From Phallusia mammillata (taxonomy: Eukaryota): 64,000 nucleotides of DNA. Positions 1 through 64,000 of this stretch are shown here, piece after piece; the first letter of the stretch is position 1, and the number at the start of each line of letters is the position of its first letter. The notes below the pieces were generated by a model, which saw only the letters and a list, made by a program, of their open reading frames with translations, did not search any database and had not been told where the DNA came from. The translations under genes and the position numbers were made by a program. Location of the stretch: NCBI GenBank assembly GCA_965637545.1, contig OZ281494.1, positions 1,240,001-1,304,000 on the forward strand. Direction: 5' to 3'.

Positions 1-81
1 AAACTAACAAACAGATTACAGATCAGTTCATCTCGTGGAAACGTAATCAGCCATTAGCTTCTTGATTTGTTTGTTCAAAAG

Positions 82-3000
82 ACGATCATGCTCGAGTAGT
101 TTTGCAAGGAAGCGGTGGAAACGATTACATCAACGCCGCTTATATACCGGGTTACGATAACGAGAGGAAGTTCATCGCCACTCAGGGTCCGAAGGAGGAG
201 ACAATCAACGATTTCTGGTTGATGGTTTGGCAGGAAAACTCCAACATCATCGTAATGCTCACTGGCTTGAGGGAAAACGGAAAGGTTGGTTATTGCTTTC
301 CCTTTTCACTAATAAACATTTATGAAAATAAACCTTCATTCGCCAGGGCACTGTGGTTAAATCAAGGAAGTGTTTAATGAGTAATCCACTGTGGTGTGAT
401 TAATGACTGGTTGTTATCAGCATAATGCGTAGCCATACTTGGGTTTCGAGTAAAACGTAACTTATAAGATGTCATGATTGGGTACTACAACGACCATATC
501 GTGCCACATGACATATGTTTAACTCATGAGTGCACAACCTGCGACCGAATAGACGATTTTGTGCCGCCATGAACATGTTTATTAAAATATATGCACTGGT
601 GGCTGTGACGTAAAAAAACTCCTTTGCTAAATATGTTGACTTTCAAACTGCTTTAAATAGATTTTGTAAGACTGTAAAGAATATTACCAGCCTAGTAACT
701 CTGTGCATCACACTTACACACGCCTATTGTGTGCAAACAATGCAAGTATACAGTCATCTCTTGCGTCACAATATAGATTATAACGTCATAAATATAGCTC
801 AGACTGCTCGTAAGACTGTTTAGCTTAATCTGTGGATCAAGTTTCAAATTATCCGGGTTTTTTGGACTCCATTAGATGGTTTATGTATGTCGGACAAACC
901 CTATTTTCACATAATCAATTTAAAAACAAAAACAAGCAGGTAGGCTAATTGACGGCCATTGGTGAAATAAGGATCTGCGATGCGGCCGTCTTAGCGAAAA
1001 GGTTGTGCACCCCTGGTTTAATCCATTTTACGGGAAAGCAAGCAAGCGTAAATTATTGTACAGTTTGCACTAATGTTGCGAACCTTGTTTTTCGACCAGT
1101 CAAAGTGCGAGCAATACTGGCCTGACGTTGAATCTCAAAGGGAATTGTCGCCAGTGCTTAAAGTTCGAACACAACGTGAAATAACCATCGGTGGCATTCT
1201 TCAACGACAGTTGGTTTTATTCACAAACAGGGTAAGTACAAAGAACAAAATATCAAATCTGTTCCGAACAGTCTGACAAGTTTTCAAAACCGCTTTGGTT
1301 CCTTGAACACAAAAGCTTGGAATACAACGAGGCTTGCCTGTTGATTAATTGAACTGAAATTGATCTTTCCATCAGGGTTTGGCGTAGAGAAAAAGGCAGG
1401 AAATGACTGCAAACAAGCTGCAGCAAATACAAAGCGTCTATCAATAGAATGTCTTTGAAATCCACTATCTCGAGATTGGATAACCTTTTAAGTTCTGACC
1501 AAAACCGCTTCATATAATTAAAATAACATGAACTGTTTGATGCTAGATATAATTTGATTCAAGTTCGATTGATTGCCCATAATCTTATCAACCCCTACAA
1601 AAAGGTTATTATAAGTTATGCGGGTATGTTTTACAGGAGCAACGAACGGTAACACAGCTGCAGTTTACAACTTGGCCCGATCATGGGATTCCAGTAACTA
1701 CATCCAACATGATCCACCTACGTAACATGGTCGATGATTTGCAAAACACGAATGCTCCAATCATTGTGCACTGCAGGTAAAGACTTAATCAACCCTATGT
1801 TATTTGATCACTCAAATGAAGCATATGTTTGTATGCAGTGCTGGAGTGGGACGCACAGGTACTTACATAGCAATGGACACTTTGTTTCATGAACTTGATG
1901 ACAAAGGAACAGTTGATGTGCCGCGAACCGTGTTAAGAATGAGAGAGAATCGAAAAGACATGATTCAAAATGTGGTAAGCTGATCATCACCCAATTGCAC
2001 TTGATACATTAATCATATAGCTTCAATAAACCTAACTTTAAACGGTATGCTTTACTTACATTAGACTTTAGTTGGCCTGATGTTATGAATCGGCTTGACT
2101 ATAGTTATGTTATCGCTGTGTATTTTTATCTCCAATACACAACTTGACACTGAAAGCAGTTACGTAAGTATGGGGCCTCATGGTAATTCTCGCCGTCAAT
2201 GAACGCTAACCATTTGCGCATGCACTGGTCTAGAGGCGTTGTAAACCTGAATATGAATCTTAAGCATTGCTAACATTTGTGTTTACTTGACCATAATTTG
2301 GACTAAATTTGATTACGATTGTTCTTCTGCCGTTCCATTACATCATTTTGGTTTAGCGAATGTGCTGGCAACAAATTCCAGTATCACCAAAATCAGTTTT
2401 CAATAGTATATTTTCTACAGAAACAATACATGTACGTCTACAAACTGCTTATGGAGCGTGAAAGTTTGGAGGAAACAGATAAAGATGTGACAGAACTCCA
2501 GTCGATGACTTCAAGTGAAATGTGACTAATTAGCTGCCAAATGTTTTATTTTGTTAGCTTGGATACAGGGTTGTTACCCTTTTAGTAGTTGTATTATCTT
2601 GTATCGTTTAAAAACGACTTGCACCCAAACAGTTTAGTAGTAAATTAGGTATTACGATATTTAAGCAGTTGATCAAACCGGTTGATAAGTAACAGTTTTA
2701 TTATTGAACCTTTGCTATTTATTAGCGAATGTGACATACGATTGCTTAGGCATATTGTACACATAATGTTTTAGTAGTAATTGATAAGATGAAACAGTAA
2801 AGGTTTCTGTTCTAGTAAGAAAATGCAAGACAAAGAATTCAACACGCTGTCATCGTGGAGATTTGGCGAAGAATGGCAGGAAAATCACCCACAGCTGAGA
2901 ACATGTAAATAATTCACTAAAAATATTTAATATTTTATCCTATCACACACAATATTTGTTTTTAGACAAGAACACATCAGTCAAAGTCAACAACAATAAG

Positions 3001-4868
3001 AATAAAAGCATACAGCAGTTAGATGCTTCATATATCCAGGTAATAACTTTCGAGATGTGATTTATTGGAGTCAGAATGCTTTAAATGCATTTAATTACCA
3101 TTCCACTAAAACCAATCAGGATCAATCGAATGCATTTTGGAGTGTGGTCAATCAAATGCAAAGGTTTCTCTTTACAGGAACATGGCTCTTCAGACTGCCT
3201 TGTCGCAGCAAGAAATCCTGGTCCAGGAGAAAAAGAAAACTTCTGGAAGATGATCGTTGAACGAGGAGTTTCACTTGTCGTTGATTTGGACAGCAGCATT
3301 CAAGTAAATTTGACAGTTTATATCTTTCTATAATAGGCCTTTACTATATATCATACATCTTTTTTAGATTCTAATCAATACAGCCATACAATATGAAGAC
3401 ATTTCGGTTTCTGTACGTGATGTGAATGAAAGCAACTTTCACAATCTGATAACTGTTAACGTTTGGTCAACAACCAACGCCTTTGTAAGTTAATAACTTC
3501 CGAACAGCAAAGATTGTAATACTTTTTTGTATGGAGAGTATTTTGGAAGGGTTATTACAGGTTGGCAAGGAGAGTTTGCATTATGTATAACAATATTAAT
3601 TATGGATACATGTGTACTGTAATGGCCTAAGTTTCAAACAAGAATTTCGATTCAATTCTTTACCGTTTGGCAGCAAAAAAATATCTTACACTTTTTCGTG
3701 GTGAATTATTCCTTATCTTGCAAGTAAAGAAATGACAAAGTCAAACCACACTAAAGCTTTCCTTGTTTTCAACAAAACTATAGTTGTTCTCACAAAGTTG
3801 AATAAAACCCTTGTTTTGTGTCAGGCTGCCCAGCAAGTGATACTTTTGCAAGTCAAGGGATGGAGTGACGTGGAACAACCCCCGAAAGAAATGGATCTCA
3901 TCAAAATTATCGAGGAAATGCAACGACTAAAGACCAAACTGAATTGCAAGTGTGTGTTGGTAGGATGCAGGTAATGTTTTACTTGGATACCACGTCTAAA
4001 TATTTGTTTTTGGAAACGCACAACAACTAATTAGAGGCGAAATGCCGAGTTATGCCGGTCTCATACGGACGTTTATATGAAAAGGCGAGTGGAAGAAAAG
4101 TCCAAACTCAATAAATTTGGGATTTAAAACCGCGACAGCAGCTAATTAGGAGCTTACGCTTTACTGTTGTCAACAGTAATTGTTTTTCGGGCAAATTTTT
4201 AAACGAAATTAAACTCAAATCTGAGCTGAGAAACCAAGTCCTGTTGAACTACCCTAATTTAGTTTGATTTCAAACAATATCAACATGTTTTGACATATAA
4301 CTACGAGTTCCTACACATTTAAAACCCATTTAAACTACTGGGTGCGAACCTTTAACTTAATATCATCTGGGGGAAAACAAATGCCTAAAGCCGTTTTTCT
4401 GGTCTGAACGCAAAATACCTGATTCCATAATATTGATGTGTTTACAGCAATGGATCAACCAGAACTGGGACCTTCATCGCTCTGGTCAGCATTCTCGAAC
4501 GTTTGAAGGTCCAAAAGCGGGTGGATGCATTCCGAACTGTGAAAGACCTGAGAGATATGAGACCGAATATGGTCGACAACAAGGTAACGTTTTTCAAATC
4601 CTGTTTGTGGTTCCGCAATAGTTTTAATCATTACAAAAAAAAAGTATTAAAGGAGTAATTATCAAATTGGGCGTAAGTGACCTGATGGGGAGTTACACTA
4701 ATAACAAGAGAACTGGTGAATACTTAGCGATTGGGGGCTGAAAAGCACTGTCCAGATAGTGAGTCTTCAAATAATGTCTTTATGTTGTTACAGGAACTCT
4801 ACAGATACTGCTACTCGGTCGTCATGCAATATCTTTCCGATTTCGACACTTATTCTAACTTCAAGTGA
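82..4868 (+). CDS. PTP-1: receptor-type tyrosine phosphatase, D1+D2 portion (5' part upstream of window); RPTPalpha/epsilon-like
   Basis: GT-AG exons ~82-284, 1100-1231, 1637-1776, 1839-1974, 2421-2521, 2816-2904, 2966-3040, 3178-3303, 3368-3484, 3825-3970, 4448-4583, 4794-4868. D1 motifs DYINA, IATQGP, DFWx[27 protein letters not shown]2 has WSD and [10 protein letters not shown]. Ends [10 protein letters not shown]. Confidence 0.93.
525..1015. mobile_element. hAT-type MITE in PTP-1 intron
   Basis: TIRs catgagtgcacaacct / aggttgtgcacccctg; degenerate 8-bp TSD gtttaact/gtttaatc. The paralogous PTP-3 intron (~25413-25420) is an empty site with a single gtttaacc. Confidence 0.8.
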
Positions 4869-6127
4869 CTTATACGCATTTATTGTCCACTGTAAACTAT
4901 TTTGAAAAATACTTTTTGTCGTCACAGTACGCCAGGGCTATTGAAGGCGCTATACCGAATCGTAGGACATATGTGTGTTTCGTTTATCGTTGGTTGTCAA
5001 ATAACTTCTAGCTTCTTTTAAAAACAACCATTAGAGACTGCTTTTAGTTCAAGAGCAATCACATTTTTGCGTAATTACGATTCAGAACCTTTTTTTATTT
5101 TCCTGTATTAACGTTCTTTGCTCTTTTCTGTGATTTCTGCTGGATGTGTTTGTATTTTATGCTTCGTTGCATTTTGTCGATCTACGATTTCACTCGTGGT
5201 TAAATTTTTTGGGTACTTATATCGAAATGCTTTAAGGAACAATTTTGAATTCCATGAGAGTAAAGGTATCAGTGCGTAGAAGAAAATTGGAATTCAGAAT
5301 CTACTATCCCATTATTGTACAAAACTTTTGTGTCTTTCTTGATATTCGCATGCCACAGATCGTGTCGTAAACGTAGGACTAATGCAGTTGAACATATTAA
5401 CGTAATCGTTATGACACGTAACCTTTTTTAAAGACTTGGCTTAAGCACGTCACCAAATATATAAGCACAAAACCGATTCTAAAATAGATAACTTATTCAA
5501 TTGGGGTGGACCAAACAACAAAAAGGCGCGTTTCTTTGCAATGCAGCTTATTTTGTTTATTTTCCACGTAACCAGTTTCGGGGATTTATTTTGAAAAGTT
5601 TCGTTGTACCCAAAATGCTTATTTTCGTCATGTGCTTATGAAGATATTCTGATATTAAAATGACTGTTAACAATACAAAATGATGACAATGTATTGAGAG
5701 GTTTGGTTTGGTGTTTATATACCTCATTATAAAATAAATAATAATATGCAAGTCAGCACTGATCAGGGTCGTCATTAAACTATTGAAACAGTTTTGCGGA
5801 AGTTTTTCAGTGTTTTTGAAGTGAATGAAATGGGTCAGGAGACAGTTAGTTGTAAGATTTTTAAGCAAAGAAACGCATTGAAAACTTTTTTTGATTCGTA
5901 TCTGTGGTGAGCGGCTTTTCATGCGACATTTTCACTCAGATGTGCTTCACACAAACAAACGAATAAATTGAGCGCATACAACAAACAAACAAACAGACAG
6001 ATCAAGTAAGCACAAGTACGTATAAAAACAATAACCAAAGATGCTTCTTGTGCGAACTGACGTAATACAATTTGTTTAATGGATAAATTTTGTCCCGTTT
6101 GTTATGCTAGGTATTTTTGGGTGTATG

Positions 6128-9100
6128 TCACTTGAAGTTTGAATAAGTGTCGAAATCAGACAGATATTGCATGACAACAGAGTAGCAGTATTTGTAGAGT
6201 TCCTGTAAAAACATAAACATAATTTGAAGACGCAATCTTTATTTCTGAATCTTACGTAAAACATCACCTTGTTGTCGACCATATTCGGTCTCATATCTCT
6301 CAGGTCTTTCACAGTTCGGAATACATCCACCCGCTTTAGAGCCTTTAAACGTTCGAGAATGTTCACCAGAGCGATGAAGGTCCCAGTTCTTGTTGATCCA
6401 TTACTGCGATAAAGAACAAGTCGTGTTAGAAAATTTAGCGAAGGTGGGCTTCAGGTGTACACACGATTTGTGTTTAGGGTTATTGAAAATTATGGCTGAC
6501 ACGAATTAGTGCGATACAGACACAAGGTTTACCTGCAAGCAACCAACACACACTGGCAATTTTGTTTTGCCCTTATTAGTTGCATTTTCTCGATAATTTT
6601 GATAAAATCAATTTCTTTGGGCGGTCGTTCCACGTCACTCCATCCCTTGACTTGCACAAGCATCAATTGCTGGGCAGCCTATACACAAGTTAAGCTACGT
6701 TTTAATCAGCACTGTTTTTAGTGACTTTTTATACAGCCAAACGCCATCATACTCACTTTGTACGATGGCCTAAAAAGAAATGTGATTTGAAAGTTAACAG
6801 TTAAAGTAAAAGTTTAACTTACGAATGCCTTAGTTGCAGACCGGAGGTCGACGGTAATCAGATTGTACAGGTTGCTTTCATTTACATCGCATACGGAAAC
6901 CGAAATAGCTTCGTATTGTAAAGCTGCATTGGTCGGAATCTGATAACAGATGTATTGCATGAAGGCGTGGTTACTGAAAAAAGAAAATGGATTAAAATTG
7001 TCACACTTACTTGAATGCTGTTGTCCAAATCAACGACAAGTGAAGCACTTCTCTCCACGACCATCTTCCAAAAGTTTTCTTCTTCTCCTGGAGCAGGATT
7101 TCTTGCTGCGATGAAGAATTCTGAAGAGCCATGTTCCTGTATATTCAAAGAAATTGCGTTTTTAATAATGATCTGATTTTTCGGAAATAAGCCAAAATCG
7201 TTGTAAGAAGCTTTGATGTTATTTTATAAGTCACCTGAATGTAAGAAGCATCCAATTGCTGGATCATCTCACTTCTATTGTCCCAAACTTTTACCGAAGT
7301 GTTCTTGTCTAAAAACAATATGATTGTATTTAATTTGTATGCTAAACAACAAAAAGCGAAGCATAGTCCGTTAATTTACATATTCTCAGCTGTGGGTGAT
7401 TTTCCTGCCATTCCTCGCCAAATCTCCAAGATGACAATACATTAAATTCTTTCTCCTGAATTTTGTTGCTAAAAAACAATAAAACTTTTGCATTGGGAAA
7501 TCAACTGTCCGTTACAAAAAAGCAGATATCAGATGTACTATAAAATGCAGTCAGCACATTCGTACAAGTACTAAAGCCCAAAGGTTTCTTTGCATATTTT
7601 CTAGCTATTATGTCAAACTGATAGCCAACACTTGCTTATAGGTTGCTAATAGTATAATTGTTTACATTTCACTTGAAGTCATAGATTGAAGTTCAGTCAC
7701 ATCTTTGTCTGTTTTCTTCAAATTCTCACGCTCCATCAGAAGTTTGTAGACGTACTTGTATTGATTCTGTAAACGCGACCTTTATTTCAAAATTTTAATG
7801 AATTTGGATTTAAACTTACAGCATTTTGAATCATGTCTTTTCGGCACTCTCTCATTTTTAGAACAATTTGAGGCACATTAACTGTTCCTCTCTCGTCAAG
7901 TTCATGAAACAGTGTATCCATCGCTATATAAGTACCAGTGCGTCCCACTCCAGCACTACATACAAACATATGCTTCATCTGATTGATCACAATAACACAG
8001 GGTTTGTCAAGTCTTTACCTGCAGTGCACAATGATTGGAGCATTTGTGCTTTGCAAATCATCGACCATGTTACGTAGGTGGATCATGTTGGTTGTAGTTA
8101 ATGGAATCCCATGATCGGGCCAAGTTGTAAACTGCAACTGTGTTATGGTTCGTTTCTCCTGTGTATGTACAATCAACTGCATAACGCTTATCAGGCCACA
8201 TACTAGTGTATCTACAATCAACTGTATCAGGCTCATCAGGCCATATACAAGCAACCAATGCTTAGAATCATAATATCGCCGCAATGGAAACAAACTCAAA
8301 ACCAAACTACATGATACAAACGAGATACTTACAGTGGTCGTAGATATAACAAACTGTCGTTGGACGATTCCACCTATGGTAATTTCTAACTGCGTTCGAA
8401 CTTTCAGATATGAGGACAAGTTGATTTCGGTTTCAACATTAGGCCAGTATTGTTCACATTTAGCCTGCAGGAAAATAAGGATGAATAACGTTAAACGCAA
8501 CTGGACTAGTGACTCATATAATTTACAAGCAAACAAAATACAAGTTTTACAATGCAGGTTCACTGAGCCAAATGATATCAACGTATTACATAATATTCAA
8601 GATCAAACCTAAGCATTTGCAGTAAATTTCACACCACCATGCTGTTAATTACCAAAACTTACCTTTCCGTTTTCCACCAAACCAGTGAGCATTACGATGA
8701 TGTTGGAGTTTTCTTGCCAAACCACCAACCAGAAATCGTTGATTGTCTCCATCTTCGGACCCTGAGTGGCGATAAACTTCCTCTCGTTATCGTAACCCGG
8801 TATATAAGCGGCGTTGATGTAATCGTTTCCACCACTTCCTTGCAAAACCACTCGAGCATGATCGTCTGTTGAACAAACACAAGTAATTAATGCAGAAAGC
8901 CAATTACACGTACAACTGTTTGCATAATTAAATCACCAATTGCAAAAACATTCTTATCACAATGTGCTCTTTATGCACAAGCTCTTCGTCTGTATTGTTT
9001 TTAAGGCAGTGCTAATGAAAGCATTTATCAGTTTTATGAAAACAGGACTTTGTTTGACTACTCCTCTCTATAAGTGTCAAGCAAACAGCATCAGTTTGTC

Positions 9101-12100
9101 TTTTGTAATAAAGTTTATTTGTATTCTTGGTTTACTGCGAGCTTGCAAAAGACAAACATTGCAACATTGTTTCTGCCATACACATTCTAACTACTTTACA
9201 TTTTGTGTCTCAATACTTACAAGGGAAAATGTTCTTGTAGCGGTTTTTCACAGCATTTTGCGGCAACTGTGACACGTCCCTTGTTCTCTGGTTGTTTTTG
9301 CTTTTGTTTTGAATTTCCTGAAATTGATTTGCTTAAAAGTAAAATAGTGCAGAAAAGAAGTGACTGCTTGCACATGTCTGCTTAACTAATGGCATTGCTA
9401 CATAGACTATATGAAACAACTACTTACTGATATGTAACAATGCAGTTGTAATAAGGAGGTTAAAAACGCTGAAGTTTAATAATATTGTAGATGCGATGCT
9501 TATATTCATGAGAAATATAAAATATTTCGCAACCCAGACCCAAATTTGGGTCACGACTCACTATTTGCGGACCCCTGGGTTAGGCTGTGCTTGCAGCATG
9601 TGTGAATTTGAATTATCAATAGTAACTAACTCAATTCATGTATGTGATTAGAATGTAAGTTCCAAAGTCCATTCTAGTTGTTTTTTTGTTGGTGAATTGA
9701 TGATTTTTCAAGTTGTTAAATTATGATTTTTGTGCGCATTAGGATTTTCTTGAAGTGTAATTAGAGATAACGGTTACCAAACCGAAACTACGTCGGAATT
9801 GCATAGGGAAGACATTCCAGTGTGCTGATTAGGAGTTACAACCCAAATGCCAGACCTCGAATTCGCTGGCCAATAGAAATCCGGACTCAGCATTTTTCTT
9901 GAACAGCTCGAACAAGTTTTTGTTTGATCTGCCTTTATGCGCTACGTTTTGATACACACCGTCTGCAACTGAAAGAAAGTTTTTGAATAGACTGATTATA
10001 AATATTTTTAAGTACGCTACAAATAGCTTATTATCTTTACCAACCAAGTAAAACGAGAATACGTGTTGACAAAAATCCGTTTTCGATAATAAGAGAATAA
10101 GTTTTCCGTAAAAGCAAACTAAGTACCAAAAATGTTTCCGCTTTGATCTCCTGTCTAAATTTATACGTACTTACACTGAGTTACACGTTTTGGACTTGTC
10201 AGTTATGTATACTAGTTTCTACGGCCAATGCAAGTTTAATATTGTTCGCTTACAACTTTTCGGAACTTCAAACAAGGTGTGAAAATAAAAAGTTTTAGTT
10301 GCTAGAATGAGAATTTGCCCAGACATATCAGTCATTTAGTTTAATTTAGGTGGGCCAATTAAGTTTATTTTGAGCTATATTCTATCTGAAAAAAAGTCCG
10401 AACTTAAATTTAAGTTTTTTAAATAAGCTTATTGTATTTTGTGCCCTATTTTCAAGCTCTTCGTTAAACATTAGCAATCTTAAATGCAGGCGCAAGTCGC
10501 GTTTAACAAAGGCACCTTGATGTGATTCAACAGTTTGACGATTTGAAACTTCTTCCTGTGAAGGTTGATCTTTGCTGTATCTGTAAATACGTAAAACATA
10601 ACTTCGGGTTAAAGTTTGAATGTATATTAAGATAGATAAGTTAGATTCCAGATAACGTTAGATTATTTTCAATGTAAGCCTCACAACTCGCACTGTTAAA
10701 AATAATTTCGGTTTGAGGCAAACAGAATTAAATTTAGAAATACAATTCAGTCACGTCTGGATTTTAGTTTACAGTTTCTCGGAACTTCTACAATAAGCTA
10801 CAATATAAATCGAAGTTTGAAATCAAACCTGTGTCTTCGACGCACAAACATGACCACCGGCACAACAATAACAAGTACCAAAAGCAACAGCCCGATCACC
10901 AGACCAGCAATCATTGCAACACTTTTTGAATAATCTGCCGTGTTATCTCCAGGAAAACAGCTTGGTGGGGGATCACCCGGAGTTATTACTGTCAGATTGG
11001 ATGTGATGTTTGTGTTGATTGAACCAGTGACAATCACTGTGACCTGCGATATATTAAAAATATATGTTTCGTGTCTTGGTTGCTTGATGTTATGTTCTTA
11101 TGTTTGGTAAAACAGAGAGTGTATTTTGAAAACGCTCAAACGAAAGAGGTTCATTACCTGAATTTTATACCAAGAAGAATGAATGAGATCTTCTATTATT
11201 GTCGAATTGTCAGAATAATAAACAGAGATTGTTTGTTGTGAACCATGGGCTTGAACCACAACCTGCATGTGATTGAGATTTGATATCGATTCAACAAAAA
11301 ACAAACTTTGTTTCAAACCTGTGCCATCAGATCGTTGTTGATGATGAATTGATCAAGTCCAGTCCATCTGACAAGCACAGTTGAAGTGTTGCATGGACAT
11401 GTCTCTGCAGTCGCGTTTACTAAGAAAGTCGTAGATTAGTTGAGACACATGAAGTTTACCAAACATATGACGTTCGCTTACGTGGTGGATAGCAACTCGA
11501 TGGGGGATTTCCATACGTTGTTGCTGGTTTGGACGTTGAGACGGTGGCGTTTATGCGTCCCATAAGCATTGTGGTGATATGTGAATGTTAAGTTCGTTAA
11601 AGTTGTTATTTATAAAGAGCTCCAGTACAAAATTAATAAAGTTGAGATGAAGCAAACCGTTTTTGGCATGTTTTATTTAGGTTTTCATCATTCGGTAATT
11701 AAAATGTTTGATTAGTGCATAAATTCAGTTCAAATGTTAATTACAACGGATTGTCTGTCGTTTATTGTAGTTAATTCGATTTGATTTGTTCAGCGATTAT
11801 TTTACACTACTTACAGTGATGCTATACTTTGTTTCGAAGCTTAGGTTTCCGATGGTTGTGTTTTGATCTACATACGGTGCTAAGATTCTCTTGTTTATTT
11901 CCGGAACATAAATTTCAACCTGAATACAACATTTGTAAAAATACGATTACACACACACAAACATGTTAAAAAAACCTAATGTGATGAATCAATACCTTTG
12001 CACTGAGATTATTGTTCTTGATGAACTGATCAAGTCCAGTCCAACTGACGACCACAGTTGAAGCATTGCATTTGGATTTCTTTACACCAGCCCTGACTAA

Positions 12101-15100
12101 ATGTGGATCAAAAAGTTGAATGCATATGACTACACAGGAATTACACAATGCTGTAATATTTAGAAAAGCGTCACAACAAAGTCATGCACTGCTTCATTGA
12201 AAAACAAGTCAAGGAATCGCAAAATATATAAGAATCATATTCCTAATTTGCACACAATTATGCTGTTTGGATCATTAAGTAAAAAACGAATCAAAAAGTT
12301 GGACATATATTTGAGTTCTTTCTATGGTTTACCTGACCTAAATAATTTTGTTTTATAATTACTCACATTTTGCTTGGCAAGCGTAGTAAGCCGGTTCACC
12401 ACTGCAGTTCATGCTTGACTGCTCCCATCCGATCCCATAATGCAACGCTCCCTGCTGGCAAGTTGTAACGTTGGAAACGGGAAAGTTTGCCGGGGATCCG
12501 TCGCTCCAATACCAACCATTTAATGACGTGTTGTAACGAGCTCCAATTAGAATATTAATATCTGGAGGCAAATTTGCAAATGCTTTAAAAATAAAAATAA
12601 TAAGACAACTTTTGTCTTCGTATGTTTTCAAAACCAAGCACGTGGTGCCAGAAACGATCCATCATATCTGGTAAAATTTTCACACGTCTCCTTGACACTT
12701 CGTAACTTGCTTGAAGTTGGCTGTGTATATCTTCCATAGGTAAATATTTCTTTGTGGCGCCCCAGGGTGTTAATTTCGGAAAACAAGGAATACCGGAATT
12801 GCCATCCTGAAAACAATATACATTTCGTTTCAGGATAACCGTATGTAAAAAACGTTTTTGTTTGACCACAGTAATAAAGATAAAAGAAAGAACGTATTAA
12901 AACGGTATCAATAGCAAGATAGTAACAAAAAGTACAAGTATGTTTAATGGTGAAAACAACGGCCCAAATAGACGTAAAAAGCGACATGCTTTATTGTTCA
13001 AACGTTGCGGCAAATGCTCATGCCATTATCAGTGATGATGTATATGGTGTTCCAAAGTACACGTAAGTTAATCAGAAAAAATAATTTTCATTGAACAGAC
13101 TAAACGGTTTAAATAAAACAGTCTAAACAGCATTTGGTACTTGTGAATAATTTTGTTTTAGTTGTTGTTAGAGACTTTGGAGTCCGCAGTGTGTTTGTTG
13201 CCTTGTGTAATGTTTTCAGTCAATTTAGACATAAATTAGAACAGATGATACAAAATTTTGGCGTCTTTGTGTCAAATTTGAGCATCAACATTTTTGTTGT
13301 GGGCCGTTAGTAATAACAAAGCTGAATGAAACACAAACCTTGGCGTCCACAGTTTCTTCCAATGGTTACATTCCACCTGAAACTCCAATGATTGCAGAAG
13401 TAAATTTCTTGGCTATGAGTTCCATTGCTGCTGGACATTGGTATGTTTAACTATTTGCATTGGTTTGTAGTTAAAATTGCCACCTTTTGTACAAGTCGAA
13501 ATACCACAGATGTCCAAGAGATTTCGTACTGCTCCAACCCGCTTCAGCCGATTTATTTGAGTATTTGTATCGTCTAGGATCGGCGGTATTGTAAAAAATA
13601 TAAACTCTCTCTAAATCTAAAACATATTACGATTACTTGATTTTTCTCTAATCTATTTGCAACAATAATGTACAATGTGTTGATTTAAAGCTAAGTTTAT
13701 GCCTAACTATGGTTACAACATGGTCTGTTGTTGAACTACACACCATATTTAAAATATCGTTATTTTGTATTCACGCAGACCTGACGTGTATTTGTCTGTC
13801 ATGAGTTGAGTGAGAGTTGTGTTGATCTGTGGGTCATCAGTCATTGCAAGATTTCCACCCAGCAAAGAACATTTCTCTTGTGCAGAGTTTGCATCCACAA
13901 GATCGTCAGATAATATTAACACACTGTCCTTCACTGCTTGAAATGTATTTTCGCAACCTAAAAAATGTGTAATCAGTATTGTTATTGTGTTTCGTCGTTG
14001 CGTAATGCTGGATCGGGAAACTTTTTGGCAATTTATGGCTTTTTATACATTATACAGCCCGGTAACGAACACCTTGCGGACCGTTTGCGTTGCCTGGATC
14101 GCGGTGAAAATTGATTTAGTTTTTGAGAATTACTTTTGGAGAACATAATTTAAAACAGGGATCACTCTAAAGTGTGCAATTGAAGGTGTTATAACGAATC
14201 CAGTCGATCCGGGTGGCATTGTATATGAGAAGGCATCAACAAAACAAGTCGCCTTCAATGGGCCTAGCGGACTTTCATTCATGAATGTTTATGCCATAAT
14301 CGCTGGTGTGATAAACGCTTCAGTGCTGTTCTTAGATAGATGATAATTAATCTTAGCTGCCCGCCCAGTGATACCAATTCGACTCGTCTCTATTATTGAA
14401 GCACCGCTAAACATTACAACAATGCTAGGCGTGCTCAGTCAAAATATCTCCAATGTTTTGTCGTACTGCTGATGCTTACAAAGCTGACATGTGCAGCATA
14501 AGTGACAGGCAACTGTGCTTGTGGGTTGACTTTTGACGGCATACAACTAAGCGTGTAGCCGAGTTGGTAGAGGGCGACACCAGAAAGTGCTTTTTGTCGT
14601 GGGTTTGCATTCCACGGCAGTTATTATATTTTTAATGTATTTTCATAAGGTACCTCCGGTAACAAGAACCCTATTGCGATAACTGAAAAACCATTTAAGA
14701 GTTTCAGGCCAAATTTGGCGTAATGGTTACAGAGGTTGATATTAAACATCCGTGTAAACATCAGATTTGGAGGACGTTTGCAAGTTTTGTTTTTGTAGGA
14801 TGACAGTTGAAAAAACGTGGGCTTTATTACATACCTATGCTGTTTATAATGCCCAACATTTTCATGATTGTCTAGAAACCAAAGAAACGCTATAAACTTA
14901 TACAACACTTATACTGTCAACTAAGACATACAACTCTTAATCTGAAGGTACTAAAAACTAGGAATCAACGACTTCTTTACAGTGGATATAAAAAGTTGAA
15001 AACAGACACTTCCAAATTTGGACTGTTCACAATAACAATTACACATAACTTGCAAGTCCAAAACTTTGTAAATCATTGTAAGTAGGTATATATTTTAAAT

Positions 15101-15320
15101 TTACATCAAAGCTGAAGCATTTTTTCTTGTAGATACAAAATATGAGGAGTGGGCCTTACCTTCCGGGCCTATATACCTTCAGGTACCTTATGAGAATGTT
15201 TGCTTTTGTTTAATGTAAAAAGGAAGTGTCTGTTAATTAACACTTACTTTCAGTTTGTCCCTGTAAGCAATAAACCATTAGCGAAATTTCTAAAATTGTG
15301 TTTAACCAATCTCCAGTCAT
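6128..15320 (-). CDS. PTP-2: full-length receptor PTP (signal peptide - split C-type lectin-like domain - 2 FN3-like - TM - D1 - D2)
   Basis: Signal exon 15320-15248 ([24 protein letters not shown]). CTL N-half 13957-13781; insert exons ~13616-12641; CTL C-half ~12561-12368. FN3-like exons ~12097-10950. [32 protein letters not shown] (~9240), [15 protein letters not shown] (~7940-8030), D2 [10 protein letters not shown]. Stop TGA 6130-6128 after FDTYSNFK. Confidence 0.92.
14550..14622 (+). other. Degenerate tRNA-like / SINE head
   Basis: A-box-like TAGCCGAGTTGG and B-box-like GGTTTGCATTCC at tRNA-like spacing; no intact cloverleaf. Confidence 0.35.
14639..15197. mobile_element. MITE in PTP-2 intron 1
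   Basis: Terminal inverted repeats attttcataaggtacct / aggtaccttatgagaat. Confidence 0.6.
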
Positions 15321-18072
15321 CCCTTGAGTTTTGTGTTTGCGAACAGATTGTGCTGATCATACACTTTCGTTGGTGTACTAATCGTTCCGAGATGAAGTAA
15401 GTACTTAAAACAAACAAATGTTTGCATTGCAAGGTCATGCTAGGTTAGTTTGTGTTTTCGAAGGTGTTTTTGTTTATTAAAAACTTATCGTTCTGATATA
15501 ACCATTCACTAAAGGTAGCGGCTTTAGCAGAATGTTATACAATTTGCTACACTTGCTTTTAAATCAACTAACCCCTTTGTATTTAAAAATGATTATACAA
15601 AGCTGCAATTCTATTGAAAACTTTGATTGCTAGAATTCAAATTGCTAGATCTTGTTTGTCAAGCTACATCACCTCAACATCTTAACCATACAACAGTCTT
15701 GTTCTACTGTCATTTTGCACTGTACATCTCTTCTCGGCTTTCGGCACCAACCATGGCTTGTTGTTCTGCCTCTGAGCAGTCTTCAAAACATACGCCTGTG
15801 TATAGGTAACATTCAATTACGTTGCAAAAGCGTTGAGTAGGAGATAATGCACAACAGTTAATATAACGTTCACTTTGTTACTGTGAGCTCTGTTAGTAGA
15901 GCGCCTCCGCACAACAGGTTCCTGACGTTGGTTAAATCTGACTTGTCCTAAGCTTTTCCTGCCTACGCCACGCTGCACGAAAATACATGCAATGACTTGG
16001 TTTGGAACAACTCATCTTGTATGGCTTGTGCAATGTGGCATCACTATATGATTACTTAATGTGATTGTGTTTAAACCCACATATTTTGTTCATGGTAACG
16101 TACAATCCTGACAAGGCACAGACAAATTAATAATATTCTAAAACAACATTACCGTTACACTTTGTGCGGTCAACCTCACATTATGTAGAAGTTTTTATAC
16201 AGAAAACGTTCGAGTAACAAAGTAGCGTAACGTTAAAAGGACTTGGTTACTTTTTGTACTTCCGTATGTATCAGATAAGATGGGTTACCACAGCAACTCA
16301 AGTCGTAAACTTCTCAACAAATATCGAGCGGACAGCAACTCTGCGCTGTACGACCATCTGCAGAGCAACGCGAAACACAGTATGAACTTGAGACTGCACA
16401 CGGCTGCTGTTTGCGGAATCGGTTAGTATACAAGAACGCAGCCCTAACTAAATGGGGATCAAAATTCGCCCTCTTTTATGCAGCGCAAAGTGACGCACAG
16501 AGTGAACTTCCACACTGCAGTGTTGGCCTCGTCAAGAGATCGCACACGGCTGCTGCTTTCGTAGTCCCTTAGTATACGCATCGTTAGCCCAAAGCTAAAT
16601 GTGGATGAAAAATAGACCCCCTGTTCTTATTTAGCATCTGACCTTTGCATCTTTATGGGCTTTATATAACGTAATAACCTGTCACTGGTGCTGTCGTTCG
16701 GCTGGCTGACTTGTATGTTTCATGGCAGATTTTTTAAAACTGTAAACTGTGAATTGTGATTTTACATCAACACACTTTGTTGCTTAACGATCAGAATCTT
16801 CATTAGTTTATTTATCACAACCACAACAATCAGGCAAAACCGTTTGTTTGCCTCCAAATTGAAAATGGTTTAAATCATTTCAAAACAAACATTTTTATGG
16901 TGTGAAACAAATCAATGTAAAATTGATTATTTCAAGGTACAAATCAATCTGTATTGACTGTTCAACACTTGCCAATAAATTGTTCAACTCTTGCCGATAA
17001 AAGGTAAATATAAAATGCCTTTTTGTGGTAGCCCATTGAAACGGTAACAACATGAGACTAAAGTATTGCCAATAAAGCTATTACGTCATTAAATAATTCC
17101 GAAATTTTTATGCAATCCGACCACCAAACATTTGCGTGTCAATTAAAGCAGGTATGCAACAATGTTGGAAAGTGTTTAAATAAACTGGCTGTCGGTATAG
17201 ATTGGTGGTCCCGCCATAATCACATGTCAGTTAATCCAGTTGTTATGTCAACACGTGGAGGTGTTATTTCAGCTCTGATATCATACAAAGCAAACTTCGC
17301 TATTGCACAATATTGATGTAAGTTATTATAACAGCAAAGAGGCCAAACAAAAAACTAACAATATCTCCAATTCAATTCCTAAAAATGTATTTTACTTGTA
17401 ATAATTCATAATTTGAGCTTTCACATTTGCTTGAGTTTAGAATAAGATTGTGACCATTGGGGTTCTCGAGAAACATCTGTTTGTTCACAAACAAGTTAAA
17501 ATTTTGAATCAATAACCATACTTGATAAAAAAAATGTGCTAAGTTACAAATATTTGCGAAAGATTTATGACAATCGCAATAGCAAATGTACTGTTTTGTG
17601 CTACAACAAAATAGTGTTGGTCATCTGATTGTTTTCGGTTAACGCAAATTGCACAAACAATTGTCATGAAACAACGGCTATAACCATTTGAGATTTTAAG
17701 CCTTGGATGTTTCAGTGCAAAAAATTAACAAAGTAGTTGGGAAAGGAATCAGATCAAATTAATTTAAATATTATTTCGTATTTAGAGTTTGGATTTGTGG
17801 GTTCGACGTATGGCTCTTTGGGAAATACTCAGCGAAATAAACACCAGACAAAAACGCACTCAATTTAAAAAGTTTACATTAAAAACATACAACTTACTTG
17901 TTTCAACTTGACCTTGACCGCAGTGTCGTCATATTCGATCTCGTTCTTGAAGGTGAGTAATATGTTGATGACCTCACCGGGGACGTAACCACCTTTGTCA
18001 CACGAAGCTTGGACCAACAGGGGGCGCCCTATGAAAATTCCCTGCTTTTTTTGAAAACTTTCGGCATGGGCA

Positions 18073-18182
18073 GGAACTTGGCCGAACGGTCTGGCGCGCC
18101 TGACCCATATACAGACATAAAAAACCCTGATCGGGATTCGTCCCCGGGAGAGTCCTGGGTTCGAACCCCGTGAAAAAAAAAA
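18073..18182 (+). mobile_element. tRNA-derived SINE-like repeat, copy 1
   Basis: A-box TGGCCGAACGG, B-box GGTTCGAACCC, A-rich tail; a second copy lies inverted at 20958-21055. Confidence 0.7.
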
Positions 18183-18305
18183 CTTTTGGCATATTCTATG
18201 CGTTAAAATTTGCTAATGTACCTGACTTTACATTTGATGTTTTTGAATTCGTGATAGTTTGTATCTTGATTACCTTGTTTTGATTAGCATAACATTACCT
18301 TAGCC

Positions 18306-18660
18306 CAGCGGTTCCCAAACTGGGGTCCGCGGTCCTTTAGGGGTCCGTGAGGCAGTTTTAGGGGGACCGCGAAGCGTTTGAAGTAATTCTATAATCTTAT
18401 TTGGCGTCAGTTTGTGCCACTAAATGAGTTTAAATCGAAGTAGAATTGAGATCGTAACAATCGTAATGGTTTTATCCTGTTTGTGATGTCACATGCTGTC
18501 TTTCGATGATTTTTATGCGCAATTTTGCACAACTAGCTAAAATCCTGCAATCAACTTTCGTTTTTATGAAATACACATTTAGGCTTAAGGACCGCGAGCC
18601 CTCGACAAAACGGCAAAGGGACCGTTTAGAAAAAAATATGAAAAAGTTTGGGAACCATTG
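18306..18660. mobile_element. hAT (Charlie/Buster-type) MITE
   Basis: TIRs cagcggttcccaaact / agtttgggaaccattg; perfect 8-bp TSD ccttagcc (18298-18305, 18661-18668). Confidence 0.9.
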
Positions 18661-19786
18661 CCTTAGCCTGTGGGTCTTTCGTAAGGTCTGTTTTAGGCAC
18701 CACTGTGAATATTTTCCTTGTAGAGATATCTCTTCCCGATGGAATGTCAAACTTTGCGTAAATTGTGCAGCGCACCCTACCGACGCAACCAGGAACGAAA
18801 AGACAAAGTTCATGCCAAAGAAACGCAGTGTATGCTAAATAGGTATGTTATGGCATCGGACATTCGCTGATCTTTAAATGAACATGGCGAGTTCTCTAAA
18901 AGAGTAAATGAAAAAGGAAACTCGCTGACACCAGATGGCAGTGTTTCGCCCTCCCAAGACCGTCCACCTGGAAATGGGATCAGACAGTAAAAATGAAGGA
19001 ATGGAACACAATATGGCAGCCTTGCGACCTGCTCAATACGATTTCCCACATAATCGCAACCTCAGTAAGTCGAGGGTTTCTAAAGATGACATGCCGGGGT
19101 TTATATTGTTTTGTCAACTCGACGTTAATATGTTGGTATAGAGTAACAGGAAGAAAACGTAACACATGCCTGATAATTGCAACACTCGGTTCAGTGGTTT
19201 CCAACATGACGAAATTGTCTCTTAAAATCCAAAAGCATTTTCTTCCCAATATGCTACATAGTAGATGCTAAACCACACAAAGAATATTTGAAATAGGACT
19301 TTCAGCGTTCTAATTATTGCAGATTGACCAAAATAATTTTTTTTAGTATTTTAGTTACGTTGCAAATTGTCTGGGCAATATTTGTCAAATGCAGTCTAAA
19401 CAAAATTCGCAGTTGTACGCGACATATGCCCCATATTTCTGTGTTCAAACTTCAGCTTTATGAGAAACCAGGATATGTTTCAGTTGCAATATGTTCAGTA
19501 AACTTGCTCAATTCTTTCTAGACCCTCTTCAATGTTTAAAAACATGACAAACGGCGAATCAAACAATACTTTGTCAGCAACATTAGGAATTCACAAGCCC
19601 CGCAAAGCAACCATTGTTTTAGTAGAGGCACTTTGGCGGTGCTCAACATAATAAATTATAACATGTTTGAAAATCAAGCGAAACGAGCAAAAAGAGAGAA
19701 CGTAATGAATCTGCCGTGATCAACACATGATGGAGTGTATTTGACAGAAAGCGAAAAAAATTTAGGACGTAGAACAAACACTTAAT

Positions 19787-20239
19787 TTACCTTTTGAGAG
19801 GTATGATGATAATTTGAATAATAGTTTTGTGGGTACAAAGGTGTAGTAAATGGCCTTCGTAACCTGCTAACAACACAGCGCTTATGTTGGTAAATTTACG
19901 TATAGCGTATAGATCGTGATAACGATCAGCTTCGTCCGGATCTCTGATGATTAGTTGATTGAAGCTATACGTTGTGGTAATATACCTTCGGTTGGTATTG
20001 AATGAACTTATTTGCACGGCAATGTCTTTAGTCAAAACACTTTCAATGAATTCTTCCCTAGGCGGGAGTTCAAAATAGTCTGCTAGAACAAACAGTCTAG
20101 CGCACCAGTCTCTGTATACGTTTCTGTAGAAAACCAGCGGACGGCGCGGTAGCACGCCAAGTGGTATTACGTGTGGTAGATAAAGGCTACCTGTACTTTC
20201 GTCCTCACTTTCTGAGTTTTCTTCATCAATCAATGTCAT
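19787..20239 (-). CDS. Uncharacterised 150-aa ORF (possible first exon; product unknown)
   Basis: True ATG, 453 nt stop-free in AT-rich DNA, acidic N-terminus and globular-looking composition; ends at AAAAG|gtaaat, a possible donor. No family recognised. Confidence 0.4.
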   Translation of the reverse strand: MTLIDEENSESEDESTGSLYLPHVIPLGVLPRRPLVFYRNVYRDWCARLFVLADYFELPPREEFIESVLTKDIAVQISSFNTNRRYITTTYSFNQLIIRDPDEADRYHDLYAIRKFTNISAVLLAGYEGHLLHLCTHKTIIQIIIIPLKR

Positions 20240-20957
20240 GAGTCTCGATCAACATTGGTTTTGCACCTCAGTTTGTTTATTCAATCAACATGCTTATTCA
20301 AATAGAAGGTTTAAGAAACAAAACAAGTCGTTAGAAAGTAATAATAACAACCTTTACTCATAATTTCAAGTTCTACTAACAACAAACACATTACTCTAAA
20401 GTAACCATTTTGGACAGCAAGCAAATTAAGTTAACTGCTATTGGGCTAAAACTGTTGTGACAAATTACATTAGCGGTGCGTTTTATCTATTCATAACACG
20501 GGGCATTAAACTGCACAACTATGCTCTGGCCATTGGCTCTTGCACAAATTTCCACAGAAAGTAACGTCCAATCACAGCGCGGTACAAAACATACGGTTAA
20601 AGCGCGCAAACACCAGATCACAAAGTCGCCTCTGCATCCTAATTAACTGCGACAGGAAATATTACAAAGTCCGAACACGATTTGTCAATGCAGTGGGATT
20701 TGGTTGCTATACATTTTAACTTCCTCGCAGCCTTTGAGCTAGCGAGTCAAAATACCCCCCGCCATTTTTTTGAGCAATGAGCAATATATGGTCATTGCGG
20801 GATTGGGCATGAAAGTGGCACACAAGAAAATGCATATCATGCACAACACAACCGCTACAGTTTCGACCTCGGTTTATTAAGTCGTTTATCTTCATAAATA
20901 TAAAAAAATTACTGGTGGCATTTGGAAAAAACAAACATTATTTTGTTTCTTTTATTT

Positions 20958-21055
20958 CATGGGTTCGAACCCAGGGCACTCCCGGGGACGAATCCTGATC
21001 AGGGTTTTTATGTCTGTAAATGGGTCAGGCGCGCCGGACCATTCGGACAAGTTCC
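20958..21055 (-). mobile_element. tRNA-derived SINE-like repeat, copy 2
   Basis: Closely similar to the reverse complement of 18073-18170. Confidence 0.7.
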
Positions 21056-21563
21056 ATTAAAAAAACACAACACCGGTTTATTAACGGTTTGTAACAGAGT
21101 ATAGCAGTATGTGGACCCGCATAGTGGCGCAAGAGCGCGCTCTAGTCGTTGTTTGCCGTATGGTCAAACGTTTTTCCAGTTGCGCTATGTGCCTTCCAAC
21201 GTGTGGAAAATTGGTTTTGGTGTGGCCAACATATTGTTTGCCACACTAGTAGGCGGTGGCTACGGATATGCGGTAGTCGTGGGATAAAATGTCATTCAAC
21301 CAATTTTCTGGTTTGTTACAATAAGTTTCATAACGATTAGGTTAATATGAACAACTACATTACGTTTGTGCCACGAAACTGTTGCATGCGAATATCAAGA
21401 CACAAACGTTTGTGTAAAAATGAAACAGTAGTTTTCGAATTCCAAGTTTCTTACACACACTGATTTTGCATTTTTTTGCATTAAATTTTTGCATTCAAAT
21501 TTGATCCTTAAAGCATTTCGATATTAGTCCCCCGAAAAATTACCCACGAGTGAAATCTTAGAT

Positions 21564-21913
21564 CAGTGGTTCCCAACCGGGGAGGAGTTTCTCCCCAGGG
21601 AGGAATTTTATGAGTTCAGGGGAGGAATTTCATAAAAACTGCAAAAAAATTACATTGAAAATGTTACAGAATATTTTTGTTTTTACATTATTATGTATTA
21701 GTATAATTTGGACCCGGTTCACATTTGGTAAAGGATTCTGAATGGACATTATAAGGTCTATTCTAAAGGATTCTGAATGGACCATAATTATAAGGTCTAT
21801 TTCAAAATGCTTTAATTTTTAATGTTATATTTGTTATTCTTCTTATGGGGAGGAATAAATAGTTCGAAAATGGGCGAAGGGGGGAGTGTAACAAAAAAGG
21901 TTGGGAACCACTG
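21564..21913. mobile_element. hAT-type MITE downstream of PTP-3
   Basis: TIRs cagtggttcccaacc / ggttgggaaccactg; perfect TSD tcttagat. The homologous PTP-1 3' flank (~5180) is an empty site. Confidence 0.92.
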
Positions 21914-22061
21914 TCTTAGATCGATAAATTTCAACAAAGCATAAACGACCAACACATGCATTAGAAATTACAAAAAAAAGAATGAAAAAGCGTTATTACT
22001 GGAAAATAGAAATGGCCTACATTGAAAAATACTTCAGTACATAAAAAATTGTTCATTTAAA

Positions 22062-22087
22062 ATATATATATATATATATATATATAT
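22062..22087. repeat. (TA)n microsatellite in PTP-3 3' UTR
   Basis: About 13 AT units. Confidence 0.9.
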
Positions 22088-22127
22088 CACAGTAAACAGT
22101 TTACAGTGGCCCATAAATGCCTATAAT

Positions 22128-25100
22128 TCACTTGAAGTTTGAATAAGTGTCAAAATCGGAAAGATATTGCATGACAACAGAGTTGCAGTATTTGTAGAGT
22201 ACCTGTAATAACCAAAACATTATTTGAATACGCACTGGATAGTAGTGTTTTTTTTTCCATTGCGAAACAGAAAACTTTTTAAAAACATTTTTACCTTGTT
22301 GTCGACCATATTCGGTCTCATATCTCTCAGGTCTTTCACAGTTCGGAATACATCCACCCGCTTTTGTGCCTTCAAACGTTCGAGAATATTCACCAGAGCG
22401 ATGTAGGTCCCAGTTCTGGTTGATCCATTGCTGTAAACACATCATTATTTTAGAATCCGGTATTTCAAAAGTGTAAAATTACACTTAGTTAAGGCGGTTC
22501 AACAGGAGTTTTTCTGCTCAGATTTATATCCAATTTTGTTTAAAAATTCGCAAGAAAAACAATTACTGTTGACAACAGTAAAGCGTAATTAAGCTCCTAA
22601 TGAGCTTCTGTCGCGGATTTAAATCCGAAATTTATTGAGTTTGGACTTTTCTTCCACTCGCCTTTTCATATCAACATCTTTATGAGACCGGCATACCCCG
22701 GCATATCGCCTCTAATTAGTTGTTGTGCGTTTTCACAAACAAACTGTTAGACGTGGTATCCAAGTAAAACATTACCTGCATCCTACCAACACACATTTGG
22801 AATTCTGTTTGGTCTTTAGTCGTTGTATTTCCTCGATAATTTTGATGAAGTCCATTTCTTTCGGAGGTTGTTCCACGTCACTCCATCCCATGACTTGTAA
22901 AAGCATTACTTGCTGGGCAGCCTGACACCAAATAGGGGTTTTCTCAATTTTGTGTGAACAATTAGTTTTGTCAAAATAAAGAAAAGCTTAGTTTGGTTAA
23001 CATAGTAATTCGTTTGTAAGATACGTAATAATTTATTGTAAAAAAGTGTAAGAAAAAATTGTTGACAAAATACTAACTCTCCACCTCGAAATAGTAATAC
23101 AATCGATGTTGTCGGGAAGTTATTAACTTACAAAGGCGTTGGTTGCAGACCAGACGTTGACAGTTATCAGATTGTGAACGTTGAAACTATTCACTTCACG
23201 TACAGAAACCGAAATGTCTTCATATTGTAAAGCTGCATTGATTGGAATCTGAAAACGATGTATGGTATATAATATAGAGTACGGCTATTATAGGAAAATG
23301 CGAAACGTCAAAATTACTTGAATGCTATTGTCTAAATCAACGACAAGTGAAGCTCCTCTCTCCACGATCATCTTCCAGAAGTTTTCTTCTTCTCCTGGAG
23401 CAGGATTTCTTGCAGCGATTATGAGGTCTGAAGAGTCATGTTCCTGTAAAGAGAAATCTTGCATTTGATTGCCAACAACCAAAAATGCATTTGATTGATC
23501 CTTATTGGGTTTAGTTAAATGGCAAATACATTTGAAGCATTCTGGTACCAGAAAAAAATCACATCTCGAAAGTTATCACCTGGATATATGAAGCATCTAA
23601 TTGCTGCATACTTTCATTCTTTTTGTCGTAAACTTTGACTGATGTGTTTTTGTCTAAAAACAATGTTGTGTGTGATAGGAAAACATATGAAAGATTTGTA
23701 GTCAACTATTTACATGTTCTCAGCTGTGGGTGATTTTCCTGCCATTCTTCCCCAAATCTCCACGATGACAGCGTGTTGAATTCTTTGTCTTGCATTTTCT
23801 TACTAGAACACAAATCTTTAGTGTTTCAACGTAGAAATTCCTAATCAGAACAGAATGTGTATAATATGCGTAAGCAATCATATGTCGCATTCTCTTATAC
23901 TGTACGTAGCGAAAGTCCCATAATAAAACTTTCACCTATTAACTGGTGGGTCAAATGCTTAAATATCTGAACGGGCAATGTACTACTAAACTGTTTGGGT
24001 GCAAGTCGCTTCACAACGATACAAGAAAATACAATTACTGCAAAGGCAAATGCCCTGTATGCAAGCTAACAAAAAGTAACAATTGACTTACATTTCACTT
24101 GTAGTCATCGTTTGTAGTTCTGTCACATCTTTATCTGTTTTCATCAAACTTTCTCGCTCCATAAGCAGTTTGTAGACGTACATGTATTGTTTCTGTATAA
24201 AATATACGCTATTGAAACTAATTTACGTGTACTGGAATTAGTTGCTTACATTATAACTTTACTTTTATCAATGTCAAGTTGTGTATAGTAGATAAAAATA
24301 CATACCAATAGTACAATTATGGTCAAGCCGATTCATAACTTCAAGCCAACTAAAGCCCGATGTGCTTTCGGTTAGGTGTATATGATTAATGTATCGTCAA
24401 GTGTAATTAGAGCGACGATCAGCTTACCGAGTTTTGAATCATGTCTTTTCGATTCTCTCTCATTCTTAACACGGTTTGTGGCACATCAACTGTCCCTTTG
24501 TCGTCAAGTTCATGAAACAAAGTGTCCATCGCTATGTAAGTTCCTGTGCGTCCCACTCCAGCACTGCATACAAACATATGCTTCATTTGAGTGATCAAAT
24601 AACATAGGGTTGATTAAGTCTTTTTACCTGCAGTGCACAATGATTGGAGCATTTGTGTTTTGCAAATCATCAACCATGTTACGTAGGTGGATCATGTTGG
24701 ATGTAGTTACTGGAATCCCATGATCGGGCCAAGTTGTAAACTGCAACTGTGTTATGGTTCGTTGCTCCTGTAAAACATACTCGCATAACTTATAATAGAC
24801 TGTTTTTTTTATTCGTCACCGCACCAGGAATTCCAGAACAATTCCTTTCATCCACTTTCGCATTAGACTGTGTTCAGTTTATACTTTACTTAATATGGAA
24901 ATATAGAAACTGGTTTTTAGGTTATGGTCATGTCAGAACTTAAGAGTTTATCAAATCTCAAACTAGTGGATTTCAAAGAAATATTAGAAGATAGCCGCTT
25001 TGTATTTGCTGCGGCTCGTTTGCGTTCATTTCCTCCCTTTTTTCTTTACGCCGAAACCCTGATTGGAAGATCAGATTTCAGTGCACTTAATCAACGGGCA

Positions 25101-28100
25101 AGCCTCGTGGTATTCCAAGCTTTGGTGTTCAATGAACCAAACTGTTTTTGCCTGCCAAACTTGTTACGCTGGTCAGACTACATTTTGGTTTGTTATTTGT
25201 ACTTACCCTGTTTGTAATTAAAACAAACTGTCGTTGAACGATTCCACCGATGGTTATTTCAAGTTGTGTTCGAACTGTGAGGCCTGGCGACAATTTCCTT
25301 TCAGATTCAACGTCGGGCCAGTATTGCTCACACTTTGACTGATCGTAACAAAGATCACAACGTTAGTGCAAACTGTATGTTAATTTACGCTTGCTTGCAT
25401 TTCCGTATAATGGGTTAAACATATTTCATGTGGCATGATGTGGTAGTTGTAGTAACCAATCATAGCATTTTAAAAGTTATGTATATTACTCGATAATCAA
25501 GTATGGCTACGCTTTATCCTGATGACAATTTGGTCATTAATTACACCACAGTGTGTTACTCACTGAACACTTCCTTGATTTATCCACAGTGCCCTGGTGT
25601 TTTTGTTTTAATTTTTATTAGCGAAAAATGAAGGGGGTTAACCAACCTTTCCGTTTTCCCTCAAACCAGTGAGCATTACGATGATGTTGGAGTTTTCCTG
25701 CCAAACCATCAACCAGAAATCGTTGATTGTCTCCTTCTTCGGACCCTGAGTGGCGATGAACTTCCTCTCGTTATCGTAACCCGGTATATAAGCGGCGTTG
25801 ATGTAATCGTTTCCAACGCTTCCTTGCAAAACCACTCGAGCATGATCGTCTATTAAACAAACAAAACAAGAAGCTAACAGCCGAATATGTTTCCATAAGA
25901 TAATGTGATCTGAAATCTGTTAGTTTTTGGTTCAGATGGTGCCTGATTTTTTTCTTAACAATTACAGACAGTTGGTAGCATTAACAAAACATTTTTGCTG
26001 ATTAGCGTTTATTGTCATTGCTTTTCTTCTTCGGTGAAAAAAATACCCTTTTGTTCATTTACATTTTTTTACTTACAAGGAAAAATATTCTTGTACCGGT
26101 TTCTCACAGCGTTTTGCGGCAACTGCGACACGTCCCTTGTTCTCTCGTTGTTTTTGCTTTGGTTTTCGATTTTCTAGAACAGCAAATATCCCAATATGAA
26201 ATGGTTGAAATACTTTAGCAACATTTTGATGTTACATGTCAGTGGGGAAAAGTGGCACATGACTTGGTGTTAAAACTGATTCAAGTGACAACACAGTAAA
26301 AACTATATATCTGTAAATTTGTGTTATTTTTTGTGCTATATGAAAACGCCTGATTGCATCAATTATTATCCCCTTCTCGTACGATTTGGGGTCATCTGTC
26401 ATTCTATTGTTTGTGACGTTTCCTGGTTTCGATTGTGACGTAGAGTCTGTGTGTAAACCTTCCTGCTTCGGCTGCGTGAATTCGATTAACAAACTTTAAA
26501 CCAGTAACAAACCTTAAACTCGTCGGAGAAAAGAGATCCTGACTCAACGCTTTTCTTGTACAAGTCAAACAATTTGCTGACTCTGCAGTTGAACGCCGCG
26601 GTTTCAGAAAATGGGTGTTCGTGAACTTGGTTTTCAACTTGAGGCGCTGAAAAGTAAAAAATCAATAAATTTAGATTAAATTGCGCGACTTATACCGAGA
26701 AAACATTTTGGTAAAAGATCATCCTAGCCAAACAGTTTATTTCCTTTTTAGTAAAGTAACACAAACAAACAAAAATTGTGTCAAGTTTCACTAAAAGTTG
26801 TGGAATGCATTTCGGGATCGTATGATACTCCACATTTAAAGTTGACACATCAGTCTAGTACGATTTGTAGCCGGCCCTGATAGAAAAAGTGTGAATTAAA
26901 CCCCTTTCTGACGTCAATATGTATGTGTCAGTGAGAATAAAAAACATACGATTTTGACATCACCTAAAATTCCAAGTCTTAACGGTTGCTGAGCTCCCGC
27001 ATGACTCGGTTGATCCGTTCCAAGCCTATAAAGCACAATAGAACTTCAATTTCACTTTCATTGTGCATTACCCTCTCGACCAGCATGACTTAAGCGCAGG
27101 TTTTTCATTCATGCTATTTTGACAGGCTTTCAAACTTTTTATCCAATCACGAACTATTATGCACCTTCGGTTAAGTGTGAGTTTCGGGTATATATCAACA
27201 TCCCTATTAAGTCTGCAAGGGTCTACTAAAACATAGCCATGCACAAAGGGAATAAATTTCAGGAAGTACTGCAAACAAAAAAATGCACTTAAGGTCACAA
27301 TAGTTATGCATTTCATTGGCAAAATCTATTTGTGGTGATAAAAATCACCTCATCTCAAAATTTTCAAAGTCAATATTTACACATACATTCGGAAATTTTG
27401 AACTGCAGCAGATCGTCATTCGAAAAAATGACATTATTCATCACAAGCAATACCTGTGTTTTCGTCTTAAAAACATGATCACCAGCGCAACAATGACAAG
27501 CACCAAAAACAACAGCCCGATCACCAGACCAGCAATCATTCCAACACTCGTTGAAGTCGCATTTAGATTATCTAAACAAAACAGTTTGTTACACAAGGAG
27601 CACTGCTTTATAGGACTTGTGCAGCTGTAAGTGATCGAAGATGCAAAAACCTGTTTTGAAAATGGATGTGTGCTTACGACAACACTTTGTTACCATCCAA
27701 ATCAAATGTCACGAAGCCTTCTGTGTTTAGGAATACAATTTTACGACACATGAGTGAACTTACGATACACGCCTTTTACCTATGGAATAGCAGCTTTGAG
27801 GGGGATTACCGGGAGTTTTTACTGTCAGATTGGATGTGATGTTTGTGTTGATTGAACCACTGACAATCACTGTGACCTGGAATAAATAACAGGACAAATT
27901 TGTTTTGTTTAGTCAATATTGAAGCAGAAAGGGTGGGTTTGTTTGAAACAGTGCTTGGTGATACTTAATACGAACATTGAAAAACCTGCATCGTTATTAA
28001 TTGGAGTTTACAATTGCCGGAAGAAAGCTATGCGTCACAGTATCATCATGTGGCGTACTGAAAGGGTTTCGATATGCGTGTGGTTATCTAATTACAATTA

Positions 28101-31100
28101 AAACAACAAACACGTTAAGCGGATACACCACTTGCATTACTGCTTAGAATGTAATAAGATGGACTTATAGCCATTATTTTAAAAAATATGGTGAGCAAAC
28201 AGTCTTACTCATGTCTCGTATAAGCATGGAACTCACTTACGTGTATAATATTGACTGTAGAAGGCGCTAAACGTCGTACAGTTGCCGAATTGTCTGAATA
28301 CTTGACGTGGATTTTCTCCTTCAACGCAGGTGTGAAAACTTCAACCTGAGCACATTTAACTCAAGTATTGAAATTATTTTTTTATGAACTTTTACCCATA
28401 AATTGCGGATGATAAAGGTTTGTAACGAGGCAAAAATTCGAAAAGTTATAAAATGTTTGTTGAGACTCAAAAAATTGATGTGTTAACAGTAACACCTTCA
28501 CCTTTGCAATTAATCCGTTTTTGTTAATAAACTTGTCAAGTCCAGTCCAACTGACAACAACTGATGAGGCGTTGCATTCAAAAGTCGTTGCGTTGGTAAC
28601 AACTGTTGATGCACAGTCGCAAAATTGAAAAAAGAATGTCAAATTACCAATTTCAACCAAATAATGTATTTATTACCTGAAGGATAGCAACTCGGGTTAG
28701 GAAATGTTGTGAAGTCAAGTGTGAAGGAGACGTTAGATCTAACGCAACCAGAGAGAATTGCAGTGAGCTGTGAATTAAATGTTGTTTTAATAATTCTGCA
28801 CAATTTCCGCCTATTACGCTGTTGGACTACTTCGTGTTGTTGCTGTTTTAGTTTATGTCGATGGTTACCATTATCCTGTCATGTATAATAGAAATGTTTC
28901 AATTTTTGACATAAATACCTTTAATTGATATTTTGTTTTAAAACTTAGGTTTCCAATTGTGGTCGATCCATCTAAATACGGTGTTGTATGTCTTTCGTTC
29001 AGTACCAAAACATGGATTTCAACCTACGTACAACACATTTCTCAATCTATACAAAATTAACCTGCTTTGGATAAATGTTACCACTGCTCTGAGATTATGT
29101 TTGTTGATGAATTGATCGAGTCCAGTCCACCTGACCACCACAGCTGAAGCGTTGCTTGCATCTCTCTTCACTGTAGCTTTGACTAAAAGTGAAATAACAA
29201 GTTTAATTAAAATGCAGCAGCCGATTTGCACTGTATGTTTAACTTGTTTTTATTGCTTGGAAGCAACAGGAATATTCATCCACTATGTCTGTCAATTTTT
29301 CTACCGCATTTACTTAACACTGCCTTAGATTCTAAGTCACGTGCTGTGATGTTCAATACTATAGTTGTATAGTTGGCTATTTTGTTATTTGGCAACAATT
29401 GCTGGCTAGACAAACGACGAAATTGGAACGCGAATTAAATCATAACCAAGGGATGGAGAAGTAATATGGGCATGACTGTAAACCGCCATCGCACAGCTTT
29501 GAGGCCTAATTTCACAGTATTTGTCTGCAACTTTTGTATCGATAATATTACCTAGCTATAAATAGTTAGTTGCTGGACTTAACCCGGTGCCAAACGGTGC
29601 CACGAATCTCATAAAGTTAAGGTTAGGGTAAAAAAATGACATAATGATCAATAGCCATATGATAAAGCAGCGGGTGATAACTGACGTATGATCAAATTTC
29701 GTATGACAGCTGGTGATGAAATTTCGAGTGTGATAAAACGTTACTCAACCGTGCTAAACAAACCTAAAACGTCCTGTATAAGGCATTGCCAATTTTTGCC
29801 CATCATGTATGCCTTCTCTGTTATACTTTTCAGTCGTACTTATTGTAGGAATGCCATGTATGGACCTGTCAAACAAACTTTCGGGTTTTAACCGGCTTTT
29901 CAAAAAGCGACTCGGCTTCGGGCCTCCATCTTTGGGTTTGGGGTCAAATTCTAGGCGCCCAAAAAACTCTGTGGCCTCAAATGTAGACAAACTGTGGGGT
30001 AAACAACTTTCCGAACCGTGGCTTGCAATTAAATGCATACGATGTTCAATTTGTTTTTCCTATTATTAACTTGCGCTAAATTCCAGCCAACCAACTTGCA
30101 ATATGACTCACAAGCGTAGTAGGCCTTTCTTTTGCATTTTATGGTTGATTGTATGTGCATTGTTTATTTTGAGATAAATATTCTTGTCTTATAATTACTC
30201 ACGTTTCACTTGGCAAGCGTAGTAAGCCACTTCCCCATTGCAGTTCATGCTTGACTGCTCCCATCCGATCCCATAATGCAATGCTCCCTGCTGACAAGTT
30301 GTAACGCTGGAAACAGGAAAGTTTGCCAGAGATCCGTCGCTCCAATACCAACCATGCAACGATGTGTTGTAACGAGCTCCAATAATGACATTTATATCTT
30401 TGGACATAAAAGTTACAACAGATTCCAATATTACAAAGAAATATCGCTAATATTTTGTTGTTAAAAATCAAGAGAAACAAACCTGGTGCTCGGAATGTTC
30501 CTTTTAATTTTGTGAAGTTTTTGTATGTCTTATTCACACTTCGTAGTTTGTATGCATTTCGTTTACCAAAATAAATAAAAATTCTTTTTTGGCGTTTTCT
30601 GGCATTGCTAGCAAATAATGTATATCGTGACGTCCACCCTACAAACCGGCATTCATTAACAAAAGTCGGTGTTAGTAATATGTTAGGTATTTTATCCAGT
30701 ATTTTGTTCTAACCAACGTTCCTTATTAATTAGCTTTTTAATTGTAGCGGCCGGTAAAGTTAAGTCCATAGTAGCTTTCAAATGATTGTAGTTGCTAATT
30801 AAAAAAGTTAAAGAATTGAAACGCAATATATTAATGTACAAACTAGCTGCTGAACACAAACCGTTCCAATTTCCGTCTTTACCTTTGCCTTCACAAGTTT
30901 TTTTGACAGTTACTCTCCACTTGTAATCAGGTCTATTTCTCCATGCATCACAAAAAAAGATAGTTTTACTTTTGTTTTGCTGATTGCTAAAAAAATGTAA
31001 AACACAATTCGCAAAAGTGAACGTTAATTTCAACAAAAACTAATCACTCTCTCTAAATTAGTTTTGTTGTTGACTATTAGTGGTTCGTAAATATTAGATG

Positions 31101-31824
31101 TTATTACCTTTTATACAAGTCAAAATACCACAGATGTCCGAGAGATTTTGTACTTTTCCAAGTGCCATTTTCAACGGGGCTTTTCGAGTATTTGTATTGT
31201 TGATAATCAGGTTTGTAAAAAACATAAACACGTTGCAAATCTGAAACAATTCTTAAAAATTGCATGATATTCATCCAAAAATTAATATTTTGCAAACACC
31301 GAAATTATTTTCGTGTTTTCAATTTCTTGTTTCCATCTTAACCTGTTGTGTATTTGTCTGTCAATAGTTGAGTGAGAGTTGTGTTAATCTGTGGGTCATC
31401 AGTCATTGCAAGATTTCCACCCAGCGATCCACATTTTTTCTGTGCATTGTTTGCATTCCTTTCATCGTCAGATAATATCAAGACACTGTCCTTCACTGCT
31501 TGAAAAGTTTTTCTGCAACCTGTAATATTTTTTTTTTGCTTTAATTTGACCAGAAAATTTGAAAAAGCTGATCAATTTGCTTTTACGAGATTCTGAATGA
31601 ATATTGATTGTCACTTTAAATATAATTGCTACTAAATTCAAGATAAAAGTCACAATGGTTAAAACCGAGGACCGTTTTCACTTGACAATCTGTTATCCCG
31701 GATTCCAAATACAAGAACAAAAAACAAAAACTTTTCATTATTGGAAATAGTGGTACTTACTGTTTGTTTGTCCCTTTGAATAATAAACCAATAGCAATAT
31801 TATGAAAATATTGCTTCCTGTCAT
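22128..31824 (-). CDS. PTP-3: full-length receptor PTP, same architecture as PTP-2
   Basis: Signal exon 31824-31761 ([21 protein letters not shown]). CTL N-half ~31519-31343; insert exons ~31240-30483; CTL C-half ~30397-30204. Two FN3-like modules ~29183-27780. TM exon 27571-~27454. [25 protein letters not shown]2 [10 protein letters not shown], ends FDTYSNFK*. Introns and 3' flank resemble those of PTP-1. Confidence 0.92.
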
Positions 31825-34800
31825 ATTGTAGACTGTTTAAGCTAAGGCAGTTTGTACATTTCTGCTCGTTTTATTGTTTGATCGTTTTTTGTGCAAAAAT
31901 TTCTTGCAAATAAGAATTTAATTGAATTCAGTAACACAAACGGTTCTAAGTCGTCCAAGTAGATAAATATTGCTAAAACTTATAAGTCGAACGCTGCCGA
32001 AAAATGCAGCATAAACGTAGACAATTACTTTAGAATATAGTAACTGAAACTGGTCCTATTGTTTTCATCTTGGTTGGTGGTAATTTGTCTACTGCAACTA
32101 CGTCCTGTCAAAATCAAAGCGCGAATCTATGAGCTTCCCCAAACCGATCCACTAACGTATCTGTCATCTCGATGCTGTGAGTCCTGTTGCGTTGTCTTTC
32201 AAATAAGCTTCTTCCTTCTATTGTTTACGTCGAACGGACTGATGTATCAGAATGCGGAAGTGTTTTTAACTTCGTCTACATATGTTGGGTAAATATGAAC
32301 ATCGCACTAAAAGCAACAGGTCATACGAGTCTACTGCATTGTTTTGAATGATGGGCAGTTAAATTTAGCACTGTTCACTCGTGTCAGTTTCGATTTATTA
32401 AAAACAATAATATGTAACGACACTTCTACATAATGTGCCCTCAATTTTTTTTTTAAATAAAAAATACGCCTTTTGTGAACAGGTCGTGCGATAAATTTCG
32501 TGCTATGGAAACTAAGAGCTAAGAACACTGCAAAAACACAATGTCTACTAACCTCTGTGTTTTAAACATTACTTCCTTGGCCTGACTTTCCTCTGCACTA
32601 TACTGTGTACCGAAGGCTGCAACTATACTGTGTACCGTCTTCCAGTGCGGCTACAACAAAACGGAATAGTTAAACACCAGGACATCAGAAATAAAACTCT
32701 TTACTGCCACCGTACGTGAACAACATTACCGAACAACACCAGAAAATGAATCAATCAGCAACGTACAACGCTAACGCAGTTTAGGAAAACGAAAATATCT
32801 GAATATTAATAAAATAATATGTTAGAACGAACCACAGAATTTTCGCCACCTAAAATAAACATGTAAAATTCAACTGCTTGTTACTTTGGCTGTTAACATT
32901 TTCATTTGAACGATTGTACCACTTTTCAAATCAGTCCGTCACAATAAGAAAACAAACTTTCGGGTGACGAAAAGCGCAATGTTTTTAATAGCTTTTGAAC
33001 AACGTTAAAACAACTTTAAACAGACTGTACAGTTTATCAGATAAAAAAAATTAGTTTTGTTGGGAGACTTGAAAAACTTTGTGTGTAACCACACTCTTGT
33101 ACAAATTGTTCCTTTGTGACGTAAAACAACGTCCTATTGTGTAATTGGTTGACAAAATCACGTGAGTATGTATTTGAATATGATAGGCTAATCAGTTGCG
33201 ATTTATTATCACAGCTGCCCATGTAAGACTGATCGATAATTTATGGATAAAACAAACTTGGGGTAGAGATAAATTTCTGATTGGGCAGAGGACAGTTATT
33301 GCCTTGTAACATACAATTGATTTTCTAATGCAAAGTTGATCAATAGTAAGAGGATAAAAACATATTTGCAAAAATGGAACTATTTCATTGGTGGTTGTCA
33401 ATATCTGTTTCATTGATTTTATTATCAGGTATATGATCACTCATTTACACTCAAAGAAAGCAACTCATTATCATTCCATTATTCACAGCGTTAAATCGAC
33501 ATTAACATTTTTTTGCCGTACGTGCCGTTTCGTGCGTTTTTTGATATGTAGTAAATAGACAGAAACAAATGTAACACCGAGTGCAGCTTTTTGTCAATCA
33601 AATTAATTGCAAACGCAAACTTCGTGTTTCCCATGTATAAGGCCTTCATGTGAACTATAATAGTGGAAGTCGTTGACTCAAATAACACAATGTACAAAGC
33701 AATTACGGAAACAATCATTCAGACTGCAAGCCACCCGTTGCATAAAGGGCTTAATGCCAAGGGAGTTGGTTCCTAATATATTTTGTTTAATAACAAAATT
33801 TGGGACATTACTAATTTACGGAAAACGGAAATGACGGAAACGAAAGAAACCACATGCTAATTTACGGAATACGGAAAAGACGAAAATTACGGAAATAAAT
33901 CAAATCTAATTTACGGAAATAGGAAATAATTTCCAACTGGCGGAAATCGACAGAGGTCATTCTCTATGTAGAGCCAATACACAGTACACACCCCACCGCT
34001 AACCAATAATTTAGCTAATTTTTGAACGGTGGCGCCAAGAGCATTTTAGCCATTTCAAACGGTATATCTCTAAAATGCTCACGGTTAGGGCTATTAGGGT
34101 AGGGGTAGGGTATTAGCACTCAAAATTCAATAAAACGAAACATCATAACTTTTGAACAGATCCTTATGTAGTTTTACAAAATTTACCAATCTTGCACATT
34201 GCCCCAACAAAAACGCATCTGAGGTAAAGAGTATTATTTGGAAGAAACGAAGTTGTCATGTACCAAAAAATGGTGTTTTTTTGTTCCATAATAAGATATG
34301 TCAACGTCAAACGCACATAAAATCCGAAGTGTGACTGTTACGTTTTCTAACTGCTTGTAAGTAAGTTTTATAACATATCGTTCTTTGTTGGTCATCCAAA
34401 GTTTTACTGGGTTAAAATATTTCACTTAATCAAAGTCATCGAAAATTTACTCATTTAAATTATTTTACTCTCAAGTCAGACAAAAGATTAACTGCATATT
34501 TTTTTCTTCTATTTAAACCTTGTAAGTAGTGCAGATTAGATGGCATTGGCGAAAAGTTGGTGCAAATTTAGGTTCACAATCCTCTGCGACGTTTTGCAGA
34601 AAGAGTATCGAACTTTATGTCGAAATAAGTCGTATTTAAAGTAATCAGATGTACTAAGATGTAGGAAGTTTGTACACATTTTAGCAACGATTGTCAAAAC
34701 ATTGTTTCTCAAATAATAAAAAGGCCGGGACTAAAATGTGGTACAACTGGAATAATACATTTCCGGTTGTTTTGCTTTTAACAAGAACGTTCATTGTTGC

Positions 34801-36325
34801 GAAGCAGAACAGTGAGTTCTCCCTGAAAATTCCTTAAAATAAACAATAAGCAAAACAAGATTTGGGCTTTTATGTGATCTGTTACTTATTATTGGATGCG
34901 TACCTTTAATAAGTTGTTGATAAAAATCGAATATTTTGTGACCTTTACATTGGCCAAAACAACTATATGTGGTACCATTTTAGCTTTAAATACTGATTTT
35001 TTTTAACCCCAACAAGTTTTGCATTATTCAAACAAATATCGGTATCTATTCAAACTGTACAGAAAACGCGCAAGCTTTCACTATCAGGTTGCTACAAAAA
35101 CACGCAAGCAGTGGAGGACATACAAGGCAAGCAACGGTGCTTGTGATTCGATTTTGGACGCATACACCACTAAGCCTGTGTAGACGTATGAGAAAAAAAA
35201 ATATTCGTCTCCTTACCCAAACAAAATTACGACGGGGATTTTTTTCTCTGAATTTCGCGCCAGTGTTTTTTTCGATATTCACACATATAGAAAACAATAT
35301 AAACTAGAAGAGAACGATTTGAAGATACCCATGCGACAATCAATACACAGAAAACAAACAAACAAATTCTCTAGCAGCCGTTGGACAAACTATAGATCCA
35401 GACTAGAAGAAATCAAAAAGATTGATGTAAATCACGATGCAGCACTGTTACATTACTATAGACTAAACACTGTTTTGTTTGTTTCTAAGTTCAACAGTTA
35501 GTTGTAGTTTTTTAACCCCAAAGATCAGGGCGAATGCAAGGCTCAGTGACATAAAATTACACAGGACATAGTCATAGAAAAAAATGCATTGGTTTTACTC
35601 ATGTGTTCACTTATATGGCTGTTTATTGACGCCTGTCACCTTCCTCGCCTTTACTGTTTGCAACAAGTTTAATACAATCCCGTCTAGATTTTTTTTGTTG
35701 GCTACAAGACCATTTATTTCAAAAATCAGTTACATTAGTTTTGTTTCCAATTAAACCTTTTTTAGGAGTTAGATAAAAAGCAGAAAATGCAGAAGCCGCT
35801 TCTCTTTAAAGAATTGAAAATGTGAATGTTTGAATTTCTGACTCTTCCAAAAACAAACAAGAAATATGTTAAGACATTACATTCACTTCAAAGGTGTTCT
35901 AGTTAAGTAACAATTGCTTAACATTTAATTGAATTGATATTTTTACATTTTACATTGTTAAACAGCATCGCAAAGCATAAACAACTGATTTAAATTTCTC
36001 TCATTTGTCAACAAGATATAGTCGGTTGGCAATTGCTACGTTCGATTGTTGTAGGTTCGCCGCTGGGTGCCGCAATATCCTTATCTTATCCTTACCTTTA
36101 TCCTTACCTTTTTTTCTAAAGCCAAAAAAGGCTGGAAGCCACGGATTGGGCTTTTCTGTTAGAGTGCTGGCATTTGTCATTACATAAGTTAAGAGAATAC
36201 ATTTAGATTAGACAATTTGTTGCTCAAACATTTGCTGTGCAAGTATTCAGACAACGCTTAATTGCAACCAGGAATAGTTTTGTTGGGAAGCTTTTGTTTC
36301 TCGGCGGCAAGAATAAAACAGTGAG

Positions 36326-39300
36326 ATGACAAAAAATATTCTAGGCAAGGTTTTGGTTACTTTGTTGCTAGTTTATGCCACAAGTAAGTAAAAACAGAAC
36401 GTAAATTACCCCATGTTATGAAAACATTACGTAGCTATATGGTTTTATCCACCAACAGAACAATGTACAAATTAATTTGTTAGTCATTAGTATACTATTG
36501 GATAAGTTATAGAGTCCAACATAATGCTTTCACACAATCACCTAACATAATGATTAAAATTAAATTTGACGTGTTCAGGTAGCGCAAATACTTTGAAAGC
36601 AGTGAAGGACAGTGTGTTGATTTTATCTGACGATCTTGTGGATGCAAACACTGCACAGGAGAAATGTTCTTTGCTGGGTGGAAATCTTGCAATGACTGAT
36701 CACCCACAGATCAACGCTACTCTCACTCAACTCATGACAGACAAATACACAACAGGTTTCGGTTGAGGGAATACAATGACATTAGGAACATGACAGTTAA
36801 TTTAAAACGAATGCTAAACAAACTTCTATCAACTTTTGATTCAAATTCAAATTGATTCAAATCATTGTTGCAAAACAATCAACAATTTTTGTAGTTGACA
36901 TGGCTGTACGGTCCGTTCCTTAAGATAATTCAAAACCCAGTGTATAAACCCTAGGCCAAACAGAATCCACCGTACTTGTACACAGTATTTCACAGAATAT
37001 ATATTTCGCCAAAAAGTTTTGGCATCGTCAGGGTTTTGAATTGTATTGATGTAAGAACAGTAATCACCGGAAAATTGCTACTGTGGGTGGATTCAAGTTC
37101 AAACTAGATTTTATATTCCTTAAGATAATACTGCAATGTAGACAAAGCGATACTAAATTGTTTCAGATTTGCAGCGAGTTTATATATTTTACCGCACAAA
37201 TGAAAATGAACGATACAAATACTCAAATAACTCGATTGAAGAGGGTTGGACCAGTACGAAATCTCTTGGACATCTGTGGTATTTTGACTTGTACAAAAGG
37301 TGACGGCTTTTGACGCAAATAAATGCGTAACCGTAAAACACTCGTTTTATTCAACAGCAATCCTAAAAACTTGGGCCAACCAATTTACTTCTGCAATTAC
37401 GGAAGAGGAAACATGGACTTGGAGAAGTGGCTTGTGAACATCGGAACAACTTGTCAAGGTCCCAGATTTAAGCTTTACTTCGAATGGCAACGTTTAATGG
37501 AGCCACACAGTTTTGCTAAAAAATATTGCCTCGATAACATTTTCTAATGTACAAAAAAACGTTTTAATTGCTAATTTGTTTTAATTGCTATTTTTTTATG
37601 TTTTTGTTGCTCTAAAGTTTGGTTTAAACTGGCACACCAACTACAGGATTAGAAAAGTAACGAAACATCGAGAAAAAGAACTAAATTTCACAAACAACTA
37701 ACCGATAAAATTCGTTTGCACCTTTTGGCTACAACTGGGTGTTGTCCACAACTGTTCATCCGCAACCCAACCGCAAAATACGTTACGTGCCGTTTTTACA
37801 CACGACGTGAATTGTTTCGTTGTGTTGGCATTCGATATTAGGACATGCGCAAACAAACAGCTCCAAAACCATTATTTTCTTTTTTGTTGTTTGTCATTCC
37901 GTTTCAACTAACTTTATATTTTTTCCTTGTAAGTCGAAAACAAGTCTTTTACAAAGGGCACGGATGGACATTTCGGTATTCCTTGTTTTCCGACAAGGAC
38001 ACAAGCAAACGTCAGACATTTATCTATAAAAGCGGTGGGCACCCATATTCAAGCAAGTTGCGAAGTGTCAATGATACGTTTGACAGATTCGACCAATATA
38101 GAGGATCGTTTGTGGTACCAAGTGAGCGTTAGGTTTTAAAAGACAACAAATGGTAAAGTTGTATTAATACCATTTTCGAATTTAATTCCAGCCTTTAACG
38201 TTTTGATCGGAGCTCGTTACAACACGTCGTTGAATGGTTGGTTTTGGAGCGACGGATCTCAAGCAAACTTTCCTGTTTCTGACGTCACAACTTGCCAGCA
38301 GGGAGCGTTGCATTATGGGATCGGATGGGAGCAGTCAAGCATGAACTGCAGTGGGAAACCGGCTTACTACGCTTGCCAAGTGAAACGTGAGTAATATTCA
38401 TTAGCTCATCGATTTTAAGGCACTGTTAATTTAGACAGTGACTATTTGTAGTTGTAACAACCGTGGAAACATTCCGATGCAACTCTTCAACTGTGCTTGT
38501 TAGATGGACTGATCAAATCAGCAGCCTAAATGGTCTTAACGCTGAGGTAAAGTTTGTTGAGCAATACTCGAGGAATTCAAATCATTTTACTGTGACAAGT
38601 CTGTTTGTCTTTTGATACCAGGTGGAAATATATGTTTTGGAAAAAAATTCTAGAACATTCGCCATGTACACCGATCTATCTACTAATGTTGGAAACCTTG
38701 ATTACCAAACCCTATACAACATCCAGGTAAAAAGTGCCCGCGAACAGATTGATTTTCCTTTATGCATTGTTTCTATTGATGCAACATAAGGTACCTGAAT
38801 TGATAGGCCTGCGTTAATAAAAAGAGAAAATTAAGAAAACTTTTGTGTTATTTTTTTTTGTTAGAGAGATGGAAGTTCCAGTAACTGAATAAGTTTTTGT
38901 TAGTAGTTTATTTGGACCAAAGCAAAGTAGAAAATATTTTAATTGGTTTGTAGACTTTCTACACTTAGAACCAAGTTTAAGTTTTTTGATCAGTCACCTT
39001 ACACAAATCAAACTAAATTTTCTCGAAGTTCAATGAATGTTTCACCAAGCCGAGTAATTCATAAAAGTTTTTTTAGTTATTTACCAAAAACTGTAAGATT
39101 CTTATGTCGTAATGTTTTTAAAAACTTGATAGTAACTAAAAAATACCTACATGTTTCAGGTAACTGTGATGCTTGGTGGTGCGCTGAGTGCCAACCTCAC
39201 TTTTAATCATTCGATATCCACTTTTGGGAATCCGCCATTAAATTGCTTTCCTCAAGGTAAAAATTTTGATCAAGTTTCGACAAATACATAACTTTTTTTC

Positions 39301-41355
39301 AAATAAAAAATGATGGCTTGCAACATATTTTCTATTTAATACACGATTGTGAGAAAAAGACAAATTAAGACGTATTATTAATTTGCAGCCCAGTCACTTT
39401 TGCAACAATTGGAAAATTTGAATTTCAAACATGCTCGGAAAATAGAATCCGTTCAAACTCTAATTGGAGCTTTTTCCCAAAATCATGTTGAAACCAATGG
39501 CACCACTTACGTACATGGAGAAACACAACTGCGCATCGTTGTTACCAACATCAACCAGGAGACATATAACTCAACTTTACAGTTGGGATCATCTAAGATT
39601 GCCTTCTTATTGCAGACAAACGGGGTTCAACGCGTCGTTATCGATGTGTATGTCTTTAAGATAAACACAAACGAAACTGTACAGATTCAACCGGTCCAAG
39701 CCGGTTCCCTAACCACAACAAAGTACATAGCTGCATTGAACACCACCTTTATTAATATTGTTGGTCGCAATGCAGATAGCTTGAAACCCGCACACAGCAA
39801 CCATTCAACCAGCAACGAGGAAAACAATCATCTTCAAGGAAACGCAAATTTCACCGTATCTCCAATGTCACCAGAATCCGTCTGCAAAAAATTCAAATTG
39901 GGAAAGACCAACAATGCAAACCTTATTATCAACAAAATGGAACCAATCTGTCTCTACTTCGACAGAGTTGAAGAAAAGTATTCCGATCGTGGTTGCGTCA
40001 CAATTACTGATAACGTATCAGGCAATGTCACTTGCAAATGCAACCATCTCACTTTGTTCACTGTTCTGCTTGCTGTCCAATCCATCCAAATACCAAAGGG
40101 CGTCACGGTAAGCAGGTCACTGTAAATTAAACACAACCAAGTAAGTCACGTTTTGCATTTAGGTCGCATATTATACGACAAAATCAGCATCCATCATGTC
40201 TCTGGTTGCCACCATAATAATCCTATACAAATCGAAACACAGCGGAGATCGGGTTCCGGTTCAAATCAGCTTGTCACTGGCTCTTCTTCTCTTACACGTT
40301 GTCAACATATCACATGATCTTGCCGTCTTGAATGAGGTTGCTTGCGTTATGCACACTGCAGCATATCAGTATGTGTTGCTGTGTTCAGGTTAGTGAAGAA
40401 ATGAGATAATGTAACAGAACACGAATGTTGGCGCATTGCATGAAATCTGACATGTTTTTGTTCAGGAATGTGGTTTCTGGTTGAAGGAATTCGTCTCTTC
40501 ATGGCAACATCGTTTCCATTTGAGTATTACAACCAGAATTCGTCGAATCGTCTCAGGAAATTCATGCTGATTGGTTGGATTATTCCTGCTTTTTTAGTAG
40601 GCTTGTCCATAGCTGTAGAGTTGCCCCTCGGTATCTACATGAAGCCACAACCATCGTTCAAGCAATGTAACGAATTTATTCCGATTCTCAAGTACGACAG
40701 ATGCTGGTTGGCTCCTGGAACTTCGATCTTTTTCACAACGGTGGTCGCTCCTCTTGCTCTCATCCTCTTGATCAACTTCATGATTGTGCTGAAAACGACC
40801 CATGTGATGCTGAACTCAAAGAAGATGCGAAACAGAGGTGAAGATGCAGTGACAGACGACTCCTTAAGAGCAGCAAGGAGTTTTATCTTACTCTTCCTCA
40901 TGCTCGGCGGTACTTGGGGTTTTGCCTTCGTTACAGGTGATGTTTGTGTGTTTGAACTTTTCCGTTTTTAAATATTAACATCATTGTACCTGCATTGTTT
41001 GTTTTAATTGTTTAACAAAAATTCTTTTTGTACAGGAATTGGCAACAATATTTCGAACGAGGTGTTCATGTACATCCACAACGTGTTAAATGGATCGCAG
41101 GGAATCGCCGTCTTCCTGTTGTATTGCGTCATGCGTGGCGACCTCAAACAGGAAATGCTGACACGCAAGCGTAAAGCTGATGTCGGATTTGAGCTGCAGG
41201 AGAACGCTGCAAACCCAGAAGGAGAAGAAAGTTCAAACCTGGTAGGAGGTGAAAGTTCAAACCCATTAAGAGATGAAAGTTCAAACCTGGTAGGAGGTAA
41301 AAGTTCAATTGAGCACCAAGGTGAAAGTTCGAACGAGAAGGATGTCAAATTTTAA
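36326..41355 (+). CDS. aGPCR-A: adhesion GPCR (signal - split CTL-like domain - 1 FN3-like - GAIN/GPS - 7TM - Ser-repeat tail)
   Basis: Exons ~36326-36383, 36579-36755, 37167-37299, 37358-37458, ~37957-38121, 38192-38387, 38452-38546, 38622-38726, 39160-39256, 39388-40107, 40162-40388, 40466-40936, 41036-41355. GPS motif GC..VTCKCNHL/TLFTVLL; TM3 WFLVEG, ECL2 CWL, TM6 LGGTWGF and TM7 NGSQG typical of secretin/adhesion-class 7TM. Confidence 0.92.
41227..41334 (+). repeat. Coding 24-bp tandem repeat (ESSNxxxx, ~4.5 units) in aGPCR-A tail
   Basis: gaaagttcaaacctggtaggaggt-like units: ESSNLVGG ESSNPLRD ESSNLVGG KSSIEHQG ESSN. Confidence 0.85.
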
Positions 41356-42067
41356 ATGAAAAAGACGTAAAGACACAACTTTAGATGTTTATAGAATTTG
41401 TTTCAGTTTTCGCATGCACAGTGTTTGTTTTCATTGTTTTGCCTTACCCTTTTTGTCGGATGACCTAAATATGCTAAAATGTTATGATACTGGACTGTTG
41501 GGGCGGTCACACACCATACCTGGATATAACACAAAACAATTTTGGCGTCAAATAAATTTTAGATAAAAAACACGTGTGTGTGTTTGGTTCGGTGCCAGAC
41601 ATTCAAGCTGAAATTATTTCCCTTTCGCCGCTACATTAAGTTGTACATATAGAAAACCGTAAAGCAGCAGCAGCTACGTTTAAATTTGTTTCAATGTTGT
41701 TATATGGCTTTGAAATTGTTACCAATTTGCCATTCAAATTTTGGTTGACATACTTTCTATTACGTTATTTTTACATCATGCCTCTTTCGTATTTCGTATT
41801 ATTGGTCGCACAACAGGATTTTATCCAATTTATGTTGACAACTCGCTACATTCACCTATTTCAATGCATTCGTTTGTGTATATATTACTGTGTGTTATTT
41901 GGCCGTTCTATTTACACGCCATAACTGTTGACCTCTAATTACAATGTTAATGGCGCTAATTAATTTTAAATTCCAAATTCTGCTAACAGCAACAAACATG
42001 GTTATCATTTCGTATCTCCTACCATTTTGTGTTGTGACAACAGTATTTTGTATGTACATTTTAAATT

Positions 42068-42435
42068 TGTATGTAACGTTAAAATAAATGAGTGACGGGT
42101 GTCATTGAAAAGAATTGACCATTTGTTTTGGCTCAGCGTAGTGTTTACTTCAAAACTCAACTACTACTAACAAAACTAAAAACAAATACCGAAAGAAGGG
42201 TATTTAATCGGTATTTTACTTCTAGGCGTTAAATGTCGACGACCTGAATGAAACAACATTTTTTAGTGATAGCAGTTACAAAACTGTAGTGCTCTCGTAA
42301 CAAAACTGTAAAAAGATATTTGAGTTTAAAACCATGCCCCTTGTATGTAATGTTAAATAAATGAGTGAGGGGAATTGAAAAATTTTGACCATGTGTTTTG
42401 TCTCAGTTTAGTGTTTGTTTCCAAACTCAACTTCA
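42068..42435. repeat. Diverged ~100-bp direct repeat pair
   Basis: tgtatgtaa(c/t)gttaaa..aatgagtga..ttgaccat..tcag..agtgttt..aaactcaac occurs at ~42068 and ~42342. Confidence 0.6.
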
Positions 42436-43050
42436 ACTAATCCTGAGAATACTCGTAACAAATACTAAACCAAAGGTACTTAGGCCTTGGGTAAATTCCC
42501 CTAATTGAGTAATCTGACACTTTATAGGGGTGCTGGCTGCAAAAAATGTTTCACTAAAATTGCGTTCAAAGCAAAGGTTTTACGTTTTGGTCCGTTTTGG
42601 TCCTTGTATGCCAATAGAGGGTCAGTGCCATTATACCACGGCAGCAATATAATGTCAAATCGTAATCTTGTTTTGAAATGGATTGATGACTTAAGAAACT
42701 GATTACACTGTAACCGTCTTCAGACTGTGATGTTTAAGTATGGGTTGCGTTTCTGACGGTCGCCAATTTTTTATTGTAAAGGTAATAGATGAAGAGGTTG
42801 CAAAAAGAGTAGTCAAAAGCCAATGTTTAGGACATTAACAACTGAACAATAAATTTCTAACACCATTTCCCATTTGACAAGATTTGTACTTTCAACTGAA
42901 AGAATCGACTTGGAGAAAAATAATTTTTAACTGGAAACCCAGATTAGCTAATAGAATCCAGCAATCAGTGTCAAAGAATAAAATTTCAGCATTCAGTTGG
43001 GTATGTTGAAATTTACAAATTATGTACCACTCATTAATTTATCACAGCAC

Positions 43051-43223
43051 CCTGTCACAATTTCTGCGAATATGAACGTACACGGTAAAGGATATCCCTG
43101 ACAGATGTCCAATCCGTAAATGTATTTGTCTCATTTTTGGGCCTGTCACAATTTCTGCGAATATGAACGTACACGGTAAAGATATCCCTGACAGATGTCC
43201 AATCCGTAAATGTATTTGTCTCA
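43051..43223. repeat. ~90-bp tandem duplication (2 units)
   Basis: cctgtcacaatttctgcgaatatgaacg...tgtatttgtctca occurs at ~43051 and ~43142. Confidence 0.9.
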
Positions 43224-44418
43224 AAAAGAGGCAATGACGAGAAATGTACGCTGAGGTATTTTTTACATTCCCTTTCAACTTGCTTCAGTGAACCCGTTTC
43301 AAAATCTTGTTCTTTTGAAAGAACCGGAAACAATTAAATTAACGCCTAGTGGGTTTCTTAGGAGAGTGTAATATGAAACTGCGTACATGCAATTTGTGAA
43401 CCAACAGTTGGCAAATGTGTGGAGGCCGTTACTTGTATTGACGGTCACGTTTATAACGCGGTCAACAAATGCAACTAAACAACGCAGAGGCGACACCTGA
43501 CGACTACAAAAAAACATACATCGCCCACACAAAGAATTCAAATTATATTTTCGAATAGAATTCGTATCGTTTTCGATTTTTAAACAAATGTCTGACTTTA
43601 TAAGTATCTGTCGATACGAAATAAACCATAAAGTGCACACACAATTAAAACCCTTTTCTCCCGTGTTAGAAAATAAATTAATATAATTCTAAGTTAAATT
43701 GTTGTTTTGAACAATTTAGGCATGGTGTCTTTTATTGCGACACAGGTTTTTGAACAATTTGGACACCAGACAGCCTTTGTTAGACCTTGATATCACAACG
43801 ACCAGTCTATTTGTTATCAAAACGACCGGTCTATCGGTTGTTTGGTAATACGTGTAGTGACCGTACTTTTTTCAAAGTCTGAGCAGCCTGGATGTCACCG
43901 ACAACCGCACAAGGGTTTCCTAATTTGTCTCCAACGCAACACTGCCTGCCTGACGGGTACATTCAACAGTTTTGTTGCATTGGTGCTCTGTTAAACGAAC
44001 AGAAAAGGTGTCACAAACACATTATAACGAATACGCTGAACAACGTACACCAAGAAACATGCTAAGAAATCATTATTACGGTATTTCACATTCATAAGTT
44101 ATCACAAAATAAATCTCATGCAATAAACACAATCAAAGTAAGTACCAACTTGTTGATAATCCAAGTTTAAATTTCAGGATTTAATTGTACTTTGTTTGAC
44201 AAAGACGTTTCAACAATTTAATTCACTTTCATCATTCACGTTGTTGTATTTTGACGTTAGAGTTTTCTCCATCAATCATGACAGGCGCTTTGTCACAATA
44301 AAATGTCAAAACACAAGCGTGTAGCAGAAGCAGGGAAAAAAGAACAAGCAAGCAAATTGTCGCTGTAAAAATGTGCGTTCCAAGTTAATGCTTTTTACAG
44401 TAAAAATGTAACATTCTT

Positions 44419-46012
44419 TTATAGTTGTACAAGGACAAAATATCCGTTCACTATGTCCAATGATATGCGCAACGCCTCGATTCCGCATCGACCAAGTAAA
44501 TTTAAATGCGGCATTCTGGAGACAAACATCGTAAGACTACATATGGTTGTCCCGTGTTTGACTTCTGCTTGGAATGCGCCGAGTATCGGCACCAGATGTT
44601 CCGTTGCAGAGTTGAAACGCTGATTGGTTTCCTTTAAACTCGGTTTCACAATTTTCTTCCAGAAATTTACAGAAACGAAATTTCCGCTTGTTGCTGTGTC
44701 AATCTCTAACAAACAAGCTTTACCGTTTATGCTGACGGTTACCTCGAGTTTCGGACTGAAATCTGCTTCTGGCTTCATCGAAAGTAGCGAATTTACATGT
44801 TGAACAGGCGAAACAGACGCCTGTTTCTTTCTGCAAACAATTTCCAAATGGCCTATACGTTTACAGAATTTGCAAGTGGCTCTTTTATAGCGGCAATCGG
44901 GTGCCAGGTGGTCAGGTTTTCCACATCGGTAACAAGATGTATTTTTCCTAAACTTGTCAATTGTAGGTGTGGACGTACTAAAACCTTTCTTTGCATCCCG
45001 TACCTTGTGTACCGATCCGCGAGTTCCATACACAGTTTCCTTTGCAACCTTTGCAGCGTCTTCGGTTTGCATTGCAACTTCAATAGCTCGGGTAAATGTC
45101 AACTTAGCGGCGTTGATTTTGAATTTGCCTTTAGCACTGCTTTGTTACCTATAGAACAAATGAACCTTGCACGCAACGCTTCGTCCAGCGGGGCTTTAAT
45201 TGAAGGAAAATCGCACGTGCCTGCGTCGTGACGAATGCGTGCAGCTAACTCTTGCACTGTTTCCCCGGGCTTGCGCTGCATGTTGCTCGAAAATTTAAAG
45301 CGTTCCCGAATAACAAACCTTTTCGGATCGAACTGTTCTTTCATGAAACCTTCAATTTCTGTGATTGAAAGATCGTTCACAGTCTTGGCTGGGGAGCTTT
45401 GACCAGCCAGATTGGATAGAAGCTTGTACGTTGTAGGGGTTTGATTGGTGAGAAAAACTTGAGCCACCCTCGTTTCTGGAACAGCATGTGCTTGTATAAG
45501 CGTTGTAAACCTAGACCAGTAGTCGTCCCACAGCTCCGATGTTGAGTCGAATGAGGCAAAGCTTGGCGTAGCAACGGAAGGTGCAGCGTTGTGACTTGAA
45601 CCAGCTTTCTCAACTAAGGCAAGAATTAGCTTCATTTGTTCATCATGGCGTCTTTGCTGCTCTTTTAGTTGTTCTTGCATCAGCTTTGCAATTTTCTCCA
45701 TCGTTGAAAAGAACTATCTTCGATACCAAACTGCGTATAACTCGTTCAGTTGGTAGATCCCGTCCTCGTCGCCAATAAACTCTGTTGTATTTCTTTGTAT
45801 TGTTCGCTCAAAGAGTAAAATAGAATGAATAACGAATAAATGAAACAAGCATTTATAGCTTGGATAATTTGCAATTTACATAGCACAGACGAATAGTAAT
45901 CACCACAGGCAAAACAGTAATGAATGCGGTACAATTAATGAATCACGTGACTATGGAATGCGCGTGGGCGATTCAATGCCTTAAGGAAAATGCACGAAGC
46001 GGAACCACAACA
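44419..46012 (-). mobile_element. Truncated Ty3/Gypsy (Mag-like) LTR retrotransposon: 5' LTR, PBS, gag-protease
   Basis: LTR 45783-46012 bounded by TGTTGT...ACAACA; PBS TGGCGACGAGG just inside (~45763-45773). gag ORF 45701-45099, frameshift, then two CCHC-type knuckles (CYRCGKPDHLAPDC, CKFCKRIGHLEIVC) and an aspartic protease motif (EIDTATSG). Ends before RT. Confidence 0.9.
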
Positions 46013-47000
46013 CAAACTATCTCTTTAGCATGATTACATTCGTGTGTATCGAACTGTCGTTGTCGCCTCAAAAGCCCGTTTTTAGTGTTGGTCAATCTTC
46101 TAACATTGAATTGCCGTTGACAAAAGTTTCAACCGATGTATGATTTTTATTGCTCATTCAGTTTTTTGTGATTTATGTTGTATATTTAGATTTTGTGCTT
46201 GTGCATTAATGTCGTACAAAATCCACGATGTCTTGTCTATTTCGTTGCATTAAGGTAGAACAGCAAACTGTTTGTCAAACCGAAGCAAATTGTTCACAAT
46301 TAATATGTTGATTTAGTAATAATTAGATTTGTCATCGGAACTATGTAAACAATACTGCTCAATTACACTAATAGTTGTTTTAAAACTTTAAAATGGTATT
46401 GTCTCACTGAAAATCAACACCATGAAACAATGAAGCTTAGTTGCTGAGTTGTGTGAGGATGTATTTATGGATCCACAAGCATAAGTGAAACCATCGGAAG
46501 TGTGTTCGATAATTCAATATTTGCGATTTGAAGGTGTCGACCACTCTGTATTTGTAAGTTGCAAGGACGTTAGGTGGCGTAAGAGGGTCATTTGTGACGG
46601 GATGCGTTGACTGCAAATACTTGGCATCAGTCTTTGCCAAAAAATCTCAATCACATTGCTTCTTTCCAACTGATTTAGATGTTAGTCGGGTTTTTCCTTT
46701 TGGTTTTTTGAGGTTGAAGTCTAATCAAGTGTCGTAATTTTCACGTTCGAATTGGTAACTTTCGTCAATTGAGCTCTGAATTTAAGAAATTACGGATCAG
46801 GAAATTACGGATGAATTTAAGAAATTTTCGATCCTGCTTGCAACTTCATACTTTAGTCATCAATTATTGCATATATTTTGTTAACTTCCTCAAGGTTGTT
46901 GACTACGTCAAATCCAATACCTACATTTACCACCCGGAAGTGACAAGGAGACTGGCCTGTATACGTTCAACGCCTCTTACAAACTTTTCCGTTTCATAGG

Positions 47001-47950
47001 ATACAACTTGCCAGCATGGAGCGTTGTATTATGGGATTGGATGGGAGAAGTCAAGCATGGAGTGCAGTGGGGAACCGGCTTGCCATGCTTTTCAAGTGAA
47101 ACGTGAGTATTCTATATACGTGTACTAATATACAAAAGATTCCCTAGTGTAGTGAATTTTAAAAACGCTACCTAAAATCTTTCGTAGCCATTTCTTTCAA
47201 TGCCTCATTGCGCTGTTTTCTTATGGTAAAATTACTGAACGAATGACAATGAAGTGTAGTATAAGTTCGATTTGCAGTTAAAGATGAAAAAGTGTTTGTC
47301 TTATCACAGTATCGAGAACCAGTACTTTTTTTGACGGTACTGTTTTTTGCAGCCCTGTTATTTCTCCAACATTTGGGAAATAAGAATTTAGCAACTACTG
47401 GAGAAATAAAAACATTGAAAAACAAATTGGATTTTTTCCCTAAAATCATGCTGAAACCGACGGAGTTGCAAGTAGGGCCGGGTTCGGGTTCGGGCCTGGT
47501 TCGGAATCGGAAAACAGGCTCAAAACGGACCCGACTTGACGTTCCGTGTCCGCCATTGTTTTTTAAATAAAATCACTTAGCTAAGTAACAATTCTCTGGC
47601 TTTGACCTCATGCCCACCCTCCTCTAAAACGTATCGTTTTACCCATTGTCTACTATTGTTCAATGTGTTCGTTGTCTTTCTCTTTTTTCTTTCTCATCCT
47701 TTGTTGCAAGGCTTTCGTGGGTAGGCCTGTCAATCAAAATTTCGGGCCCAAACGGGCTTTGCAAAAACGTTTCGGGTTCGGGCCGGGCTTCGGGCTTCGG
47801 GCTTATACATTCGGGTTCGGGCCAGTCTTCGGGCTTATACATTCGGGTTCGGGCCGGATTCGGTCTCAGATTTCGGGCCCGCTTGCAACTCTGGACGGAA
47901 CCACTTATGATTACGGAAAAGCTGTACATCGTTGCTACCAACATAACCGC
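47001..47950 (+). pseudogene. Relic of an aGPCR-B-like gene (CTL C-half fragment + start of GAIN exon), interrupted by a MITE
   Basis: 47001-47103 matches the TTCQxGALxYGIGWExSSMxCSGEPA..QVK|gtgagt exon with substitutions. The following intron and 47352-47460 / 47893-47950 align to aGPCR-B ~51030-51455 with frameshifts. No 7TM follows. Mirrored at ~62567-63516. Confidence 0.85.
47461..47892. mobile_element. Foldback MITE with (TTCGGG)-like subterminal repeats (mirror ~62625-63056)
   Basis: Ends gagttgcaag / cttgcaactc; arrays of ttcggg(c); interrupts the GAIN exon of the aGPCR relic. Confidence 0.75.
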
Positions 47951-48443
47951 CTATTGCTTGCTCGGTGTTTTTTTTACGTTAGCCGCTCCTACACGTTATA
48001 GGAATAAAACAAAACAAATGGAGGATGAGATATACAGACAGCTTTGAGTCATGCTTTGCAACGCATTGCTCTTTCTTTCAGACGAAGCTGTTCATTTTTA
48101 CAACATACAGAAAACTCCATCAAAGCTAATCAACAATGTGTTATGAGTCAGTAATCAGTGTCGGTTGTGCAGATGTGCAGTGGGTAGTCGTACCTGTTCT
48201 AGGGTTAAAATCTTGACGCACAGGAAGCAGAAGTAGATCTGTGTAAATGGTTCCCTACTTCATGATTTAAATAACAGCGCCAAGAAAATAAAAAGCGACA
48301 TAGTTTACAGTTCGGCACATGCCATCAGCAGTGTTATGAAGGGATACATCAGGTACACGCGTTTGTATACAGTTGGGTCACATAACAAATGTGCTAAGCA
48401 AGCGTAGCGTAAGACGGTGTGTTGTATATTGCTTTGCATAGCA

Positions 48444-49067
48444 CAGGTGTGGCCAGACCTGCTTCACGCTCGAGCCATATCACATAACTTAGTTTTAGAA
48501 GAGCCGCAACACAAAAAAAATCAAAAAACGAATTCATTTAATCACCACGAAGCATAAGCTATCAAATAATGATTATTGTTGTATGGTGATACTGTGAGTC
48601 TCCACCTGGGCTGCAAGGTGTTTGAAATTTGGCTGATATAATGGAAAAGTTTTTGTGTTTAGCTTCGTAATGACGTTTGAAGTCACTAGTTTTGTAATGA
48701 TTGAACAAAGCTTGACAGATAAGACACACAGGTTTAAACTTTGCAGTTATTGCTAGTAGAAGCTGCAATAGAAATGTAAAGTGCTTTTAATGTCAGCCCT
48801 GACTTACAGCTTAAATCTAAAAATATATTTGACTATAATGCACAAGTTATAGCACACTTTTGTACAAAAATGTTCTTTTCGCCTGGTTTCGGAATGTACA
48901 TTGGTTATGACAAACAGTCAGTCTATTGTTAATACGTGATAAAATGCATTGTTTTATCAACTGGTCAAACAACTGCAAGATGGGAATGCATGTGCAGCAT
49001 CAAAGAGCCGCAATCAAAGGCTCAATGAGCCGCATGCGGCTCGAGAGCCGCAGTTTGGCCACCCCTG
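48444..49067 (-). mobile_element. Internally deleted hAT (Buster/Charlie-like) element with BED-finger remnant (mirror 61450-62073)
   Basis: TIRs caggtgtggcca / tggccacccctg; perfect TSD gcatagca; internal KPVCLICQ...KRHYEAKH zinc-finger remnant. Confidence 0.88.
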
Positions 49068-49449
49068 GCATAGCACATTGCATGGAGATTTTAAATCAAG
49101 TGTTGTGCATTTTAGCTTCCCTGTTGTAAAATAACTTACATTGGTTACAAAGTTTAAGCACAGACAATGTCCAGTTCACTTGTGTTCACTTGGTCCGGAA
49201 GCAAAGCAGTATTGCGAGAAAATGAGGGCGAATCGGTTCAGCTGGTTACAATACATTGACCGTATTGGCTATAGCCAGAATACAGCACACCAAAGCGTCA
49301 GGACAGACTGAAACGTCCACAGCCCACCTGTGAGCTCAAAGTTTATGTTATAATTGCAGCCAGTGAAACACAACGTGTCTTCTACTTCTGCAGCAAATAG
49401 TAATGGCAAGTAGAAAGTGGCCGTATATGTGATCATTGTGACAAACGTG

Positions 49450-52400
49450 ATGACTGGGCTTTCCATCAGCAAGTTTGTGATTTTGTTCCTGATGATTCAC
49501 AATGTATACGGACAAACTAAACGTAAGTGTTACCACTAAAAGTGTTAATATTCGTTTGTTGGGCAATTTAATTTTGCCAATTTTGCAATTAATTGTGCCA
49601 ACTGTCCGAACTCAAGCCTGGTGTTGCGTTTAACAACTTATTAGACAAAACAATTGCAGAAAACAGTGCAACAACGAGGTGTTTTCCAGGTTGCAACAAA
49701 ACGATGCAAGCAGTGAAGGACAGTGTGCTGATATTATCTGACGATCTTGTGGATGCAAACACTGCACAGGAGAAATGTTCTTTGCTGGGTGGAAGTCTTG
49801 CAATGACTGATGACCCACAGATCAACACAACTCTCACTCAACTCATGACAGACAAATACACGAAAGGTTGGCATATTGGTATACAATTTTAAGGCTCGGC
49901 AACAAAGTACAACAAAACGACTTAACTGCCTATCCCAACAAAACGTTGTTTCAGATTTGCAGCGGGTTTATATTTTCTTTGACCCGGACACATATGAACG
50001 ATGCAAATACTCATGTAGTTCGGCTGAAGTGGATTTCTGGAAAAGTACAAAATCTCTCGGACATCTGTGGTATTTCGACTTGTACAAAACGTAAAAAGCA
50101 GATAATTATAAACTTTTCATGATCATTTGGATCAGCGGCTAAAATTTTTCAGTTATGTGTTCATAGCGGCCCGTTTCATCAACTCGAGAATTAGCGGTCT
50201 ATAAAGTTGAATGTTAACCTTAGAAAACAAAAAATTAAAGCAAAATCACTACTATAAGGGTTAAAACCAGATAGTTATAAACTTGTCACTATCAATTAAC
50301 CTAAATTTTTTCGAACAGGAATCTCGAAAACGCGATGGAACCAATTTACTTCTGCGAGGCTTGGAAAGACAGGAATCCTGAAATGGAAAAGTGGTTTGTG
50401 TCTATTGGAAGAAATTGTGACGGACTTTTACCTCATGGAGATTGGGCCGGTTGGTTTTTATTACCTCAGTAAAGTTTGTTGGACCACAAAAATATATTAT
50501 TGCCAAAACATATTATGTACAGTTTATGTTTTGGGTTTGTCAGGTTTTGATACAAAATCTTTTTTATTTAATGTCTTGTATCTCACATACAAATATATGC
50601 GGGATGGAACCTACGATATTCCTTGTTTTTCGACGCTAAATCAAGGAAACGTCAACACGAAATATTCAGCTACAGAAGCATCGGTGAAATGTATGGAAGC
50701 AAACTGCGAAGTGTCAATGAATCGTTTGAAAACTTTACTACATATGATGGATCATTCCTGGCACCAAGTGAGCGTTTGATCTTAAATAGTAATACATCTG
50801 CTCTCATGTCAAAAAGCATTTACCTTCTTTCTAGAAGTTAAAGTGTTTGTTGGAGCTCGTTACAACACGTCGTTGAATGGTTGGTATTGGAGCGATGGAT
50901 CTCCGGCAAACTTTCCTGTTTCCAACGTCACATCTTGCCAGCAGGGAATGTTGCATTATGGGATCGGATGGAAGCAGTCAAGCATGAACTGTAGTGGTGA
51001 ACCGGCTTACTATGCTTGTCAAGTGAAACGTGAGTGTTCTAATATGCATGAACTGAAACACAAAAGATTTCCTGGTGTAAAGAATATTAAAAATGCAGCT
51101 TTCAATCCTTTTTCAAATACTTTTGTCCATACCTAATGTACATCTTTTTCTGATGTGAAATGACTCAACAAGTGACAATGAATTGTAGTATAAGCACGTT
51201 TTGCAGTTAAGGATAAAAAAGTGTTTGTCTTATAAAAGTAACGAGCTAGTCGTTATATATATTTTTTAACGGAGTTGTTTTTTGCAGCCCTGTCATTCCT
51301 CCAACGATTCCGAAATAAGAATTTAGCAAATACTGGAGAAATCAAAAACATTGCAAAACAAATTGGAATATTTTCCCAAAATCATGCTGAAACCAACGGA
51401 ACAACTTATGATTACGGAGAAGCTCAACTGTACATCGTTGTTACCAGCATCAACCAAGAGACATATAACTCGACTATACAGCTGGGATCATCTAAGATTG
51501 ACATCTCATTGCAGACAAACGGGGTTCAACGCATCGTTATTGATGTGTATGTCTTTCAGATAAACACAACCGAAACAGCACAGATTCAACCTCTCAAAGT
51601 CGGCTCCCTGACAACAACAAAGTATGAAGCTGCATTGAACACCACCTTTATTAATATTGTTGGTCGCAATGCAGATAGCTTTGAACCCATATCCAGCAAC
51701 CATTCAACCAGCAACGAGGAAAACAATCATCTTCAAGGAAAAGCAAATTTCACCGTATCTCCAATGTCACTAGAATCCGTCTGCAAGAAAATCAAATTGG
51801 GAAAGATCAGCAATGCAAACCTTATTATCAACAAAATGAAACCAATTTGTCTCTACTTCGACAGAGTTGAAGATAAGTATTCAGATCGTGGTTGCGCCAC
51901 AATTACTGATGACGTAACAGGCAACGTCACTTGCAAATGCCACCATCTCACCTTGTTCACTGTTCTGCTGGCTGTCGAGACCACCACCATACCAAAGGGC
52001 ATCAAGGTAAAGATTCAAATAAGTAATTTAAAGAATGGCTCACTATTAAGAAATATTTTATTTTAGAATGTAAAGTTTAAAGATTCAAATGTCATCTTAA
52101 CAAACAGCACATGATTACGCAATATTTTATTTCAGATCACATCTTACGCCACAGAATCAACATCAGTCGTATTTCTGATTGCCACCATAGTAATCCTATA
52201 CAAATCGAAACAAAACATTGATCGGGTTCCGGTTCAAATCAGCTTGTCAATGGCTCTGCTACTCTTCCACGCAGTCAACCTATCCCATGATCTTGCCGTG
52301 ATGCACGAGATTCCATGCGTGATTCACACAGCAGCCAATCAATATTTATTACTCTGTGCAGGTAAATAACTAACCACATAATTCAACCCTTAAAAGATTT

Positions 52401-53190
52401 GTTTGTGATCGATTGAATCGTTTGTTTCAGGAATGTGGTCTCTGGTCGAAGGAATTCGTCTGTTTATGGCCACTTCCTTTCCAGTCGAGTTTCAAACTCA
52501 GGATTCAACGAAACGTCTCAGGGTTTTTATGCTCACTGGCTGGCTTATTCCCGCTCTATTAGTGGGAATATCTACTACTGTGGGGTTTGTCATGGGAATC
52601 TACATGAAGCCCCAACCGCTAAACGAGCAGTGTAACCAATTGATACAGGTTCAAAAATACGACCGATGCTGGTTGGTGCCCGGTACTCCGATCTTCTACA
52701 CAACGGTCATCGCTCCTCTTGCTCTTGTCCTCTTCATCAACCTGATCATTATCCTGAAGACAACACATGTGATGCTGAACTCGAGACGGATGCGAAACGG
52801 AGGAGAAGATCCGGGGACAGGAGATGCATTAAGAGCATCAAAGTCTTTCATCTTACTCTTCCTCATGCTTGGTGGAACTTGGATTTTTGCTTTTTTCACA
52901 GGTAATAATTGTACATTGTGTGTTTCGAATTACTAACAAATTAATTACATCAATGTAAAGTTACATCAATAAATGTTAAGCACCCTTTCTTTTCTGCAGG
53001 AATTGGCAACGAGATTTCGAACGAGGTGTTCATGTACATCCACAGCTTGGTTAACGGATCGCAGGGTATCGTCGTCTTTCTGTTGTATTGTGTCATTGAT
53101 GATGACGTCAGAAAGGAAGTTTTACCGTGCAAGCGTGAAGCTGATGTTGGGTCTGATTCACAAGTAACAGGACAAACTTTTAGGGGGTGA
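49450..53190 (+). CDS. aGPCR-B: adhesion GPCR (signal - split CTL-like domain - GAIN/GPS - 7TM, no FN3, short tail)
   Basis: Exons ~49450-49522 (MTGLSISKFVILFLMIHNVYGQTK), 49690-49866, 49955-50090, 50319-50449, 50603-50767 (acceptor reads GG), 50835-51029, 51288-52006, 52136-52361, 52431-52901, 53000-53190. GPS CKCHHL/TLFTVLL; WSLVEG; NGSQG. Confidence 0.88.
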
Positions 53191-54189
53191 CTTGCGTGAA
53201 AGTCTTTTTTGTCGATTCGTTCAAACTTGTTGAGTACTTAATACTAAGATCTTCGTCACCTTGATATAAACCTGTCTTCTATAACATTGCATGAAAGCTG
53301 CATTCATGTATTTGGCATTTTTGCTTATCTTTCTTGTACTGTACTGTAATGTGTCAATTGGCAGATGATTTAACTCTAAAATTGAACTTTCGCGTAAATT
53401 TGTGTTTTAGTCGAAAAGAATCTGTGTTTGAAATTGGGATTACACACCTGCTGTGTCAGCAGACATTTAAAACTTTTTGGCGCAAACAGTGTCGATTTAA
53501 ATATGATGTCTAAGATGTGTTAATTCACTTTTTACAGGTAAAACTCCATTATTCTTTCAAGAATACCAAAATTTGTTTAGTGTTATGGACTATTACACTT
53601 CGATTTCTTTTTAAATTCTGCACTCTATTATGTGTTGTGGCTTTTATTGTGCAATGTGATTTAGTAGTAATTTCACTTCAAAGCGATTCCACGTCACTGA
53701 AAAACATACCGAGTTCCTCTCATCCGACTGTCTCTGGGCAGCAGTAGACGTTAAACTCCCGGAAATTTGTCGATAAAAACACATCAACCAACGTCATCGC
53801 CTGCAATACTGTTGTGTCATGGCAGTTCATTCTTGTCACGTCAGATGCACATTTTCCTCTTTGTACTGAGAACCACTGCGGCGATAACATGTTACAGGCG
53901 CGTGATATTGAACGAGTGTGACGTATGTGCAATGAGACTGAGTGATTAATGTTCAAAGGTAAAGAGCATTCATTTTTGGGCGAATTCCTTCATTTAAACA
54001 TTAACTAGTGAAATAGTAATGTACACAACATCTGTAAAAATCGTTACTTTATCAAAGTTAAATCAGCAAAGAAGCATATCAGTATTTTATTTGTATTGCA
54101 TTGCTCACAATGAACACTTCCACTGTATGCGGCCATAGGGTACTTAAACAAATTTGTCGTTCAACTGGTGTAATGCTGAACAAAATACT

Positions 54190-55598
54190 AATTGTTGTTT
54201 TTAAGAACTTGTATTTCGCTAACGTTTCGCCCACCAGAACGGTAGGGCTTCATCAGAGCAATGAACGATATAGTGCAAGCATAACAGGCGAAAATGCACA
54301 AGCGCAGCGGGATATAACGTAAAGTAATTATAAGAGAACAAAGGCTTATCGTGATGGGTTGAGTGTGCTATATTGTGACAGTGCGTAACTAATGCCCGAT
54401 ATTTGAAGAGGAAGTCGAACGCAAAATGTCGCGGAAAACTGGGCTGAGGTTTTTGCCGTCGTTACGGTTTAAAACATTTGAATTAGAATTTATGAGGCAA
54501 CTTTCAAAGACCAATCTTTTCGACCAATTAGGTTCCTGTTTCAAAACTTGGGCATCGTTCCAATTTATGCGGTGATCACATACAAAAACGTGTTCGCATA
54601 AGGCGGACTTGTTAACATCCATGTTTCTGACTGCCACTTTGTGTTCCTTGAGACGTGAATTTAGATTCCGCTTAGTTTGACCAATGTATACCATATCACA
54701 ATCACGGCAAGGGAACTGGTAAACAACTCCTGTACGATGTTGTGGTATAGTGGCATCTTTTGGTTTTGGTAGTAACTGCCCAATAGTTTTAAAAGGTTTC
54801 ATTGCCACTTTTACCCCAGCATCATTCAGGATACGTTTTAGGCGCTCCGATACACCCTGGACATACGGTAAGCATGTGAATGATTTAAACTGTCTGTTTT
54901 GTAAGGTGGTTGTGTTATGGGTCAAGTGGTGTAAGTTACGCGGGAAACCGTTATTCTTTAACACGCGTGCAATATTTTTGCATTCGTGTTTGTGAAGAAC
55001 CGTATCCTTGATGTGAGTTGTGGCTCTGTTGTAAAGCGTTTTGGCGACTGTAAGTTTTTGGTGCCGTGGATGGTGAGACGTGTAGTGTAGGTGGCGGTCA
55101 GTGTTCGTGGGCTTCTTGTATATGCCAGTGATGAGCTTTTGATCTGGCTGCCTGGTAACAGCCACATCTAAAAACGCAATGGTATCGTGTTGTTCGGTTT
55201 CCATGGTGAAAGCTATTGTAGGTGATATGGTGTTCAGGTGTGTGTGAAATGTGTAGACCATGTTTCTGTCGATAATGACGTATGTGTCATCAACGTATCG
55301 AAGCCATAGACGTGGCGGTGTGTGGAAAGTTGCAAGTGCCTTCTGCTCTATGTGTTCCATAGTGAGATTAGCAAGAATAGCTGAAATAGGAGAGCCCATG
55401 GGTGTAACAAAGATTTGTTTGTATATTGTGTCTCTGTAAGTAAAAACTGTTGCGTTAAGGCAATTCTGTAAAGCTGTTTGTATGTGAGAAAGATCTAACC
55501 CGGTGCGTTCGTGTAGTGTAGTGTCGTGTTTGAGTTTGTCCAGAGTGATCGAAAGTGCCAAATCGGTAGGTATGGACGTAAACAAACTGACAACATCA
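54190..55598 (-). mobile_element. Penelope-like retroelement (RT + GIY-YIG endonuclease), 5' end lost in gap
   Basis: DVVSLFTSIP, TPMGSPIS, WLRYVDD, FLDV, YKKPT, then GIY-YIG GVVYQFPCRDCDMVYIGQT. Stop at 54389; the downstream pLTR-like region carries a hammerhead. Confidence 0.93.
54216..54261 (-). ncRNA. Minimal type-I hammerhead ribozyme in Penelope terminal repeat (mirror at 56256-56301, +)
   Basis: UUGCU-CUGAUGA-A-GCCCUACC-guucu-GGUGGGC-GAAA-CGUU-AGCGA: conserved CUGANGA and GAAA core, GC-rich stem II, palindromic ACGU stem III, and UUGCU/AGCGA stem I. Confidence 0.8.
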
Positions 55599-55798
55599 NN
55601 NNNNNNNNNNNNNNNNNNNNNNNNNNNNNNNNNNNNNNNNNNNNNNNNNNNNNNNNNNNNNNNNNNNNNNNNNNNNNNNNNNNNNNNNNNNNNNNNNNNN
55701 NNNNNNNNNNNNNNNNNNNNNNNNNNNNNNNNNNNNNNNNNNNNNNNNNNNNNNNNNNNNNNNNNNNNNNNNNNNNNNNNNNNNNNNNNNNNNNNNNN
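55599..55798. other. Assembly gap (200 N)
   Basis: Run of exactly 200 N. Confidence 0.99.
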
Positions 55799-56330
55799 CA
55801 GTTCCCTTGCCGTGATTGTGATATGGTATACATTGGTCAAACTAAGCGGAATCTAAATTCACGTCTCAAGGAACACAAAGTGGCAGTCAGAAACATGGAT
55901 GTTAACAAGTCCGCCTTATGCGAACACGTTTTTGTATGTGATCACCGCATAAATTGGAACGATGCCCAAGTTTTGAAACAGGAACCTAATTGGTCGAAAA
56001 GATTGGTCTTTGAAAGTTGCCTCATAAATTCTAATTCAAATGTTTTAAACCGTAACGACGGCAAAAACCTCAGCCCAGTTTTCCGCGACATTTTGCGTTC
56101 GACTTCCTCTTCAAATATCGGGCATTAGTTACGCACTGTCACAATATAGCACACTCAACCCATCACGATAAGCCTTTGTTCTCTTATAATTACTTTACGT
56201 TATATCCCGCTGCGCTTGTGCATTTTCGCCTGTTATGCTTGCACTATATCGTTCATTGCTCTGATGAAGCCCTACCGTTCTGGTGGGCGAAACGTTAGCG
56301 AAATACAAGTTCTTAAAAACAACAATTAGT
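55799..56330 (+). mobile_element. Mirror 3' fragment of the Penelope element (GIY-YIG end + pLTR)
   Basis: Reverse complement of ~54187-54718. Confidence 0.8.
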
Positions 56331-57326
56331 ATTTTGTTCAGCATTACACCAGTTGAACGACAAATTTGTTTAAGTACCCTATGGCCGCATACAGTGGAAG
56401 TGTTCATTGTGAGCAATGCAATACAAATAAAATACTGATATGCTTCTTTGCTGATTTAACTTTGATAAAGTAACGATTTTTACAGATGTTGTGTACATTA
56501 CTATTTCACTAGTTAATGTTTAAATGAAGGAATTCGCCCAAAAATGAATGCTCTTTACCTTTGAACATTAATCACTCAGTCTCATTGCACATACGTCACA
56601 CTCGTTCAATATCACGCGCCTGTAACATGTTATCGCCGCAGTGGTTCTCAGTACAAAGAGGAAAATGTGCATCTGACGTGACAAGAATGAACTGCCATGA
56701 CACAACAGTATTGCAGGCGATGACGTTGGTTGATGTGTTTTTATCGACAAATTTCCGGGAGTTTAACGTCTACTGCTGCCCAGAGACAGTCGGATGAGAG
56801 GAACTCGGTATGTTTTTCAGTGACGTGGAATCGCTTTGAAGTGAAATTACTACTAAATCACATTGCACAATAAAAGCCACAACACATAATAGAGTGCAGA
56901 ATTTAAAAAGAAATCGAAGTGTAATAGTCCATAACACTAAACAAATTTTGGTATTCTTGAAAGAATAATGGAGTTTTACCTGTAAAAAGTGAATTAACAC
57001 ATCTTAGACATCATATTTAAATCGACACTGTTTGCGCCAAAAAGTTTTAAATGTCTGCTGACACAGCAGGTGTGTAATCCCAATTTCAAACACAGATTCT
57101 TTTCGACTAAAACACAAATTTACGCGAAAGTTCAATTTTAGAGTTAAATCATCTGCCAATTGACACATTACAGTACAGTACAAGAAAGATAAGCAAAAAT
57201 GCCAAATACATGAATGCAGCTTTCATGCAATGTTATAGAAGACAGGTTTATATCAAGGTGACGAAGATCTTAGTATTAAGTACTCAACAAGTTTGAACGA
57301 ATCGACAAAAAAGACTTTCACGCAAG

Positions 57327-60300
57327 TCACCCCCTAAAAGTTTGTCCTGTTACTTGTGAATCAGACCCAACATCAGCTTCACGCTTGCACGGTAAAACTT
57401 CCTTTCTGACGTCATCATCAATGACACAATACAACAGAAAGACGACGATACCCTGCGATCCGTTAACCAAGCTGTGGATGTACATGAACACCTCGTTCGA
57501 AATCTCGTTGCCAATTCCTGCAGAAAAGAAAGGGTGCTTAACATTTATTGATGTAACTTTACATTGATGTAATTAATTTGTTAGTAATTCGAAACACACA
57601 ATGTACAATTATTACCTGTGAAAAAAGCAAAAATCCAAGTTCCACCAAGCATGAGGAAGAGTAAGATGAAAGACTTTGATGCTCTTAATGCATCTCCTGT
57701 CCCCGGATCTTCTCCTCCGTTTCGCATCCGTCTCGAGTTCAGCATCACATGTGTTGTCTTCAGGATAATGATCAGGTTGATGAAGAGGACAAGAGCAAGA
57801 GGAGCGATGACCGTTGTGTAGAAGATCGGAGTACCGGGCACCAACCAGCATCGGTCGTATTTTTGAACCTGTATCAATTGGTTACACTGCTCGTTTAGCG
57901 GTTGGGGCTTCATGTAGATTCCCATGACAAACCCCACAGTAGTAGATATTCCCACTAATAGAGCGGGAATAAGCCAGCCAGTGAGCATAAAAACCCTGAG
58001 ACGTTTCGTTGAATCCTGAGTTTGAAACTCGACTGGAAAGGAAGTGGCCATAAACAGACGAATTCCTTCGACCAGAGACCACATTCCTGAAACAAACGAT
58101 TCAATCGATCACAAACAAATCTTTTAAGGGTTGAATTATGTGGTTAGTTATTTACCTGCACAGAGTAATAAATATTGATTGGCTGCTGTGTGAATCACGC
58201 ATGGAATCTCGTGCATCACGGCAAGATCATGGGATAGGTTGACTGCGTGGAAGAGTAGCAGAGCCATTGACAAGCTGATTTGAACCGGAACCCGATCAAT
58301 GTTTTGTTTCGATTTGTATAGGATTACTATGGTGGCAATCAGAAATACGACTGATGTTGATTCTGTGGCGTAAGATGTGATCTGAAATAAAATATTGCGT
58401 AATCATGTGCTGTTTGTTAAGATGACATTTGAATCTTTAAACTTTACATTCTAAAATAAAATATTTCTTAATAGTGAGCCATTCTTTAAATTACTTATTT
58501 GAATCTTTACCTTGATGCCCTTTGGTATGGTGGTGGTCTCGACAGCCAGCAGAACAGTGAACAAGGTGAGATGGTGGCATTTGCAAGTGACGTTGCCTGT
58601 TACGTCATCAGTAATTGTGGCGCAACCACGATCTGAATACTTATCTTCAACTCTGTCGAAGTAGAGACAAATTGGTTTCATTTTGTTGATAATAAGGTTT
58701 GCATTGCTGATCTTTCCCAATTTGATTTTCTTGCAGACGGATTCTAGTGACATTGGAGATACGGTGAAATTTGCTTTTCCTTGAAGATGATTGTTTTCCT
58801 CGTTGCTGGTTGAATGGTTGCTGGATATGGGTTCAAAGCTATCTGCATTGCGACCAACAATATTAATAAAGGTGGTGTTCAATGCAGCTTCATACTTTGT
58901 TGTTGTCAGGGAGCCGACTTTGAGAGGTTGAATCTGTGCTGTTTCGGTTGTGTTTATCTGAAAGACATACACATCAATAACGATGCGTTGAACCCCGTTT
59001 GTCTGCAATGAGATGTCAATCTTAGATGATCCCAGCTGTATAGTCGAGTTATATGTCTCTTGGTTGATGCTGGTAACAACGATGTACAGTTGAGCTTCTC
59101 CGTAATCATAAGTTGTTCCGTTGGTTTCAGCATGATTTTGGGAAAATATTCCAATTTGTTTTGCAATGTTTTTGATTTCTCCAGTATTTGCTAAATTCTT
59201 ATTTCGGAATCGTTGGAGGAATGACAGGGCTGCAAAAAACAACTCCGTTAAAAAATATATATAACGACTAGCTCGTTACTTTTATAAGACAAACACTTTT
59301 TTATCCTTAACTGCAAAACGTGCTTATACTACAATTCATTGTCACTTGTTGAGTCATTTCACATCAGAAAAAGATGTACATTAGGTATGGACAAAAGTAT
59401 TTGAAAAAGGATTGAAAGCTGCATTTTTAATATTCTTTACACCAGGAAATCTTTTGTGTTTCAGTTCATGCATATTAGAACACTCACGTTTCACTTGACA
59501 AGCATAGTAAGCCGGTTCACCACTACAGTTCATGCTTGACTGCTTCCATCCGATCCCATAATGCAACATTCCCTGCTGGCAAGATGTGACGTTGGAAACA
59601 GGAAAGTTTGCCGGAGATCCATCGCTCCAATACCAACCATTCAACGACGTGTTGTAACGAGCTCCAACAAACACTTTAACTTCTAGAAAGAAGGTAAATG
59701 CTTTTTGACATGAGAGCAGATGTATTACTATTTAAGATCAAACGCTCACTTGGTGCCAGGAATGATCCATCATATGTAGTAAAGTTTTCAAACGATTCAT
59801 TGACACTTCGCAGTTTGCTTCCATACATTTCACCGATGCTTCTGTAGCTGAATATTTCGTGTTGACGTTTCCTTGATTTAGCGTCGAAAAACAAGGAATA
59901 TCGTAGGTTCCATCCCGCATATATTTGTATGTGAGATACAAGACATTAAATAAAAAAGATTTTGTATCAAAACCTGACAAACCCAAAACATAAACTGTAC
60001 ATAATATGTTTTGGCAATAATATATTTTTGTGGTCCAACAAACTTTACTGAGGTAATAAAAACCAACCGGCCCAATCTCCATGAGGTAAAAGTCCGTCAC
60101 AATTTCTTCCAATAGACACAAACCACTTTTCCATTTCAGGATTCCTGTCTTTCCAAGCCTCGCAGAAGTAAATTGGTTCCATCGCGTTTTCGAGATTCCT
60201 GTTCGAAAAAATTTAGGTTAATTGATAGTGACAAGTTTATAACTATCTGGTTTTAACCCTTATAGTAGTGATTTTGCTTTAATTTTTTGTTTTCTAAGGT

Positions 60301-61067
60301 TAACATTCAACTTTATAGACCGCTAATTCTCGAGTTGATGAAACGGGCCGCTATGAACACATAACTGAAAAATTTTAGCCGCTGATCCAAATGATCATGA
60401 AAAGTTTATAATTATCTGCTTTTTACGTTTTGTACAAGTCGAAATACCACAGATGTCCGAGAGATTTTGTACTTTTCCAGAAATCCACTTCAGCCGAACT
60501 ACATGAGTATTTGCATCGTTCATATGTGTCCGGGTCAAAGAAAATATAAACCCGCTGCAAATCTGAAACAACGTTTTGTTGGGATAGGCAGTTAAGTCGT
60601 TTTGTTGTACTTTGTTGCCGAGCCTTAAAATTGTATACCAATATGCCAACCTTTCGTGTATTTGTCTGTCATGAGTTGAGTGAGAGTTGTGTTGATCTGT
60701 GGGTCATCAGTCATTGCAAGACTTCCACCCAGCAAAGAACATTTCTCCTGTGCAGTGTTTGCATCCACAAGATCGTCAGATAATATCAGCACACTGTCCT
60801 TCACTGCTTGCATCGTTTTGTTGCAACCTGGAAAACACCTCGTTGTTGCACTGTTTTCTGCAATTGTTTTGTCTAATAAGTTGTTAAACGCAACACCAGG
60901 CTTGAGTTCGGACAGTTGGCACAATTAATTGCAAAATTGGCAAAATTAAATTGCCCAACAAACGAATATTAACACTTTTAGTGGTAACACTTACGTTTAG
61001 TTTGTCCGTATACATTGTGAATCATCAGGAACAAAATCACAAACTTGCTGATGGAAAGCCCAGTCAT
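57327..61067 (-). CDS. Mirror copy of aGPCR-B inside the inverted duplication (possibly artefactual)
   Basis: ORF translations are identical to those of 49450-53190, with coordinates related by x' = 110517 - x. Confidence 0.55.
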
Positions 61068-64000
61068 CACGTTTGTCACAATGATCACATATACGGCCAC
61101 TTTCTACTTGCCATTACTATTTGCTGCAGAAGTAGAAGACACGTTGTGTTTCACTGGCTGCAATTATAACATAAACTTTGAGCTCACAGGTGGGCTGTGG
61201 ACGTTTCAGTCTGTCCTGACGCTTTGGTGTGCTGTATTCTGGCTATAGCCAATACGGTCAATGTATTGTAACCAGCTGAACCGATTCGCCCTCATTTTCT
61301 CGCAATACTGCTTTGCTTCCGGACCAAGTGAACACAAGTGAACTGGACATTGTCTGTGCTTAAACTTTGTAACCAATGTAAGTTATTTTACAACAGGGAA
61401 GCTAAAATGCACAACACTTGATTTAAAATCTCCATGCAATGTGCTATGCCAGGGGTGGCCAAACTGCGGCTCTCGAGCCGCATGCGGCTCATTGAGCCTT
61501 TGATTGCGGCTCTTTGATGCTGCACATGCATTCCCATCTTGCAGTTGTTTGACCAGTTGATAAAACAATGCATTTTATCACGTATTAACAATAGACTGAC
61601 TGTTTGTCATAACCAATGTACATTCCGAAACCAGGCGAAAAGAACATTTTTGTACAAAAGTGTGCTATAACTTGTGCATTATAGTCAAATATATTTTTAG
61701 ATTTAAGCTGTAAGTCAGGGCTGACATTAAAAGCACTTTACATTTCTATTGCAGCTTCTACTAGCAATAACTGCAAAGTTTAAACCTGTGTGTCTTATCT
61801 GTCAAGCTTTGTTCAATCATTACAAAACTAGTGACTTCAAACGTCATTACGAAGCTAAACACAAAAACTTTTCCATTATATCAGCCAAATTTCAAACACC
61901 TTGCAGCCCAGGTGGAGACTCACAGTATCACCATACAACAATAATCATTATTTGATAGCTTATGCTTCGTGGTGATTAAATGAATTCGTTTTTTGATTTT
62001 TTTTGTGTTGCGGCTCTTCTAAAACTAAGTTATGTGATATGGCTCGAGCGTGAAGCAGGTCTGGCCACACCTGTGCTATGCAAAGCAATATACAACACAC
62101 CGTCTTACGCTACGCTTGCTTAGCACATTTGTTATGTGACCCAACTGTATACAAACGCGTGTACCTGATGTATCCCTTCATAACACTGCTGATGGCATGT
62201 GCCGAACTGTAAACTATGTCGCTTTTTATTTTCTTGGCGCTGTTATTTAAATCATGAAGTAGGGAACCATTTACACAGATCTACTTCTGCTTCCTGTGCG
62301 TCAAGATTTTAACCCTAGAACAGGTACGACTACCCACTGCACATCTGCACAACCGACACTGATTACTGACTCATAACACATTGTTGATTAGCTTTGATGG
62401 AGTTTTCTGTATGTTGTAAAAATGAACAGCTTCGTCTGAAAGAAAGAGCAATGCGTTGCAAAGCATGACTCAAAGCTGTCTGTATATCTCATCCTCCATT
62501 TGTTTTGTTTTATTCCTATAACGTGTAGGAGCGGCTAACGTAAAAAAAACACCGAGCAAGCAATAGGCGGTTATGTTGGTAGCAACGATGTACAGCTTTT
62601 CCGTAATCATAAGTGGTTCCGTCCAGAGTTGCAAGCGGGCCCGAAATCTGAGACCGAATCCGGCCCGAACCCGAATGTATAAGCCCGAAGACTGGCCCGA
62701 ACCCGAATGTATAAGCCCGAAGCCCGAAGCCCGGCCCGAACCCGAAACGTTTTTGCAAAGCCCGTTTGGGCCCGAAATTTTGATTGACAGGCCTACCCAC
62801 GAAAGCCTTGCAACAAAGGATGAGAAAGAAAAAAGAGAAAGACAACGAACACATTGAACAATAGTAGACAATGGGTAAAACGATACGTTTTAGAGGAGGG
62901 TGGGCATGAGGTCAAAGCCAGAGAATTGTTACTTAGCTAAGTGATTTTATTTAAAAAACAATGGCGGACACGGAACGTCAAGTCGGGTCCGTTTTGAGCC
63001 TGTTTTCCGATTCCGAACCAGGCCCGAACCCGAACCCGGCCCTACTTGCAACTCCGTCGGTTTCAGCATGATTTTAGGGAAAAAATCCAATTTGTTTTTC
63101 AATGTTTTTATTTCTCCAGTAGTTGCTAAATTCTTATTTCCCAAATGTTGGAGAAATAACAGGGCTGCAAAAAACAGTACCGTCAAAAAAAGTACTGGTT
63201 CTCGATACTGTGATAAGACAAACACTTTTTCATCTTTAACTGCAAATCGAACTTATACTACACTTCATTGTCATTCGTTCAGTAATTTTACCATAAGAAA
63301 ACAGCGCAATGAGGCATTGAAAGAAATGGCTACGAAAGATTTTAGGTAGCGTTTTTAAAATTCACTACACTAGGGAATCTTTTGTATATTAGTACACGTA
63401 TATAGAATACTCACGTTTCACTTGAAAAGCATGGCAAGCCGGTTCCCCACTGCACTCCATGCTTGACTTCTCCCATCCAATCCCATAATACAACGCTCCA
63501 TGCTGGCAAGTTGTATCCTATGAAACGGAAAAGTTTGTAAGAGGCGTTGAACGTATACAGGCCAGTCTCCTTGTCACTTCCGGGTGGTAAATGTAGGTAT
63601 TGGATTTGACGTAGTCAACAACCTTGAGGAAGTTAACAAAATATATGCAATAATTGATGACTAAAGTATGAAGTTGCAAGCAGGATCGAAAATTTCTTAA
63701 ATTCATCCGTAATTTCCTGATCCGTAATTTCTTAAATTCAGAGCTCAATTGACGAAAGTTACCAATTCGAACGTGAAAATTACGACACTTGATTAGACTT
63801 CAACCTCAAAAAACCAAAAGGAAAAACCCGACTAACATCTAAATCAGTTGGAAAGAAGCAATGTGATTGAGATTTTTTGGCAAAGACTGATGCCAAGTAT
63901 TTGCAGTCAACGCATCCCGTCACAAATGACCCTCTTACGCCACCTAACGTCCTTGCAACTTACAAATACAGAGTGGTCGACACCTTCAAATCGCAAATAT

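Follow-up and report, generated by a model that had tools for sequence, protein, structure and literature searches.

How does the same kind of ectodomain come to stand on receptor-type protein tyrosine phosphatases (RPTPs) and on adhesion GPCRs (aGPCRs) in one gene cluster? The question is raised by four genes, PTP-2, PTP-3, aGPCR-A and aGPCR-B, which lie within 47 kb of the window, i.e. the whole 64,000-nucleotide stretch of Phallusia mammillata DNA analysed here (Table 1). The exon-level models, derived from splice sites, are open for all of them (1096 aa for PTP-2, 1104 aa for PTP-3, 957 aa for aGPCR-A and 827 aa for aGPCR-B), and aGPCR-A is arranged head-to-head with PTP-3, with 4.5 kb between them. 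A preliminary description had proposed a lineage-specific family whose clustered members join one head to either an RPTP or a GAIN-7TM body, and the gene layout supports this. As a whole, it is rather probable that a lectin-like RPTP ectodomain was copied onto two adhesion GPCRs and that both classes now serve parallel pathways.

Two further copies had to be considered for the gene count. Segment 46517-54718 recurs across an N gap as an inverted repeat (55799-64000) with 0 differences over 8202 nt. Since this exact repeat is probably an assembly duplication, a second aGPCR-B was not counted as a separate gene. Copy C comprises the 3' part of a CTL C-half, the intron and the start of a GAIN exon, is interrupted by a ~430-nt inverted-repeat insertion, and is then truncated.

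Table 1. Positions of the exons and regions of the receptor cluster, counted from the first letter of the window. A slash marks the GPS cleavage position.
Feature	Position	Strand	Remark
PTP-1, 3' end (D1b through the end of D2)	1..4868	+	ectodomain before window start
PTP-2 signal exon	15320-15248	-	MTG...GQTE, phase 1
PTP-2 head overall	12367..13957	-	
PTP-2 CTL N-half	13957-13781	-	
PTP-2 inserts	13616-13484 / 13412-13339 / 12806-12642	-	
PTP-2 CTL C-half	12561-12367	-	
PTP-2 two FN3 triplets and TM region	10829..12096	-	
PTP-2 first FN3 triplet	12096-11996, 11919-11815, 11578-11482	-	last exon with acceptor AT
PTP-2 second FN3 triplet	11419-11319, 11262-11158, 11043-10829	-	last exon is fused FN3c+TM
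PTP-2 juxtamembrane exons, D1, short D2	6128..10580	-	D1 intact, 9317-7666; stop at 6128
PTP-3 signal exon	31824-31761	-	
PTP-3 head overall	30203..31519	-	
PTP-3 CTL N-half	31519-31343	-	
PTP-3 inserts	31240-31108 / 30986-30883 / 30638-30483	-	
PTP-3 CTL C-half	30397-30203	-	
PTP-3 two FN3 triplets and TM exon	27454..29182	-	triplets 29182-28677 and 28602-27780; separate phase-1 TM exon 27571-27454
PTP-3 juxtamembrane exons, D1, D2	22128..27025	-	stop at 22128
aGPCR-A signal exon	36326-36383	+	
aGPCR-A head overall	36579..38386	+	
aGPCR-A CTL N-half	36579-36755	+	
aGPCR-A inserts	37167-37299 / 37358-37458 / 37945-38121	+	
aGPCR-A CTL C-half	38192-38386	+	
aGPCR-A single FN3 triplet	38452..39256	+	38452-38546, 38622-38726, 39160-39256
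aGPCR-A GAIN region	39389..40107	+	single exon; GPS CKCNHL/TLFTVLL
aGPCR-A 7TM exons	40163..41355	+	40163-40388, 40466-40936, 41036-41355
Copy C	46980..47948	+	broken third gene of B type
aGPCR-B signal exon and head	49450..51029	+	signal exon 49450-49522; without FN3
aGPCR-B CTL N-half	49690-49866	+	
aGPCR-B inserts	49955-50090 / 50319-50449 / 50603-50767	+	last exon with acceptor GG
aGPCR-B CTL C-half	50835-51029	+	
aGPCR-B GAIN exon	51288-52006	+	GPS CKCHHL/TLFTVLL
aGPCR-B 7TM exons	52136-52361, 52431-52901, 53000-53190	+	GAIN-7TM part 51288..53190
Inverted exact copy of 46517-54718	55799..64000	-	past 200-N gap

The four genes open with the same six exons, as had been claimed, and the intron phases are 1, 1, 2, 1, 1 and 1 in each of them. 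A signal exon (phase 0 to 1) and the CTL N-half (177 nt, 1-1) are followed by insert 1 (133-136 nt, 1-2) and by inserts 2 and 3 (74-131 nt, 2-1, and 156-177 nt, 1-1), whose donor and acceptor sites in aGPCR-A and aGPCR-B are best-fit choices and do not stem from transcripts of these genes. The CTL C-half (195 nt, 1-1) closes the series, and both CTL halves have these lengths and phases in 4/4 genes. A signal exon of the form MTG...GQT ending in phase 1, described for three of the four genes, is found in PTP-2, PTP-3 and aGPCR-B, and that of aGPCR-A differs. Two acceptors are unusual, namely GG at insert 3 of aGPCR-B and AT at the third exon of the first FN3 unit of PTP-2; both exons are skippable in frame.

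The two bodies expected downstream, TM-D1-D2 and GAIN-7TM, are both present, but they do not follow the CTL directly except in aGPCR-B. Three-exon FN3 units separate the CTL from the TM or GAIN exon; both PTPs have two such units, aGPCR-A has one and aGPCR-B lacks them. The triplet of aGPCR-A is homologous to the PTP units (39-45% aa). Head and FN3 triplet each form a phase 1-1 unit, and the TM and GAIN exons both begin in phase 1. Since the triplets follow the head, the swap point is the phase-1 intron ahead of the TM or GAIN exon. Gaps of 132 and 258 nt separate the GAIN exons from the preceding head or FN3 exon, which falls inside the span of the other introns (58-1290 nt).

The identity of the bodies is evident from Pfam searches with single exons (GPS, E 5.6e-9 and 5.1e-8; 7tm_2, E 2.5e-18 and 5.2e-17; Y_phosphatase, E to 2e-26). 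GPS (PF01825) is above the cut-off in aGPCR-A and aGPCR-B, both of which show the H-L/T cleavage consensus (CKCNHL/TLF and CKCHHL/TLF); within the GAIN region only this GPS part is recognised by sequence. The 7TM part is of the secretin/adhesion type, with ADGRG4/G2/G6 as best matches among solved structures and ADGRF1/D1 for the GPS. PTP-2 and PTP-3 consist of signal peptide, ectodomain, one TM and classical PTP domains, an order also seen in a RefSeq homologue. Their catalytic domains match PTP-alpha and -epsilon best; the D1 motifs KNRY, WPD and HCSAGxGRTG are intact and D2 is probably inactive.

Single head and FN3 exons gave no Pfam matches; their fold identity was taken only from the Clavelina homologue. 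Two uncharacterised RefSeq models of Clavelina lepadiformis, ~75 kb apart on OX392444.1, contain the same split head: XP_076817985.1 is head-FN3-TM-PTP-PTP and XP_076817574.1 is head-FN3x2-TM-short Tyr tail. Their heads are 28-34% identical to those of the window genes. In the Atlas model of the Clavelina homologue ~125 residues across 25-280 align to Lectin_C clusters with a TM score of 0.41-0.46, which is normalised by a query of twice the aligned length and applies to this homologue, not to the window proteins; its FN3 pair reached 0.66. Weak sequence matches of the head were to Lectin_C, Dectin-1 and CLEC9A, and the motifs of a Ca2+-dependent sugar site (EPN, QPD, WND) are absent from 4/4 heads. 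By the homologue's model and the absent motifs, the head has a lectin-like fold and is no classical Ca2+ lectin.

How similar are the heads on the two bodies? Across the classes the CTL halves share 85-92% DNA identity (E 1e-54 to 1e-89), far beyond chance. Identity amounts to 80-88% in the CTL core, 50-61% in the insert, 39-54% in FN3, 64-74% over the whole head and 57-65% over head plus FN3. The idea of near-identical ectodomains must thus be given up, as only the core is near-identical. The most variable part of the head, the insert, is neither common to both classes nor pairwise matched between them. Synonymous differences are 11-16% in the core; they reach 21-43% in the inserts and 38-50% in the FN3 exons, with Fisher p from 0.02 to 5e-6. 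Read from synonymous sites, the CTL core is homogenised across the PTP and GPCR classes, and we infer that gene conversion keeps its exons alike; constraint in place of conversion could in part explain the low divergence. Homogenisation extends beyond the head, to a similar degree in the GAIN region of A-B and in D1/D2 of PTP-2/3. All exon groups for which dN/dS was determined have values below 1 (core 0.20-0.51 over all pairs, 7TM 0.29, GAIN 0.70). For the insert, values of 0.27-0.75, which are saturating, give no sign of positive selection at pairwise resolution.

These values bear on the idea of a true paired-receptor system. In such a system one conversion-linked lectin-like head would serve three outputs (phosphatase, adhesion GPCR and, in the short Tyr-tail members, a Tyr-motif tail). 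PTP and GPCR would read the same ligand class on another cell and, in the same cell type, answer with opposing outputs, i.e. dephosphorylation or force-dependent G-protein signalling, while conversion keeps the core in step. Paired leukocyte receptors such as NKG2, Ly49 and PIR do show cross-class homogenisation of this sort (PMC3210942), Botryllus provides an ascidian example of paired allorecognition (PMC12582321), the genes form one cluster, the insert is hypervariable, and two Clavelina assemblies are 83% alike in the head and 87% over the whole protein. We nevertheless consider this explanation unlikely, because the inserts are unmatched between the classes at 50-61% identity and without a sign of positive selection at the given resolution, and GAIN and D1/D2 are homogenised as well. 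Furthermore, a motif scan of the cytoplasmic parts revealed no convincing ITIM/ITAM pair, the bodies being PTP and 7TM, and G-protein signalling does not by its nature oppose tyrosine dephosphorylation.

It is quite improbable that the GPCR chimeras arose recently as mere by-products of rapid turnover in a tandem array and are now silent or decaying, devoid of a function of their own. The broken copy C, the GG acceptor of aGPCR-B, transposon fragments between the genes and the lack of an aGPCR-A transcript among the putative RNA contigs would agree with decay. However, aGPCR-A is open throughout with canonical splice sites over 13 exons, and introns have diverged past recognition but exons have not. 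Likewise, aGPCR-A and aGPCR-B differ in 35% of synonymous codons in the 7TM part, yet dN/dS is 0.29 there, the GPS is intact and the seven helices are kept.

Concerning the source of the head, its C-terminal partners in Clavelina are the PTP and the short tail, and none of the 26 matches was a GPCR version. Elsewhere, absence of this version refers to a profile search with 64 residues and to the small number of ascidian genomes that are annotated. A homologous-protein search with the Clavelina heads returned Clavelina proteins only, and in metagenomes neither the CTL C-half nor the 7TM exon had related loci. In 13 animal-derived loci the head occurs with FN3, often in tandem, and the 3-10 kb downstream contain no GAIN, 7TM or PTP, save for the Clavelina PTP gene. 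A tree of six rows, rooted on Clavelina, unites the four heads in a single clade (100/100) and places A and B with PTP-2 (91/87), its key node lying under the starred threshold; small size, this node and the blur from conversion mean that the tree does not prove the direction. Since Clavelina has the PTP and short-tail forms and the searches found none on a GPCR, the join to the GPCRs most likely arose afterwards, as a capture by exon shuffling. A transfer in the reverse direction, or independent uptake by both classes from elsewhere, for instance from multi-head genes in tandem, is very unlikely: head-FN3 tandem repeats with no PTP or GPCR visible nearby do occur in other animal-derived contigs (L002, L006, L011), but Clavelina also has the PTP form, no GPCR form turned up in it, and aGPCR-A contains an FN3 triplet of the PTP type.

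Splicing of the cassette itself and of the step into FN3 is borne out in paralogues. Putative RNA contigs, all of them paralogues at 80-97% and none identical to aGPCR-A, splice insert 1 to insert 2, insert 3 to the CTL C-half, the CTL C-half to FN3 and GAIN to TM1 at or next to the predicted edges; none of these contigs joins head or FN3 to GAIN. At the DNA level, pieces from run X1 that are 95-99% alike cover 30/30 bins of aGPCR-A, and one contig of this run joins the CTL C-half to GAIN as in aGPCR-B. Separate genes for head and GAIN-7TM exons, or a misassembled junction, are scarcely credible despite the assembly duplication in the window and the junction's missing bridging transcript, because the junction recurs in three diverged copies (A, B, and C at 78%) with phase-matched splice sites, the run X1 contig has the B-type join, no in-frame start or signal was found just upstream of the GAIN exons, and read-through past the head gives a short tail only.

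For the preferred explanation, transfer of the RPTP ectodomain to the GPCRs, we propose the following course. An ancestral ascidian family would have possessed a CTL fold split by a ~130-aa three-exon insert, then FN3, on a TM-D1-D2 body. In this lineage the 5' part of a PTP gene (signal and head, with or without one FN3) may have been duplicated in inverted orientation and have landed in an adhesion GPCR gene already present, within the phase-1 intron before its GAIN exon. This putative chimera would have been duplicated again, giving A, B and the broken C, and kept under purifying selection. Gene conversion would hold the CTL core alike in both classes, while the exons of insert and FN3 diverge. 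Judging by what is known of such families, the head presumably binds a cell-surface or matrix partner; since the EPN/QPD/WND motifs are absent, the ligand is probably a protein or Ca2+-independent, and the variable insert may set specificity. On the PTPs, binding or clustering would alter D1 activity on phosphotyrosine substrates. On the GPCRs, after self-cleavage at the GPS, binding together with pulling force would expose the tethered agonist TLFTVLL and activate a G protein. With such parallel binding-driven outputs, both classes probably read related but not identical ligands through parallel pathways and do not form a matched on/off pair.

In the literature searched we found neither CTL+PTP in tunicates nor a head common to RPTP and aGPCR described, in line with the preliminary description, which knew of no described case of near-identical ectodomains on both in a cluster. 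The phosphatases resemble R4-type RPTPs (PTPRA/PTPRE) most, with a single TM, tandem D1-D2 and intact D1 motifs, followed by the CD45 and LAR types. The ectodomain of R4-type RPTPs is a short glycosylated stalk, whereas the window genes have split-CTL plus FN3, a shortened D2 and an arrangement in tandem arrays. The Clavelina models share split-CTL head, FN3, TM and PTP-PTP or short Tyr tail, and differ in that a GAIN-7TM version was not found. With adhesion GPCRs (GRAFS Adhesion family) the window genes share the HL/T GPS, a tethered-agonist-like TLFTVLL, a secretin-type 7TM and a modular N-terminus. Domain shuffling is general in aGPCR N-termini (PMC12716839), adhesion GPCRs with Lectin C-type domains have been reported from amphioxus (PMC2246102), and those of Ciona have been described as mostly GPS-only (PMC2396169). 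Here, in contrast, the CTL fold is split by the insert, the head probably comes from an adjoining RPTP family, a single exon of 239 codons makes up the GAIN region, and F and Y stand in place of the two GPS tryptophans. KLRC/NKG2, Ly49, NKR-P1 and PIR (PMC3210942) and Botryllus fester/FcoR (PMC12582321) are similar as clustered genes with related ligand-binding domains on differing signalling ends and a partly homogenised ectodomain. In these systems ITIM is set against ITAM/adaptor tails among receptors of a single class, whereas the window bodies are an enzyme and a 7TM receptor.

The locus offers a dated, exon-resolved case of probable ectodomain transfer between receptor classes that are unrelated; the putative donor and recipient still adjoin and probably still exchange sequence. 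It makes testable how adhesion GPCRs acquire N-termini that are new to them, and whether an aGPCR and an RPTP, both orphans, can share a ligand; a single binding screen could then de-orphan the two together. Were the paired reading true, activating/inhibitory receptor pairing would extend past ITIM/ITAM logic; if false, the domain architecture would still be new, and the ascidian receptor family that has it unstudied.

PTP-1, at the window start, is an inverted paralogue of PTP-3 with 81-86% DNA identity, introns included. Transposon fragments are present between the genes, and the last 7TM exon of aGPCR-A ends in an acidic 24-nt repeat tail.

Adhesion GPCRs and receptor tyrosine phosphatases of this cluster carry the same type of head, a real architecture that is apparently undescribed so far. 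Gene models built from splice sites are open throughout (aGPCR-A 957 aa, aGPCR-B 827 aa, PTP-2 1096 aa, PTP-3 1104 aa). All four begin with six exons alike (phases 1,1,2,1,1,1), namely a signal exon, the N-half of a C-type-lectin-like (CTL) domain (177 nt), three insert exons and the CTL C-half (195 nt). The splice-site models thus bear out the common opening series with matching intron phases proposed in a preliminary description, and likewise its signal exon MTG...GQT, ending in phase 1, in three of the four genes (PTP-2, PTP-3 and aGPCR-B). That description let the genes then diverge into TM-D1-D2, with D1 and D2 the tandem phosphatase domains, or GAIN-7TM. Both bodies were confirmed exon by exon, but FN3 triplets lying in between in the PTPs and aGPCR-A had been overlooked. 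These three-exon units (phases 1-0, 0-0, 0-1) follow the CTL C-half twice in each PTP, once in aGPCR-A and not in aGPCR-B.

The portion of aGPCR-A in common with the PTPs begins with the signal exon and ends after one FN3 unit. The body is switched at the phase-1 intron behind it, where the next exon, phase 1 in both, is TM in PTP-3 and GAIN, 132 nt downstream, in aGPCR-A. In aGPCR-B (gap of 258 nt) and the broken third copy the CTL C-half is joined directly to GAIN. Every module is flanked by phase-1 introns on both sides (1-1), the arrangement that exon shuffling classically requires. Just upstream of the GAIN exons neither an in-frame start nor a signal sequence was found; hence, they depend on the signal exon of the head. 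Non-AG acceptors occur at insert 3 of aGPCR-B (GG) and one FN3 exon of PTP-2 (AT), both units being skippable in frame. The last FN3 exon and the TM exon are fused in PTP-2 (10829-11043) and split by a 208-nt intron in PTP-3 (27454-27876), an intron gain or loss exactly where aGPCR-A carries GAIN.

Positions of genes and neighbouring elements in the window
Feature	Position	Strand	Remark
PTP-1, 3' part	to 4868	+	
PTP-2	15320-6128	-	
Arrestin-domain exons	17877-19061	-	between PTP-3 and PTP-2; Arrestin_N E 2.3e-5, Arrestin_C E 4.5e-4
Open frame, 153 codons	19790-20248	-	between PTP-3 and arrestin exons; no Pfam match
PTP-3	31824-22128	-	
aGPCR-A	36326-41355	+	head to head with PTP-3
Ty3/Gypsy-type retrotransposon fragment	44422-45713	-	Gag, zinc-knuckle and protease-like frames, two overlapping; identified by eye
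Broken third GPCR copy	46980-47948		
aGPCR-B	49450-53190	+	
GIY-YIG-like frame	54720-56125		adjoins gap; E 0.002

Single exons match GPS and 7tm_2 in Pfam in both aGPCRs and Y_phosphatase in PTP-2 and PTP-3. D1 retains K/RNRY, WPDHG and a further 10-residue motif, and the GPS sequence of the aGPCRs is CKC(N/H)HL|TLFTVLL. Among solved structures, the 7TM is nearest to ADGRG4/G2/G6, the GPS to ADGRF1/D1 and the phosphatase to PTP-alpha/epsilon. In the C-tail of aGPCR-A a Ser/Glu-rich unit of 8 residues is repeated 3.7 times (41210-41308); aGPCR-B lacks this repeat, whose units are possible kinase/arrestin sites.

Single head exons gave no Pfam matches, and a profile of the four CTL C-halves matched 26 proteins among 1.8 billion. 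Homologues are ascidian. The two full-length eukaryotic matches are Clavelina lepadiformis models located on a single chromosome at a distance of about 75 kb: XP_076817985.1 (head-FN3-TM-PTP-PTP) and CAK8679940.1/XP_076817574.1 (head-FN3-FN3-TM-short tail). The head-PTP form is present unnamed in RefSeq. In the Atlas model of the latter, about 125 residues across 25-280 align with C-type lectin clusters, as a CTL fold split by an insert of about 130 aa after its second helix would give. In the structure model, the Clavelina region homologous to the three-exon units forms two FN3 domains (TM 0.66; feature scores 0.92-0.93). Since EPN, QPD and WND are absent from the heads, the classical Ca2+ sugar site is missing. 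Most of the remaining matches are calls the size of an exon, made on DNA of animal origin in metagenome assemblies, with the head followed by FN3-like exons, often in tandem; no GAIN or 7TM was seen in the DNA available around these heads. Tandem head-FN3 units on three such contigs (L006 4554-10366, L011 191-10270, L002 10046-14780) represent either multi-head genes or tight arrays of another species. Two Clavelina lepadiformis protein models from different assemblies (P0018 and P0046) share 83% identity in the head and are far closer in the phosphatase domains, as would fit two alleles of a polymorphic gene or, alternatively, closely related paralogues.

The near-identical ectodomains of the preliminary description did not hold up: identity across genes is 64-74% for the head and 57-65% for head plus FN3, and only the core (both CTL halves) reaches 80-88%, with 50-61% for the insert and 39-54% for FN3. 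Heads are about as similar across classes as within them (A-PTP2 74%, B-PTP2 74%, A-B 70%, PTP2-PTP3 67%). Where two genes encode an identical residue, their codons differ at 11-16% of such sites in the core, compared with 21-43% for the inserts and 38-50% for FN3 (Fisher p 0.02 to 5e-6); the figure is 12% for GAIN and 18-22% for D1/D2. Introns have diverged too far between genes to be aligned. From this mosaic we infer gene conversion of core exons across both classes, which would leave such a pattern. Ligand-binding domains of paired leukocyte receptors are similarly homogenised (PMC3210942). Here, in contrast, the variable insert is left out and GAIN and D1/D2 are included, a pattern explained equally well by ordinary concerted evolution among tandemly arrayed genes.

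We consider it fairly likely that the two classes read related ligands via parallel pathways, since divergence of the insert is equally large within and between classes. Going by family knowledge, a ligand on the head would modulate D1 of the phosphatases and, on the GPCR side, expose the tethered agonist following GPS cleavage. The same insert divergence speaks against a matched on/off receptor pair, which is unlikely. dN/dS is below 1 in all exon groups measured (core 0.20-0.51, insert 0.27-0.75, GAIN 0.70, 7TM 0.29, D1/D2 0.22), showing purifying selection, and that the GPCR chimeras are decaying by-products is more doubtful still.

In a tree with Clavelina as outgroup the four window heads form one clade, with aGPCR-A and aGPCR-B grouped with PTP-2 (91/87). 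This is consistent with head capture from the PTP family, although six rows and conversion weaken the tree; transfer in another direction is highly improbable. Of the two head-bearing forms, that of the PTPs, which Clavelina has too, is the older. Presumably, a PTP 5' end was duplicated inverted into the intron ahead of a GAIN exon, the aGPCR-B lineage may have lost FN3 later, and the core exons would undergo conversion.

Reads bear on whether head and GAIN-7TM are separate genes or joined by misassembly, a view to which we give very little weight. aGPCR-A was not found in public runs recorded as RNA. Three runs guessed as RNA gave paralogous contigs (80-97%) spliced from insert 1 to insert 2, from insert 3 to the CTL C-half (38121 to 38192), from the CTL C-half into an FN3 exon of PTP type, from the CTL N-half to the C-half with 418 nt in between, and from GAIN to TM1. 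Hence, at family level there is expression of the split head, with splicing that agrees with the models, and of related GAIN-7TM genes. None of these contigs is identical to aGPCR-A or joins head to GAIN, and such contigs cannot prove absence. Contigs of one public run (X1), aligned at 80% identity, cover 30/30 bins of aGPCR-A and differ from the window at 1-5% of sites, with low and even depth in intronic bins. The run is probably DNA and possibly related to the source of the assembly. In one of its contigs 38392 is linked directly to 39462, which is the arrangement of B type; at the C-tail repeat the joint in this run is rearranged. Many contigs stack on CTL and 7TM exons, which are therefore multi-copy, depth not equalling copy number.

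Amphioxus adhesion GPCRs carry C-type lectin domains (PMC2246102), and aGPCRs in general have shuffled N-termini (PMC12716839); those of Ciona are described as mostly GPS-only (PMC2396169). The paired allorecognition receptors of Botryllus, also an ascidian, differ in using ITIM/hemITAM tails (PMC12582321). Consistent with the preliminary description, which knew of no such case, a literature search covering mostly non-subscription papers found no published head common to RPTP and aGPCR.

The window has 37% G+C, no CpG depletion and small introns. Its segment 46517-54718 is repeated inverted at 55799-64000 across a 200-N gap with 0 differences in 8202 nt, probably an assembly or scaffolding duplication. 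The GIY-YIG-like frame is probably a piece of a Penelope-type retroelement, and the arrestin-domain exons within the cluster represent an alpha-arrestin-like gene or fragment. The broken GPCR copy is interrupted by a MITE-like insertion of about 430 nt (47465-47894) with inverted ends and GGGTTCGG repeats.

Follow-up and report, generated by a model that had tools for sequence, protein, structure and literature searches.

A putative C-type lectin-like domain interrupted by three coding exons in a candidate receptor tyrosine phosphatase family of Phallusia mammillata

Gene 1 of the ascidian locus described here probably encodes a type I receptor tyrosine phosphatase whose tip is a compact, non-sugar-binding C-type lectin-like domain (CTLD), interrupted by a 124-residue exon block that forms a nested module (probability roughly 0.6). 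Few recognition domains are as common in animals as CTLDs. To our knowledge, no animal CTLD is interrupted at the turn between helix alpha2 and strand beta2, and a literature search for such an interruption found none. The three-exon block lies in an intron that is still kept by insert-free relatives, so the interruption can be traced to a mechanism, and the family may offer a clear-cut natural case of a domain inserted through the gain of exons.

Exon structure and receptor context

The locus lies in a stretch of 64,000 nucleotides (the window; contig OZ281494.1, positions 1,240,001 to 1,304,000), which has a G+C content of 37% and contains spliced genes. Translation and splice-site reading place all exons of the split CTLD on the minus strand and delimit five of them, A to E, with AG/GT borders. 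Their coordinates, given below, include split-codon bases.

13781-13957, minus strand: exon A, predicted CTLD N-half, with beta1, alpha1 carrying Cys C1, and alpha2
13484-13616, minus strand: exon B, first insert exon, phase 1 in and phase 2 out, with conserved strands ([24 protein letters not shown]) and a variable loop
13339-13412, minus strand: exon C, second insert exon, phase 2 in and phase 1 out, with two conserved Cys around a hypervariable loop
12642-12806, minus strand: exon D, third insert exon, phase 1 in and out, with conserved strands W..RYSLFS, KEIF.Y, KLRSV and GSFLAP and a variable loop
12367-12561, minus strand: exon E, predicted CTLD C-half, with LIGA as the WIGL strand, W.WSDGS, Cys C2, C3 and C4, and a GTGAGT donor at its end

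Every CTLD and insert motif quoted in a first-pass annotation of this DNA was found on the minus strand. That annotation had also described the insert as bounded by phase-1 introns, which is right for the outer A/B and D/E introns but wrong for the internal B/C intron, if this was taken as phase 1, since it is phase 2; the introns before A and between C and D are phase 1 as well. The block of exons B, C, and D measures 372 nt, exactly 124 codons, and the spliced reading of A to E gives 247 stop-free residues. The direct join of A to E, computed for counting, is likewise in frame and stop-free, with 123 residues. Exon E had been thought to end the protein at position 12368; it ends at 12367 at its GTGAGT donor, and the TAA is intronic. 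The gene count in the window also needs correction from four to five, the copies being located at 12.4–14.0, 30.2–31.5, 36.6–38.4, 49.7–51.0, and 59.5–60.8 kb. The last two are exact inverted duplicates, forming a mirror pair around an N gap.

Further exons on the same strand supply the probable remainder of the receptor.

15248-15320, minus strand: probable first coding exon of gene 1, signal peptide, ATG at 15320, phase 1, GTAAGT donor from 15247
10825-12181, minus strand: downstream ectodomain exons with two FN3-like repeats, a stalk and a transmembrane exon, conserved with paralogues (tblastx)
6128-9323, minus strand: cytoplasmic exons with tandem tyrosine-phosphatase domains D1 and D2 (Pfam and motifs)

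The open frame at 15248-15320 starts with MTG, as do the first exons of paralogues, which lie 240–310 nt upstream of exon A, and we infer that it is probably the signal exon, with a weak hydrophobic core. A hydrophobic membrane segment is present at 10947-10825 (minus strand). The FN3 identity is assigned from motifs, as Pfam gave no match on these exon pieces. The phosphatase part is marked by Pfam Y_phosphatase matches on four exon pieces (41–92 bits, all above the cut-off), and a WPD loop and an HC(X5)R motif are visible in its translation. At the donor of exon E (12367), the GT is kept in 56 of 57 copies; moreover, among contigs from runs guessed to be RNA, one stops precisely at 12367 and a second runs from exon E into the following exon near 12070. 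The conserved donor and the second of these contigs thus point to continuity of exon E with the receptor-phosphatase exons, and the split CTLD is predicted to sit at the N-terminal end of a receptor tyrosine phosphatase of type I.

The two CTLD halves and the insertion site

The assignment of exons A and E as the two halves of one CTLD, made in the first-pass annotation, is well supported by sequence comparison within the genome. A PF00059 search of the assembly supplied ordinary CTLD genes, from which eight C-half and four N-half exons were aligned. In hhalign comparisons, the exon E profile matched the eight canonical C-half exons with a probability of 93.2% (E 2.9e-7, 58 columns, beginning at the IGA strand and ending with the last Cys), and the exon A profile matched the four canonical N-half exons with 92.0% (E 6.5e-7, 33 columns). 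The segment LIGA followed by GWYWSDGS aligns with the YIGA/WIGL and W.DG of canonical exons; the W and L of WIGL are substituted, as they also are in this genome's insert-free 'YIGA' genes. Among 42–48 copies plus distant paralogues, C29 of exon A and C34 and C61 of exon E are invariant, and C52 of exon E is present in at least 90% of copies. By sequence position, these residues correspond to the canonical CTLD cysteines, namely C1 in alpha1, C2 in beta3, C3 after beta4, and C4 in beta5.

Searches of outside databases gave weak matches, all of them to CTLD or Link domains and in the right register. Pfam, run exon by exon, returned no match for any single exon A–E of gene 1. Exon A of distant paralogues matched Lectin_C (positions 5–39) and Xlink below threshold, at 13 bits against a cut-off of 22.6. 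Such a score is expected of a half domain, since the N-half exons of genuine CTLD genes themselves score only 14–17 bits on Pfam. The PDB profile matches of exon A were limited to the SP-A CRD (residues 31–76) and CLEC4A4, both weak, and those of exon E were KLRG1, KLRB1, and Dectin-1, each from the WIGL strand onward and also weak. Folded alone, exon E reached a pLDDT of 61; 48 of the top 50 Foldseek hits with this model were CTLDs, but with E values of at least 0.66, and the geometric fold search with the same model gave nothing significant.

Relative to the canonical C-half exons of this genome, exon E carries an 11-residue deletion exactly over the EPN site, and the WND position reads WEQ. 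The reported absence of the EPN/QPD and WND motifs therefore stands, and because these motifs are missing, the domain is predicted to be a CTLD but not a Ca2+-dependent C-type lectin. Its best sequence and Foldseek matches, through exon E, are the compact Ca2+-independent CTLDs of the NK-cell-receptor type (CLEC9A, NKR-P1/KLRB1, KLRG1, LOX-1, and Dectin-1), with which the split CTLD has in common the four canonical cysteines and the lack of EPN and WND.

The site of interruption can be compared directly with insert-free relatives. Many PF00059 matches in the genome begin at model position 36–41, marking a separate C-half exon, and in four of eight fetched ordinary CTLD genes a phase-1 acceptor lies a few residues before YIGA. 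In the four ordinary genes where the N-half exon was located, it lies 220–590 nt upstream of the C-half, and no B- or D-like exon was found between the halves. The A|E boundary coincides with this plain intron in both position and phase, which indicates that the 124 codons occupy what is an intron in related genes. The ordinary two-exon 'YIGA' genes (e.g. G000:C4:25435737-25435967 and C1:3749351-3749593) resemble the split family in having their halves on separate exons around a phase-1 intron, in using [YL]IGA for WIGL, and in the homology of both halves detected by hhalign. Whereas their 220–590 nt intron holds no coding exons, their EPN region is kept and they pass PF00059 at 38–50 bits, the split family has 124 extra codons and no EPN region, and its exons, scanned singly, do not pass PF00059. 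A symmetric 1-1 block of this kind is the hallmark of a module acquired within an already existing intron, and such a gain is the probable history of the insert.

The inserted exons: coding status, spread and composition

The insert is a real, constrained coding module under purifying selection. Among the paralogues in the window, nucleotide similarity is found only in exons, and the introns are unalignable. Exon D has at least 97 genome matches at 44–100% identity, 96 of 97 being stop-free. The order A-B-C-D-E with open frames recurs in nearly all of 50 fetched copies; exon B was not located in one of the 50 (L009), nor exon C, which is short and variable, in two. For exons A, B, D, and E, AG and GT occur at the extrapolated positions in 93–100% of about 54 copies (exon A, AG 51/54 and GT 53/54; exon B, AG 50/53 and GT 53/53; exon D, AG 51/54 and GT 53/54), while the splice positions of exon C cannot be extrapolated across copies because its length varies. 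Across 36 pairs among nine copies, dN/dS was 0.29 for exon B and 0.39 for exon D; dS in the same pairs came to 0.51 for B and D but only 0.20 for A and 0.35 for E. The open frames, conserved splice sites, and dN/dS of 0.3–0.4 uphold the earlier proposal of three coding exons between the CTLD halves. Additionally, the B-C junction is present in short paralogue contigs from runs guessed to be RNA, and none of the A-B, C-D, D-E, or A-E junctions occurs among the contigs of this kind that were listed. The sequencing runs with the best matches (X1 and X2) look like DNA.

Profile searches of the genome gave 129 matches for exon A, 132 for exon B, and 127 for exon E. The insert was also followed into distant clusters. 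Between exons A and E, two genes on contig C8 (L057 and L063) have B-like matches of 27.5 and 16.5 bits and D-like matches of about 31 bits, and a gene at 16.81 Mb of contig C1 (L055) has B- and D-like matches of 60.5 and 28.7 bits. In three further genes of contig C8 (L060–L062) only exon B is clear, exon D scoring 8 bits or not being seen. At 16.3 and 3.49 Mb of C1 the candidate insert exons score just 4–8 bits, yet they stand in the expected order, and at 2.24 Mb (L053) profiles placed no insert exon and candidates were picked by eye. Taken together, the insert appears to be old and present in every family member examined, including the distant clusters, the weakest of which are represented by 4–8-bit or by-eye candidates. 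In the C8 cluster, exon B scores 70–79 bits in two intact copies and 57 bits in a third, cut-off match, as compared with 9–15 bits for exon A and 12–23 bits for exon E. By these profile scores, no other part of the ectodomain is conserved as deeply as exon B, with its [14 protein letters not shown].

The insert has about ten short, conserved, strand-like segments and is rich in aromatic residues, as had been remarked, with 20% F/W/Y against 9% in exons A and E. Alignment and an entropy profile place both of its conserved cysteines in exon C, flanking a hypervariable loop of variable length, and the other variable patches fall in columns 9–16 of exon B and 22–32 of exon D. Exon D folded alone with AlphaFold gave three strands at a pLDDT of 55. 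An internal repeat relating B to D was considered and rejected (hhalign, 1.5%). Pfam searches with the insert exons taken singly gave no match, and the best PDB profile matches, with E values of 3.3 for exon B and 0.018 for exon D, were to unrelated proteins. The exon D profile, searched against 1.84 billion representative proteins, returned one spurious repeat ORF, in a search that reaches close relatives (distant paralogues of the same genome score 4–8 bits). Furthermore, an ESM Atlas feature search with exons D and B gave nothing usable, and a word search with exon A found no database protein of the family. The insert thus seems to be without recognisable relatives at the reach of short single-exon queries, which is that of close kin.

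Candidate architecture, alternatives and significance

In the favoured reading, the three-exon block would have entered a pre-existing intron as a 1-1 module, by exon shuffling or exonisation. The CTLD halves would still come together, tied by beta1/beta5 pairing and by the C1–C4 and C2–C3 disulfides. From the alpha2-beta2 turn the 124 residues would branch off and return to it, forming a module rich in strands in which the two cysteines of exon C make the one internal disulfide. The three variable loops, one per exon and held between conserved strands, would be a likely ligand-contacting surface, and the family as a whole would constitute a repertoire of more than 100 receptors signalling through phosphatase. 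A stronger form of this proposal, in which the insert is a previously unseen all-beta fold nested in the CTLD and the recognition head of an ascidian tyrosine-phosphatase repertoire of more than 100 genes, is put forward tentatively, with the odds against it. The insertion point is probably on the far side of the CTLD from its usual ligand face, and a ligand-presenting role therefore fits less well.

The same exons could be arranged differently in the protein. The 124 residues might pack on the CTLD core as extra strands and loops of one enlarged domain and functionally replace the deleted EPN long loop. The loss of 11 C-half residues at the usual ligand site, the single Cys pair of the whole insert, and the low confidence at which exon D folds alone would all suit such an arrangement, but 124 residues with about ten strand-like segments have the size of a full domain, the symmetric 1-1 block occupies an intron that carries no coding exons in related genes, and conservation of exon B in the C8 cluster far exceeds that of the CTLD halves, as would be expected of a unit with its own core. 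This arrangement consequently appears unlikely. Splicing offers another route, and one that is compatible with a nested module: exons B–D might be an alternatively spliced cassette, included in some isoforms or tissues, with the A-E join as the main or important product and an ordinary compact CTLD of 123 residues as its outcome. The phase-1 outer introns, the 372-nt length, and the stop-free A-to-E join would permit this, the join restores the spacing of the insert-free CTLD genes of the same genome, and the listed contigs guessed to be RNA contain no A-B or D-E junction. The dN/dS values of 0.3–0.4, the conserved splice sites, and the retention of the insert in more than 100 copies and in distant clusters nevertheless imply that it is used, B-C junctions do occur in the contigs guessed to be RNA, and no A-E junction was seen among those listed either, so that the cassette reading is judged quite improbable.

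The most sceptical position would be that B–D are untranslated chance frames, or that A and E are separate half-domains that never reassemble. It could appeal to the fact that no full-length transcript or database protein of the family was found. It is nonetheless close to refuted by the stop-free frames of 96 of 97 exon D matches at 44–100% identity beside unalignable introns, by conserved splice sites and dN/dS below 0.4, and by the halves themselves, each of which matches only the corresponding canonical CTLD half, with C1 and C4 invariant.

For the nested-module reading, several known systems offer partial parallels. Proteins of the C-type-lectin fold with insertions include the variable proteins of diversity-generating retroelements, Mtd and TvpA, and the formylglycine-generating enzyme, in which a core of CTLD type accommodates extra segments and displays variable residues. 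These are bacterial or phage proteins or enzymes with insertions elsewhere in the fold, whereas the split CTLD carries a separate three-exon block in an animal receptor, and no sequence relation to them was found.

As for the domain combination, the parallels are receptor tyrosine phosphatases with FN3 ectodomains. Fugu 'PTP-GMC1' and 'CFN3' are listed among CTLD-containing proteins, with phosphatase or FN3 joined to a CTLD in one predicted protein (PMC514892). The likeness to the ascidian family lies in that combination, and the paper, which offers a bare listing, shows no interrupted CTLD (PMC514892).

The significance of the family lies in an insert seemingly without recognisable relatives that bears the variable loops, on more than 100 predicted receptor phosphatase genes. 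If the insert is an independent fold, it would be a candidate for a new domain family and probably the part that binds ligand in a large, so far unstudied repertoire of chordate receptors. If the nested recognition head proves true, it would represent a new kind of diversified receptor for non-self or partner recognition, built from a new exon block in an old lectin intron.

A search for a contiguous intron-less or read-through copy found none, as not one of the 50 fetched copies spans more than one exon in the right frame. Judging by open-frame lengths, two copies elsewhere in the genome, where reading through would bring in intron-encoded residues, have a D/E intron that is seemingly open and in frame.

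Mirrored receptor phosphatase genes around the assembly gap

The last two of the five receptor tyrosine phosphatase gene copies in the window, at 49.7-51.0 kb and 59.5-60.8 kb, lie on either side of a run of Ns. Positions 46517-54718 and 55799-64000 are inverted copies with 100% identity over 8202 nt, separated by a spacer of 880 nt plus the 200-N gap. This exact duplication makes gene copies four and five mirror images of each other. The inverted pair could be a genuine palindrome or else an artefact of assembly at the gap. Equal scores point to further identical copies near 1.495, 1.685, and 1.695 Mb of the contig. Upstream of the mirrored genes, a fragment of exon E, which encodes the C-terminal half of the C-type lectin-like domain (CTLD), occurs twice:

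46982-47107, orphan exon E fragment (residues 25-66) with an in-frame stop
63410-63535, orphan exon E fragment (residues 25-66) with an in-frame stop

It looks like the relic of an additional gene copy.

Family members and ordinary lectin genes elsewhere in the genome

In copy L009 (contig C4 of this assembly, 22851646-22854804), exons A, C, D, and E are present. Exon B, the first exon of the 124-codon insert, was looked for in this copy and not found, exons A and C being only 135 nt apart (891-1026). Without exon B, the frame would shift from phase 1 into phase 2, and L009 is thus probably a broken gene. The divergent cluster at 3.08-3.13 Mb of contig C8 (L057 and L060-L063) has the same split-CTLD layout. 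Two intact copies there score 70-79 bits for exon B, which is strongly conserved, while the lectin halves have diverged so far that they are barely recognizable and no longer carry the W.WSDGS motif.

Ordinary CTLD genes form large tandem arrays genome-wide, for example at C4:23.4-23.7 Mb, C4:25.3-25.9 Mb, and C3:26.2-26.9 Mb. Their C-half exon begins at position 36-41 of Pfam Lectin_C (PF00059), which points to an intron directly ahead of the WIGL strand as a common feature among lectin genes of this genome.

Exon D and the adjoining intron

Searched against 1.84 billion representative public proteins, the exon D profile had a sole match (E 3.5e-4), a 151-aa protein, P0001. The ORF consists of a four-fold repeat, with a unit similar to the KLRSV..Y..F..Y.GSF end of exon D. 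The match is put down to chance or to a translated repeat rather than to kinship.

The C/D intron of gene 1 (minus strand, 12.4-14.0 kb) contains a short dispersed repeat:

12941-13036, probably a small mobile element

Contigs of every run compared pile up there, including opposite-strand joints, at a depth far above that of the neighbouring sequence.
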